Positions 1 through 64,000 of a DNA stretch of 64,000 nucleotides are shown piece after piece. Position 1 is the stretch's first letter. Every line of letters starts with the position of its first letter. The position numbers were made by a program, and so were the translations under genes. The DNA is from Octopus vulgaris (Eukaryota): assembly GCA_951406725.2 (NCBI GenBank), contig OX597822.1:99944001-100008000 (forward strand), written 5' to 3'. The notes below the pieces were generated by a model that searched no databases, was not told the DNA's origin, and saw only the letters and a program-made list of their open reading frames with translations.

Positions 1-509
1 TACATATTCTTAATTGAAAATAAATGCTTACTGTTTGTTGGTAATGAACCGAAGAACTTCTTCTTTGTATCTTGTCAATCAGTGTTTTTTTATTTTTACA
101 ATTAAGAATTTCGTTATTGTATGGTCAAAGTGAGAACGTAAATAAGAGAGAAAACAACAAAAATAAAAAATAAAAAACAGAGTGAGAAAAGAGGAAAATA
201 ATTAATTTTATTACTTTATCTCATTTATTTCATTATTAAGAGTCACTGCCTACACATTCTTTGGATCTTATTTTTAATGTTATAAGTTATTTCCAGCTCA
301 TTTCAACAATTAAGAAATCATCTCTTTCTCTCTTTGTCACACACATAGATAAATGTACACATGCATATTGTTTGCGATAATTATTTCTATTTGAGTAAAA
401 ACTAAAGACAATTAACATCAGAGATGATGATGTCAAACACATATTCAAAATTATTAATAACAACAATGATGATGATGATGATGATGATTATCATAATTAT
501 TATTATTAG

Positions 510-722
510 TGGGGTGAGTAGGCTGAATCGTTAGCACACCAGGCAAAATGCTTAGTGGTATTTCGTTTGTCTTCACGTTCTGTGTTCAAATTCCGCTGAG
601 GTCAGCCTTGCTTTTCCTCCTCTCAGGAGTCAATAAAATAAGTACCAGTTGATCACTAGGGTTAATGTAATTAACTAACCCCCTACTCCAAACTTGCTGG
701 CCCTTGTACAAAAATTTGAAAT
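510..722 (+). mobile_element. tRNA-derived SINE family A (Nin/Deu-like core), decayed
   Basis: gttcaaattcc B-box followed by gcttttcctcctctcaggagtcaataaaataagtaccag; matches the cleaner copy at 52138. Confidence 0.7.
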
Positions 723-794
723 CGTCATTATACCACTGCCACCGCTACTACCACCACCACCACCACCATCATTGTTATTATCACTATGGGGATA

Positions 795-2576
795 GATAAG
801 TTAGCCTAGATGAGATGCAGTTTGGTTCTGTGCCAGGCAGAAGCACCACTAATGCTATATTTCTGGTAAAGCAATTGCAGGAGAAATATCTAGCCAAAGA
901 CAAACCTTTGTACTTGGCTTTTGTTGACTTGGAGAAAGCCTTTGACAGGGTCCCCTGATCCCTTATCTGGTAGTCAATGAGGAAACTAGGGATAGACAAG
1001 TGGCTGGTAAGAACTGTACAAGCTCTGTAGAGGGAGGCTGTCAGTAAGGTGAGGGTTGGCAACGAGTATAGTGAAGAATTCCGAGTAGAAGTAGGGGTTT
1101 ACTAAGGATCAGTCCTCAGCCCCCTCTTAATCATTACAGTCCTCCAGGCAATAACAGAGGAATCCAAGACAGGCTGCTCCTGGTAGCTCCTCCATGCTGA
1201 TGACCTTACTCTAATAGCCGAATCATTGCAAGAACTGGAGACAAAGTTTAGGGTGTGGAAGCAAGGTCTAGAATCGAAGGGCCTTAGGGTTAACTTAGCT
1301 AAAACCAAAAATTTAGTAAGTAGGAAGGCTGTCAAATCACAACCCCCTTCAGGTAGATGGCCCTGCTTGATCTGTAGAAAAGTCATGGGTAGAAACTCCA
1401 TACAATGTACCCAGTGTAAGCTGTGGACACATAAAAGCTGCAGCAATATCAAACACTGAAGATGTAGAGTAAACAGATTCTATGCCACGGGAAGAAACTA
1501 GAAGTAGTTAATAGCTTCTGTAACCTAGGCGACCAAGTCTGTAGTGGGGGTGGTTGCTCTGAGCGTATAGTGACTAGAGTAAGAATAGCCTGGGCATAGG
1601 TCAGGAAGCTCTTACCTCTCCTGGCAACTAAGGGCTTCTCGCTCAGGATGAAAGGTAGGCTGTATGATGCAAACTGCCATGCTACACAGCAGTGAAACAT
1701 GGGCCATGAATGGTGAGGACATGCGTAAGCTTGAAAGAAATGAAGCAAGTATGATCCACTGGATGTGTAATGTCAGTGTGTATACATGACAGAATATAAA
1801 CGCCCTGAGAGAATGGGCATAAGAAGCATCAAATGTGGTGTGCAAGAGAGACGACTGCACTGGTATGGCCATGTGTTATGTGAGGAAGTGCCATTCTCTA
1901 ACTGTAGAAGGAACCTGTGGAAGAGGTAGATCCAGGAAGACATAGGATGAAGTGATGAAGCATGACCTTTGAACATTGGGCCTCACAGAGGCAATGACAG
2001 GAGAACAGGACCTTTGGAGATATGCTGTGATTGAGAAGATGCAGCAACTAAAGTGAGATCACAGCCAAGCATGTCCAGCCCTGTTAAGAATACTCCTGAT
2101 GCATTGGGCAATATGATATGCTTGAGACAACCTGTTGAGTCAAGTAAAACCAATATCATAGCTGGGGCCGGTGCCCCTGAGTGGCTCCTGTACTGGTGGT
2201 ACATAGAAAGCACCATCTGAACATAGTCGATGCCATGTCCGCCTGACTGGCTCTTGTACCGGTGGCACGTAAAAAGCACCATCTGAACATAGTTGATGCC
2301 AGTACCACCTGACTGGCTCTTGTGCTGGTGGCATGTAAAAAGCAGCATCCAAACGTGATCATTGCCAGGCCCGCCTTAGTGGCCCCTGTGCCGGTGGCAT
2401 GTAAAATGCACCCACTTCACTCAGAGTGCTTGGCATTAGGAAGGGCATCCAACTGTAGAAACTCAGCCAGACCAGATTGGAGCCTGGTGCAGTCACTGGC
2501 TCTCCAGACCACAGTCAAACAGTCCAACCCATGCCAGCATGGAAAACGGACGTTAATCGATGATGATGATGATGAT
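795..2576 (+). mobile_element. 5'-truncated, decayed RTE-clade LINE (RT pseudogene, 3' UTR and (GAT)n tail)
   Basis: Translates to DEMQFGSVPGRSTTNAIFLVKQLQEK..LYLAFVDLEKAFDRVP*, GSVLSP, LHADDL and GLRVNLAKTK, with stops and frameshifts. Ends in catggaaaacggacgttaa-(gat)n. Confidence 0.92.
2140..2412 (+). repeat. Four ~66-bp tandem units in the RTE 3' UTR
   Basis: Recurring tgtgccggtggcacgtaaaaagcacc core separated by ~40-bp related linkers. Confidence 0.9.
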
Positions 2577-2607
2577 ATATATACATGTACATACATATAT
2601 GTATACA

Positions 2608-2658
<51 letters not shown>

Positions 2659-3409
2659 TCGTTCATTTAAATGAATAAAAATATTTGCACTAAATGACTT
2701 TATATTACTGACAAGAATTTAATTAGACATCGATAATGAGGCTTCCTCATTAACAAATTAACACCGACATAGTCATTTACATTTGTATTTGCATATTTTA
2801 AGTTCCTTATATCAAATCCATTAAGTGTTTGTTGTCGTTAGCGGTGGTAGTAGTGGTTACAGCAGTGATGATGATGGTAATGGTGATGGTGAAAACAGGG
2901 TCAAGTCTAGAAAGCACCTTATTTTTTTAAATAACAAATGTATAAATATTCATGTATATGCACTCAATAACATATACGCATTCACCAAATAGGAGAGTGT
3001 ATAATTGCATTATGAAAATAATGCATACATACACACACACACACAAACAAATTTATATGCATGGCTGTAGAGTTAAGAAAATAGCTTCACAACCACAGAG
3101 CTCTAGGTTCGATCCCACTGCATAGTATATTGGGCAATTATGTTTGACAATATCTTTGGATTAACCAATGCTTTATAGGTGAAATTTGGTAGACAGAGAC
3201 CGAATGGAAGCCCATTGTTTTGTATGCATATATCATCATCATTTTAACATCTGCTTTTCCATTCTTGCTACAGTCGGGTAGGGTTTATTGAGAGAGATGT
3301 TCTATGGCCAGATGCTTTTCTGCAACTAGCCCTCACCTGTTTTTAAGCAAGTAATATTTCCCCATGGCCAGACATACTTTTGCAGAATATTCTTTTCTAC
3401 TCTAGGCAC

Positions 3410-3570
3410 TACTCTTGGCATTAGGAAGGGCATCCAGCTGTGGAAACTCTGCCAGATCAAGATTGGAGACTAGTGCAGCCATCTGGTTCGCCAGCCCTCA
3501 GTCAAAATCGTCGAACCCATGCTAGCATGGAAAGCAGACGTTAAACGATGATGATGATGATGATGATGAT
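3410..3570 (+). mobile_element. RTE 3'-tail fragment
   Basis: ttggcattaggaagggcatccagctg...gcagacgttaaac(gat)n, same as 2430-2576. Confidence 0.85.
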
Positions 3571-3765
3571 AGGCACAAGGCCTGAAATTTTTAGGAGAAG
3601 GGACTAGTCGATTAGATCGAACCCAGTATGCAACTGGTACTTAACTTATGAACCTCGAAAGGATGAAAAGCAAAGTCGACCTCGGTGGAATTTGAACTCA
3701 GAACGTTATGACAGACAAAATAATGCTAAGCATTTCGCGTGCTAACGTTTCTGCCAACTCGCAGA
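3571..3765 (-). mobile_element. SINE family A copy
   Basis: Reverse complement of the family A core (aaaggatgaaaagcaaagtcgacctcggtggaatttgaactc). Confidence 0.8.
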
Positions 3766-3869
3766 ATATTGGGAACACACAACATTGCTTGTGTGACAAC
3801 AACACTCGTTTAAAATTAACATGATATTTCAAGACAAGAAGAGCCAAACACACACACATCTTTTATCAA

Positions 3870-4330
3870 TTACTTGTTTCAGTCATACAGACTGTGGCCA
3901 TGCTGGGGTACTACTTTGAAGAATTTTAGTTGAATGAATTACTTTCTCTTAAACCTGGTACTTATTCTATCATTCTCTTTTGCAAAACCATTAAGTTATG
4001 AAGATGGAAACACATTGATGCCAGTTATCAAGTGGTAGTGGGGGGGGACAAACACAGACACAGACACACACACACACATATATATACATATATACACACA
4101 CATATATATAAACACACATGCACACATACACATATAAACACACACACACACACACACATACGTACGTACATACATACATGCATGCATGCATGCATACATA
4201 CATACACACACACACACACACATATACATACATACATACATATATATACACATGCACACAATAGGTTTCTTTCGGTTTACCAAATCCACTCACAAGGTTT
4301 TGGTTTGCCCAAAGTGTCATGCAGTGAGAC
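3870..4330 (-). mobile_element. SINE family B, decayed, with expanded internal (CA/TA)n
   Basis: cttgtttcagtcat...accaaatccactcacaagg flanking a ~200-bp microsatellite. Confidence 0.75.
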
Positions 4331-4647
4331 GGAATCACCCTCAGGCCCTGTGCTAACTTCTATGTGCAGTTTCTCCTCCCCAGAATGTCATCCCTCTAGA
4401 ATCTCCTCCCTGTGCCTGTTCTTCACTGCAGTCTTAAAATTTAACCATTTTATTAACAAATTTCCATTGAAATACACTGTAAACACACTGTCCTTGCTTT
4501 GATCAGTTTTGAAAGTAATGAATTTAGATATTTAACTTTGTGATTATCATGCTGGTATTTGGATCAAATACTTACATGACATTTTAATGAAAATTTTTTA
4601 AATTAGATAACTTTTAACTCTTTTTTTATGATATATATATTGAAATA

Positions 4648-4955
4648 GAGGCGCAATGGCCTAGTGGTTAGGGCAGTGGACTCGCGGTTGTAGGATTGCG
4701 GTTTCAATTCCCAAACCGGACGTTGTGAGTGTTTATTGAGCAAAAACACCTAAAGCTCCATGAGGCTCCGGCAGGGGGTGGTGGCGATCCCTGCTGTAAT
4801 CTTTCGCCACAACTTTCTCTCACTCTTTCTTCTGTTGGCCTGCTCGTTTAGCCAGCAGGGTGGCTTCATCTGAAGGCTAAAACAATGCGAAGCGCATTGT
4901 GACCAGCGATGTGTAGCAACATCTGATAGCCTGGTCGGTCACGGTGATCATGGTG
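4648..4955 (+). mobile_element. tRNA-derived SINE family C, tail type 1
   Basis: A box tggcctagtgg and B box ggtttcaattcc; flanked by duplicated atatatattgaaata. Confidence 0.85.
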
Positions 4956-6249
4956 ATATATATTGAAATACATTGCTTTTGTTTCAATTTATTTTGAAAA
5001 TAATGAATAATTTAGTAAAATAACTTTGTCATTGTTAAATGAGTATTAAGAACAAAAATTAATACGAAATTTCAATGGGAGGTTTTAATTTAGATTACTT
5101 TAAAACAGCAATCATGCATCATAGAACCAGAGGTGGTTTCAGGACAGTTGGTATCAAATAGGTCAAGAGGGATATTAGTTGCATCAATCTCATCAGCTTT
5201 GGAAGGCCTGTGAAGGCCATGTGAATCTTCTTTCTTCCAGAACAATCCAATAAAAAACAACAACAGAGGTATATGAAAGTAATGAGTTTGCATTGAGACT
5301 GTAAGCTGACACCCAACATTTCTCAAACAGCAAGTTAGCTGTCTTGTCGCCAACTAACTGCATTTAAGAATGACTAAGAATGAACCTTCTAGCTTCTTGT
5401 CCAATTGTTTTTACCTACTAAACTATCAGCTGGTAATTTTTGTTTTTTAATTTGTTTTATTTTCTAACAAAACAGAAAGTAATTAACTACCTGCTTCGAG
5501 CTCAACCCTCTATCTTAATTACTTTGTTCCAGTGTATATCTTATATTAGCCTTAGTTACTACCAATGGCTAATTAAATATACCTCATTTATTCACCTGAT
5601 TGTTAATTCTTTCCACACACACTTACCATTTTTGTTTCAAACTTGACCTAAAAAGAATATTCTATATGGAATATTCCAAAACCATCTAACCAAAATTATC
5701 TGAAGGTTTTCCTATTTCCTATTTTTGGCTAAATCAACTTCTCTTGTTTCAGAGATAGAAGAAATCTTACAATCGGTTTGTTAACTGATTAAATGGCAGG
5801 AAGATGTGAATGTTGCTGCTCTAATGGGGGAGTATCAAGACCATGTATTGAGAGGAATTCTTTGGTTTTTTGAATAAGTCATCTCTGGAAACATGGGTGT
5901 TTTGTTCATCATCCTTAAACAACCTTATTCAGGGACCTCTTCAATGAGATGAGATACTTAGCCTGAAGAAAGTACTAACTAGACCCCCCACCTCAAGGCC
6001 ATGCACTATTTATCTTGACATGAGATCACCATGTCACTCTCTCACTTGACCTTCAGGACTTCAACAGAAGTATTCAATATACTTATTTGTCTCCCTATTC
6101 AACCGTGATTATGTACTTCTCTTGTTCTTTGACAAAGGTTTTTTCTTCTAATTTTTAATTGAAAAAAAAAACAGAGGGAAACAACAATAAAAACATGTCC
6201 TGTCAGAATCAAACATGAATATACTGCTTGCTATTGTATTTTGTCATTA

Positions 6250-6465
6250 GAGAACATCTCTTCCTCTCTTTAGACAATGTCTGTTCATAACACACAAAAT
6301 CCATTGACATAAGGGGACACTATGGTGTCGTTGGAGAACACCTCCTTTTAGACAATGTCTGTTCATAAAACTGTGGCATCACTGGAGAATATCTCCTCCT
6401 CCCTTTAGACAATGTCTGTTCATAACACACATAATCCATTGACATAAGGGGACACTGTGGTGTTT
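6250..6465 (+). repeat. Local tandem repeat, three imperfect units of ~50-85 bp
   Basis: tttagacaatgtctgttcataa occurs three times; atccattgacataaggggacact occurs twice. Confidence 0.85.
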
Positions 6466-6677
6466 TGACCTTATTGTATGTCTCTTCAGTCAAAACTACC
6501 CTGAACTAATGAATCTAAATTAGAGTAGAGGCTCTTGTTTATAAGAAATCAGCAAATTATTCTCTGATGCAAATACTTTAAATTCTCAATGTTTTGCAAG
6601 CACCCATTGAATTATTAATAAAAAAAATCATGTGTTTTAATAATCCCATTGGTTTTGGCTTCCAAATCTGTTCCAGT

Positions 6678-6874
6678 TGAACCCTCTAGCACTCAGATTA
6701 CTCTGTCAATATAATCATTATTTATCTTGTAGTCAAGAAATTTCAATGATGTGATTGTTTATTTTTAGAATGACATTGTAGGTTAGACGTGAAAGGCCAA
6801 ATCTGGCCAGTGTAAACATAAAACAGGAAGAATATTATGAATGGATATGGCAGGCTTAAATGCTAAAGGTTTAA
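6678..6874 (+). mobile_element. MITE family 2 (TTAA-flanked), decayed
   Basis: Ends aaccctctagcact / aatgctaaaggtttaa; body matches 9495-9723. Confidence 0.7.
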
Positions 6875-6883
6875 TATAACATT

Positions 6884-7299
6884 TACTCTTTTATTCTTTT
6901 ACTTGTTTCAGTGATTTGACTGTGGCCATGCTGGAGCACCGCCTTTAGTCGAGCAAATCGACCCCAGGACTTATTCTTTGTAAGCCTAGTACTTATTCTA
7001 TTGGTCTCTTTTGCCGAACCGCTAAGTTACGGGGACATAAACACACCAGCATCAGTTGTCAAGCAATGTTGGCAGGTACAAACACAGACACACAAACATA
7101 TACACACACACATACATATATATTATACATATATACGACAGGCTTCTTTCAGTTTCCGTCTACCAAATCCACTCACAAGGCTTTGGTTGGCCCGAGACTA
7201 TAGTAGAAGACACTTGCCCAAAAGGCCACGCAGTGGGACTGAACCTGGAACCATGTGGTTGGTAAGCAAGCTACTTACCACACAGCCACTCCTACGCCT
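6884..7299 (-). mobile_element. SINE family B, full length
   Basis: tRNA-like head (tggctgtgtggt / ggttcagtccc), internal (TA/TG)n and (gtaaaaga)n tail. Confidence 0.9.
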
Positions 7300-7450
7300 A
7301 TGAAAATTTCTAAATTTTCTTAAAATCCGGATTAATCTTTAATGAAATTGCATTGTTTCACAGTTCCATGTACTTGACCTTTGTTGTTAATTCTGAACTG
7401 AATGAATGCACAAAGTAACCTACTTCACAATTTAACCTTCAGTCAGTGAT

Positions 7451-8045
7451 TTAACCCCTTAATGTTCAGATTACTCTGTCAAATGTAATGCTTGTTGATT
7501 CACATTTATTCACCATGCTAGTGGAGCGCTAAGAGTACCATACGAGCGTGATCGTTGCCAGAGCAACAAACTGGCCTCTGTGCCGGTGGCACATAAAAAG
7601 CACCATTCGAGTGTGATCATTACCTGCGTCACCTTACTAGCACTTGTGCTGGTGGCACATGAAAAAACATTCGAGTGAGGTCGTTGCCAGTGCCGCTGGA
7701 CTGGCTCCTGTGCAGGTGGCACATAAAAAGCATCATTTGAGCGTGGCTGTTGCCAGCACTGCCTTACTGGCCCTCGTGCCGGTGGCACGTGAAAGCACCC
7801 ACTACACTCTCGGAGTGGTTGGCATTAGGAAGGGCACCCAGCTGTAGAAACTCTGCCAGATCAAGATTGGAGTCTGGTGCAGCCATCTGGTTCGCCAGAC
7901 CTCAGTCAGATCGTCCAACCCATGCTAGCATGGAAAGCGGATGTTAAACGATGATGATGATGATGTAGGGTAGATGTGAGAGGATGGATTTGGCTAGATT
8001 GAACACTCATGCTGGATATGGCCAGTTTGAATGTTAAAGAATTAA
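7451..8045 (+). mobile_element. MITE family 2 interrupted by an RTE-tail element (~7512-7964, four array units)
   Basis: MITE ends lie at 7451 and 8045; the insert ends in (gat)n. Confidence 0.8.
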
Positions 8046-8647
8046 CAAACAAGAAGCAGAAAATCAGTTCTTGTAACTAATTTGATAGTTATTATTTTTC
8101 TAGGATAAGCAAATTGATTAACCCTTTTGATACTATATCTCTATTGAAATATTCTGCCTTCCTTTCAATTAATTATGAAAATAATGAAGAATATACTAAA
8201 ATTACTGTCATTATTAAGCTGCAGTAACATTCTGAGTTCAAATTCAGCTGCGGTCGACTTTGCTTTTATCCTTTCAGAGTCAAAACAATTAGTACTAATT
8301 AATCACTGGGGTCAATGTAATCAACTAGCAGCCCCTCTAATATTTCGGGTTTTGTTCCTATAGTAGAAAGAATTATTAAGCTACCATGCAGAGCATAAAT
8401 TAACATGGAATGTTGATGGGTTTTCTGAAATACACTGCCCTTTATTTCAATTAATTTCAGAAATAATTTAGAATTTAGTAAAATAACTTTTTTGTTATTA
8501 AATATATAAAATATATGGAATATAAAATAAAATGAAATTTTAATAGGTTTTAGTTTAGATTCACTTTAAAACAGTAAGTTTGTAACTATAACGAAGGGCA
8601 GCCTAAGGCTGGTAGTTATCTAAGAGGTTGAAATTAAATGTTGATGA

Positions 8648-8886
8648 TGGCACCAACCGATCGTAGCCGCTGCCAGCCCCCCACCCCCCGGCACCTGTGC
8701 CAGTGGCACGTAAAAAGCACCCACTACACTCACGGAGTGGTTGGCGTTAGGAAGGGCATCAGGCTGTAGAAACACTGCCAGATCAGACTGGAGCCTGGTG
8801 CAGCCTCCTGGCTTCCCAGACCCCCAGTTGAACCGTCCAACCCGTGCAAGCACAGAAAACGGACGGTAAACGATGATGATGATAAT
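8648..8886 (+). mobile_element. RTE-tail element, one array unit
   Basis: gtgccagtggcacgtaaaaagcacccactacac...aaac(gat)n. Confidence 0.85.
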
Positions 8887-9494
8887 GACTCACTAAAACT
8901 TACATGGGTTCACAGAGTGTAAACTACAAATTCAACAACTCTATGGCACCATAATTGGTCATTATGTTAGTTAGCTACACTGATTGGATTACAGCGTGTT
9001 ATGAGATGGACTTTATTACTCTGCCCTACAAATAATAATGTTTTTGTTGTAGGATTCATAATATAGATTATTAATATTTCTAAATAAATAAGTCACAAAG
9101 GACATTTATTAACTGTTATAACCTAAATTGCTTTTGCTTGTTTTTAGATGAGTTAAAATCTCTCTCAAATTCACAGGCCCATTAGGCCAGAACATGTCCT
9201 AATTTTAAGTGCCAGTAACTGAGAATACAAGACACACCAACCCCTAAAACATGAGTGGGGAATCAACTATCACCTCAGGCTTTTGCCGGTACTCACTTTC
9301 AGTTGAAAATTAAGCGCCTTTCTCAGGGCCACAACTAACCACCCACTCTGAAAATAGAACTGATGACTCCAAGTTTAATGCCAAACCCTCTATGTCATGT
9401 ATCTTCACTTAAATGATATACAAAACTGCAACTTTGTAAAGTATAGGTTTACTCCTCACATGACTAGATTTCTCTCAGAATACTCTGAATCACA

Positions 9495-9723
9495 TTAACC
9501 CTTTAGTGTTCACATTATTCTGCCAAAATTAATCCTCTTTCATCTACATTGCCTTGAACTAATCAGGCATTATCTTGTAGCTATGAGATTTTGATGAGGT
9601 AGCTATTAATTTATAAAATGATATTGTAGGGTTGGTCTGAGAGACCACATCAGGCCAGTTTGAACATAAAACAGGCAGAATACTTTTGGCCGGATATGGC
9701 CGGTTTAAATGTCAAAGGGTTAA
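9495..9723 (+). mobile_element. MITE family 2, full length (piggyBac-like ends)
   Basis: TTAA-CCCTTT...AAAGGG-TTAA, ~220 bp and non-coding. Confidence 0.88.
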
Positions 9724-9834
9724 TTGTAAAAAATAATCAAGGGAGGCAGGCATGGCTGTGTGGTTAAGACCTTTGCTCCCTATGTGGTTTCAGGTTCAAT
9801 CCCAATGCATGGCACACTGAGCAATCATATACTA

Positions 9835-10527
9835 CACCTCCAGCTTTTCTAGTAGTTTATCATAAAGTGGTGTATCCAGTCTATATAAATTCCTGGTCTT
9901 ATCAGATTGCATTAAAACTCCATCCTGGGTCTTTAATATTTCTATTTTTCTAGCTAAGTTGCTGAGGTGCTTGTTGTGTCTGTTAGGGTATTTTTTGGAA
10001 TTTGATATTTTTCACTATATTCCATATTTTCTCCCCAAAGTCCCGTATAATTCTATTATTGGGAGGTTCCTGCCTAGATTTGAAGTTTCTCTTTATATAG
10101 TCTATATCTTCCATGTTAGTATTATTCTTATTAGGATTGTTGGTATTGTAGTAGTAAGCCTTCCATTTCATTCTATTTATAAAGTTTTTAACCCTTTCGT
10201 TACCAACCCGGCTGAAACCGGCTCTGGCTCTGAGTACAAATGTCTTGTTTCCATAAGTTTTGAATTAAAATTTTCCACCAAACCTTAGTTGCAATTTATG
10301 CTCCTAACACTAGCTGAATGATAACCAAGTTATTTTACTAAATTCTTCATTATATTTAGAGTAATTGAACGAAACACAGAGCATCTCAACAGAAATACAG
10401 TAGCGAAAGGGTTAAGCTGGCTAATAAAGTCCTGTATATATTCTTTCCTGCTGGGAATAGGAATATCCTTCAAAGATGAGTTCCACTCTATCATCTCAAT
10501 CCTACCAGAAAGACCCATGTCTGACAT
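9835..10527 (-). pseudogene. N-terminal ORF fragment of a probable Penelope-like retroelement, split by a MITE
   Basis: Removing the MITE and one TTAA joins SSLKDIPIPSRKEYIQDFISQL to KNFINRMKWKAYYY in frame. After a 1-bp frameshift near 9990 it continues ..VLMQSDKTRNLYRLDTPLYDKLL, resembling the DK(T/G) motif upstream of PLE RT. Confidence 0.65.
10188..10415 (+). mobile_element. MITE family 1, full length, TTAA TSD
   Basis: TIR ccctttcgttac / gtagcgaaaggg. The TTAA duplication is supported by restoration of the host ORF. Confidence 0.92.
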
Positions 10528-10789
10528 ATATAAGAAGTCCGAGTGGTAGAACCATTTGTATGATTAATATAAATAATTTGGGAAAACAAATTTCCAAATG
10601 AATCAGGTACAACTCTTCAGCATTATATGCATCTACACATCGTACCTTTGGGTATTACTTATCGCAATTTATATATTCATCTATAAATATACAAAGTATC
10701 TGATAAAAGTCGATATTAATTCAATTTTGGGGTATTAATTGATATGCGGGCATTCTATTTCAGATAATACAAAACATAACCTAATATAT

Positions 10790-10839
<50 letters not shown>

Positions 10840-10999
10840 TTACATATGCATACGTATATATATACACACACACATATATATATACATATATAAATATACA
10901 CATACATACATATATACATATATAAATATACACATACATACATATATACACATATATATATAATAAATGAAAAATGTATGGTGAATAAACAAATGATAT

Positions 11000-11687
11000 A
11001 GGCAGGCACAGATGTGGCTGTGTGGTAATAAGCTTGCTTCCCAACCACATGGTACCAGGTTCAATTCCACTGCATGGCACCTTCAAGCAAGTGTCTTCTA
11101 CTAAAGCCTCAAGCCAACCAAAGCCTTGTGAGTGGATTTGGTAGATGGAAACTGAAAGAAGTCTGTTATGTGTATACATATATCATCATCATCATTTAAC
11201 ATCCGTTTTCCATGCTGGCATGGGTTGGACAGTTTGACTGGAGACTGGCAAGTCAGGAGGCTGCACCAGGCTTCAATGTGATCTGGCAATCTTTCTAGAG
11301 CTGGATGCCCTTCCTAATGCCAACCACTGAGAGCATAGTGGGTGCCTTTTACATGCCACCGGCATGGGAGCTAGTCAGGCAGCATTGGCATCAGCCATGT
11401 TCGGATGGTGCTCTTTACGTGCCACCGGCACAGGAGCCAGTCTGGAGGGTCTGGCAGCAACCCACGCATGAATGAATGGTGCTTATCACGTGCCATCAGC
11501 ATTGGTAATGGCCACAACTACAATTTCCATTTGATTGTGAGTTGCTTGACTCAATAGGCCTCTTCAAGGACGGAATGTCAATCCTAAAAAAATGAAGTCC
11601 AGGGGTCAATTTGTTTGACTAAAACCCTCCATGGTGGTGCTCCAGCATGGTTGCAGTCAACTGACTGAAACAAGTAAAAGAACAAAA

Positions 11688-11690
<3 letters not shown>
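11000..11690 (+). mobile_element. SINE B head and tail separated by an inverted RTE-tail element (~11182-11560)
   Basis: Head at 11000-11165, (cat)n-led reverse tail, then SINE B 3' end at 11596-11688. Confidence 0.75.
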
Positions 11691-11746
<56 letters not shown>

Positions 11747-11750
<4 letters not shown>

Positions 11751-12085
11751 GGCACGTGGCTCAGTGGTTAGAGCGTCGAGCTTACGATCGTGAGGTTGTG
11801 AGCTCGAATCCCGGACCGGGGTGCGTGTTGTGTTCTTGAGCAAGACACTTTATTTCACGTTGCTCCAGTTCACTCAGCTGTAGAAATGAGTTGCGACGTC
11901 ACAGGTGCCAAGCTGTATCGGCCCTTGCCTTTCCCTTGGACAACATCGGTGACGTGGAGAGGGGAGGCCGGTATACATGGGCGACTGCTGGTCTTCCATA
12001 AAACAACCTTGCCCAGACTTGTGCCTCAGAGGGTAACTCTCTAGGTGCAAACCCATGGTCAGTGTCTGACCGAAGGGGGTCACCA
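11747..12085 (+). mobile_element. tRNA-derived SINE family D (CORE-like central block)
   Basis: tggctcagtggttagagc A box, tcgaatccc B box, then ttgagcaagacacttt...ctcagctgtagaaatgag. A second copy lies at 27625. Confidence 0.85.
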
Positions 12086-12532
12086 TCACCATCACCACCA
12101 TATATATATATATATAACAAATAAGAAAATGAAGAAGCACATTAGTTGGTTCATCAGCTTTAGGATATTAAAATGTCGACTTATTTATCAAAATGACATG
12201 TGTGTGTGTGTGTGTGTGTATTTATATATGCATGTGTTTGTATATAGATATTTGTATATGTATACACCCACACATTCATACAAATATATATATATATATT
12301 CATTCTATGTCTGGTGACAGAGAAATATTACCTTACTTGGAAACACAGGTGGGCGGGCAACCAACAGGAAGTACTTCTGACGGAAGTGCTTCCGTCTCAG
12401 CAAATTCTATCAGCTGCTGGAAGCGTTATTGTTTTTGCTGTGATACTGACCAATTGGTATTTCTCAATACCATTCATGTTATGTGGTCTTGAATGAGATT
12501 TAAATGCATGAGCATTCTCAGCCTAGTTGGTA

Positions 12533-12965
12533 TCAACCCTTTAGCATTCAGATTACTGTGGTCTTGAATGAGATTTAAATGCATTACGGAGATGTACTTG
12601 CATAGCAAGTGACTTGATCTGAGATTGTGTGCTGGAGCAAAAACAATTGCAGCGTGGAAGGTGTTTATAAGCCATTTAAAAAACACACAAAAACCGTTAG
12701 ATTCACTTCAACATTTAAATTTAATTTGTCAAAATATTTTCGTCGCTTTGAGACCACGACCTGTTCACTGACAAAACTTTATGCTGCATTCACATTGCTT
12801 TGAATTAATCATGCATTATCTTGTAGCTTTGAGATTTCAATATGATTGCTTACTTTTAGAATGACATTGAAAGGTTGGTGTAAGAAGCCAAATCTGTCCA
12901 GTTTCAACATAAAACTGGTAAAATACTTAAGCCAGATATGGTCAGTTTAAATACTAAAGGGTTAA
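12533..12965 (+). mobile_element. MITE family 2 carrying an unrelated ~230-bp insert (~12559-12787)
   Basis: MITE ends are intact; the body resumes at cattcacattg. Confidence 0.75.
12725..12775 (-). ncRNA. Putative type I hammerhead ribozyme, G3:C8 variant
   Basis: Minus strand: UUUGUCA-GUGAACA-G-GUCGU..GCGAC-GAAA-AUA-UUU-UGACAAA. It has a 7-bp stem I, a 5-bp stem II and a palindromic stem III. Confidence 0.55.
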
Positions 12966-14945
12966 TCTACACACATGGAGACATATCTGGGATATTGCTA
13001 TTACTATAATCGCCATCACCATCATCATCAACACCACAATCATCATCATTGTCATTGTCACCATTCTCATTGAACATCTGACTTCCACAATTGCATGAGG
13101 TGAACAGTTTGACATGGTCTGATGAGCCAGAAGACAGCATCATGTGGTTCCTAAACTTTTCAGATTGATCCCCACCTTCTCATCTCTTGGCATCCAGGCC
13201 ACATTCCTAGTGCCCCCACCACCACCACCACCACCACCATCACCACTCACTACCACAAACAGACCACTTTCTGCAAGAAATTCAAAACAGTTGTATTTTG
13301 CAAATAAAACTAATTAACCCATTATTTTTGGGTTTTTTTGTTTTACATCTATTGCCCCCTTTTGGCTACCTCATTGTCACCCCCTTTTCTTCAATGACCC
13401 CTCTATCTTCCCACTGCCCTCTAGGGAACCACCAGTTTAACTGAATGCTTTTCCAAATGCCAACCAGTTTATGAACTGTACTGGGTGTTTTTTGTTTTGT
13501 TTTTTTTTTGGAGGGGGGGTTATGATGATGGTAGGGGAACACCAGCACTAGTCATGGTGGAAAAGAAAAAGCTAGTGATTTAGAATGGAATAAATTTGAG
13601 TTAAATCTTCAGTTCTAACAAGAAGTGAATCTATTTCTATAGCTCCTTAGCATGATATTCAACATCATTAATTATTAGTTGTTGGCTAATTTATTACAGC
13701 TGGTTTTTGTGCATTGTGTTTATCTCATTCTAACATCCATTTTTCCGTGCTTTCATTGATCGGGAGAAATTCACTGAGACAATTTCCTAAGCCGGATGTC
13801 CTTCCTGTCACCAACCCTCACCTGTTTCCAGGCAAAGCAATATTTCTCCATGGCCTGGTATGTTTTTCATGAAAGACTGGAAATGAATGTCACTCTTTTA
13901 CAACCACCAAACTATGTCAAGACCAAAACATACACATGGATACATACACATGGATGCATGCAAGTACACACATACATGTGTGCATGTAAGCGCACACATA
14001 CAAATGCACAAATATATACAAAATGGGTTCCTTTTAATTCTTCATCTATCAAATCCATTCATGAGGTTTTGGTTAGCCCAGGGCTATAGTATAAGACACT
14101 TGCCAAAGGTACCACAAAATGGAATTGAACCAGAAGTCACATGGTTGAGAAGCAAACTTTATAAACAGCCACAGACGTTGCTGTGTCTAAATGTACTGTT
14201 TGTTTCAAATTGTTCCCAGTTCATTCTGATAAAATCCATAGAGAAGGAAAAGAGAGAAGAAAAGAGGAGAGAGAGAGAAGTAGAGAGGAGAGAGAGAGAG
14301 AGTAAGAGAGCAGGAGGGAGTGATGGGCCACTTGTTCTTTATAATAGATGCAACTTCCTTCTCTTGTTCTCTCAGCTTCTGTAAAGTGGTTCAGCAATGA
14401 ATTTGACATTTCAAACTGAATATAACTTATTAGTTATGCGACACTAAATATATATATTCAATTACTATTCAGGTGTTGTTTCCTAATGTGTTGTTGTTAT
14501 CAAATGCTATGTTATCGTCCTCCTACTTAGCACTGGTATTCACTGATGGAGATGTTGGTTTGTTTTTGCTTTTATTTTGGTTTTCATTTCCCTTATTCGC
14601 TTTTCTTCATTTCTCTTCAAATACATACGCTATATACATTATATACATTCACGTACACACACAACCAGCTTCTGTTTGACATTATAAACATATTCTATTT
14701 ATACTCTAATCGTGAACATGGTGGGAGATTAACAAGCTTGATAGTGACATCAACATTATCACCATGTCTTTTTTTTTTTGTTTTGTCTTATTTTTTAATC
14801 TTACCCTCACTGCTGACTAACACTGCAAAAACACAAACAGCATTTACTTAAGATCTTTCTATGCGATACCTTTATGGATGCTAATTTTATCACCAGCTTC
14901 ATTCAGTATAAATGCAATATAGTCTGACTCCTTTACTTTGTTCCT

Positions 14946-15174
14946 TCAACCCTTTAGTGTTCACATTATTCTGCCAAAATTAATGCTTTTTTATCCACAT
15001 TGTTTTGAACTAATCATGCATTATCTTGTAGTTATGAAATTTTGATGAGGAAGCTGTTAATTTTTAAGATGATATTGTAGGGTTGGTGTGAGAGACCCGA
15101 TATGGCCAGTTTGAACATAAAACAAGCAGAATACTTTTGGCCGGATATGGCCGGTTTATATGCTAAAGGGTTAA
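14946..15174 (+). mobile_element. MITE family 2
   Basis: Closely similar to 9495-9723. Confidence 0.88.
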
Positions 15175-15223
15175 ATATTAGACACTAAAAAAATTAGTTT
15201 GGTGCATGTTAACCCTTTCATAA

Positions 15224-15548
15224 TCAATGGAAATTGCAGTTGTGATACCAGTGCCGGTGGCACGTAAGAGAACCATCCGAATGGGGCCGTTGCCAGTGCC
15301 GCCCCGACTGGCCTCCGTGCCGGTGGCACATAAAAATCACCAACCGATCGTGGCCGTTGCCAGCCTCATCTGGCATGTAAAAAGCACCCACTACACTCAC
15401 GGAGTGGTTGGCGTTAGAAAGGGCATCCAGCTGTAGAAACACTGCAAGATCAGACTGGGCCTGGTGCAGCCTCCTGGCTTCCCAGACCCCAGTTGAACCG
15501 TCCAACCCATGCCAGCATGGAAAGCAGACGTTAAACGATGATGATGAG
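15224..15548 (+). mobile_element. RTE-tail element, three array units
   Basis: Three ggcacgtaa-type cores and a (gat)n end. Confidence 0.85.
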
Positions 15549-15604
15549 GATTTCTGGCAAAATACACTACCTTAGTTTCATTTAATTTTGAAAATAATGA
15601 AGTG

Positions 15605-16020
15605 AGAGATCATTGCGAGAGCAACAAGTCGGCCTTCGTGCCGATGGCACGTTAAAAACACCGTGATCGTTACCTGCGTCGCCTTACTGGCACTTGTGCT
15701 GGTGGCACATGAAAAAAAACATTCAAGCGAGGTTGTTGCCAGTGCCACTGGACTGGCTCCTGTGCAGGTGGCACATAAAAAGCACCATTTGAGCGTAGTC
15801 ATTGCCAGTACTACCTATCTGGCCCTCGTGCCGGTGGCACGTAAAGGCACCCACTACACTCTCAGAGTGGTTAGTGTTAGGAAGGGCATCCAGCTGTAGA
15901 AACTCTGCCAGATCAGATTGGAGTCAGGTGCAGCCATCTGGTTCGCCAGATCTCAGTCAAATCATCCAGCCCATGCTAGCATGGAAGGCGGACTTTAAAC
16001 GATGATGATGATGATGATGA
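15605..16020 (+). mobile_element. RTE-tail element, four array units
   Basis: Same unit order as 7512-7964. Confidence 0.85.
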
Positions 16021-16762
16021 AGAAGAATTTGTTAAAGCATCGATACCATTATTAAGCTGCTGTCTGGAACTGAATTTAAAATATTTTGATGGAAGGTTTT
16101 AATTTAGGTTACTATGAAACAAGAAGTTGGTATTATAGAACTATGACCAATCTCAGGTAGGTCAGTACTAAATGGGTTAAATCATTGGTTGCTTCATTCA
16201 TGTTGCATTGCATTGTATTGCTTATTGAATTATGAAGTTCTGCAGGGAAAAAAAATTGACAAAAATTAGATCAATATGTCACTCTAAAGCAAAGCAGCTG
16301 AATGATGTGTGGTTAGTAAGATGAAATCGTTACACAAATTGTCTGTTGGCCAAATGTAGAAATGTCTGTGAGCCAGATCTAGAATTGTCTGAGAGCTACA
16401 TGTAGAATCAGGAAGCTACAGTATAAGAACCTACTTTAAAAGTTGTATTCTAAATAGGAAAACTTATTTTCTTATTACCCACTTTTTTGCCAAATTATTA
16501 CATGTTTTTAGTCATTTCAAGAACAAATCATCTGGTGTTGCACTAGGTTCCATCCTCCAAAAAAACTGTTCGTATTTGACTAAAATATTGGTTTCAAATT
16601 TTGGCACAAAGCCAGCAATTTCGGAGGAGGAGTAAGTCAATTACATCAACTTCTATGCTCTACTGGTACTTGAATTTGGACTCAGAACACAAGGATAGAC
16701 AATATATCACTAAGCATTTTCTTCGGCATGCTGACGATTCTGTCAGCTTGCTGCCTTAATAT

Positions 16763-16991
16763 TTAACCCTTTCATTACCAACCCAACTACTACTGGCTCT
16801 GGCTCTGTAGTACAAATATCTTGTTTTCATAAGTTCTGAATTAAAATCTTCCACCAAACCTTACTCACAATTTATGATCCTAACACTAACTGAATGATAA
16901 CCAAGTTATTTTACTAAATTCTTTGCTATATTTAAAGTAATTGAGAGAAACACAGAGCATCTCAACAGAAATACAGTAACGAAAGGGTTAA
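16763..16991 (+). mobile_element. MITE family 1
   Basis: TTAA at both ends; TIR ccctttc(a/g)ttac. Confidence 0.9.
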
Positions 16992-17149
16992 CCAGAGAAT
17001 TGAAATTACAAAGTTAGTCAGACTTCTGGGGGCAAAAATTCCACAATGATTCAAGGTAAGGTGTTTTTAAGCTGTATTCTAAATAAGCATCTAACATCAA
17101 CCAATATATAAATAAAAGTTTTATTAATCTATTAAATTCCTCCAAATTT

Positions 17150-17240
17150 TTTGCCAAACCGCTAAGTTACGGGGACGTAAACACACCAGCATCAGTTGTC
17201 AAACAATGTTGGGGGTACAAACACAGACACACAAACATAT

Positions 17241-17300
<60 letters not shown>

Positions 17301-17460
17301 CGATGGGCTTCTTTCAGTTTCTGTCTACCAAATCCACTCACAAGGCTTTGGTCAGCTCAAGGCTATAGTAGAAGACACTTGCCCAAAGTGCCACACAGTG
17401 GGAATGAACCCGGAACCATGTGGTTAATAAGCAAACTACTTACTACACAGCCACTCCTGC
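17150..17460 (-). mobile_element. SINE family B, 3'-truncated
   Basis: Matches 7010-7299. Confidence 0.85.
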
Positions 17461-17534
17461 CAAAACAATTCTCAATGATCCAAAACATATGGCCATTAAT
17501 AGGTATCACAAAATTTGTACAAGTGAACTCATTA

Positions 17535-17762
17535 TTAACTCTTTCGTTACTGTATTTATTTTGAGATGCTCTGTGTTTCTTTCGATTACTTTATATATAA
17601 CAAAGAATTTAGTAAAATAACTTAGTTATCATTAAGCTAGTGTTAGAAACATAAATTGTGACTAAGGTTTGGTGGAAGATTTCAATTCAAAACTTATGAA
17701 AACAAGACATTTGTACTCAGAGCCAGAGCCGGTTTCAGCCGGGTTGGTAATGAAGGGGTTAA
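17535..17762 (-). mobile_element. MITE family 1
   Basis: Reverse-orientation copy, TTAA-flanked. Confidence 0.9.
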
Positions 17763-18351
17763 TAAGTACCACAAAGTTTGTACAAGTCTACAAGTCAGCT
17801 GTTAATAGTTACCACAAAGTTTGCACAAGTTCACACTTTATACAACTTATAACGTATCAATTTATTATCATTTTGTAACTTCATAATCAAGCCTATTGGG
17901 AAGTTACACCTTCAGCCTACAAATCCTGGGATCAACAGGTCCAGTACAGTTATGATTATGAAAGACAAGAAAGAGAAAACATCCCAATAACATTTATTCA
18001 GAAAATATATTTGTGTTATTGATCTATATTAGATTTTTCTTCTTACTTTTTTTTTGGGGGGGTTCTTTTAAGTATTTATTAGGGTTTGTAATTGCATTTT
18101 AGCTATTTATTTAGCTCGGTTGAACTACAAGTGTGAAATAAAATCAATATTATATACTAATAACACTGTTACACAGAAGAAATGAAATCTATAGGCAACA
18201 CAAAAACACTCCAGGTGTTACAAGCTTCTCTACATTTTATTGCACAATGTGACAACATAATGGAGTGTAGTGTTTTTACAAAACAAGAGTACATGGGAAA
18301 AAATCTTCTACTGGCAAATGTTTATGTCATTATATATATATATATATATAG

Positions 18352-18387
<36 letters not shown>

Positions 18388-18615
18388 ATATATATGCTTG
18401 GAGATACATGGTGTTTTATAAATATGCCCAGTTAAAGTATCATAAAAATATGAAACTATTCGTAGCTCTTTTAGTTATGTTTTAAATTGATATTTATCTT
18501 TCAATATGGAGGTAGTACATTGATTGTTGATTCTACCTACATTGGACCTATACTTTACATACGCACACACACACACACACTCACTCACTCACTCACTCAC
18601 TCACTCACACACACA

Positions 18616-18808
18616 AGTAAACACATAAATGCAAAGCAAGGTGGAAAAATAATAGTACTCGATTACTTAAGGTAGAGTAATATGTTTTTATTAAAACTGC
18701 AAAATCTTCACAAAACTGTTACTCATTAAAACTGCCCAATGAATGGGAATGTGAAACTCTGAGTAACAGTCTTTTTTTAAAGATTTTGCAGCTTTAATAA
18801 AAGTATAT
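18616..18808. mobile_element. Foldback element, same family as 23113-23292
   Basis: ttttattaaaactgcaaaatct is inverted relative to agattttgcagctttaataaaa; contains gaaactctgagtaacag. Confidence 0.65.
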
Positions 18809-18814
18809 ATACAT

Positions 18815-18872
<58 letters not shown>

Positions 18873-18968
18873 TCCAATAATACTATATTTGTTCCACGTC
18901 CTCGCGTTGTTGTGTTTTCTCTTTGTGTTTTCATGTTTGGATTAACTATATATATATGATGATGATGA

Positions 18969-18999
<31 letters not shown>

Positions 19000-19221
19000 T
19001 GTTGTTATTATTATCATTATTATTATTATTATTATTATTCAACTCCACCCATGCCAGTAGCTTGTAAAAAGCACCCAGCACACTGCTAAGTAGTTGGCAT
19101 CAAGAAAAGCGAGATGACACTTCCTCAAGATCGGCAAACACATGCTGTAGCACGTCAGATGGAGTCTCAATACAGAAGGGAGATGAGACTTTCCCAAAAT
19201 TTCCAAATGAAACTAACGGCA

Positions 19222-19785
19222 GGTGCTGTTCTTGCATTAAGTTAAGATTGCCAGCACTACAAGCTCCTTCTCAACCTCTTATAGATCTTCTGGAAGACAT
19301 TTCCATCCAGTCAAAGGATTTTCTTAACAATATCAGACAATACAACTCTGCATTTCAAATGACATCGCTTGGTGCATCTAAGGATGGGGTAGAAAGGGCT
19401 CCTTAGCCGTAGTGAAGGCAATCTATCTAGGGAGATAACCTTACAATAAATCACTGGGTCCGTAGCTTAGAAATACTGGGTTGACGTCCAGCAGGAACAG
19501 CTTTGTTTCATGGAGGAGGAAAGATCTTCTTTAGTACTTGGTTGTACAATGCTTTCCAATGTGTGTAGTAGTGGCGCGCGCACACATTATTAGCCATTTG
19601 AAAAGACTATGAAAGTCTCGACCACGGTCGAACAATGATGATGATGATGCATCTAAGGAGATAGTTGCACATGGATTTAAGCCAATGTTCAAAGTTCAAG
19701 GGCAAGTCTATCACCTTATTGCTTCCCTGTTACCCACAAATGAACAACTACACTTCCTCCAAATTTACTTTGTGAGTAGGACAAC
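19222..19785 (+). pseudogene. Helitron Rep/Hel N-terminal fragment, split by an insertion
   Basis: CCSCIKLRLPALQAPSQPLIDLL..FLNNIRQYNSAFQMTSLGASK / EIVAHGFKPMFKVQGQVYHLIASLLP..FLQIYFV. NIRxYNSxFQMTS and FKxQGQVYH are characteristic Helitron motifs. Confidence 0.85.
19385..19647 (+). mobile_element. Unclassified short retroposon with (GAT)n tail and 12-bp TSD
   Basis: tgcatctaagga is duplicated at 19373-19384 and 19648-19659. Confidence 0.8.
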
Positions 19786-20649
19786 AAACCTGAAGGAGGT
19801 GTCAAAACTTCAGGCAATTGATCGTGTTAGATGCAGCGCTGACTGCCGCAAAGGAGATTATATCCCCTGACAGCTTTTTGGTGAGTTCAAAATTCACATA
19901 CCCCCTCCCCAATTTCTATGACAGGTTAGGGCCTAGAATACTCCAAAGAGAGGCATGACATGTCGCTTAGTTGAATTAGCTCAACATTTACTGCACAAAT
20001 GTTTTGTCATCAATGCTGCACTTTCCCCTATCACCTGTTTCAACATAACTGTAATATACACTTGCGTCAGAAATTAATTAGCACTTCTCAAATTTCTACA
20101 TTAAATAGGTTAAATTAATTAACCTATGAGCTGTTCAAAACGTCTTACGCGATGAGAAAACTTAGTATGGTGTGATTTCGGTCCTTGCGAGGCGCTACCT
20201 ATATCTATTAAACAAAGGAAGATTTGTCTGCATCCGCACTCCAAGTTGTTGTTGCACTGTCAACATCATAAGGCTGTAGACTCTCAAACTGCTCTGCAAA
20301 CAAAGTTACGTCATCGTTCTGCGCAACAGTGAACTCGCAACAAAGCAATAGTTCGAGATATGGCCACTAGGTGACAGCACATACCTTGAGTGAAGAGCAA
20401 ATCAAGGGTGCTAATTAATTTCTGACGGTAGTGTATATACAAACTATGCCATTTTAATCCCGAACAATGCCAGGTATCTCTGCTATACACGCACACATCC
20501 AGACCACCAGCCCTCTTTCACATGCACATACATACTCTCCTATACACACACGCACCTTCGTGTTGGGGGGGGTCATCTTTACTTTGTTATCTCCCCTACT
20601 TTCCCTCTCATGTGTTTACCTTCTGTGTGGGTCAGTCGCCATGATAACT

Positions 20650-20823
20650 CGTTAGCCACTACACATTTTTTTCTCTCCTTGTTTTTTCTGTGTCAGTTTC
20701 TGTAGAAGAGCATAGGCTCGAAACGTAAAAGACATTTTCTATTCCTGAGCGTTATACTAATACATCTGTTTGTTTTGTACACCACCTGTCTTCGTCTTTT
20801 GTTTTTTTCGTAAACTCTCCCTA
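20650..20823 (+). mobile_element. Probable PLE terminal-repeat remnant ending in (TA)n
   Basis: gagcataggctc-gaaacgta hammerhead-like half; the 3' part recurs at 60911-60978. Confidence 0.5.
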
Positions 20824-21665
20824 TATATATATATATACTTCTGTTCCAGTAATTTACTAATGAAACATATTTGCTATATCTACTAAATCTTCTGTTGTAA
20901 ATCAACAACTATTTTTCTTTTCTCCCAGTGCAAAACCTGGTACTACCAATGATTAGAAAAGCAGATAAGATCATAGTACATTTCTAAAAACCCAGACCGC
21001 AAGGAGTTTCTCTGTAGTTGCTGAATCTGCTAGAAATAGCAACCAACTGCTATCTTAAGTAAATAAGTCTACATTAACCAATGTAATCCCGGATACATCC
21101 CTACATAATAACAGCCAGTAGAAATGTTGGTTGTCAGGTTAGCCAGTTGGTCGGTTGAATTCTCCAGCCATACTTTACATTGCTTTATATTGTATAGAGA
21201 GAGGAGGAGAGAGGAGTGAGAGTAAAATAGAGATACAGAGAGAGCGAGTTAGAAAATTAAAATCAGAGGAACTCTGAAATTGACAAGCAGTGGTGAGGGA
21301 ATGATAAAGATGGTAAAAACTACATAGTTGATGGATGCTAAATACATAACATACATACACTCTCAGACATGCAATCTCCTATCCATGACAGACACATAAA
21401 GACATCACTGCTTGAGTAGAAAGATAGACTTGACAATCAGTTGGTAGGAGGAGGTAAAGAAGCATTAAGTTTATATAACCATGTGTTTGTAAGCATGCTA
21501 TATATCTTGTATTTTTTACTTGTTTTAAGCCTCAGGCTGTGGCCCTGCTGGGACACCACATTTACATATGGTTATGTATATAATAAATATATAATAGTGA
21601 TTGTTTACCCACAATAACAAACATATACTTCCAAAGTTATGCATCATATGACTGATAACACTCAA

Positions 21666-21700
<35 letters not shown>

Positions 21701-21701
<1 letters not shown>

Positions 21702-22083
21702 TCTTTTACTTGTTTCAGTCATTTGACTGCGGCCATGCTGGAGCACCGCCTTTGATCGAGGAAATCGACCCTAGGACTTATTCTTTGTAAGCCTAGTACT
21801 TATTCTATCGGTCTCTTACGGGGACGTAAATACACCAGCATTGGTTGTCAAGCGGTGTTGGGGGGGGACAAACACAGACGCACAAACACACATACATATA
21901 TATACATATATATATATACAGTGGGCTTCTTTCAGTTTCCGTCTACCAAATCCACTCACAAGGCTTTGGTCGGCCCGAGGTTATAGTAGAAGACACTTGC
22001 CCAAGGTGCCACACAGTGGGACTGAACCCGGAACCATGGGGTTGGTAAGCAAGCTACTTACCACACAGCCACTCCTGCACCTA
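21701..22083 (-). mobile_element. SINE family B
   Basis: Matches 6884-7299 with a small internal deletion. Confidence 0.9.
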
Positions 22084-23112
22084 TATACATATATATATGT
22101 GGATCAAAACAGTTTTTTTCAAATTCATTGGTCATCATTGGAGTCTATCAACAAATTTGAATCAAACTGTTTTGATCCATACATGTAACTCCCAAAAATT
22201 TTGAGTGCCCTTCTTTCGTTTGTCCTATCACTCATATATATATGCATATGGGAAAAGCTACTTTTTCCGTTGGGGCTTATATGCCCCATTATTAGTCTAT
22301 TTTCTTTAGTCATTACATAATGATTGCTTATAAAATACTATTATTATGATTTACAGAATAGTAAAAATTAACGCCACCTAACAAAAACCATTGTAGTAAA
22401 AGCATATATATATATATATACACACACATATATATATATACACATATATATACATGCACACACACACACACATATAAATAAAGATGGGATGTTCACAGAT
22501 AAAATATCTTTGATCAGGGCTGACCTGGGTTTATCAACAAATCCCTTTCTGCAACATTTTTCCCCAGCAACAATCCAAAACAAACTGATCGCATCAAGCC
22601 ATCCAGTCAAGAAATATCCTTAAAAGAAGATAAATACAATTACCAAAAAAAAAAATAATAATAATAATAATAAATGAAACTACCTAAATGCTATAGGGTA
22701 CTCTCTTTTTCCTTGAATAAACAAATGTAAAAAAAAAAGAGAGAGAGAGAAAAACATTATTTCTATAGCAAATTGATTGGTCAATTCTTTTTCCATTATG
22801 TTGAAAGTGGATAGCTATTTATTGTTTTATTGTCATGAAGATCACATCAGCAAACAAACAAAGCATACACTAACGCTTGCTGTGCTGTCTGAAGACAGCT
22901 ATCTTGTTTGGCCATTGCAACAGGCATTTTTTTTTTCAAGGTTACACACCAGGTTTCTAATTGCTGTAATGAACAAGTTTTGTCTCCGAAGTTTATTTCT
23001 TTATTTCATTTATTATTTGGTAATTGACATGGTAAATGGAACAGCAGGGTGTCTGTATTCTCTATTTACATTTCAAAGCTCTCTCTCTCTTACTATATAT
23101 ATATAAATATAC

Positions 23113-23287
23113 AGGAGTAAACACATAAATGTGAAACAAGGTGGAAAAAAGAGTACTCAAATACCAGTGGTAGAGTAATATGCTTTATTTAAAGCAGCAG
23201 AAAATTCAACAAAACCTGTTACTCTGAGTTGCCCCGGGAAACTCAGAGTAACAGGTTTTGTTGAATTTTCTGTTGCTTTAAATAAAG

Positions 23288-23292
<5 letters not shown>
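23113..23292. mobile_element. Foldback element embedded in (TA)n
   Basis: Near-perfect ~50-bp arms (atgctttatttaaagc...ctctgagtt / aactcagag...gctttaaataaagtat) around gccccggga. Confidence 0.85.
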
Positions 23293-23363
<71 letters not shown>

Positions 23364-23419
23364 TGTGTGTGTGTGTGTGTATGTATGTATATATATATAT
23401 ATTTTCTTTCACATTTTCA

Positions 23420-23802
23420 TACTTTTACTTGTTTCAGTCATTTGCCTGCAGCCATACTGGAGCACCACCTTAAAGGATGTTTAGTCAAAGACATTGATCC
23501 CAGGACTTATTCTTTGCAAGCCTAGTACGCATTCTATCGGTCACTTTTGCCAAACCATTAAGTTACGAGGACATAAACACACCAGCATCGGTGGTCAAGA
23601 CATAGCGGTGGGAGACAAACACAGACACATACACATTAATATATATTTATGCACATATATGACAGGCTTCTTTCAGTTTCTGTCAACCAAATCCACTCAC
23701 AAGGCTTTTGTTGGCCTTGCTATAGTAAAAGACACATGCCCTAGGTGCCACGCAGTGTGACTGAACCTGGAACCATCTGGTTAGGACGCAAGCTTTTTAC
23801 CA
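23420..23802 (-). mobile_element. SINE family B, older copy
   Basis: Diverged match to 6884-7299. Confidence 0.8.
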
Positions 23803-24174
23803 TATATATATCACTGGATTCAGTGTTTGTTTCTCTTTTTGGCTTCTGCAATTTTATTTTGGGATCTTCTATATATATGAAGAATTTTCTTCCATCTGGC
23901 TGTTTTTCTCTCTACAAAACAGAAAGTTGCATTATGGAACAGTCATTTTAATGAGATTTTTTTATTAATTTATTAACCGTTGAGATATGTCTGCACCACT
24001 GGATACTCCTGAACCGGTTTTTGTGTGTTCCACAAGAAGAGTCGATGCTAGATGTGTCGAAACAATTGCTGTCATTAATAATATATTCTCGTATAGTCCA
24101 TCTTCTGTCTTTAATTTGTTATTTACCTAACAATCATTCTGAAAGTGACCGTGCTTTACCAGTAAGCTACCAGG

Positions 24175-24410
24175 TGTTTTTCTAAGGATATGGACAGTAC
24201 TTGTCAGTGCAGTCGTTGGGATTTCTCTAAGACATGGTTCTCCTGGGATATTATCTAAATATTTCTGACATCCTTTACTTATCATACCCAGGGCAACCAC
24301 AATAAGAGGAACAGTCCTCACTTTAAGGTGCTACATCTTTTGTATTTCAATTTCCAGGTCCTTATATTTACCTAATTTGTCAAATTCCTTATCAGTGGGA
24401 ACACTTACAA
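24175..24410 (-). pseudogene. C-terminal fragment of a non-LTR element with a restriction-like endonuclease (R4/NeSL-type)
   Basis: DKEFDKLGKYKDLEIEIQKM*HLKVRTVPLIVVALGMISK..TVHILRK matches the K..KY.DL..EI / VP..+.ALG pattern. Confidence 0.7.
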
Positions 24411-25509
24411 CTATTAGTCCAGTGTGCCATGCAGTGAGACTGAACCCAAACTACAATGTTGGGAAGCAAATTTCTTAACCACACAGCCATACCAACACCA
24501 TGTTATCATTATTATTATTATTTTCATTTCCACCACCACCACCACCCTAGTGTCTAGGTCTGCAATATCATATCTTTTGTTGTATCTCAGTCATGTGACA
24601 TTTTATCTGAGAATCCTATGAAACAAAACATTCTTAGTGATGTTCTTCCAATTCTACTTTGGTCTTTCCTCCATCCTGGGTACTTTCTACAACTAATTTA
24701 TAGCATTTCTCCACCCTGTATCTATCATCTATTCCTATTACATATCGATTTTCTTCTTACAAACAATGTCTTTGTTAACTAGTCGATATCTCCGCTAAGG
24801 CAACACTTAACCTTTTTTCCGTTAGTTAACAATAGCTAAAACTCAACTCATCTTTCTCCATTTGCTTTGATTCTTCATGTCTACTGACATGCAACAATTG
24901 CATTGTGCTACTTAAATATGTCGTATATAATCAACTTTTCTTACAGTTAAAAAAAGTTGCTGTTGCCAACAGAAATAGCAGTTCTAGTACTTTTCCACTA
25001 TCCCTTCAGCCCTAGGCACTACGCTCCACCTTCAATACTAAATTATGTAATTTATCTACTATTTCAAGAAAGTTATTCCAAATTAGTTCTTCCTTATTTT
25101 CTATAGTTTACCTTCTTTTCAACATTGTTTTGATGCCTGCTTTTCCATGCTTACATGGGTCGGACACACTTTGTTAACACAGATTTTCCATGGTTTGATT
25201 GATGCCCTTTTTATGCGAATCTTTCACTTGTTTCCAAGCAAGGTAATCATCTTATAATCTATTGAATGATTTCACAGTCCAGATACGCTTTCAGCATTCA
25301 ACACAACATAGATTGAGAATGAGGTTGTCTTTTGTTTACAGCTAATGAACACATGAAAAGACAAGAAATATGAAATCTCTCACATGAACAAATGCATGAA
25401 GACACACAGATATACACCTATGAATATATATATATATATATATATAATCATAATCATCAGTATTATTATTTAACGTCTATTTTCCATGATGGACATTATA
25501 TATATATAT

Positions 25510-25866
25510 AACCATCCGAACGTGGCCGTGGCCAGCGCCGCCCCGACAGGTCTCCGTGCCGGTGGCACGTAAAAAGCACCATTCGATCGTGGCCATTGCC
25601 AGCCTCGCCTGGCCCCTGTGCCAGTGGCACGTAAAAAGCACCATCCGATCGTAGCCGTTTGCCAGCCTCATCTGGCACCTTGACAGGTGGCACATAAAAA
25701 GCACCCACTACACTCTCGGAGTGGTTGGCATTAGGAAAGGCATCCAGCCATAGAAACACTGCCAGATCAGACTGGAGCCTGATGCAGCCTTCTGGCTTCC
25801 CAGACTCCAGTTGAACCGTCCAACCCATGCTAGCATGGAAAACGGACGTTAAACGACGATGATGAT
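25510..25866 (+). mobile_element. RTE-tail element, three array units
   Basis: Three cores and a (gat)n end. Confidence 0.85.
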
Positions 25867-26728
25867 CATCATTATCATCATCAGCATTATCATTTAACGT
25901 CCATTTTCCATGATGGCCATGTATATATATATATATATATATATATACATACACACACATGGCATTATGAAGGGTATCCAGCCACAGAAACCATGCTGCA
26001 ACAGACAGTTGGCATCTGGACAGCTCCTTGCTAACCAAGCACAGTAAAGTAGATGCTAAAGCAATGATAATGATGAGTTCTGTATCAGATCCAAAGGCAT
26101 CTAAGGTCAGTTGGCAACAAAATAGTTAAAATAATGTTCATTATTCTATGGACTTCCTACTTTTCTGCCCCTCTCTTTCTCTCTCTTCCTATCTCTCTCT
26201 CTTTCTTTCTCTTTCACCAATAAATACATGCATGCACACAAGTGCACATATACCTGTGCATGTAGATATTATCGCTGGGATATTTGCATTTTTAGTTTCT
26301 TAAATATTATAGATTTTCGATTGCTATTTTGGGATAAACAAAATTGTATTAATGATTACTCTTTCCTCTTCACCTTCAAAATCATTCCAGCATCTTATGT
26401 TAAAAGCAACCATTTATTGCATTTGGAATGGAAACACTACTTTTTTTATTCATTTGATATTATTCCTTTTTACCCTTTCAGTTTTTTTCGAAAATTTTGA
26501 AGAATATTTTTTAAGATACCTTTACCATTATTAATCTGGTGTTTGCATCTTAAATTAAATTGAGATTTTAATAGGAGATTTTAATTTAGATCACTTGAAA
26601 AACATGAAATCTCAATCATAGAACCAGGGGCTGCCGCAGGTGGACTGGTATCAAAAGTGTTAGAACCTTTTGCTGCCATATTTCTCCTGAAATACACAAC
26701 CTTTATTTTAAATAATTTTGACCATTAC

Positions 26729-26885
26729 AGCGCAGGAGTGGCTGTGTGGTAAGTAGCTTGCTTACCAACCACATGGTTCCGGGTTCAGTCCCACTGCATG
26801 GTACCTTGGGTAAGTGTCTTCTACTATAGCCTCAGGCCGACCAAAGCCTTGTGAGTGGATTTGGTAGACGGAAACTGAAAGAAGC

Positions 26886-26934
<49 letters not shown>

Positions 26935-27172
26935 ATATATATGTTTGTGCATCTGTGTTTGTCCCCCAACATCGCTTGACAACAGATGCTGGTGTGTTTA
27001 CATTCCCATAACTTAGCAGTTTGGCAAAATAGACCGATAGAATAAGTACTAGGCTTACAAAATAGACTGATAGAATAAGTACTAGGCCTGAGGTTGATTT
27101 GCTTGACTAAAGGCAGTGCTCTAGCATGGCCACAGTCAAATGACTGAAACAAGTAAAAGAGTAAAGAGTAAA
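26729..27172 (+). mobile_element. SINE family B with an internal ~32-bp duplication
   Basis: aaaatagac(c/t)gatagaataagtactaggc occurs twice at 27027-27088. Confidence 0.9.
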
Positions 27173-27256
27173 GTAATGAAGAATTTAGTAAATAGTTATC
27201 TCATATTTAATCTGGGATTTGGAACATAAGTTAACATGAAATTTTGATCAAAGGTT

Positions 27257-27476
27257 TTAACCCTTCAGCATTCACATTTCTCTGTCAAACATGATGCTAT
27301 TTATTCACATTGTTTTGAATTAACCATGCATTATCTCATAGCTTTGAAATTTCAATGACGTGACTGATTATTTGTAGGATGACATTGCAGGGCAGGTGTG
27401 AAAGGCTCGATCAAGACACCTTGAACATGCAGAATATTTGGGCCGGATGTGACTGGTTTAAATGCTAAAGGGTTAA
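27257..27476 (+). mobile_element. MITE family 2
   Basis: TTAA-cccttcagcatt / aatgctaaaggg-TTAA. Confidence 0.85.
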
Positions 27477-27624
27477 TTTAGATTCACTTTAAAATAGAAA
27501 GTTTATATCCAGAACCAAAAGCTGTCGCTGGTAGATTGATACCAAAAGGATTAAAAGGACCCACTTTAGAGAGAGAGTGAGTGTGTTAATAAATGACAGG
27601 ATGTGTATGTAAAGATAAGGATAA

Positions 27625-27958
27625 AGATCTCCTTCAGTCATGAATGCCCATGGGGTTGCACCGAGAAAGTTACACTCTGAGGCACAAGACCAGGAAAATT
27701 TGTTTATGGAAGACCAGCAGTTGTCCATGCATACCAACCTACCCTCTCCATGCTAACGATGTTATCCAAGGGAAAGACAAAGGCCGATACAGCTTGGCAC
27801 CAGTGATGTCGCAACTCATTTCTACAGCTGAGTGAACTGGAGCAACATGAAATAAAGTGTCTTGCTCAAGAACACAACACACAGCCTTGTCCAGAGATTG
27901 AACTCACTACTGCATGGTTGTGAGCCCAACACTCTAAACACTGAGCCATGTGCTTTCA
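27625..27958 (-). mobile_element. SINE family D
   Basis: Diverged reverse complement of 11747-12085. Confidence 0.85.
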
Positions 27959-28369
27959 CGATGTGTATGTATGCATGTTCTTATGGCAGTAAAATAGACT
28001 GTTACAGGTGGATAATATTGATGTGATGGCATGTACCTCAGACTGGCATGTCATTTCCTCTGACATCAAGGCTCCATGGTTGAGGAAGAAACTGGGCCCA
28101 GTTGAGCCACACTGGCCAATTGTATGTTGATACAAATCAGCAGTTAAATAGCTCAATCCCAGCATGTAACTGCTAATGTATTTCATCAACTCTTGAAAAA
28201 TGAAAGACAAAATTGAACTCAGCAGGATTTGAACTCAGAACATAGAAACTCAAAAGAAATAATAGTTTCCAATTTTAGGCACAAGGCAAGCAATTTTGAG
28301 GAGAAGGTTTTTCTTGATACCAGTGAATCCAGTACTAGTACTTTGTTTTATCTAACCCAAAAGAATAAT

Positions 28370-28796
28370 AGGCGCAGGAGTGGCTGTGTGGTAAGTAACT
28401 TGCTAACCAACCGCATGGTTCCGGGTTCAGTCCCACTGTGTGGCATCTTGAGCAAGTGTCTTCTGCTATAGCCCCGGGCCGACCAATGCCTTGTGAGTGG
28501 ATTTGGTAGACGGAAACTGAAAGAAGCCCGTCGTATATATGTATATATATATATGTATGTATGTATGTGTGTGTGTTTGTGTGTCTGTGTTTGTTCCCCT
28601 AGCATTGCTTGACAACCGATGCTGGTGTGTTTACGTCCCCATCACTTAGCGGTTCGGCAAAAAGAGACAGATAGAATAAGTACTGGGCTTACAAAAAGAA
28701 TAAGTCCCGGGGTCAATTTGCTCGACTAAAGGCGGTGCTCCAGCATGGCCGCAATCAAATGAGTGAAACAAGTAAAAGAGAGAGTAAAAGAGAGTA
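28370..28796 (+). mobile_element. SINE family B, full length
   Basis: aggcgcaggagtggctgtgtggtaag...gtaaaagagagagt. Confidence 0.92.
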
Positions 28797-29307
28797 AGGT
28801 TGACCCCCAGCAAGATTTGAACTCAGAATGTAAAGAGCCAGAACACATAGCATAAAGCACTTTTCCCAATGTTCTGACAAGTTTGCCAATCTACCACCCA
28901 CTGATTCTGCTAATCTATGTTGACGCTCAGTGCACAACTAATTTCGCTAATTTATTGCCGTTTTGAAAGCAAGTGTGTCGTTATGTGAAAATCTATTTAT
29001 TTATTTATTCATTCAACCATTCAATTTTCATACTGCAACACCACTTTGTTCACATTTAAACATTTCATAATTTAATATGTGTAATTATTCAAATGTTGCA
29101 TTTTTTAAAAAAAAGTTTAAATGTAATTTTTTTTTTTTTTTTTTTTTTTATAATTTATTAATTGGAGAAGAGACTGGTGAAGAAACGGTGCTAATAACCT
29201 TAGTAAACCTTCCCAGACTATTGAGATTAGAAGCAGTTTGAACTGCTGGTGGCTAATTGTGCCTGTAGGGGAAAAAAAGAAAACAGGCAGGGCTAGAATG
29301 CCTGAGT

Positions 29308-29375
<68 letters not shown>

Positions 29376-29454
29376 TGAGTACAATATTCATCACAACTGT
29401 CCAACAAATAGGAATGTGAAACTCTGAGTAACAATTCCATGATAATTTTGCAGC

Positions 29455-29665
29455 TCGTGACTCTGTGGTGAGAAGTTTGCTTCCCAATCACAAGGTGCCA
29501 TGTTCAGTCCCACTTCATGGCACCTTGGGCAAGTGTCTTTTACTATAGCCTCAGGCTGACCAAAACCTTGTGAGTGGATATGGTAGATGGAAACTGAAAG
29601 AAGCCCATCGTAAATATATATGTGTATATGTGTGTGTATTTGCTCCCCCATCACCGCTTGACAAC
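29455..29665 (+). mobile_element. SINE family B, 5' half
   Basis: Head through cgcttgacaac. Confidence 0.75.
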
Positions 29666-30825
29666 TGGTTTTCATTTGTGCAGAAAATTAAGGAGTTAAA
29701 ATTAGCAACATCTGTGTAAGAACACATTGTTAATAGAAGCAACTGTGACAAGGCCTTTGATGTAAAAAAAGGAAGAGTGTAAAGTGTACAGCCTAATTTT
29801 AGGGTGAGAAGAAAGAAAGCCCCATTAGAACACACTATACAATGACAGGTTTGTCAGGAAACTTCAGATTCAGAGATGAATGGAGCATATATACAGGAAA
29901 CTTAGATTTGAAATTATCTTGGTAGACCCTGTTGTGAGATAAGCTCATGTTAAATGCAACAATATTCCCTTCAAAAGCTCTCACGAGTAAATGATCATTT
30001 GGATGTAATGTAGGGATAGCAAGTTTGCAGTGTATCTGACTCTACAGAAGCAGTACTGAGAAGGAAGAGAGAGAGACTGGAGGTGGTTGGTTTTGATTGT
30101 TTCATCACTTTTGAGATGCTAGACGAGAGGTGAGATCCAAAATACCAACAAGGTTACCTTTGCCATTCATCTTTTTGGGGGTCAATGAAATAAAGTACCA
30201 GTTAAAGTACTGAGGTCAGTATAATCAACTAATTAAGTACCTAAAATTGATAACCATGAGCCAATGTTTGAAACATTTTTTTTTTAAATTTTATATAGTT
30301 TCAGCTCACGAGCTGTGGCTATGCTGGGGCACTGCCATTTTTTATTATTATTGTTATTATTATTATTATTATTGTTAAAAGTATTTTTTTGTTGTTGTTT
30401 TTCCTCTTGTTGGTGCACAAGCCTCTTTTGATAAAAAAGGATAGGATATGGAGAAAACTGTGATGGATTTATGGTTTAGCTGGAATCTATTTTAGTGACC
30501 CTAGAGAGGGGTGATGCCAGATATTATATCCATCTGTTTCCTGTGCTATCTGTACCACCCTAGCTACAATGACTAAATCACTAATATCCATTGCAAGTCA
30601 TGAAATAGTTAAGAGTGTAAACTGTGAACTACGAGTTCCATTGTGTCTTTTTGGCAGGACACTTAAGCATTCTGACATCAGTCTGCCACAGGTTGCTCCT
30701 GGTTCTATGATACAAGCTTCCTAGTGCTTTTCAAGAAATAAATAGAAACGAAAAAAAAGTTAATCCTTTTGTACTTTAACTCACTTGGCTAGTAAGAATG
30801 TAGGCACTAAATAATTCATTAGCCC

Positions 30826-31236
30826 TTACTCTTTTTACTCTTTTACTTGTTTCAGTCATTTGACTGCGGCCATGCTGGAGCACCGCCTTTTTTAATTGAG
30901 CAACTCGACCCCGGGACTTATTCTTTTGTAAGCCCAGTACTTATTCTATTGGTCTCTTTTGCTGAACCACTAAGTAATGGGGACATAAACACACCAGCAT
31001 CGGTTGTCAAGCAATGCTAGTGAGACAAACACAGACACACAAACACACACATACGTATATATATATACATATATACGATGGGCTTCTTTCAGTTTCCGTC
31101 TACCAAGTCCACTCACAAGGCTTTGGTCGGCCCAAGGCTATAGTAGAAGACACTTGCCCAAGGTGCCACGCAGTGGGACTGAACCTGGAACCATGTGGTT
31201 GGTAAACAAGCTACTTACCACACAGCCACTCCTGTG
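30826..31236 (-). mobile_element. SINE family B, full length
   Basis: Matches 6884-7299. Confidence 0.92.
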
Positions 31237-31483
31237 CCCTTAACCATTTTCTTACTATAATTCTGTTCAAATACACTAGCTTTGTTTTAATAAATTTTGA
31301 ATATAATGAAAAATTTAGCAAAATAACTTTGTCGTTATTAAGATGGAGTTTGGAACATAAATTAATATGAAATTTAAACAGGTTTAAAATCTTTTGAATC
31401 AAGATGAGTTTAAACAAGAAGTTGTAACAAAGAACTACAGGCAGTCTCAAGCAGGTTGGTATCAAAAAGGCTAACATGTTTGT

Positions 31484-31711
31484 TTAACCCTTTCGTTACT
31501 GTATTTATTTTGAGATGCTCTGTGTTTCTTTCAGTTACTTTAAATATAACAAAGAATTTTGTAAAATAACTTCGTTATCATTAAGCTGGTGTTAGGAACA
31601 TAAAGTGTGACTAAGGTTTGGTGGAAGATTTTAATTCAAAACTTATGAAAACAAAACAGTTGTACTCAGAGCCAGAGCCGGTTTCAGCCAGGTTGGTAAC
31701 GAAAGGATTAA
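31484..31711 (-). mobile_element. MITE family 1
   Basis: TTAA-flanked with TIRs present. Confidence 0.9.
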
Positions 31712-31956
31712 GTCAAGGAAACTTCTACAAGGCCACTGAGCCTGCTAGAAATAGTAGCCAAATCTCTCTGTTATAGTCTTAAAAAAAGAAAATAACACAT
31801 CAATTAATGAAGTTCAAGAATAAATGCACCCATGTTCATATTTTTTCCTCTTCTTTCCTTCTGACAATACCTTACTGCAGTGTAAAGAAAACTCAGGAGA
31901 AATTTACAGAATGTGGCACCAAAGAATCCAAACAGTTTCCTGTAACATAACATGAA

Positions 31957-32152
31957 TCATCATCATCATCATCATCATTATTCAACGTCCATTTTCCATG
32001 CTGGCATGAGTTGGAGGGTTTGACAGGAACAGGCCAGACCAAGAGCTGCACCAAGCTCCAGTCATCTGTTTTGGCTTGGTTTCTACAGCAGGATACTCTG
32101 CCTAATGCACACCACTTTACAGAGTGTACTGGGTGTTTTTTATGTGGCACCA
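31957..32152 (-). mobile_element. RTE-tail-related element, decayed
   Basis: (cat)n...aacgtccattttccatgctggcatg...gggtgttttttatgtggcacc. Confidence 0.75.
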
Positions 32153-32833
32153 TCACCAACAGAGGTCACCAAGTAACTTGCAACACAAAAACCCCTCAAC
32201 TGGGAGGAGGAGAGTAATATTGATTAGGATGGCTTTATTTATGCCAGTTGAGGAGAGATTAAAAGAAAAGAAGAAAAGATTAACATAACTCTTCATGAGG
32301 GTAAATCTATTATATAAATTCTGTTCTATCTGTCTTCTAGGATCTGGGCATCCTCCATCCAATTGCGCTCAAATTTGATATGTAGATACCTACGGTATTA
32401 GGGCGTGTATAAGTCTTGAAAAAATTACAAAAATCGATTCCAGGTGAGAATGCGATCGATTAAGTCGTGGGAATGTGCATTTGTACATGCAAGTACATCA
32501 GCTGTTGCGATCAATACTACATGTACACGAGAAAAACGCATGTGCAGTTTACACAAAAAAAGCCGGCTGGCTTGAAATAATGCCACAAAATGCAATATAT
32601 TTAAGCAACCAAAAAACTAAGATGCAAAAGAGATATTTTCTTCAAACTTGGCATGAAGGAAGGAAAGACTATTTGGTTTCTCAAGAAGTTTTTTTTTTTT
32701 TGTGCCTTAACTTCGTTTAACAAAACCAAAAATTTCATTGAAATGAAGGCATGCTTAATTATTTTTTAATGAAATAAAAACACTGATTGCTTTTTATTCA
32801 GCACTGTCCATTGGACAGGGAGCGTTTTGATCA

Positions 32834-33176
32834 TAGACAATAAGAAGAAGACTATGTGATTTGTAATAGATTGTTTATTTAACAGTTTGAATCATATTTC
32901 AACAGATTGTCTGTCTGTCTTCAAGTTCAAATTGTAAAATGAAAACAACTGTAGAAACACAAAAATTCAAAATATAAACAAGGAAATCCTGCATTCCTAT
33001 TTTGATAAAAAGTAATTCTATCAAAACCGGAACACAGGATTTCCTCATTTATATTTTGAATTTCTTTCTCTGCAATTATCTACATTTTACATTTTGAACT
33101 TAATCTGTCGAAATATCATTCAAACAGTTAAATGAATAATCTATTAAAAATCACATTGTACTCTTCTTATTGTCTA
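32834..33176. mobile_element. ~340-bp imperfect palindrome, related to the inverted ends of 33235-34213
   Basis: tagacaataagaaga...gaatcatatttcaacagatt...ttttgata is inverted relative to tatcaaaa...aatctgtcgaaatatcattc...tcttcttattgtcta. Confidence 0.85.
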
Positions 33177-33234
33177 CTAATAATAATATTAATAATATTA
33201 CAAAAGGACTGACGTAACTCTTCACAAAGGTAAA

Positions 33235-34213
33235 TAGACAATACAAAGAGTGTGATGCGATTGCAATAGATAATTTATTGGTTGAATGATATTTCAACAG
33301 CTAGCCTGTCTTTGTGAAGTTCAAAACGAGAAGTGATATGTAAAAATTCAAATCCAAAATATGAACGAGGGCAACCAGTGTCCCCATGTTGATAGAATGA
33401 CATCATCAGTCTTCAGTTTTCAAGTTTACAACTGGCAAAAAGAAACAAAAAAAAAGAGAAAAAAGGAAAGAAAAGAAAAAAGAAATGGGAAAAGAAGAAG
33501 AATATTTAATCAAACAGTTTTGTGTAAATATGATATTCTCCTGTCATTTTATTGATTCCGCCAGGGTGTGATGTTAATAACCCACAAATATATTTCCCCT
33601 CTTGCATTTTAAATACTAAAAGTGTAGCAGATTCAGAATATTTTCTGAGAATATGCACTTTCATGCCTTTTCCAAAATTGCAGCCATATGATGCAAAATG
33701 TTCAGCAAGTTCTGTCAAACTATTGTTATTGTGCTTGACATCATATCTGTGCCCATTGAATCTTTTGTTTAATTGTTCTGTTGTACAACTAACATAAATC
33801 AAGTTGTGCTTCATACATTTTGCTGAGTACACCAAATGGGAATCTCTACATGTCCTGCCTTCCGTGTAAATCATAACATTTCTGTTATGATTCTGGATGG
33901 AATTCACTTGACTCATGTTGTTGCACAATGAACAGGGCTTACCTCTCTTGCAGCTGTTTTTCAAGGTGCAGTGTGCAGAAACTCCAAATATGAACATGGG
34001 TGCATAATCATTAATCGATGTATCATAAAAATATAAGCGAACTATTAACCTCAACTTCTAACTACAAGAAAACTAAAACTGGAGTTTGGGATTTGAATTT
34101 CTATAATTTTGAATTTTAACGTACCACTTTTCATTTTGAACTTGACAAAGACAGGCTAGCTGTCGAAATAAAACATCTATTGCAATCACATCGCACGTTT
34201 TTCGTATTGTCTA
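33235..34213 (-). mobile_element. Truncated Penelope-like element with ~125-bp inverted ends
   Basis: tagacaatac..gattgcaatagat..acagctagcctgtctttgt..aagttcaaaa at the left; its reverse complement lies at ~34088-34213. Confidence 0.8.
33506..33970 (-). CDS. GIY-YIG endonuclease domain (PLE type); open reading frame, no RT
   Basis: CKRGKPCSLC...TC..SHLVYSAKC..HNLIYVSCTTEQLNKRFNGH...LAEHF...QEGKYICGLLTSHPGGIN shows the VY/YV motifs, R..xH, a candidate catalytic E and the terminal P.G.N. May be a pseudogene (YVG>YVS). Confidence 0.8.
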   Translation of the reverse strand, partial: CTLKNSCKRGKPCSLCNNMSQVNSIQNHNRNVMIYTEGRTCRDSHLVYSAKCMKHNLIYVSCTTEQLNKRFNGHRYDVKHNNNSLTELAEHFASYGCNFGKGMKVHILRKYSESATLLVFKMQEGKYICGLLTSHPGGINKMTGEYHIYTKLFD

Positions 34214-34234
34214 ATAATAATAGTAATAATAATC

Positions 34235-34439
34235 CTTTCAATATAGGCACAAGACTTGACATTTGTGGGAAGGGGACTAGTTGATTACATTGGCCCCAGT
34301 GTTTCACTGGTGTTTAATTTATTGACCCGAAAGGACAAAAGGAAAAATTAACCTCGGCAGAATTTGAACTCAGAGCGTAATGCCACTAAGCATTTTGCTC
34401 AGCATGCTAATGATTCTACCAGCTTGCCGCCTTGATAAA

Positions 34440-34471
<32 letters not shown>

Positions 34472-34932
34472 CCCTTACTATTATAGGCACAAGGCCTGAA
34501 ATTTTGGTTGGGAGGGTAAGTCAATGACATTGATCCATAATACTCAATGAGTTCTTATTTCATCAGCCCCCAAAAAGATACAAGGCAAAGTTGACCTTGG
34601 TGGAAATTGAACAAAAAACAAAGAGCCAAGGTCAATTTTTGACTTACATCCTTTCAGGGTCAACAAAAATAAGGGCCAGCAGAATACTGGAATTAATATA
34701 ATTGGCTTACCCCTTCCTCGTACAATTGCTGGCCTTGTACATAAATTTGAAGTCATTATTATTATTGTTGTTGTTTAAGGCGGCAAGCTGGCAGAATCAT
34801 TAGCATACTAGGCAAAATGCTTAGTGGTATTTTGTCTGCTGCTACGCTCTGAAATAAGTACCAGTTATGCACTGGGTCAATATAATCAACTAGGCCCCTT
34901 CATCCAAAATTTTCAAGGTCTTGTGCCTAGAG
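34235..34932. mobile_element. Cluster of four decayed SINE A pieces (two minus, two plus)
   Basis: Repeated aggcacaag / gcagaatttgaactc / aataagtaccag motifs in both orientations. Confidence 0.7.
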
Positions 34933-34979
34933 CAGACATGATAATTATTATTGCTGTTGTTGTTGGCATTATTATTGTA

Positions 34980-35018
<39 letters not shown>

Positions 35019-35529
35019 CCAAATTGTTTTTATTCCTTGACTTAGTTTCTCTTTCTGCCTAATTTCACTTCCTAGTGTAATTAAGCACAATAAACATTGT
35101 TATTACTGACATATGACTAGACTAGATATATTTCCTAGATAATGACATGAATAAACAAACCAACACAGGAACCTTGATAAAATTGCTTGACCTACTAGAA
35201 TCACACTGAATTACGTAATCTTTAAAATATTGGATTATTATAATGCCCACTTCAGTTTACAGTATACCTAGTAAAAACCAGTAAAGACACGACTATCTCT
35301 GACTACCTACTATGTACTCTGGTACTTCACATACTTCTCTTTACTTATAGTGACTAGGTTATTCCATTTGTCACATTTAAATAATTGGATGGTCAAAGCT
35401 AGAATGTCTTTTATTGCAGGTCAGCTAATCTCTAGATTCAAAAAAGTAGATACAGTAATTCCTTACCATATCGCAGTTCACCAAACATGCACTCAGTACA
35501 TCATGGATTTTTCTGGCTAATATTACTCT

Positions 35530-35574
35530 TTTATATCTTTCAGTCATTTGACTGATGGGGGAACACAAACACAT

Positions 35575-35627
<53 letters not shown>

Positions 35628-35783
35628 CATGGTAGGTTTCTGTCTACCAAATCCACTCGCAAAGCTTTGGTCAGCCCAATGCTATAATAAAAGACACTTT
35701 CCCAAGGTGCCACACAGTGTGACTTAACCCATAGTCATGTGGTTGGGAAGCAAGCTTCTAACCACACAGCCACTCCTGCACCT
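35530..35783 (-). mobile_element. SINE family B, internally deleted
   Basis: cagtcatttgact joined to aacacaaac..ctaccaaatccactc..cacagccactcctgc. Confidence 0.75.
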
Positions 35784-35804
35784 ATGTGTATGTGTGTGTT
35801 TGTG

Positions 35805-35849
35805 TGTATATATATTATATATATAACATATGTATATATATATAATATA

Positions 35850-35907
<58 letters not shown>

Positions 35908-36112
35908 GTATATAGATATATAATATATGTGTATATATAGATGTATAATATATATGCATATACACATGTATAATATATATATATACAAATGTATAATATA
36001 TATATATATATATACAAATGTATAATATATATATATACAAATGTATAATATATATATACAGATGTATAATATATATATATATAATATAATATATATATCA
36101 CATTTATATATC
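35805..36112. repeat. Complex (TA)n with recurring atgtataatatatat units
   Basis: Read directly from the sequence. Confidence 0.9.
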
Positions 36113-36368
36113 ACATTTCAATGCAGACATTTTTATTCTGATGTTCAATCTTATATCTCACATTCTGTATTTGACTTATACTTGATTTTACATGATTGAT
36201 ATATATACTAATTCATATTTATAATGTATAATTTATAAATTTTAATTCTTAATATTACAAAGTATAATCTTTATTTTAAATTTTTGAATTCTTAATTTTT
36301 AATGCTTAGTTGCATTGCTTATTTTTTAAAGGGATGTGAAATTAATTGCATATATGTATTTATATATG

Positions 36369-36411
<43 letters not shown>

Positions 36412-36504
36412 TCGTGTATATGTATATATACTGTAATTTTCCAATACTGAAACACATGTAGTTCCTTCATATTTAATAAATTTAAGTATTAACTAAAGTA
36501 GGAG

Positions 36505-36557
<53 letters not shown>

Positions 36558-36785
36558 CATACATATAATATATATATATATATAATATAAAGTTAATCCA
36601 AACAAGAAAGCATAAAAAAACACAACTCGAGGACGTGGAACAAATATAGTATTATTGGATGCTCATGTATATATATATATATATATATATGCGGTTGTGA
36701 AGCAAGCTTCTTAACACACAGTTACTCCTGTATGTATATAATATAATATATATATAATATATGTGTGTATACGTGTGTGTGGGCA

Positions 36786-36972
36786 TATAGATAGATAGAT
36801 AGATAGATAGAGAGATAGATAGATAGATAGACAGACAGATAGATAGACAGACAGATAGATAGACAGACAGATAGATAGACAGATATATAGATAGACAGAT
36901 ACATAGATAGACAGATATATAGATAGACAGATATAAAGATAGACAGATATAAAGATAGACAGATAGATAGAT
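36786..36972. repeat. (GATA/GACA)n microsatellite
   Basis: Read directly from the sequence. Confidence 0.95.
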
Positions 36973-37329
36973 GTGTGCTTTGATTTGGCATTAAAAATTA
37001 GCACTAATTAAGCGTATAGCTGGGAGAAAAAGGTCTTTGGAGTAAGATGATAGATTGACAAGGAACACAGGAAGATGAAAAGAGAGGTAGATTAAGACTT
37101 TTACAATAAGATAGTTAGGGGAGTAGGGGTAGTGTTTATGACCTTTGAAAGCTCTCCCTTCACTTCTGCAATTTAGGCCCAGCTTGAACATCTGCAGTCA
37201 ATGACCGCAAGGCCTTTGGCTGGCCCAAGGCTATAGCAGAAAAGACTCACCCAAGGTACTCTATAGTGAGATTGAACCAGGGACCACGTGGTTGGGAAGG
37301 AAACTTCTTACCACACAGTCACGTTATCT

Positions 37330-37720
37330 CTCTTTACTCTTTTACTTGTTTCAGTCATTTGACTGCGGCCATGCTGGAGCACCGCCTTTAGTCGAGCAAA
37401 TCGACCCCGGGACTTATTCTTTGTAAGCCCAGTACTTATTCTATCGGTCTCTTTTGCCGAACCGCTAAGTGACGGGGACGTAAACACACCAGCATCGGTT
37501 GTCAAGCAATGCTAGAGGGACAAACACACACACATATATATATATATATATGTATATACATATATACGACAGGCTTCTTTCAGTTTCCGTCTACCAAATC
37601 CACTCACAAGGCTTTGGTCGGCCCGGGGCTATAGCAGAAGACACTTGCCCAAGATGCCACGCAGTGGGACTGAACCCGGAACCATGTGGTTGGTAAACAA
37701 GCTACTTACCACACAACCAC
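37330..37720 (-). mobile_element. SINE family B, young copy
   Basis: CpG-retaining match to the family. Confidence 0.92.
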
Positions 37721-37914
37721 TTATATGCGCCTTATATGTATTTTTTTTACAGAAAAAGGAGGAAACTAACATTAGATAAGTAGAGCAGAAACAATACACT
37801 TTCATTACTGACATTCCTAAACAGAATTATAAGAGATAATTGCGTTAATTATTCTGATGAAATTTTTTTTACATATACACAATTTCATGCCAATGTAAAT
37901 GTATGTTTATGAGC

Positions 37915-38074
37915 GAGTGTATTCGTGTGGTAAGTAGCTTGCTAAACAACCACATGGTTCCGGGTTCAGTCCCACTGCGTGGCACCTTGGGCAAGTGTCT
38001 TCTGCTATAGCCCCGGGCCGACCAATGCCTTGTGAGTGGATTTGGTAGACGGAAACTGAAAGAAGCCTGTCGGA

Positions 38075-38127
<53 letters not shown>

Positions 38128-38346
38128 ATGTTTGTGTGTCTGTGTTTGTCCCCCTAGCATTGCTTGACAACCGATGCTGGTGTGTTTACGTCCCCGTTAC
38201 TTAGCGGTTCGGCAAAAGAGAACCGATAGAATAAGTACTGGGCTTACAAAAGAATAAGTCCCGGGGTCGAGTTGCTCGATTAAAGGCGGTGCTCCAGCAT
38301 GGCCGCAGTCAAATGACTGAAACAAGTAAAAGAGAGTAAAGAGAGT
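37915..38346 (+). mobile_element. SINE family B, young copy
   Basis: Head-to-head with 37330-37720. Confidence 0.92.
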
Positions 38347-38519
38347 TAATGGTTTTCTGTAAAACTAAATGGATACATCAATATACATATATAAACTATG
38401 GATGTGCTTTATATATGCATGTTTGTGAATATGCACAATGTAGCTACAAGTATTTATGTGAACAGTTTGACTAGAAAATAAATTCTTTTATGTTTTCACC
38501 TTTAATATTACTGAAATAT

Positions 38520-38748
38520 TTATTTCTTTATTGCCCACAAGGGGCTAAACATAGAAGGGACAGACAAAGGACAGACAAAGGGGTTAAGTTGATTACATTG
38601 ACCCCCAGTGTGTAACTGGTACTTATTTAATCGACCCCGAAAGGATGAAAGGCAAAGTTGACCTTGGCGGAATTTGAACTCAGAACATAACAGCAGACAA
38701 AATACTGCTAAGCATTTCGTCCAGCATGCAAATGATTCTGCCAGCTTG
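38520..38748 (-). mobile_element. SINE family A, full length
   Basis: Reverse complement of 52138-52370. Confidence 0.88.
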
Positions 38749-38795
38749 CTCTGAAATATTGCATGTACACTCATGTATAGACATATTTGTGTGTA

Positions 38796-38858
<63 letters not shown>

Positions 38859-39082
38859 TCAAAAATTGTGAAGCATGACTGTCACCACTACTACATGAAC
38901 CTGAAGATTGCAGATTTTAATGCATGAAAGTATTAGTTCAATCAGAATGAACATTTAACATTCTATTATTTTATTTTATTATATTATATTATATCATTAA
39001 AAGATTGTAAATAAAACGTGAAAATCAGACAAGGTTGGAATTCCTTTTATTAATATATTCTTCTATACACAATCACACACAC

Positions 39083-39127
<45 letters not shown>

Positions 39128-39821
39128 TAATAAAATATTAGGGAATAAATCCAAACTTACAGGGAAAAATCAGATTTAGGATTAAATCCAATTTTATAGT
39201 ATAAATATATTATATTATATTATATTAAATTAGAGATAAAACCACTATTAGGCAAATCAAACAATGCAAAACATAAGCCAATACAACTTTCTGCTAGCCA
39301 CTTGATAATATTTTCATATTTGATTCCCAATTCGAATAATTTTTATGAATTGAATAAGAATTATACACATTGGGGAAAAAAAAAAGAGAAAAGAACTGAA
39401 AATGAAAGTGGCTACAAGTCTGTGACAAAAGCTTAGACAGCAATATAAGGCCAAAATTCAAAAACGAAATGAAATGGGTGCTGTATGGAAGGGCACCTTC
39501 CTCACAATTAAAAAAAGTATTGCCAGTAACTTATTTAGGGCAGATGGAGAGGAAATGTGTCAGAGACCAGGTCACAAATGTTCCATTGAGAATTTTTAAT
39601 ACAAGATATAAAAGAAAACTAAATAAAACATTTTGTATGGGTTCTCAAATGATTAAAATGGGCAACATAATTGTTTTATATATATATATATACACACACA
39701 CATACATTCATACACATATACACACACACACACACACACATGATTATGCTCTCCATTTTAACTATATATAATATATATATATATTATATATACATATATA
39801 TTATATATATATATTATATAT

Positions 39822-40420
39822 GTTTCTTTATTGGCCACACAGGGCTGAACACAGAGGGGACAAAATACAAAGTAGAGCCTTTCTTTTTGGGAAGAGTAAA
39901 AAGGGGAGGGGTAGAATTTCGATCAAAAGGGATCATGGAGAGAAAAAAAAAAGAAGGCTGATCAATAGGGATCGTGTATCACAGAAATGTCATAATGTAA
40001 TAAGAGGAAACAGATTAGGTTTATCGGTGGAAAGAAAAGCCTGCAGAAAAGACCACGGTAACCTCGGGCAATAATGTCATGCAATAAAAACACGTTACAG
40101 TAAGTGACTCTCTTTTTCTTTTTGGTTAATAGGATTATGCTCAAGCTGGCTATGTAATTCACATGTGCCATCCTTGCTACATTCACCCATCTTTTTTTGA
40201 AACAGTCACTAGATAAAACTTCCCTCTCTACTCTCACCTTCCTCTTCAAGTGATATTTGAAGAATTGATGAGAGATTCACCAGAGAGGAAATTGTTTGTC
40301 TCTAGACCTTTCATATGCGTCCACCACACACATTCTTTCACCATAACCGCAAGTACAATGAAAATGGCCCTTCTTTCCCATTTCAAGGAAGGAGGTGCGA
40401 CAATATTCATGATAGACTCC
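39822..40420 (-). mobile_element. 3' end of a LINE, probably L1/Tx1-like
   Basis: ORF remnants ..LAVMVKECVWWT.. and ..KRKVRVEREVLSSDCFKKRWVNVAR.., followed by a 3' UTR ending gtcccctctgtgttcagccctgtgtggccaataaagaaa. Confidence 0.6.
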
Positions 40421-40421
40421 C

Positions 40422-41013
40422 CTAGCAAATTATCTTATTTGTTAAACTGTATTTTATGAGTAATACATAGTCTTTGGACTAAATTTTTACACATTAGGCC
40501 ACTGGAAGTGAAAATTTCTACTAATTTCCATTTCCCTTTGACCTGATTAAGTATTATAAGTTTTTGGATAATTTTCGAATTTCAAAAGTTGGCATTTTTT
40601 TATTGCCGATGAGGAGCTGCGCCTGCGCAGTAGATTTGAAAGAATTAGGATGTAAAAACACGAGACATATAATTGATCGCCTCGTGTTTATATATTTAAT
40701 CTGTGTTCCTGTTGATAATGATTTCACCTAGCAAATTATCTTATTTGCTAAACTAAAATCAGAAACCAATTGGTCCAGGAAACTAGATGGTAACAGCTTT
40801 TAGTTTTCATTTCGTTCCTTTCGGAATTTTATCCCAAATTTTGTGGTTTTAGAACCTAGCTGTTCTTTCTAGCGTGATGAATCCCATAAGTGGATTCCTC
40901 TTATGTGTATAAACGTACACTGTATTTTATGAGTAATACATAGTCTTTGGACTAAATTTTTACATGCTAGGCTACTGGAAGTGAAAATTTCTACTAATTT
41001 CCATTTCCCTTTG
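40422..41013 (+). mobile_element. Probable PLE terminal-repeat region with a partial direct repeat
   Basis: 40446-40541 is repeated at 40919-41013 and 40422-40447 at 40728-40754; the region contains a hammerhead fold. Confidence 0.6.
40706..40781 (+). ncRNA. Putative type I hammerhead ribozyme, U3:A8 variant
   Basis: UUCCUG-UUGAUAA-UGAUUU..UAGCAAAU/AUUUGCUA..AAAUCA-GAAA-CCAAUUG-GUC-CAGGAA; predicted cut after 40775. Confidence 0.72.
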
Positions 41014-41448
41014 ATATGATTAAATGTATATATATATTTCATTTGAATGAAACAGTTCTAGTCCTGTAGAAGCTCTTTCTATAAAATAAAATAAAATATA
41101 TATATATATATATATGCATATATACATGTGTGTATACATACATACATACGTATACATGTGTGTGTAGATGGATATTCTTTTAACAATTTCAGACAGATTG
41201 TGCCTATACCAGATCACTGCCTAGAAAAGCTTTAGTCAGTCCAATTTTTCAACCCTAGTATTTATTTATTTCAGTCTGCTATTTATTTTATCAATTTTGA
41301 CTGAAAAGTGAAGTTACTGAAGTTACCATTCCTCACATAACAGAATACTATTTGACAAACTGTAAAACATAAACACAAGCAAAAACAAACATATAATGGA
41401 CTTCTGACTCCAGAATTAGGCACTAAAGCAACATGTTGTGTATGAAGA

Positions 41449-41676
41449 TTAACCCTTTCGTTACCAACCCGGCTGAAAGTGGCTCTGGCTCTGAATACAA
41501 ATGCCTTGTTTTCATAAGTTTTGAATTAAAATCTTCCACCAAATTTTAGTCACAATTTATGTTCCTAACACTAGCTGAATGATAACTAAGTTATTTTACT
41601 AAATTCTTTGTTATATTTAAAGCAATTGAAAGAAACACAGAGCACCTCAAAATGAATACAGTAACGAAAGGGTTAA
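41449..41676 (+). mobile_element. MITE family 1
   Basis: Perfect 12-bp TIR and TTAA at both ends. Confidence 0.92.
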
Positions 41677-42441
41677 ACCCAAAACTACATGGTTGTGAAG
41701 CAAACTTCTTAACTGCATGGCTATCAAGAATCTAGTGAGAAATACTTTTTCAGTAAGGTGTCCCCCAATTATGGGAGACAACTCAACACATGCTTCCATT
41801 TAATTACACATCCTCGGAGATACATAGTCTTCAATGTGCTTGTTAGAAAGTAGAGACAAGAGAATTAGAAAGTGGATGTATATGAATGAATATATGTTAA
41901 AAATTAGGACATTTAAAAAACAAAAAAAATCATTGAGGTTAAAGAGTAAGGGATGTCATCCTTGTTAAAAACAATAGTTGAGTTAATGTTAGCATACTTA
42001 ATGCAGTTCGTTTCAAAAAAATCTAATTAGAGATACTTACTGTAATAAAGCTTATCATTTTTAATTTACAGAGACAGTACAAACAAATAAGCTCACATAC
42101 ATAGACAGTGTATGTGTATATGCATATGTATTCCCATTGTTTGAGAGCAGACAGATTGTTTGAAACAATTATTTTCAGGTGGATAACTGTGCACCAGATT
42201 TAAGATGAGGTGACTGCTGAACAGATTTTGTTGACAGATAATCTGGAATTTTGCTTATTTGAACAGCTAGCTACATGGAATGTAAGATAGACTATACAAG
42301 AATATACTGAATCATGAAGTAGCGATTGTGACACACAAGCTCATATTATAAATTGCATCTTTAGACTGCAAAATTTTAAGGTTACAATAACCAAGATATT
42401 TCTCATTGAAAAAATCTGCTCCAAGTAGTAAAATGAAAGTA

Positions 42442-42993
42442 TTAACCTATTAGCATTCGGATTACTCTCTCAAGTGTGGTACTTAATTATTCATATTATT
42501 TTGAATTAATCTTGTATTATATGTAGCTCTGAGATTTCAATGGTGTGACTATAAATTTTTTGAAATGACATTCTAGGGTAGGTGTGAGAGGCCTGATGTG
42601 GATGGTTTGAACATAAAACAAATAGAATATTTGGGTTGCATATAGCCTGTTTAAATGTTTGTTGTTTGTTCCTTCTCAAGCCATGCCTGGCTCATAAGGG
42701 CCGGTTTCCCGGTTTCTTGGTGTATAGGTTCCCTACTTGGACAGGACACCGGTCCGTCGCAGGTGAGCTGCAAGATGCAGGAGGAAAGAGTGAGAGAAAG
42801 TTGTGGCGAAAGAGTCAGCAGAAGTCTCACCGTTACCTTCTGCCGGAGCCGCGTGGAGCTTAGGTGTTTTCACTCATAAACACACACATCGCCCGGTCTG
42901 AGATTCGAACCCGCGATCCCTCGACCACGAGTCCGCTGCTCTAACCACTACGCCATGTGCCTCCACACCCTGTTTAAATGCTAAAGGGCTGAA
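42442..42993 (+). mobile_element. MITE family 2 interrupted by a SINE
   Basis: Body to 42657, with the right end resuming at 42969. Confidence 0.75.
42658..42968 (-). mobile_element. SINE family C head with tail type 3
   Basis: 12-bp TSD cctgtttaaatg (42646-42657 and 42969-42980), ggttcgaatc B box and (aac)n-like tail. Confidence 0.88.
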
Positions 42994-43321
42994 TAGAATC
43001 TAAAACAAAAAGAAAGAAACTGAAACAAATGCCTTCATTATAACAGTTTTTCAATTGAAATAGTAATATGTAGAAGAGTGATAAAGCTGCTCCCCAGATA
43101 CGATGATATTCTGTCTAAAATAACATTTACGGATGATCTAGTGCCTCTTCCGGACAGTTGAGTGAACTGAGAAAAGTCCAAGTACCTAATGACATGTTTG
43201 TAGAGGATTTGACTCTAGGAAAAAGGATAGTCTATATTGTTATCCATTTGTCCACTTATGTTTACAAGTTTGTTTACATACTGAACATTTTCAAACCCTT
43301 CTGCTACCATATTTATATAAT

Positions 43322-43580
43322 AATGAAATTATTGTATACAGTGCTCAGGTGCACCACAACTTGTCAGAAAGTGCATATAAAGTACATGCAGTAATGTAGA
43401 AATGTCTGGAAAGCGAACACGTGCTTGTGTGTGTATGGAGGGAGAAAATCAGGTGTAGTGTTGGCGAATCTCAGGAAGCATGGAAGTTTTGAAGGATGCA
43501 GTGCTCCGACAACTAACAACTGATGCCGGCAGTTTGTTCCATGCTTCAGCAACTCTCAGCGTGAAAAAATGTTTCCTGAA
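43322..43580 (-). mobile_element. 3' end of a CR1/L2-group LINE
   Basis: FRKHFFTLRVAEAWNKLPASVVSCRSTASFK plus 3' UTR. A related end lies at 45803-45935 with an (ATT)n tail. Confidence 0.8.
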
Positions 43581-44814
43581 TATTTCTACTCAAATACACT
43601 GCATTTATTTCAATTAATTTTTAAAAACTTAATGAAGAATTTAGTAAAATAACTGTCATCATTAGACTGGTTTTTGGCACATAAATTAACATAAAATTTT
43701 GTCAACATATTTTTGTTGAAATACACATAAATTAACATAAAATTTTATCAACATATTTCTGTTGAAATACACTGCATCTGCTTCAATAGATTTTGAAAAT
43801 AATGAAGAATTTAGTAAAAATAATCTTGTTATTATTAAGTGATTTGGAACAATAATTAACATGCTTTGAAGGTAGGTTTTAATTTAAATTGCTTTTTACC
43901 AGGAAGCTTGTATTACAGAAAGAAGTGTGATCTTGAACATATTGGTATAAAATGGGTTAAACAACAAAAACACAAGAGATGACATCATTAAGGAATCAAA
44001 GATTAAAGTAGAATTAATTAAAAAACACATTTATATATTGGAATATGCTAGGGAGAGAGAGAGAGACGATAACAGAGAAGAATGTAAGAATAAATTGAGT
44101 GCCAGTTTAGGATAACTAAAAAAAAAAAAAGAGAAGTACAGATCCAACCTTGGATGGAATTTGGTAAATAATTTGGCATCCCCCTTTCAGTTTTATATCC
44201 AATGTTTCTCCTTTTAATTTAGAGTTCTGAGATAGTGTTGTACCATGCAAACTAAAAGAACTTTCCCCTCTATTTATCTTTTCTCTGTTGACATAAAATC
44301 TGTTACGTTTTGATGTATTGGGAGAGAGAGAGAGACAGACAGAGACAGAGAAAGGATGAGCGCTACTAAAATGACAGAAATTAGTCTGGAAATTTTTGAT
44401 AAAGTGATCTTCCATTTACTTCCTTAGATGGATTAGGTCACTTATCTCAGTTAGACCAGTGGTAGCCAAACGGACATATGATACTTAATAACAACGCAAA
44501 ACAGGATATTAAGGTGAGCAGCTGAAGTGGTTTCACATGCTTTAACTCCAATAACAACAGTTAATTCAGAGGATAGGTTGTAATTAATAGAGAAATACAT
44601 TTGTTTATTCATTCTTTATTGACTTTTCCATGACATTATGGGACAGAGGAATCCATTATTGAGGCAGCGTTTTATTGCAGAATGCCCTTCATGTCATAAA
44701 TCCTTGCCTGTTTTTCAAGTAAGGTGTGCATTTATGTCGGGGCAACAATGCTCAAACAACAATTTCAGGACAGGGGGAGTCACAACACCACAAGTTATAG
44801 CAAACACACACACA

Positions 44815-45215
44815 TTCTTTTATTCTTTTAGTTGTTTTAGTCATTTGACTGCAGCCCATGCAGGAGCACTGCCTTGAAGGATTTTAATTGAACAAATCGA
44901 TCCCAGGATTTACCTTTTAAGCCCAGTATTTATTCTATCAGTCTCTTTTGCTGAACCGCTAAGTTATAAGGATGTAAACACACCAATACCAGTTGTCAAG
45001 CTGTAATGGGGGGGGAGGCACAAAGACACACACAGGTACATTCATATATATACATATGTACAACGAGCTTCTTTCAGTTTCCGTCTACCAAATCCACTCA
45101 CAAGGCTTTGGTCAACTCAAGGCTATAGTAAACGATACTTGCTCATGGTGTCACGCAGTGGGACTGAGCCTGGAACCATGTGGTTGGGAAACATTCTTCT
45201 TATCATAAAGCCACA
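44815..45215 (-). mobile_element. SINE family B, older copy
   Basis: Diverged match to the family. Confidence 0.82.
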
Positions 45216-45455
45216 CTAATGCCATATTTATACATACATACATACACACATACATATATATAAGAGGATATATCAGCCTCTTAAAGGAATGATTACATCC
45301 AAGAAAACACTGGTTCTATACCTTATATTTTTGGGAAATAAAATTTCCCTAAATCAGTAGATATATATTAAGTATATAATCCGTTTTTAATTACAGGACT
45401 AAAATGGAGAGTTAGTGGTTAATAAATATTCATTATTAATAATTTGATAATCATT

Positions 45456-45555
45456 TCTTCCTACAGCTGTATCCATTTATACTCATTGAATAAATTACAA
45501 ATTTATGCATTAAATTTGCATTTATACGTTATGAGCAAAATATCATCAGGAAAAA
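45456..45555 (-). ncRNA. Mirror hammerhead copy with a GAAA>GAUA core lesion
   Basis: Minus strand UUUUUC-CUGAUGA...GAUA-CAGCU-GUA-GGAAGA, with palindromic ACAGCUGU in stem III. Confidence 0.5.
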
Positions 45556-45605
45556 GTCGGCTGGAATGAACAGATAGATCAACATGTAATTTCTTAATAT
45601 CTAAC

Positions 45606-45705
45606 TTTTCCCTGATGATATTTTCCTCATAAATTATAAATGCAAATTTAATTTATAAATTTGTAATTTATTCAATGAGTATAAATGGAAACATCTGTAG
45701 GAAGA
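45606..45705 (+). ncRNA. Putative type I hammerhead ribozyme, canonical core, long stem II
   Basis: UUUUCC-CUGAUGA-[UAUUU..CUCAU...AUGAG..AAAUG]-GAAA-CAUCU-GUA-GGAAGA; predicted cut after 45699. Confidence 0.7.
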
Positions 45706-45802
45706 AATAATTATCAATTTATTAATAATGAATATCTATTAACCACCAACTCGCCATTTTCTTCTCTTAATTCAATACAAATATATATATATATATAAAT
45801 AC

Positions 45803-45842
<40 letters not shown>

Positions 45843-46879
45843 TGTGTACAGTGCTCAGGTGCACTACAACTCATCTAAAGTGTATATATAATCAGGTGTA
45901 GTTTCGGCGGATTTCGGAAAGCATGAGGGCCTTAAACACATATATGCACATACCAAATGCAAGTGCACTCAACACATTATGTAAAGTATATATTATGTAG
46001 ATGGATGATGGGGTAAGGGGGGGGGTTAAATAAAATAGAAATTCATTTTAAAAGAAGAGAAAGCACAAAATTCCAATGATACTGATTGTGAAAATAAAAC
46101 CTAACTGAATTAAAATAACATGAATCTTGTAAAAATAGCAAAAAAAAAAAAATTATGTAAAGAAGTAGACTGAGACACCAGCCTAAAATTCCATGAAAAA
46201 AATTCAATCAATTTAACACGAAACACTTTTCTACCTGTCATTTTCAAATCTTTAATTATTTATTTATTGAAAATGACACAAATAGGTTGGTCTTTAAACT
46301 ATCGAAATAACAGGTTTCTTTAAAAAGAAAATTAAAGTTATCAAAGGAAGTTATCTAAAGTTTAATTTCAAAGAACACTTAATATTTAAAGAGGAAAAAG
46401 TGTTAAAAAAGAAAAATAAAAGTAGGAATTTTATTGTAAAATAATTGGTTTCAACTAAATATTCAGAAAATGAAATTCCTGTTACCTGAGTAGCATGAAA
46501 TTTTTAAAGAACTATAAATAGAATAGAATAAAGTCTGTGATTTTTTTTTCTTTTACTCTTTTACTAATTTCAGTAATGGTTTAGTCAAGAACATCAACCA
46601 CTTTTAATTAACTTGTATTCTACTACCACTACTACTACTACACATGCATTCATACATACATGTGTGTGTGTGTGTGTATGTGTGCATGCGTAGGTGGAGC
46701 AGCATCTTGGGCAAGTGTCTTCCTCTTCCGCTACAGCACCAAACAGACCAAAGCCTTGGAAATGAGTTCAGTAAGCAGAAACTGGAAGGAGACCATCATA
46801 TACATGCAAGCATATCTATCTATCTATTTATCTATCTATCTAATATAAAGTGTGTGTGTTTCGCATAGCAGCCCCAGCC

Positions 46880-47326
46880 CATCCCAAGTACCTTGGATCG
46901 CAGAACGACCTGTTGTGCTTACCTTGGATCATAGGGTCACCTGCTGTGCTTAAGGAGACCTACTGAGTCAAGTACATCAACATCAAAATAAAAATCAAAT
47001 GGAAATTGTAGTTGTGATACCTGTGCTGGTAGCATGTAAAAAGCACCATCCAAATGTGGCCGATGCCAGCTTGACTGGCTTCCGTGCCGGTGGCACGTAA
47101 AAAGCATCAACCAATCATGACCACTACCAGCCTCCCCTGGCACCTGTGCCGGTGGCACATAAAAAGCACACACTACACTCTCAGAGTGGTTGGCATTAGG
47201 AAGGGCATCCAGCTGTAGAAACACTGCCAGATCAGATTGGAGTCTGGTGCAGCCTCCTGGCTTCCCAGACTCCAGTTAAACTGTCCAACCCATGCTAGCA
47301 TGGAAAACAGACGTTAAACGATGATG

Positions 47327-47328
<2 letters not shown>
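46880..47328 (+). mobile_element. RTE-tail element with longer 5' part, three array units
   Basis: gacctactgagtcaagta matches ~2130-2147; ends in (gat)n. Confidence 0.85.
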
Positions 47329-47422
<94 letters not shown>

Positions 47423-48519
47423 GTATGTATGCATGTATGTATATATTAATATATTAGCTTATCGAGGTCGACTTTGCCTTTCATCCTTTCAGGATCGATA
47501 AATTATGTACCAGTTGTATACTCATGTCGATCTAATCGACTGGCCCCATCTCCCAAAATTTCGGGCCTTGTGCCTAGACCAGAAAAGAATATATTAGCTT
47601 ATCTCTTTGATCAGATAACAAGATTTCTTCTGAATGTATTCTGGAATGTCAATAAAAGGTGATATGTCATTCCAGATGAGAATATTATGGTATATAAATT
47701 GGAATGTATATGAATGAACTTTGTATACAGTGAGCAGCTGCGTTGATCTATGTAAAATATTCATTGTTTTCAAATTAAAAAAACTGAGTCTCTTTGATAT
47801 TAATAGTGGTAAATGTTAAAGACATGACATTTTATTTACTAAGAAGTTACCAAAGATACTAACTTCTTGAATCATGGAAGTGAAAAATCTTAGGAGTTGC
47901 TCATCAAAAATAGCCATGTGATGCAATAGTTCTTTATTGAGATGAGTAGGAATCAGTAAACATGGTTAACCAGGTTGTTGGATATTCAGAAGCGTACAGG
48001 GTAATTGTGTTTAGTTTGTTGATGTAGAAAAGCAGTAGCTGTCAACAGCAGCAGTGTGGAAACGCAATGGCCAAGTGGTTAGGGCAGCAGACTCATGGTC
48101 GTAAGAACACGGTTTTGATTCCCAGACCGGGCATTGTGTATGTTTATTGAGCAAAATTTTGAAAATACTGAAAAATTTAGGAAAATTACTTTATCATCAT
48201 TAAGCTGGTGTCTGGAACAAATTTACAGGAATTATAAAACCAAGAGTAGTCTCAGGCAGGTTTGTATTAGATGGGTGAAAAAAAGGTATTTACATGGTAC
48301 AACCACCATGTTCCTCACAACCTAAGAGAGCAGTAAAGTTATGGGACTCTTTTGTTATTCCATGTGTGTATGATTTCCAGCAGTGTTGGCTCTGTTAGGG
48401 AGGGAGGTAACCATCTCACAACATGAAGCCAAACCAATGGGAGACTCTGAATAGGGTGACTTGACTTGCTAGGAATAAGAGCTAGATTTACATCAAATTG
48501 TACCTCTCCTGTATTCTGC

Positions 48520-48730
48520 CTTGACTGGCTTCTGTGCCGGTGGCACGTAAAAAGCACCCACTACACTCACGGAGTGGCTGGCATTAGGAAGGACATCCAG
48601 CTGTAGAAACACTGCCAGATCAGACTGGAGCCTGGTGCAGCCTCCTGGCTTCCCAGACCCCGGTCGAACCATCCAACCCATTCTAGCATGGAAAGCGGAC
48701 ATTAAATGATGATGATGATAATGATGATGA
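48520..48730 (+). mobile_element. RTE-tail element, one unit
   Basis: One core plus the (gat)n end. Confidence 0.85.
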
Positions 48731-49283
48731 AGGATGAAAGACACACAAGACCATGTAATTCTAAATGCAAAAAAGGAAGGGATGGTTATATCTGGAATGT
48801 ATTAGGGGGTCCACTTAATCAGAGTTAGCCTGGGGTTAAACAAAACTACACAAAGATAAAACTGTCTGTGATAATTCAACAATTTATTAACCATTTTGTT
48901 ACCATATTTCTGTTGAAACACACTGCGTTTGTTTCAATTAATTTAGAAGATAAGGAATTTGGTACTGATGTTTGAAACATAAAGTAACATGAAATCTGGA
49001 TGGAAGGTTGAACTTAGTATCACTATAACAGGATTTTGCATCAAAGAACCAGAAATGGTCTCTGGCAGACTGAAATTGAAAGGGTTGAAGATTACAGGAC
49101 ATTTTCAGTTTTAGAAAGAACAAATATCCTAATCAATAGAGTACAAAACAAACGTCTGAAGATCAAAGAGACCAATCTGATTAGTTTCCAGTTTTCTTAA
49201 CCCTTTTGTTATCATATTTCTATAATAATGAAAAACTTAGTAAAATGACTTTATCATTATTAAGCTACTTTATAGAACATTGA

Positions 49284-49691
49284 TTAACCCTTTCGTTACT
49301 GTATTTCTGTTGAGATGCTCCGTGTTTCTTTCAATTAATTTAAATATAACAAAGGATTTAGTAAAATAACTTAGCTATGATTTAGATAGTTTTAGGAATA
49401 TAAATTGTGACTAAGGTTTGGTGGAAGATTTTAATTCGGTACATAAAAGGCACCCACTGTACTCTTGGAGTGGTTGGTGTTAGGAAGGGCATCCAGCTGT
49501 AGAAACACTGCCAGATCAGACTGAGCCTAGTGCAGCCTCCTAGCTTCCCAGACCCCAGTCGAACCGTCCAACCCATGCTAGCATGGAAAGCGGACGTTAG
49601 ACAATGATGATGATGATGAACTTATGAAAACAAGACATTTGTACTACAGAGCCAGAGCCAGTTTCAGCCGGGTTGGTAATGAAAGGGTTAA
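49284..49691 (-). mobile_element. MITE family 1 interrupted by an RTE-tail fragment (~49438-49618)
   Basis: TTAA ends are intact; the body resumes at acttatgaaaac. Confidence 0.85.
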
Positions 49692-49699
49692 CACAAAAT

Positions 49700-50069
49700 G
49701 GAGGCGCAATGGCCCAGTGGTTAGGGCAACGGACTCGCGGTCGGAGGATCACGGTTTCGATTCCCAGACCGGGCATTGTGAGTGTTTATTGAGCGAAAAC
49801 ACCTAAAGTTCCACGAGGCTCCGGCAGGAGGTGGTGGTGAACCCTGCTGTACTCTTTCACCACAACTTTCTCTCGCTCTTTCTTCCTGTTTCTCTTGTAC
49901 CTGTATTTCAAAGGGCCAGCCTTGTCACGCTGAATCTCCCCGAGAACTACGTTAAGGGTACACGTGTCTGTGGAGCGCTCAGCCACTTGCACGTTAATAT
50001 CACTAGCAAGCTGTTCTGTTGATCGTATCAGCTGGGACCCTCATCGTCGCAACCGACGGAGTGCTCCTA
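49700..50069 (+). mobile_element. SINE family C, tail type 2
   Basis: 11-bp TSD taacacaaaat (49689-49699 and 50070-50080). Confidence 0.9.
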
Positions 50070-50754
50070 TAACACAAAATTTCTAAGGAAAATTTTTTCT
50101 TTATTTAGAACACTTTAAACAGGAAGCTTGTACCATAAAAACAGGAGCAATTACACACAGATTAATATCATAAGCATTAAATCTAAGATGGTTTGCCTAA
50201 TATGCATAACAGTACAAGTTCCAGCAATGCAAATTAATAGTATAATACACACATTGTCAGTGTCTACTTACTTGATTGAAGTCATAAAAGCAAATTATTA
50301 ATGACATTATAAAAACATGAATGAGAAACGAGGATAATTAAGACTACAAATATTATTATACCAAATAATTCTTCATTAATTGAAATTTTAGGATTTATTG
50401 ACAAAAATAGTTATTAAAATGAATGACTTTTCTTCTCACAACAGGTGTAATTTCAGCTCATTAAAAATTATTTTTGCTTCGCTACAATAATTATATTAGT
50501 CTGCACTTAACTGAATGTTTTTCATCCAGAAGACTCCCCTGAAAATTTTCTAATACAACTGTCACAAATTTAATACAAAATTACTTAATGATGAGTTTTT
50601 TTCAAAGTATAGAAATAATTTAAAGTTCATTGACAAAAATATAACTGTTGATCAAACATAATTAATGATTATATGGTGACTAATCAAAATATCAATATCG
50701 TTTTAACATCTACTTTTCCAGGCTTGCATGGATCAAATGGAATTTGTTGAGGTA

Positions 50755-50918
50755 TAGGCATAGGAATGGCTGTGTGGTAAGTAGCTTGCTTACAAACTAC
50801 ATGGTTCCGGGTTCAGTCCCACTGCATGGCACCTTGGGCAAGTGTCTTCTACTATAGCCTCAGGCCTACCAGAGCCGTGTAAGTGGATTTGGTAGACGGA
50901 AACTGAAAGAAGCCCGTC

Positions 50919-50958
<40 letters not shown>

Positions 50959-51179
50959 GTGTGTGTGTATATGTTTGTGTGTCTATGTTTGTCCCCGCAA
51001 CATCGCTTGACAACCGATGCTGATGTGTTTACATCCCTGTAACTTAGCGGTTCAGCAAAAGGAACCGATAGAAAAAGTACTAGGCTTACAAAGAAGAAGT
51101 CCTGGGGTCGATTTGCTCGACTAAAGGCAGTGCTCCAGCATGGCTACAGTCAAATGACTGAAACAAAAGAGTAAAAGAG
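50755..51179 (+). mobile_element. SINE family B, full length
   Basis: Matches 28370-28796. Confidence 0.9.
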
Positions 51180-51581
51180 GTAGATTTTTTTTACAGGTGG
51201 ATGCCCTTCCTGTCACTGATCCCATCTGTTTTCAAGCAAGACTGTATTTCTCCATAACCAGATATGTTTTTCCCCAGAGGATTAGAAATGAACAACACTG
51301 CTTGTTTGATGGTGATGCTCATTTACAACAACCATCACATGATGCCAGGACAAAAACAACACACATGTGAGCACACACACACACAGATATATAAACATTG
51401 GGCTTCTTGCAATTTCTATATAGTAAATCCATTCACAGTACCTAAAGTTGACCTGGGACTATAATAGTAGACACTTACCTCAAGTACTGCACAGTGGATC
51501 TGAACCCAAAACCACATGGTTGGGAAGTAAGCTTCTTAACCACTCATCCACTTCTGTATCTAATACATTAATCCATTCACA

Positions 51582-51971
51582 GTGGAGGCGCAATGGCCCA
51601 GTGGTTAGGGCAGCGGACTCGTGGTCGTAGGATCGCGGTTTCAATTCCCAGACTGGGCGTTGTGAGTGTTTATTGAGCGAAAACACCTAAAGCTCCACGA
51701 GGCTCCGGCAGGGGATGGTGGTGATCCCTGCTGTACTCTTTCACCACAACTTTCTCTCACTCTTACTTCCTGTTTCTGTTGTACTTGTATTTCAAAAAGC
51801 CGGCCTTGTCACTCTCTGTGTCACGCTGAATATCCCCGAGAACTGCGTTAAGGGTGCACGTGTCTGTGGAGTGCTCAGCCACTTACACGTTAATTTCACA
51901 AGCAGGCTGTTCCGTTGATCGGATCAACCAGAACCCTCATCGTCGTAACCGACGGAGTGCTTCCATCCATC
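51582..51971 (+). mobile_element. SINE family C, tail type 2
   Basis: 12-bp TSD aatccattcaca (51570-51581 and 51972-51983). Confidence 0.9.
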
Positions 51972-52137
51972 AATCCATTCACATTCAGATTATTCTAACA
52001 AATATAATGCTTATTTATTCACATTGTTTGGAATTGGTCATACACTATTTCATAGTTCAGTCGGCGTAAAACAGTAAATGGCTAAGCCAGACCTTTAAAT
52101 TAAAACTACAGTTCACCTGGCAGTATTCTATCTCGAT

Positions 52138-52370
52138 TAAGGCGGCGAGCTGGCAGAAACGTTAGTACGCCGGGCGAAATGCTTAGCAGTATTTCGTCTG
52201 CGTTACGTTGTGAGTTCAAATTCCACCGAGGTCGACTTTGCCTTTCATCCTTTCGGGGTCGATAAATTAAGTACCAGTTACGCACTGGGGTCGATGTAAT
52301 CAACTTAATACCTATGTCTGTCCTTGTTTGTCCCCTCTGTGTTTAGCCCCTTGTGGGTAATAAAGAAATA
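52138..52370 (+). mobile_element. SINE family A (Nin/Deu-like core), young full-length copy
   Basis: 16-bp TSD agtattctatctcgat; core gtcgactttgcctttcatcctttcggggtcgataaattaagtaccag. Confidence 0.9.
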
Positions 52371-52931
52371 AGTATTCTATCTCGATCTCGCCAGTTTCTC
52401 TTATAAATAAAATAGTCTTTCATTTTGATGGCGTGGTTGTATATTTTTAGAATAACATTGTAGAATAGGTGTGAAAGGCTAGATCTGGCCAGTTTGAACA
52501 TAAACCAGGTAGAATATTTGGAGTGGATATGGCTGGTTTAAATACAAAAGGGTTAAAGAAATTATAAACCATTTTAACAGTTTTTCACCAGATGTTACCA
52601 AATTAGATTGACGTTCAGTCACACAATCTACATTTGACAAATTAGCTTTCCAATTATATACACATATTGTTTATAGAATATATATAACTGATAAAACATA
52701 CAAAAGTATACAATAGACATACTAACACCTTTCCGGAGTTTTTTTTCATCAACTCCATTGATGAGAATAAATATTTTGACAACATTCCCACATCAATGAT
52801 TGAAATAATTTAAATCTAGTATTGTCAGTTATTTTTGTATCTAAAATAGCTTCTACTACGAACAGTTCATGTCTCTTTTATAGCCTTAATCACCTATTGG
52901 TATTACAAAACCATACTACCTACATTATACT

Positions 52932-53318
52932 GTGGAGGCACAATGGCCCAGTGGTTAGGGCAGCAGACTCGCGGTCGTAGGATCGCGGTTTCGATTCCCA
53001 GACCGGGCGTTGTGAGTGCTTATTGAGCGAAAACACCTAAAGCTCCACGAGGCTCCGGCAGGGGATGGTGGTGATCCCTGCTGTACTCTTTCACCACAAC
53101 TTTCTTTTACTCTTACCTCCTGTTTCTGTTGTACCTGTATTTCAAAGGGCCGGCCTTGTCACTCTCGGTCTCACGCTAAATATCCCCGAGAACTACGTTA
53201 AGGGTGCATGTGTCTGTGGAGTGCTCAGCCACTTACACGTTAATTTCACGAGCAGGCTGTTCCGTTGATTCGGATCAACCGGAACCCTCATCGTTGTAAC
53301 CGACGGAGTGCTTCCACA
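52932..53318 (+). mobile_element. SINE family C, tail type 2
   Basis: Closely similar to 51582-51971. Confidence 0.9.
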
Positions 53319-53917
53319 CCACTTTGAACAAGAAGAATATTTGGCACAGATATGGCCAGTTTGAGTACTAAAGGGTTAGATTACTTTAGAGTAAGAAATT
53401 GGTAACATAGACCTAGGGCCAGTCTCATGTTTGTATTAAAAGAGTTAACAGGACTTATCCAACAGTATATACCTGACCCCTTTCTCTCAAACTTTCATGG
53501 ATCTTCTGCATTCAAAGCCTATGTCTAAACTACGAGTACTATATAAAGTGCCTAACCTGAATATATCATCTCTTTGAGGACTCGAGTTTTGTAAACATTT
53601 TTAATTACCATTATGGATTGTACTAGATTGGATCACCTATATTCAGTCCACTGCAGGACGAAGGCCTCAGCATGTTCTTTCTACAAACCACAGTCTAATG
53701 CGATGGCTGTGAACTTGAGCTTGAGATCATACTGGTTTGAGAGCCTAAACTGCCACACTAGCTTGACAAGACCTGGCAGAAGGGTGCAGTTTTTATACTT
53801 TTACCCAAAAGTAATTAAGTCAATTACACTGACCCCAGTACTCAACATTGCCATCAGAATACAGGACTAGATATTGTTGCAGTTTGGGCTTCAAAGGCCC
53901 ACAGCTCTTCAATATCC

Positions 53918-54141
53918 GTTTCTTTATTACCCACAAGGGGCTAAACACAGAGGGGACAAACAAGGACAGACAAACGGACTAAGTCGATTACATCGACCCA
54001 GTGCATAACTGGTACTTAATTTATTGACCATGAAAGGCAAAGTCAACCTCGGCAGAATTTGAACTCAGAACGTAACGGCAGACGAAATACGGCTACGCAT
54101 TTTGCCCGGCGTGCTAACGTTTCTACCAGCTCGCCGCCTTA
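53918..54141 (-). mobile_element. SINE family A
   Basis: Reverse complement of 52138-52370. Confidence 0.88.
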
Positions 54142-54378
54142 TATTTCAAGAAATACCATGAATGTTGTCACTAATTTCAGATTGTATTTTGTGAAAGAGT
54201 CACACTAGCTGTGAGGTTAAAGTACTTGACCATTGTCCACCTAGACAAAGGTACAAATTTTACAACAAGCACTGTATCGTACCCATAAGCAAGGCATATA
54301 ACTCTGCTGATTCCAGTCTGCCTAACTCATGCACTCTTCAGAGTGTAAGAGTAAAAGGAGACACCAAACCAGTCATGT

Positions 54379-54607
54379 TTAACCCTTTAGCATTTAAACC
54401 GGCCAAATCTGGCCAAAAGTATTCAGCCTGTTTTATGTTCAAACTGACCAGATCTGGTCTCTCACACCAACCCTACAATATCGTTTTAAAAATTAACTGC
54501 TACCTCATCAAAATCTCACAGCTACAAGATAATGCATGATTAGTTCAAAATAGTATGGAAGAAAAAGCATTAATTTTAGCAGAATAATGTGAACACTAAA
54601 GAGTTAA
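54379..54607 (-). mobile_element. MITE family 2
   Basis: TTAA-flanked reverse copy. Confidence 0.88.
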
Positions 54608-54748
54608 GGAACAGAGACAATTATAGTAGTCATCATCATCACTTTAACATCCACTTTTCTTTGCTTATATGGGTCAGATGGAATTTATTATAACAGATTT
54701 TCTTTGACCTAATGCCCTTCTTGTAGCTAATCCTCATGTTTCCAAGGT

Positions 54749-55030
54749 CAATCAACAAATTCCCAGACACAAAATTTTAAACATAATTTTAAAAATACAC
54801 ATACATTAATACATTTTAATACAGACCAATAGAGCTATATATATAAAAGTACTTTTTTACCTTATTTACACCTCAAATATTTTTACATTCTTTTAATCTA
54901 TACTTTTATCTATATATTTATATGTGGTACTTTTATATATATAAATCTATTGATCTGTATTAAAATGTATTGATGTACTTGTATTTTTTAAAATACATTA
55001 AAAATTTTGCATCTGGGAATTTGTTGATTG
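54749..55030. repeat. Foldback with ~105-bp arms
   Basis: caatcaacaaattcccaga...tatatatataaaagtac is inverted relative to gtacttttatatatata...tctgggaatttgttgattg. Confidence 0.85.
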
Positions 55031-55169
55031 GCCTACATTTTGTTTCTGAATTTTCCCTCCCAGATTAATTTTAATGTATCTACTGAAACATATATGTCGG
55101 TGATTTGAATAACATCTTGTGCATTTGTCTCCATTCTCCATTTCTCTCTCCCTCTCTCTCTATATATAT

Positions 55170-55590
55170 AGGCGCAGGAGTGGCTGTGTGGTAAGTAGCT
55201 TGCCTACCAACTACATGGTTCTGGGTTCAGTCCCACTGTGTGACATCTTGGGCAAGTGTCTTCTGCTATAGCCCCGGGCCGACCAATGCCTTGTGAGTGG
55301 ATTTGGTAGATGGAAACTGAAAGAAGCCTGTCGTATATATGTATATATATGTATGTATGTGTATGTATATGTTTGTGTGTCTGTGTTTGTCCCTCTAGCA
55401 TTGCTTGACAACCGATGCTGGTGTGTTTACGTCCCCGTAACTTAGCGGTTCAGCAAAAGAGACCGATAGAATAAGTACTGGGCTTACAAAGAATAAGTCC
55501 CGGGGTCGATTTGCTTGACTAAAGGCGGTGCTCCAGCATGGCCGCAGTCAAATGACTGAAACAAGTAAAAGAGAAAAAGAGTAAAGAGTA
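55170..55590 (+). mobile_element. SINE family B, full length
   Basis: Matches 28370-28796. Confidence 0.92.
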
Positions 55591-55594
55591 TAGG

Positions 55595-56870
55595 GTGCCA
55601 AGAACACCATCCGAGCGTGATCGTTGCCAGAGCAGCCAACTGGCTTCCGTACCCATGGCACGTAAAAGGGCACCATTCGAGCATGATCGTTACCAACGTC
55701 GCTTCACTGGCACCTGTGTCGGTGGCTCGTGTAAAAAGATTCGAGCAAGGTCATTGCCAGTACCGCCTGACTGGCCCCCGTGCAGGTGGCATGTAAAAAG
55801 CACCCACTACACTCTCGGAGTGGTTGGCGTTAGGAAGGGCATCCAGCTGTAGAAACTCTGCCAGATCAAGACTGGAGCCTGGTGCAGCCATCTGGTTCGC
55901 CAGCCCTCAGTCAAAACTGTCCAACCCATGCTAGCATGGAAACCGGACGTTAAACAATGATGATGATGATATATATATATATACATAAGTCAAATCGTAG
56001 ATGTGGCTGATGCTGGCGTCATGTAACTGGCATGTAAAAAGCACCTTTCAAGTGTTGGGCCTTACAGAGGCAAAGTGGCTGATGCCAGTGGCATGTAAAA
56101 AGCACCTTTCGAATATTAAGCCTCACAGAGGCAATGATGAATGAACGAGACATTTGGCATTATGCCGTGCTTGAGAAGAAGACCCATCAAGCCAAGTAAA
56201 ATTGCAATCATGACAGATACTGGTGTCACACAAATAGCACCTGTGCTGGTGGCATATAAAAGCACCTATTACACTCTCAAAGTCGTTGGCATTAAGAAGA
56301 GCATCCAGCAATAGAAACCATGCCAAATCAGACTGGAATCTGGCACAGCCTTCCAACTTGCCAGACCTGATCAAACCATCCAACTCATGCCAACATGGAT
56401 AATGGATGTTAAACAACGATGATGATGATATATGTATCGTCATCATCATCATTTTCATTTAACGTCTGCTTTCCATGGGTTGCATGGTTTGACTAAGAAT
56501 TGGCAAGCCGGGAGGCTGCACCAGACTCCAGTCTAATTTGGCAAGGTTTCTACAGCTGGAGGCCCTTCCTAACACAACCCACTCTGAGAGTGTAGTGAGT
56601 GCTTTTACATACCACCAGCACAAGAGCCAGTCAGACAGCACTGGCATTGGCCATGCTCAAATTGTGCTGTTTATGTGCCACCGGCACAGTTGCCAGTCAG
56701 GTAGCACAAGCATCAGCCATGCTTGAATAGTGCCTTTTATGTGCCACTGGTACGGGTGCCAGCCAGGTGGCACTGACATTGACCATGCTCGCATGGTGCA
56801 TTTTACATGCCAGCGACACAGGTGCCCACGCTCAAATGATGCACTTTACATGCCACCAGCACAGGTACCA
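55595..56870. mobile_element. Cluster of three RTE-tail elements (55595-55970 +, ~55990-56428 +, ~56438-56870 -)
   Basis: Array cores and (gat)n/(cat)n ends; the last two elements are tail-to-tail. Confidence 0.82.
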
Positions 56871-57129
56871 GTCAGCCTTGCTCGAATTTCATCCTTAATT
56901 GCTTTATCTACCAAGGTACTGTCAATTCAGATAGCTGGTCCCTCTGTTGGGTTGACATTTGGAAATCTCTCTTTCTCTCATTCATTCTCTTCATTTAGTA
57001 ACCTTGCATAGTGGTATCTCCAGGTCTCTCTCTTTTTTGCAGCATCATTAAATGCAAGTGACCCATCAACCATAAATATATACACATATACAAATATATG
57101 TATATATATACACACATACATAGATATGT

Positions 57130-58440
57130 ATTGGGTTGTCAGAGAAATTGATTCAATTCGTTTGTAATGATAATTGAATTAATGTGCAAAATATTTTTAT
57201 TAGAGTTTTATTGATTTATACATTATTATTTTTTTTTTTTTTTTTGTAGCTGCAACTTCATCATTTTTTAAAATTTGAAACAAATTTTACCTCTTTTCAG
57301 ACATACAGCAATGGAGTGCCAAGTAGAAAAACAATGAACATTTTTGACACCTGCTTCTAAATTTGCCCAGGCCACTGGAAGTATTTATGCTATGTATGGA
57401 GAAGCTGCTATTATTGAAAAAAAAACTGCACAGAAGTGGGGGGGGGGGTTCAAGGAAGAAATTCACTCTTACAGATTCTCCACATTCCAGCAATCATGTT
57501 CAGTTCAATGAAGACTGATTGAATAATCTCATCCATGAGGATCCATATCAATTTACAAGGGAACTGACCCAGCAGATGGGATGCTCTTATGATATCATTG
57601 TCCATCACTGTCACACCATTGAGTAAGGTCCAAATGATATGACTGGCAACACTTCATCTTTCTTCCTCATGCCCATGCTGCTAATTTGACCAAAAATGCA
57701 GATCTTTAAACGGCAGTTTTTAACATAATTTCTAGGTAACTAAAAAATTTTAAACTTCGTATACTGGTAGAATGTGTTTATAAAACATGTTTTCTCTTGG
57801 CTTTATTGAGAAAATTCTATAGTTTGTAAGATATTTGTTGTTTTTTTTTCTTCAATTTCTGCAATTTCAACCAATCAATGATGTCCATTGAGGTAAAAGA
57901 AACATTCTGTACCATATGAATATATCCCTCGTTTAAGAAACAGATTGGGTTTATTTACATTTCTGAAGAAAAAAGATACCCCACCCCTAACCCTAAAATA
58001 GATTGAAATGCAATAGATCGATACTAGGGTCATAATTACGGGTGACAATTTCATATGACACCGCTAGAAAAAACTGCCATTCAAACCGAAAAGATCCAAA
58101 AATGCTATTCAAGAGCTTGGTTTGGAAGCTCTACTGCACCCTCTGCATTTTCCTGATATAGGTGATAATCTGAAGATTATCACCTTTATGTTTTTTTTAT
58201 CTCTCCCCAACAGTCTGTAAGGTGTTTTGTTCAACAACCACTTAGAGTTGAAAATGTGGCTCAATGAATTCTTCAAGGCAAGATGATTCCAACCGTCAAG
58301 GCATTGACAAATTAGTGGAACATTGGCAAGAAGTCGTGAATGATGAAGGAAAATACAATTATCGAGTGATCTAAAATTGCTAAACAAAAGCTGAAATAAA
58401 TGGGAAGAAAAAAATGAAGAAATCTATCAAACAACCCAAT
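57130..58440 (+). mobile_element. Decayed, internally deleted mariner element
   Basis: Ends attgggttgt / acaacccaat. Remnants include MECQVEK, LIHEDPYQFTREL, PHAANLTK|NAIQELG, HPLHFPD (YSPDL-like), DYHL and GIDKLVEHWQEVVNDEGKY. Confidence 0.85.
57700..58097. mobile_element. Non-autonomous TIR element nested in the mariner, 8-9-bp TSD
   Basis: gatcttt..aacggcagttttt / aaaaactgccattc..aaagatc; (c)aaaaatgc is duplicated on both sides. Confidence 0.8.
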
Positions 58441-58454
58441 GTATATATACACAC

Positions 58455-58873
58455 AGTGGCTGTGTGGTAAGTAGCTTGCTAACCAACCACATGGTTCTGG
58501 GTTCAGTCCCACTGCATGGCACCTTTGGCAAGTGTCTTCTGCTATAGCCCCGAGCTGACCAAATGCCTTGTGAGTGGATTTGGTAGACGGAAACTGAAAG
58601 AAGCCTGTCGTATATATGTATATATATATATATATATATATGTGTCTGTGTGTGTTTGTGTGTCTGTGTTTGTCCCCCTAGCATTGCTTGACAACCGATG
58701 CTGGTGTGTTTACGTCCCCGTCACTTAGCGGTTCGGCATAAGAGACCGATAGAATAAGTACTGGGCTTACAAAGAATAAGTCCCGGGGTCGATTTGCTCG
58801 ACTAAAGGTGGTGCTCCAGCATGGCCACAGTCAAATGACTATAACAAGTAAAAGAGTAAAGAGTAAAAGAGTA
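58455..58873 (+). mobile_element. SINE family B
   Basis: Matches 28370-28796. Confidence 0.9.
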
Positions 58874-58967
58874 ATACCTTGCTTAGAAACTGGTGAGAAT
58901 ATCTAGCCATAGAAAATCTCTCTCAGTAAATTCTGTCTAACCCATGATGATGATGATGAATGGCAGA

Positions 58968-59191
58968 AATGGCAGAAACGTTAGCACGCCGGACGAAATG
59001 CGTAGCCGTATTTCGTCTGACGTTACGTTCTGAGTTCAAATTCCGCCGAGGTCGACTTTGCCTTTCATCCTTTCGGGGTCGATTAAATAAGTACCAGTTA
59101 CGCACTGGGGTCGATATAATCGACTTTATCCGTTTGTCTGTCCTAGTTTGTCCTCTCTGTGTTTAGCCCCTTGTGGGTAGTAAAGAAATAG
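58968..59191 (+). mobile_element. SINE family A, CpG-intact
   Basis: Matches 52138-52370. Confidence 0.9.
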
Positions 59192-59677
59192 ATATGGCCG
59201 AATGGTCAAGAAGTTTCCCTTGCAACCGTGAGGTCATGCGTTCAATCCTAATACACAGCATCTTAGACAAACGTCTGTTTTTTTGGTTTTTTTTTACAGT
59301 TTCAGATCAAACCATACCATGTGAGTTCAATGAAATCCTCTGAAACTATAATGAAGCCCATTGGGTAGATAGTACTTGTTATTCAAAAAGGGAGCCTTGT
59401 CATGGAGAGTCATGATGACTGTGTCTGAATATTAAGGTTAAGGGAGCACATGTCTGCCGAATGCAGACGTAAATTCAGTCTATCAAATAACATAATCCTC
59501 AACGTCGAAATCGATAGAAACCCTTCATTGTTTCGATCTAACTATAAAAATTCATACGAAAAATCTATAATAAAAAGGTAAAACTGAAACATGGTCGTGT
59601 ATTTCAATGAAACATGTATAAAAAGAAAAATCATTCATCCACCCACACAGCGAACACGTGGGCGTGTGTGGGTGGCT

Positions 59678-60275
<598 letters not shown>

Positions 60276-60865
60276 TCTATCAAGAAAAACAGAGGGATCC
60301 GTCGCCATACGCTCAAACACACGTAATTTTCATACATACATGACTCACACACGCACAGCTACCCAGATTTAACTATGCCGGTAGACGAGTCAGTTTACAA
60401 ACATGCACAGAAGTTAAATAAAACTTCTGTATAAAATTATGTAACATAACTAAAGATTTTTATTATTATTATTATTATTATTTTTACTATTGAATAAGAC
60501 GTCACCGCAGTATGATGAATGAACTTAATTCATTCATCAGTCTAGTAGTTGTTAGTGTGATGGGGGGCGGCGGGGTTACCGTCGGAGCAATATGTCAGTA
60601 GGTCACGTCGGTAATGAATGTTGTGAGAAAATATAAAGAAATGCACGCACAATTATTATTATTGCGATTCTTCTTCTTCTTCTTATTATTATTATTAACA
60701 TTATCGGCATTATCGTCAACATCACTAGCATTGTCATCTTTCTTTGCTTTCTTCGTGTATCAGCGATAAATCTAAACAAAAAGCGGGGTTGTTTTTTTTC
60801 TCTCTTGACAAAAAAAGATTTTATTTCATTTACGAAATATGTGTATCTCTCTCTCTGTATGCATG

Positions 60866-60913
<48 letters not shown>

Positions 60914-60998
60914 TACAATTGTTTGTTTGTACTCCACCTGCCTTCGTCTTTTGTTTATTTTCATAAAGCTTCCCGTTATATATATATATATATACCTA

Positions 60999-61094
60999 TA
61001 AAGTTAATCCAAACAAGAAAGCACAAAAAAACACAACAACGCGAGGACGTGGAACAAATATAGTATTATTGGACGCTCAGGAAAGAAGGAGGGT

Positions 61095-61095
<1 letters not shown>
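60999..61095 (-). mobile_element. Short element end abutting (TA)n; also at 18871-18947 and 36589-36665
   Basis: aagttaatccaaacaagaaagcac...gaggacgtggaacaaatatagtattattggacgctca. Confidence 0.7.
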
Positions 61096-61126
<31 letters not shown>

Positions 61127-61176
61127 CAGACAGTAGAGATAGATAGATAGATAGATGTGTGTGGATATGTATATAG

Positions 61177-61243
<67 letters not shown>

Positions 61244-61257
61244 GATAGATAGATAGA

Positions 61258-61689
61258 TGGCAATCTTTCGTCTCTAGTAGACCTTTCTGTCGATTTCCGT
61301 AAAAAAAATTTTTTTTTTTTTTACATATGGGCTTGCGGGAACTTTTGAAGTAATGAGAGCGAAAGAGACTAAAAGAAAGCGATTTTATGACGAGGGAAGT
61401 TCTTTTGAAGTTACCGTGCATGGCAAGCATTGATGTATATGTGTGTGTGTGTGTGTTTGATGGGGTGTGGGAGACAGACAGTATGTTGTGTAAGTGAAGT
61501 GCTTCTGTTAGTGTGTGCGAAGAGACAGAGAGAGTAATGTGTGAAAGAAAGAGATAACTGGAATGTTTTACTCGGTGTATGTGTATATGTATGTATATTA
61601 CTTCAAAAGTTCCGGCAAGCCCATATGTAAAAAGAAAATATTTTTTACGGAAATCGACGGAAAGGTCTACTAGAGACGAAAGATCGCCA
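61258..61689. mobile_element. Non-autonomous TIR element with ~95-bp TIRs inside a (GATA)n tract
   Basis: 61258-61354 is the reverse complement of 61597-61689. Confidence 0.88.
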
Positions 61690-62104
61690 GATAGACAGAT
61701 AGATATTATTTGGGAAAAATAGATTTTAAAATGGCATGTAATTCACCAAAGCAGGGACACACACACACATTTAAGTCTAACAACATGCTTTTACAAATGC
61801 AGTACTTGGACATATTGTCAGTGTTGTATCCTGAGGTCATTGAGTGTTTTGGGTCTTCCAACGTAAACCCTGACTGATCTACGCGACCCGGCCTCGGTTG
61901 ATCAACCCAAGCGGCATTCTACAGACATGCCAATCACCTCCAGAACCATATAATATAGATATTATACACGAATGTGGTGTACGATATAAGAAAGAGGGAG
62001 AAGCAGAGAGAGAGAGGGGAAGAGACTTGACACTAATGAAAACGTGTTAAATGTTTACTTTGAATGAAAGAAAACTGAACTATTATTACGTTGAATAGTC
62101 GACC

Positions 62105-62533
62105 AAATTATATCAAATTTCGAGGGAAGGGAACTTCTAGATCTGCTAAAAATAACAGCCAAATATCGCTTAAAACACATCCTACTGTTTTAAGTATCAT
62201 AGATAGCGTAGTCTTAAATACACTATATGGAAATATAAAAAATAACGGGATGGTCACCACTCGGAAGGTCTTTGATCGGGCTAACTAGGGACTAAGCAGC
62301 AACTATCAGGTTTCAACTTGTGAAATTATATCAAATTTCGAGGGAAGGGAACTTCTAGATCTGCTAAAAATAACAGCCAAATATCGCTTAAAACACATCC
62401 TACTGTTTTAAGTATCAAAGACAGCGTAGTCTGAAAATTAAAAAAATAACGGGATGGTCACCACTCGGAAGGTCTTTGATCGGGCTAACCAGGGACTAAG
62501 CAGCAACTATTAGGTTTCAACATGTGAAATTAT
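62105..62533 (+). repeat. Tandem duplication of a ~210-bp segment
   Basis: 62105-62322 and 62323-62526 are nearly identical apart from a short indel. Confidence 0.92.
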
Positions 62534-62749
62534 CACAACATGGTATAATGTCAACGCACCACGTGCATTGACGACAAGAATATATTTTTCAACTATCTTC
62601 GTAACCAAATGTTCTTTTTTCATTCTTTCTTTCATTCCAACCGAAATCAAGCGAATAGCGGGCAACGACCAGACGACGGATTCCGAAAGTAGTTGCTAGA
62701 CACGTTAATAGGATTTTTAATTCAAATAACAAAAAAAAAAAAAAAAAAG

Positions 62750-63166
62750 AGCGTAGGAGTGGCTGTGTGGTAAGTAGCTTGCTAACCAACCACACGGTTG
62801 CGGGTTCAGTCCCACTGCGTGGCATCTTGGGCAAGTGTCTTCTGCTATAGCCCCGGGCCGACCAATGCCTTGTGAGTGGATTTGGTAGACGGAAACTGAA
62901 AGAAGCCTGTCGTATATATGTATATATATATATGTGTGTGTGTGTTTGTGTGTCTGTGTTTGTCCCCCCTAGCATTGCTTGACAACCGATGCTGGTGTGT
63001 TTACATCCCCGTCACTTAGCGGTTCGGCAAAAGAGACCGATAGAATAAGTACTGGGCTTACAAAGAATAAGTACCGGGGTCGATTTGCTCGACTAAAGGC
63101 GGTGCTCCAGCATGGCCGCAGTCAAATGACTGAAACAAGTAAAAGAGTAAAAAAAGAAAAGAGTAA
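62750..63166 (+). mobile_element. SINE family B, CpG-intact
   Basis: Matches 28370-28796. Confidence 0.92.
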
Positions 63167-64000
63167 AATGTAACAAAATTTGACCGATTCTGTAGGATGA
63201 CATCCTCAATATATATTAACGGAACTTAAAACTTTCCCTCTCGGTTGTGAGTTCAGATTGTACCGAATTCCGGAGAACCTTTCGTGCACGAGATAAACCC
63301 ATTCAGTTTGATCGGGGAAGAATTGTACGTTTTTAGTACAAAAACTAGCCTAGCGCCTAGTCGAAAGGAATCGATAAGAAGCAGCTGTAATTATGACTGA
63401 CGGTAAATGTTCCAAATAAGAAGCCTCTGTATGGTCGCTTGACCTACTAGAAACAGCAGCTAAATCACAGTTGACTTACGCGTTATTTTCCTACAAAACA
63501 ACACACACACATACACGCACACACTGGACAATGTAATCTAAGATGCACCTTAAGACAGAATGGTGGCGATTTCAGCGCTGTCTTTGATCTGAAGACAATA
63601 GATAGAGATGGGATATGAAAAGAAACCGATTGCTTTTGAGTTCAAATTGGAACCTGGAAGCTTCTAAAATCTTTCTTGGGAGAGAATTGATAATTTAGGA
63701 ACAGCGAAAATTCTCCAACCGGGATTTGAAACCTAATCAACCTCCTTTCGCCGAGGGTGTTTTACCTCCTCCTCCTCTTCATCTAAAGAAAGTAGGTAGA
63801 ATAAATGGAATTCTGGAAACAAAGGAAAGAATTAGGCCGATTGATGAAAAAAAGATTAATTATATAACTGAAAGAACACGATCGAATATAACCGTTAGAA
63901 AATACACGAGTTCTTCTCTAGCAGGAATTGCTAGATTGCATCACAGATGAAAATACAACCTGTATATAACATGATGTACAATATGAAAGAACTCAGCGAC

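Follow-up and report, generated by a model that had tools for sequence, protein, structure and literature searches.

Type I hammerhead motifs in multicopy repeats of Octopus vulgaris and a G3:C8 core pair in a Penelope-like family

Results

Hammerhead layouts in the window

The window is a stretch of 64,000 nucleotides of Octopus vulgaris DNA (contig OX597822.1, positions 99,944,001 to 100,008,000). Its features are collected in Table 1. Three type I hammerhead layouts, in repeats named here families A, B and C, are present where an earlier note on this DNA had placed them, and all three lie in multicopy repeats bearing Penelope-like insertion marks. We searched with a relaxed descriptor that accepted any Watson-Crick or U·G pair at 3:8, at three stringency settings. 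The loosest setting returned four sites in the window (families A, B and C, and a site at 38901, family D), and the two stricter settings returned three each. Sixty dinucleotide shuffles in 2-kb blocks gave one match in total at the loosest setting and none at the stricter ones; the resulting 0.017 per window is a generous estimate of chance because the descriptor was written after the sites were seen. Rfam models gave 96 matches on the window at E<=1, none of them a hammerhead, and a PDB sequence search gave 0 matches.

Table 1. Repeat inserts, hammerhead motifs and open frame in the window
Feature	Positions	Strand	Basis
Family A solo insert, pseudo-LTR fragment of 207 bp	12583..12789	-	boundaries common to other copies
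First codons of Penelope-like ORF, ATG at 12675, ending at tail end	12583..12675	-	open frame
Family A type I hammerhead motif	12725..12775	-	descriptor, family counts and C3:G8 sisters
Family D, fourth hammerhead motif, canonical C3 (38901):G8	38896..38940	+	loosest descriptor
Family B insert, retrozyme-like, spanning some 1.25 lengths of a 473-bp unit	40443..41037	+	repeat structure
Family B type I hammerhead motif	40706..40781	+	descriptor; family states
Family C copy in inverted, head-to-head arrangement, with approximate ends	45224..45557	-	repeat copies
Family C insert on the plus strand, with approximate ends	45555..45806	+	repeat copies
Family C type I hammerhead motif, long stem II	45606..45705	+	descriptor; family counts

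The core elements (U4 G5 A6, A9, G12 A13 A14 and A15.1-U16.1) and a closing stem I are found in all three window copies, and the same type I core elements are conserved across the copies of families A and B. The NUH cleavage triplets are UUU in A, GUC in B and GUA in C. A literal CUGANGA occurs in C and D, and is absent from A and from 73 of 100 B copies among the matches listed. As the earlier note expected, a search for CUGANGA only would miss family A and most of family B. Searches by consensus, like the Rfam models now in use, count too few such motifs.

Family A and its coding parent

Family A carries its motif within the pseudo-LTR of an autonomous Penelope-like element with long open frames, which combines a reverse transcriptase (RT) with GIY-YIG. 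The start of the ORF in the window continues into a long ORF in another locus (L467), where the order is motif, ORF, motif, the motifs are 4,261 nt apart, and sequence of the insert flanks the ORF on both sides. This frame matches residues 3-243 of a sister protein (38%, E 2e-43). The 31-aa peptide encoded in the window gave no BLASTP alignment to the N-terminus of the sister; its homology rests on L467. The G3:C8 motif was found on the same strand about 1.0-1.1 kb behind the ORF in 24 of the 30 best ORF loci, and a looser match criterion places a motif behind the ORF in 26 of the 30.

The C-terminal GIY-YIG of the ORF scores above the Pfam cut-off. The ORF contains DKS, SMDVVSLY, QTKG and YVDD, which we take to be RT motifs, and its RT is 28% identical to another Penelope-like RT (E 5e-10). 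Pfam RVT_1 gave no match in family A itself and a weak match in one of seven homologs. A CX3CxxC linker is present in the protein, as in the Neptune/Nematis type (Craig et al.). Family A loci show inverted 5'-truncated neighbours, an optional tail and AT-rich targets. The span of the window insert runs from an inferred transcript start to the end of this "tail".

In the window copy, a 7-bp stem I (12775-12769 with 12731-12725) leads into a core with G3 at 12768, C8 at 12763 and A9 at 12762; one extra G (12761) precedes a 5-bp stem II, and GAAA follows. Stem III is the palindrome AATATT, U17 is 12732, and the predicted cut falls between 12732 and 12731. Between two copies, stem III is computed to be very weak (-0.2 kcal/mol). 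A longer palindrome that lies off the pathway comes out stronger (-3.8), and in the predicted monomer G3 is paired with U17.

C8 is present in 7,050 of 7,476 family A copies, and 95 of 100 copies among the matches listed are G3:C8. Among 100 matches listed of the 426 exceptions to C8, none is C3:G8 and 35 are G:G, the latter state amounting to roughly 2% of family A copies. By eye, the G3:G8 copies carry several subfamily types, which gives no support to the idea that they form one old intermediate subfamily. Subfamily variation in 78 copies lies in loop II or upstream of stem I, or preserves a U·G pair.

We also examined the 5' junctions of the inserts. There is no excess at the scissile bond, with about 50 junctions against about 38 at a control position, and about 37 when stem-I fold-backs are left out; these figures come from the inspection of 30 matches out of 61 and of 30 out of 103. 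An untemplated G is found on 19 of the 24 copies that stop at the inferred start. Family A inserts appear to have been copied from uncut transcripts, and such a G at a shared 5' end suggests insertion of this kind in vivo. The untemplated G would also serve as a genomic read-out of the transcript start.

The 3:8 change between family A and its sisters

In the active hammerhead structure, the tertiary pair C3:G8 is a central element. The earlier note had claimed that the three folds covary at this pair; three non-homologous repeats cannot establish covariation, and the evidence lies elsewhere, in the homologous sister families of A and in the variation within B, both of them out of sight for that note. 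Sister families of A have a homologous motif with C3:G8. Among 100 matches listed of 1,243 with identical flanks, 49 are G:C and 31 are C:G, with no G:G and a single C:C. In 23 aligned copies positions 3 and 8 are paired in 22 (16 C-G and 6 G-C), and two-sided changes are found in stems I, II and III as well. The difference between G3:C8 in A and C3:G8 in its sisters is real covariation, and it is a single evolutionary event. Eight of the other nine core positions are invariant across A and the sisters; position 9 varies in one sister only, and a young sister family has C there.

Family B

The family B unit is 473-477 nt long and non-coding, folds strongly (z = -4.67), and is found in tandem and in 1.25-unit copies. 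In the window insert, 40443-40550 recurs at 40916-41023 (94%). The window copy has a 6-bp stem I, U3 at 40712, A8 at 40717, C17 at 40775, a 6-bp stem II with an upper hairpin, GAAA and the palindrome ACCAATTGGT. The computed energy of its intermolecular stem III is -13.0 kcal/mol.

The U:A pair of this copy, listed by the earlier note, is not the commonest state of the family. Among 100 matches listed of 163 copies, 41 are the U3·G8 wobble, 31 are U3-A8 and 27 are C-G, and C3 without G8 was found in 0 of the 163. One C:A copy (L018) lies outside this 163-copy pattern. A naive Fisher test of the 3:8 association in the 100 listed matches gave P = 6e-6; an independent-pairs test had only 3 supported pairs and was not significant. 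A first tree was confounded by unrelated flanks and discarded. The second tree was built from 65 copies out of 67, after omission of the rows with U:U and G:G and with columns 3, 7 and 8 masked. It requires a minimum of 7 changes at position 3 and of 14 at position 8; it has 5 starred branches and gave the independent-pairs test no power. An unrelated young family shows similar states: of its 30 loci, 25 carry either U·G (19) or U-A (6).

No coding parent, in the form of a linked RT and GIY-YIG ORF, was found for family B. A Penelope-like ORF lies beside B in two loci (L122 and L248) and was rejected as the parent, since B is present in 0 of the 30 top loci of this ORF and the ORF family has its own hammerhead. 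Family B is likely a non-coding retrozyme-like unit.

Families C and D

In the window copy of family C, stem I is 6 bp, C3 is 45612, G8 is 45617 and A17 is 45699, with a 5-bp stem II, GAAA and a stem III palindrome containing one mismatch (-1.1 kcal/mol computed for the intermolecular stem). The core of the inverted copy reads GAUA instead of GAAA. The 3:8 pair is the canonical C:G in 11 of 14 copies. The family C loci gave no parent, only stray endonuclease fragments in positions that do not fit, and the family is likely a Penelope-type pseudo-LTR. The family D motif had been overlooked by the earlier note.

Taken by family, complementarity at 3:8 holds across copies as G:C in A and as C:G in C, whereas B is a mixture of Watson-Crick and U·G pairs. 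The proposal of several non-canonical hammerhead families is partly borne out, by the fixed G3:C8 of A; as worded it gains no support from C, which is canonical, or from the U:A of B, a minority state.

Discussion

Minimal type I hammerheads are known from metazoan Penelope-like elements (Cervera and De la Peña 2014, PMC4209133). The motifs described here share with them the type I topology, the palindromic or missing stem III, the pseudo-LTR location, the extra nucleotide between 9 and 10.1, a common U17 and opposite-strand pairs; the extra nucleotide is G in family A and H in the PMC4209133 consensus. That paper reports U3-A8 in Schistosoma, and one Saccoglossus row of its Fig. S3 is U3·G8. 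All legible rows of this figure have C3 or U3 and none is G3:C8, and the word "Octopus" occurs 0 times in its supplement file 2. Natural covariation from C3-G8 to U3-A8 was described by Perreault et al. (2011, PMC3088659), whose section 8 names U3-A8 alone, unlike the G3:C8 of family A. Small hammerhead variants that likewise have a short palindromic stem III and a Penelope-like association are reported to cleave as dimers (Lünse, Weinberg and Breaker 2017, cited in PMC6765202). Dimer-type Penelope hammerheads and U3-A8 have already been published. Our literature search found no publication on octopus hammerheads and no published case of a natural G3:C8, in a literature that lay outside Lünse 2017, Perreault S6/S7 and the bioRxiv supplements.

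A close parallel to family A is Poseidon of Anolis (PAc; Frangieh et al. 2024, PMC11167929). Both have the hammerhead at the junction of pseudo-LTR and ORF and AT-rich targets, and in both the tail would be set by two internal priming sites, which for family A are inferred; uncut RNA is the main template of PAc, in line with our reading of A. The engineered C3G/G8C change partly restores cleavage in the PAc hammerhead, which is active only with its protein, whereas G3:C8 is the natural state in family A. Family A also differs in its CX3CxxC linker and in an ORF start about 90 nt past the core. Family B resembles the non-LTR retrozymes (Cervera and De la Peña 2020, PMC7229834; Li et al., bioRxiv 10.64898/2026.07.22.740005) in its non-coding unit, type I hammerhead, more-than-unit-length and tandem copies, and strongly folding RNA. 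It differs in unit length (473 nt against about 170-400 reported), in its Penelope-type palindromic stem III and in its mixed 3:8, and it is known from genomic DNA alone.

We consider it probable (about 0.72) that these motifs are minimal type I hammerhead sequences in multicopy elements, and that Penelope-like family A has flipped to G3:C8 and is a likely slow ribozyme that would need a dimer or the protein of the element to cut. The pairing at 3:8 would be kept by selection because this tertiary pair positions nucleotide 8. Family B would shift among C-G, U·G and U-A and shun C·A. In family A, U17 would prevent a G3-C17 pair that lengthens stem I into the core. The family A motif would likely still cut RNA, slowly. 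Most A copies would be short cDNAs whose template was uncut and probably capped RNA. Their synthesis would be primed internally, at two sites lying about 150 and 207 nt from the start of the transcript, and they would insert into AT-rich DNA, which would make cleavage a minor step or a late one.

Family A could instead carry a hammerhead-derived motif that no longer cuts, its shape being preserved for protein binding or as an element near the promoter, and its G3:C8 being the product of two substitutions that pair by accident. The retention of the whole motif in the inserts with no pile-up at the cut site, the weak stem III with its competing palindrome, and the tolerance of C9 and U·G in other families of this genome all fit this reading. 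The motif is also placed 15-60 nt past the inferred start, in a region that may be under constraint from promoter elements, and the lizard Penelope-like protein inserts in vitro without need of cleavage (PMC11167929). However, the same absence of ends at the cut site has been reported for a hammerhead with cleavage activity in vitro (PMC11167929). Loss of cutting also sits poorly with eight of nine other core positions being invariant although the proteins are merely 53-54% identical, with the paired changes in three stems, and with the avoidance of C·A in family B. We regard it as unlikely.

Far less probable is that the variants arose as plain CUGANGA families decayed at random, or that they are folds formed by chance in AT-rich sequence. 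The window copy of B lends itself to this idea, because not only its 3:8 pair but also its 6-bp stem I (13 of 64) and its U-A stem II closing pair (10 of 67) are minority states, and tandem units within one B insert may differ at position 3 or 8 (L375, L193). Independent decay, however, would leave about 8 C:A among every 100 B copies, where none was observed; positions 3 and 8 of B vary in 22% and 31% against a median of 4.5%, nearly all by transitions; and the shuffles made chance folds rare. G3:C8 is the state of family A itself, copies with long open frames included. The earlier note had named plain CUGANGA consensuses with decayed copies as the outcome that would overturn it. Family counts refute this for A, while C is indeed plain and canonical.

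Beyond the probable slow ribozyme, we offer more tentatively a fuller account, which we think possible but somewhat doubtful. On the genomic evidence, A may be a working natural G3:C8 hammerhead, unpublished and fixed in a recently active lineage, in which U17 averts the G3-C17 trap. The genome would then record both routes at 3:8, from C-G to G-C between sisters and, inside families, among C-G, U·G and U-A. The capped start of uncut Penelope RNA would be marked by inserts in their thousands. G3:C8, known as an engineered rescue, is fixed in a family of about 7,000 copies with long open frames. The canonical sisters beside A are natural controls and offer a ready test of the purpose of the Penelope hammerhead and of the level of activity that it requires.

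Against the preferred reading of A as a slow ribozyme, hammerhead cores in the O. vulgaris genome look relaxed, with C9 in a sister family, U·G common and some family A copies G:G.

Hammerhead motifs in the window

The window is AT-rich and dense in microsatellites and short repeats (genome size 2.8 Gb, 227 contigs). The earlier note had described three hammerhead layouts in unrelated repeats, here families A, B and C, and all three were confirmed at their positions. A relaxed-model search of the window also recovered them, with a descriptor that was composed after the sites were already known and that accepts any Watson-Crick or U·G pair at core positions 3 and 8 (canonically C3:G8), an additional base next to stem II and a stem III that is nearly palindromic. 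The chance level was one match in total in 60 block-wise dinucleotide shuffles of the window. Rfam returned 96 matches at E≤1 in the window, none of them a hammerhead, and every motif segment had at least 40 scored matches in the genome. The hammerhead features are real and belong to a known kind.

Hammerhead motifs and repeat arrays in the window (position of core nucleotide 3 for families A to C)
Feature	Position	Strand	Remark
Family A	12768	-	G3:C8
Family B	40712	+	U3:A8
Family C	45612	+	C3:G8
Additional descriptor match	38901	+	Nucleotide 3 of the family D motif; loosest setting only
Fourth hammerhead family (D)	38896-38940	+	Canonical C3:G8, A17, extra base on each side of stem II
Arrays of a 62-66-bp unit	2176-2412, 7570-7788, 15686-15845, 25556-25705, 56612-56826		Part of an abundant short interspersed repeat

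Family A has a G3:C8 core

With positions 3 and 8 left free, the family A pattern gave 7,476 genomic matches. G3:C8 was found in 95 of the first 100 listed (all such "first 100" tallies were counted by hand from listings in genome order), and C8 was absent from only 426 of the 7,476; the G:C core reported earlier is the state of the family. The first 100 listed of these 426 comprised G:U 43, G:G 35, G:A 16, A:U 3, U:G 2 and A:A 1, with no C:G. The G3:G8 copies, which outnumber G3:A8 in this list, occur in several subfamily backgrounds. Position 17, just 5' of the predicted cut, was U in all 78 aligned copies. Judged from sequence, family A is a well-supported natural hammerhead core variant, and its catalysis is putative. 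Natural U3-A8 is already published (PMC3088659, PMC4209133), and the supplement of PMC4209133 lists U3·G8 in one row and U17 in many. We found no natural G3:C8 hammerhead in the parts of the literature searched, a scope to which Lünse 2017, the likeliest place, is external.

In a sister family with 53-54% protein identity to A, the homologous motif has C3:G8 and precedes that family's own ORF start. A pattern excluding G3 found 6,457 relatives (296 matches for its reversed control), mostly C3:G8 and many with C at position 9. In the sister family with a 1,312-aa open frame, most copies have C for A at core position 9 (loci L243-L246, L251 and others) and the other copies have A9. A pattern with identical flanks on either side gave 1,243 matches, of which the first 100 listed were G:C 49, C:G 31, U:G 7, G:U 4 and other 9, the last class including no G:G and one C:C. 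In an alignment of 23 hand-picked, mutually related copies of A and its sister families, 3:8 was paired in 22, 88% of all cells were paired vs. 23-46% with partners slid, and 6 of 13 pairs showed two-sided change. The 3:8 covariation proposed for three unrelated folds holds between homologous A and sister families, but only one flip is recorded there rather than many, because the aligned copies are related. Since several sisters have C3:G8, parsimony suggests that G3:C8 is derived. C17 was present in 14 of the 16 C3 relatives in this alignment. PMC3884650 states, on data that it does not show, that G17 gave a G3-C8 variant higher activity than C17 did, so U17 may protect family A from a G3-C17 mispair.

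Family A belongs to a Penelope-like element

The family A insert in the window is 207 bp. Its copies have two alternative 3' end points about 55 nt apart, frequently at TA repeats, and an inverted 5'-truncated neighbour is common beside them. Longer copies extend upstream into about 1 kb of untranslated sequence, preceded by an ORF with RT motifs, a CX3CxxC linker and a GIY-YIG domain; Pfam RVT_1 gave no score on this ORF. Open frames reach 1,025 aa in the genome, at 94-95% identity. Of the 30 best ORF loci, 24 have a descriptor-positive G3:C8 motif on the strand of the ORF, 1.0-1.1 kb downstream of it; two more have a looser match and four have none at that place. L467, a family A locus whose ORF has frame breaks, shows a motif-ORF-motif arrangement, 4,261 nt apart, and its tail continues into the ORF. 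The ORF domains, the downstream motif and the L467 layout identify family A as the pseudo-LTR of a Penelope-like element with an endonuclease.

Different Penelope-like families also adjoin directly at TA repeats (loci L205, L248, L374, L261), and such side-by-side families can mimic a hammerhead-ORF link.

Cleavage, template and 5' ends

According to published work, such motifs cleave slowly and depend on a dimer or protein (PMC4209133; review PMC6765202), a C3G/G8C double mutant gives partial rescue, internal priming at two sites sets the tail, and uncut RNA is the main template (PMC11167929). Family A fits this picture. Its 5' junctions showed no enrichment at the scissile bond. Among 53 copies with intact starts, 24 end at a single A immediately before the start of the window insert; the end lies one base later in 13, and the other 16 reach farther upstream. 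Of the 24 copies ending at that A, 19 have G in place of the C of the template (binomial P = 4e-9), and we read this G as the copy of a cap that marks the start of the transcript. Alternatively, the 5' end could be a spliced junction, and the sequence upstream of the start does resemble a 3' splice site. Under the cap and splice readings alike, the template would be uncut. Stem III is computed to pair strongly in family B and marginally in family A, so the catalytic activity of family A is uncertain.

Families B, C and D and other hammerheads

A relaxed pattern gave 163 family B matches, the first 100 listed being U·G 41, U-A 31, C-G 27 and U·U 1. The U:A core noted earlier is thus one state of this family, but U·G is commoner. 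C3 without G8 occurred in 0 of the 163, where independence predicts about 8 per 100 (naive Fisher P = 6e-6 for the association in the first 100); a single C:A copy, locus L018, lies outside the pattern. Positions 3, 7 and 8 varied in 22%, 52% and 31% of 67 aligned copies, part of them chosen with U4, G5, A6 and A9 fixed, vs. a median of 4.5%. The 3:8 states are scattered over the family B tree, whose resolution is too weak for an independent test. The window insert comprises 1.25 turns of a unit of 473 nt with a good predicted fold (z = -4.67), and tandem copies exist. We read family B as retrozyme-like; no parent element was found for it.

Family C is canonical. The C:G core seen in the window is its consensus (11 of 14 tight matches, the other 3 mismatched). 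Most aligned copies keep its stem III palindrome intact; the window copy has one change there and is joined head to head to an inverted copy with a damaged core. A search around the family C loci gave no parent ORF. Family D is young and multicopy, with frequent head-to-head pairs. Many 811-aa open frames belong to a further, unrelated and young Penelope-like family, whose hammerhead has U3 and a stem II of 2 bp and lies about 150 nt past the ORF stop (loci L344-L373; also L378); at 30 loci its 3:8 state was U·G in 19, U-A in 6 and not matched in 5. The 5' ends of families C and D cluster at an AGT just upstream of the hammerhead (loci L062-L090, L474-L485), which we take to resemble an initiator, as in family A.
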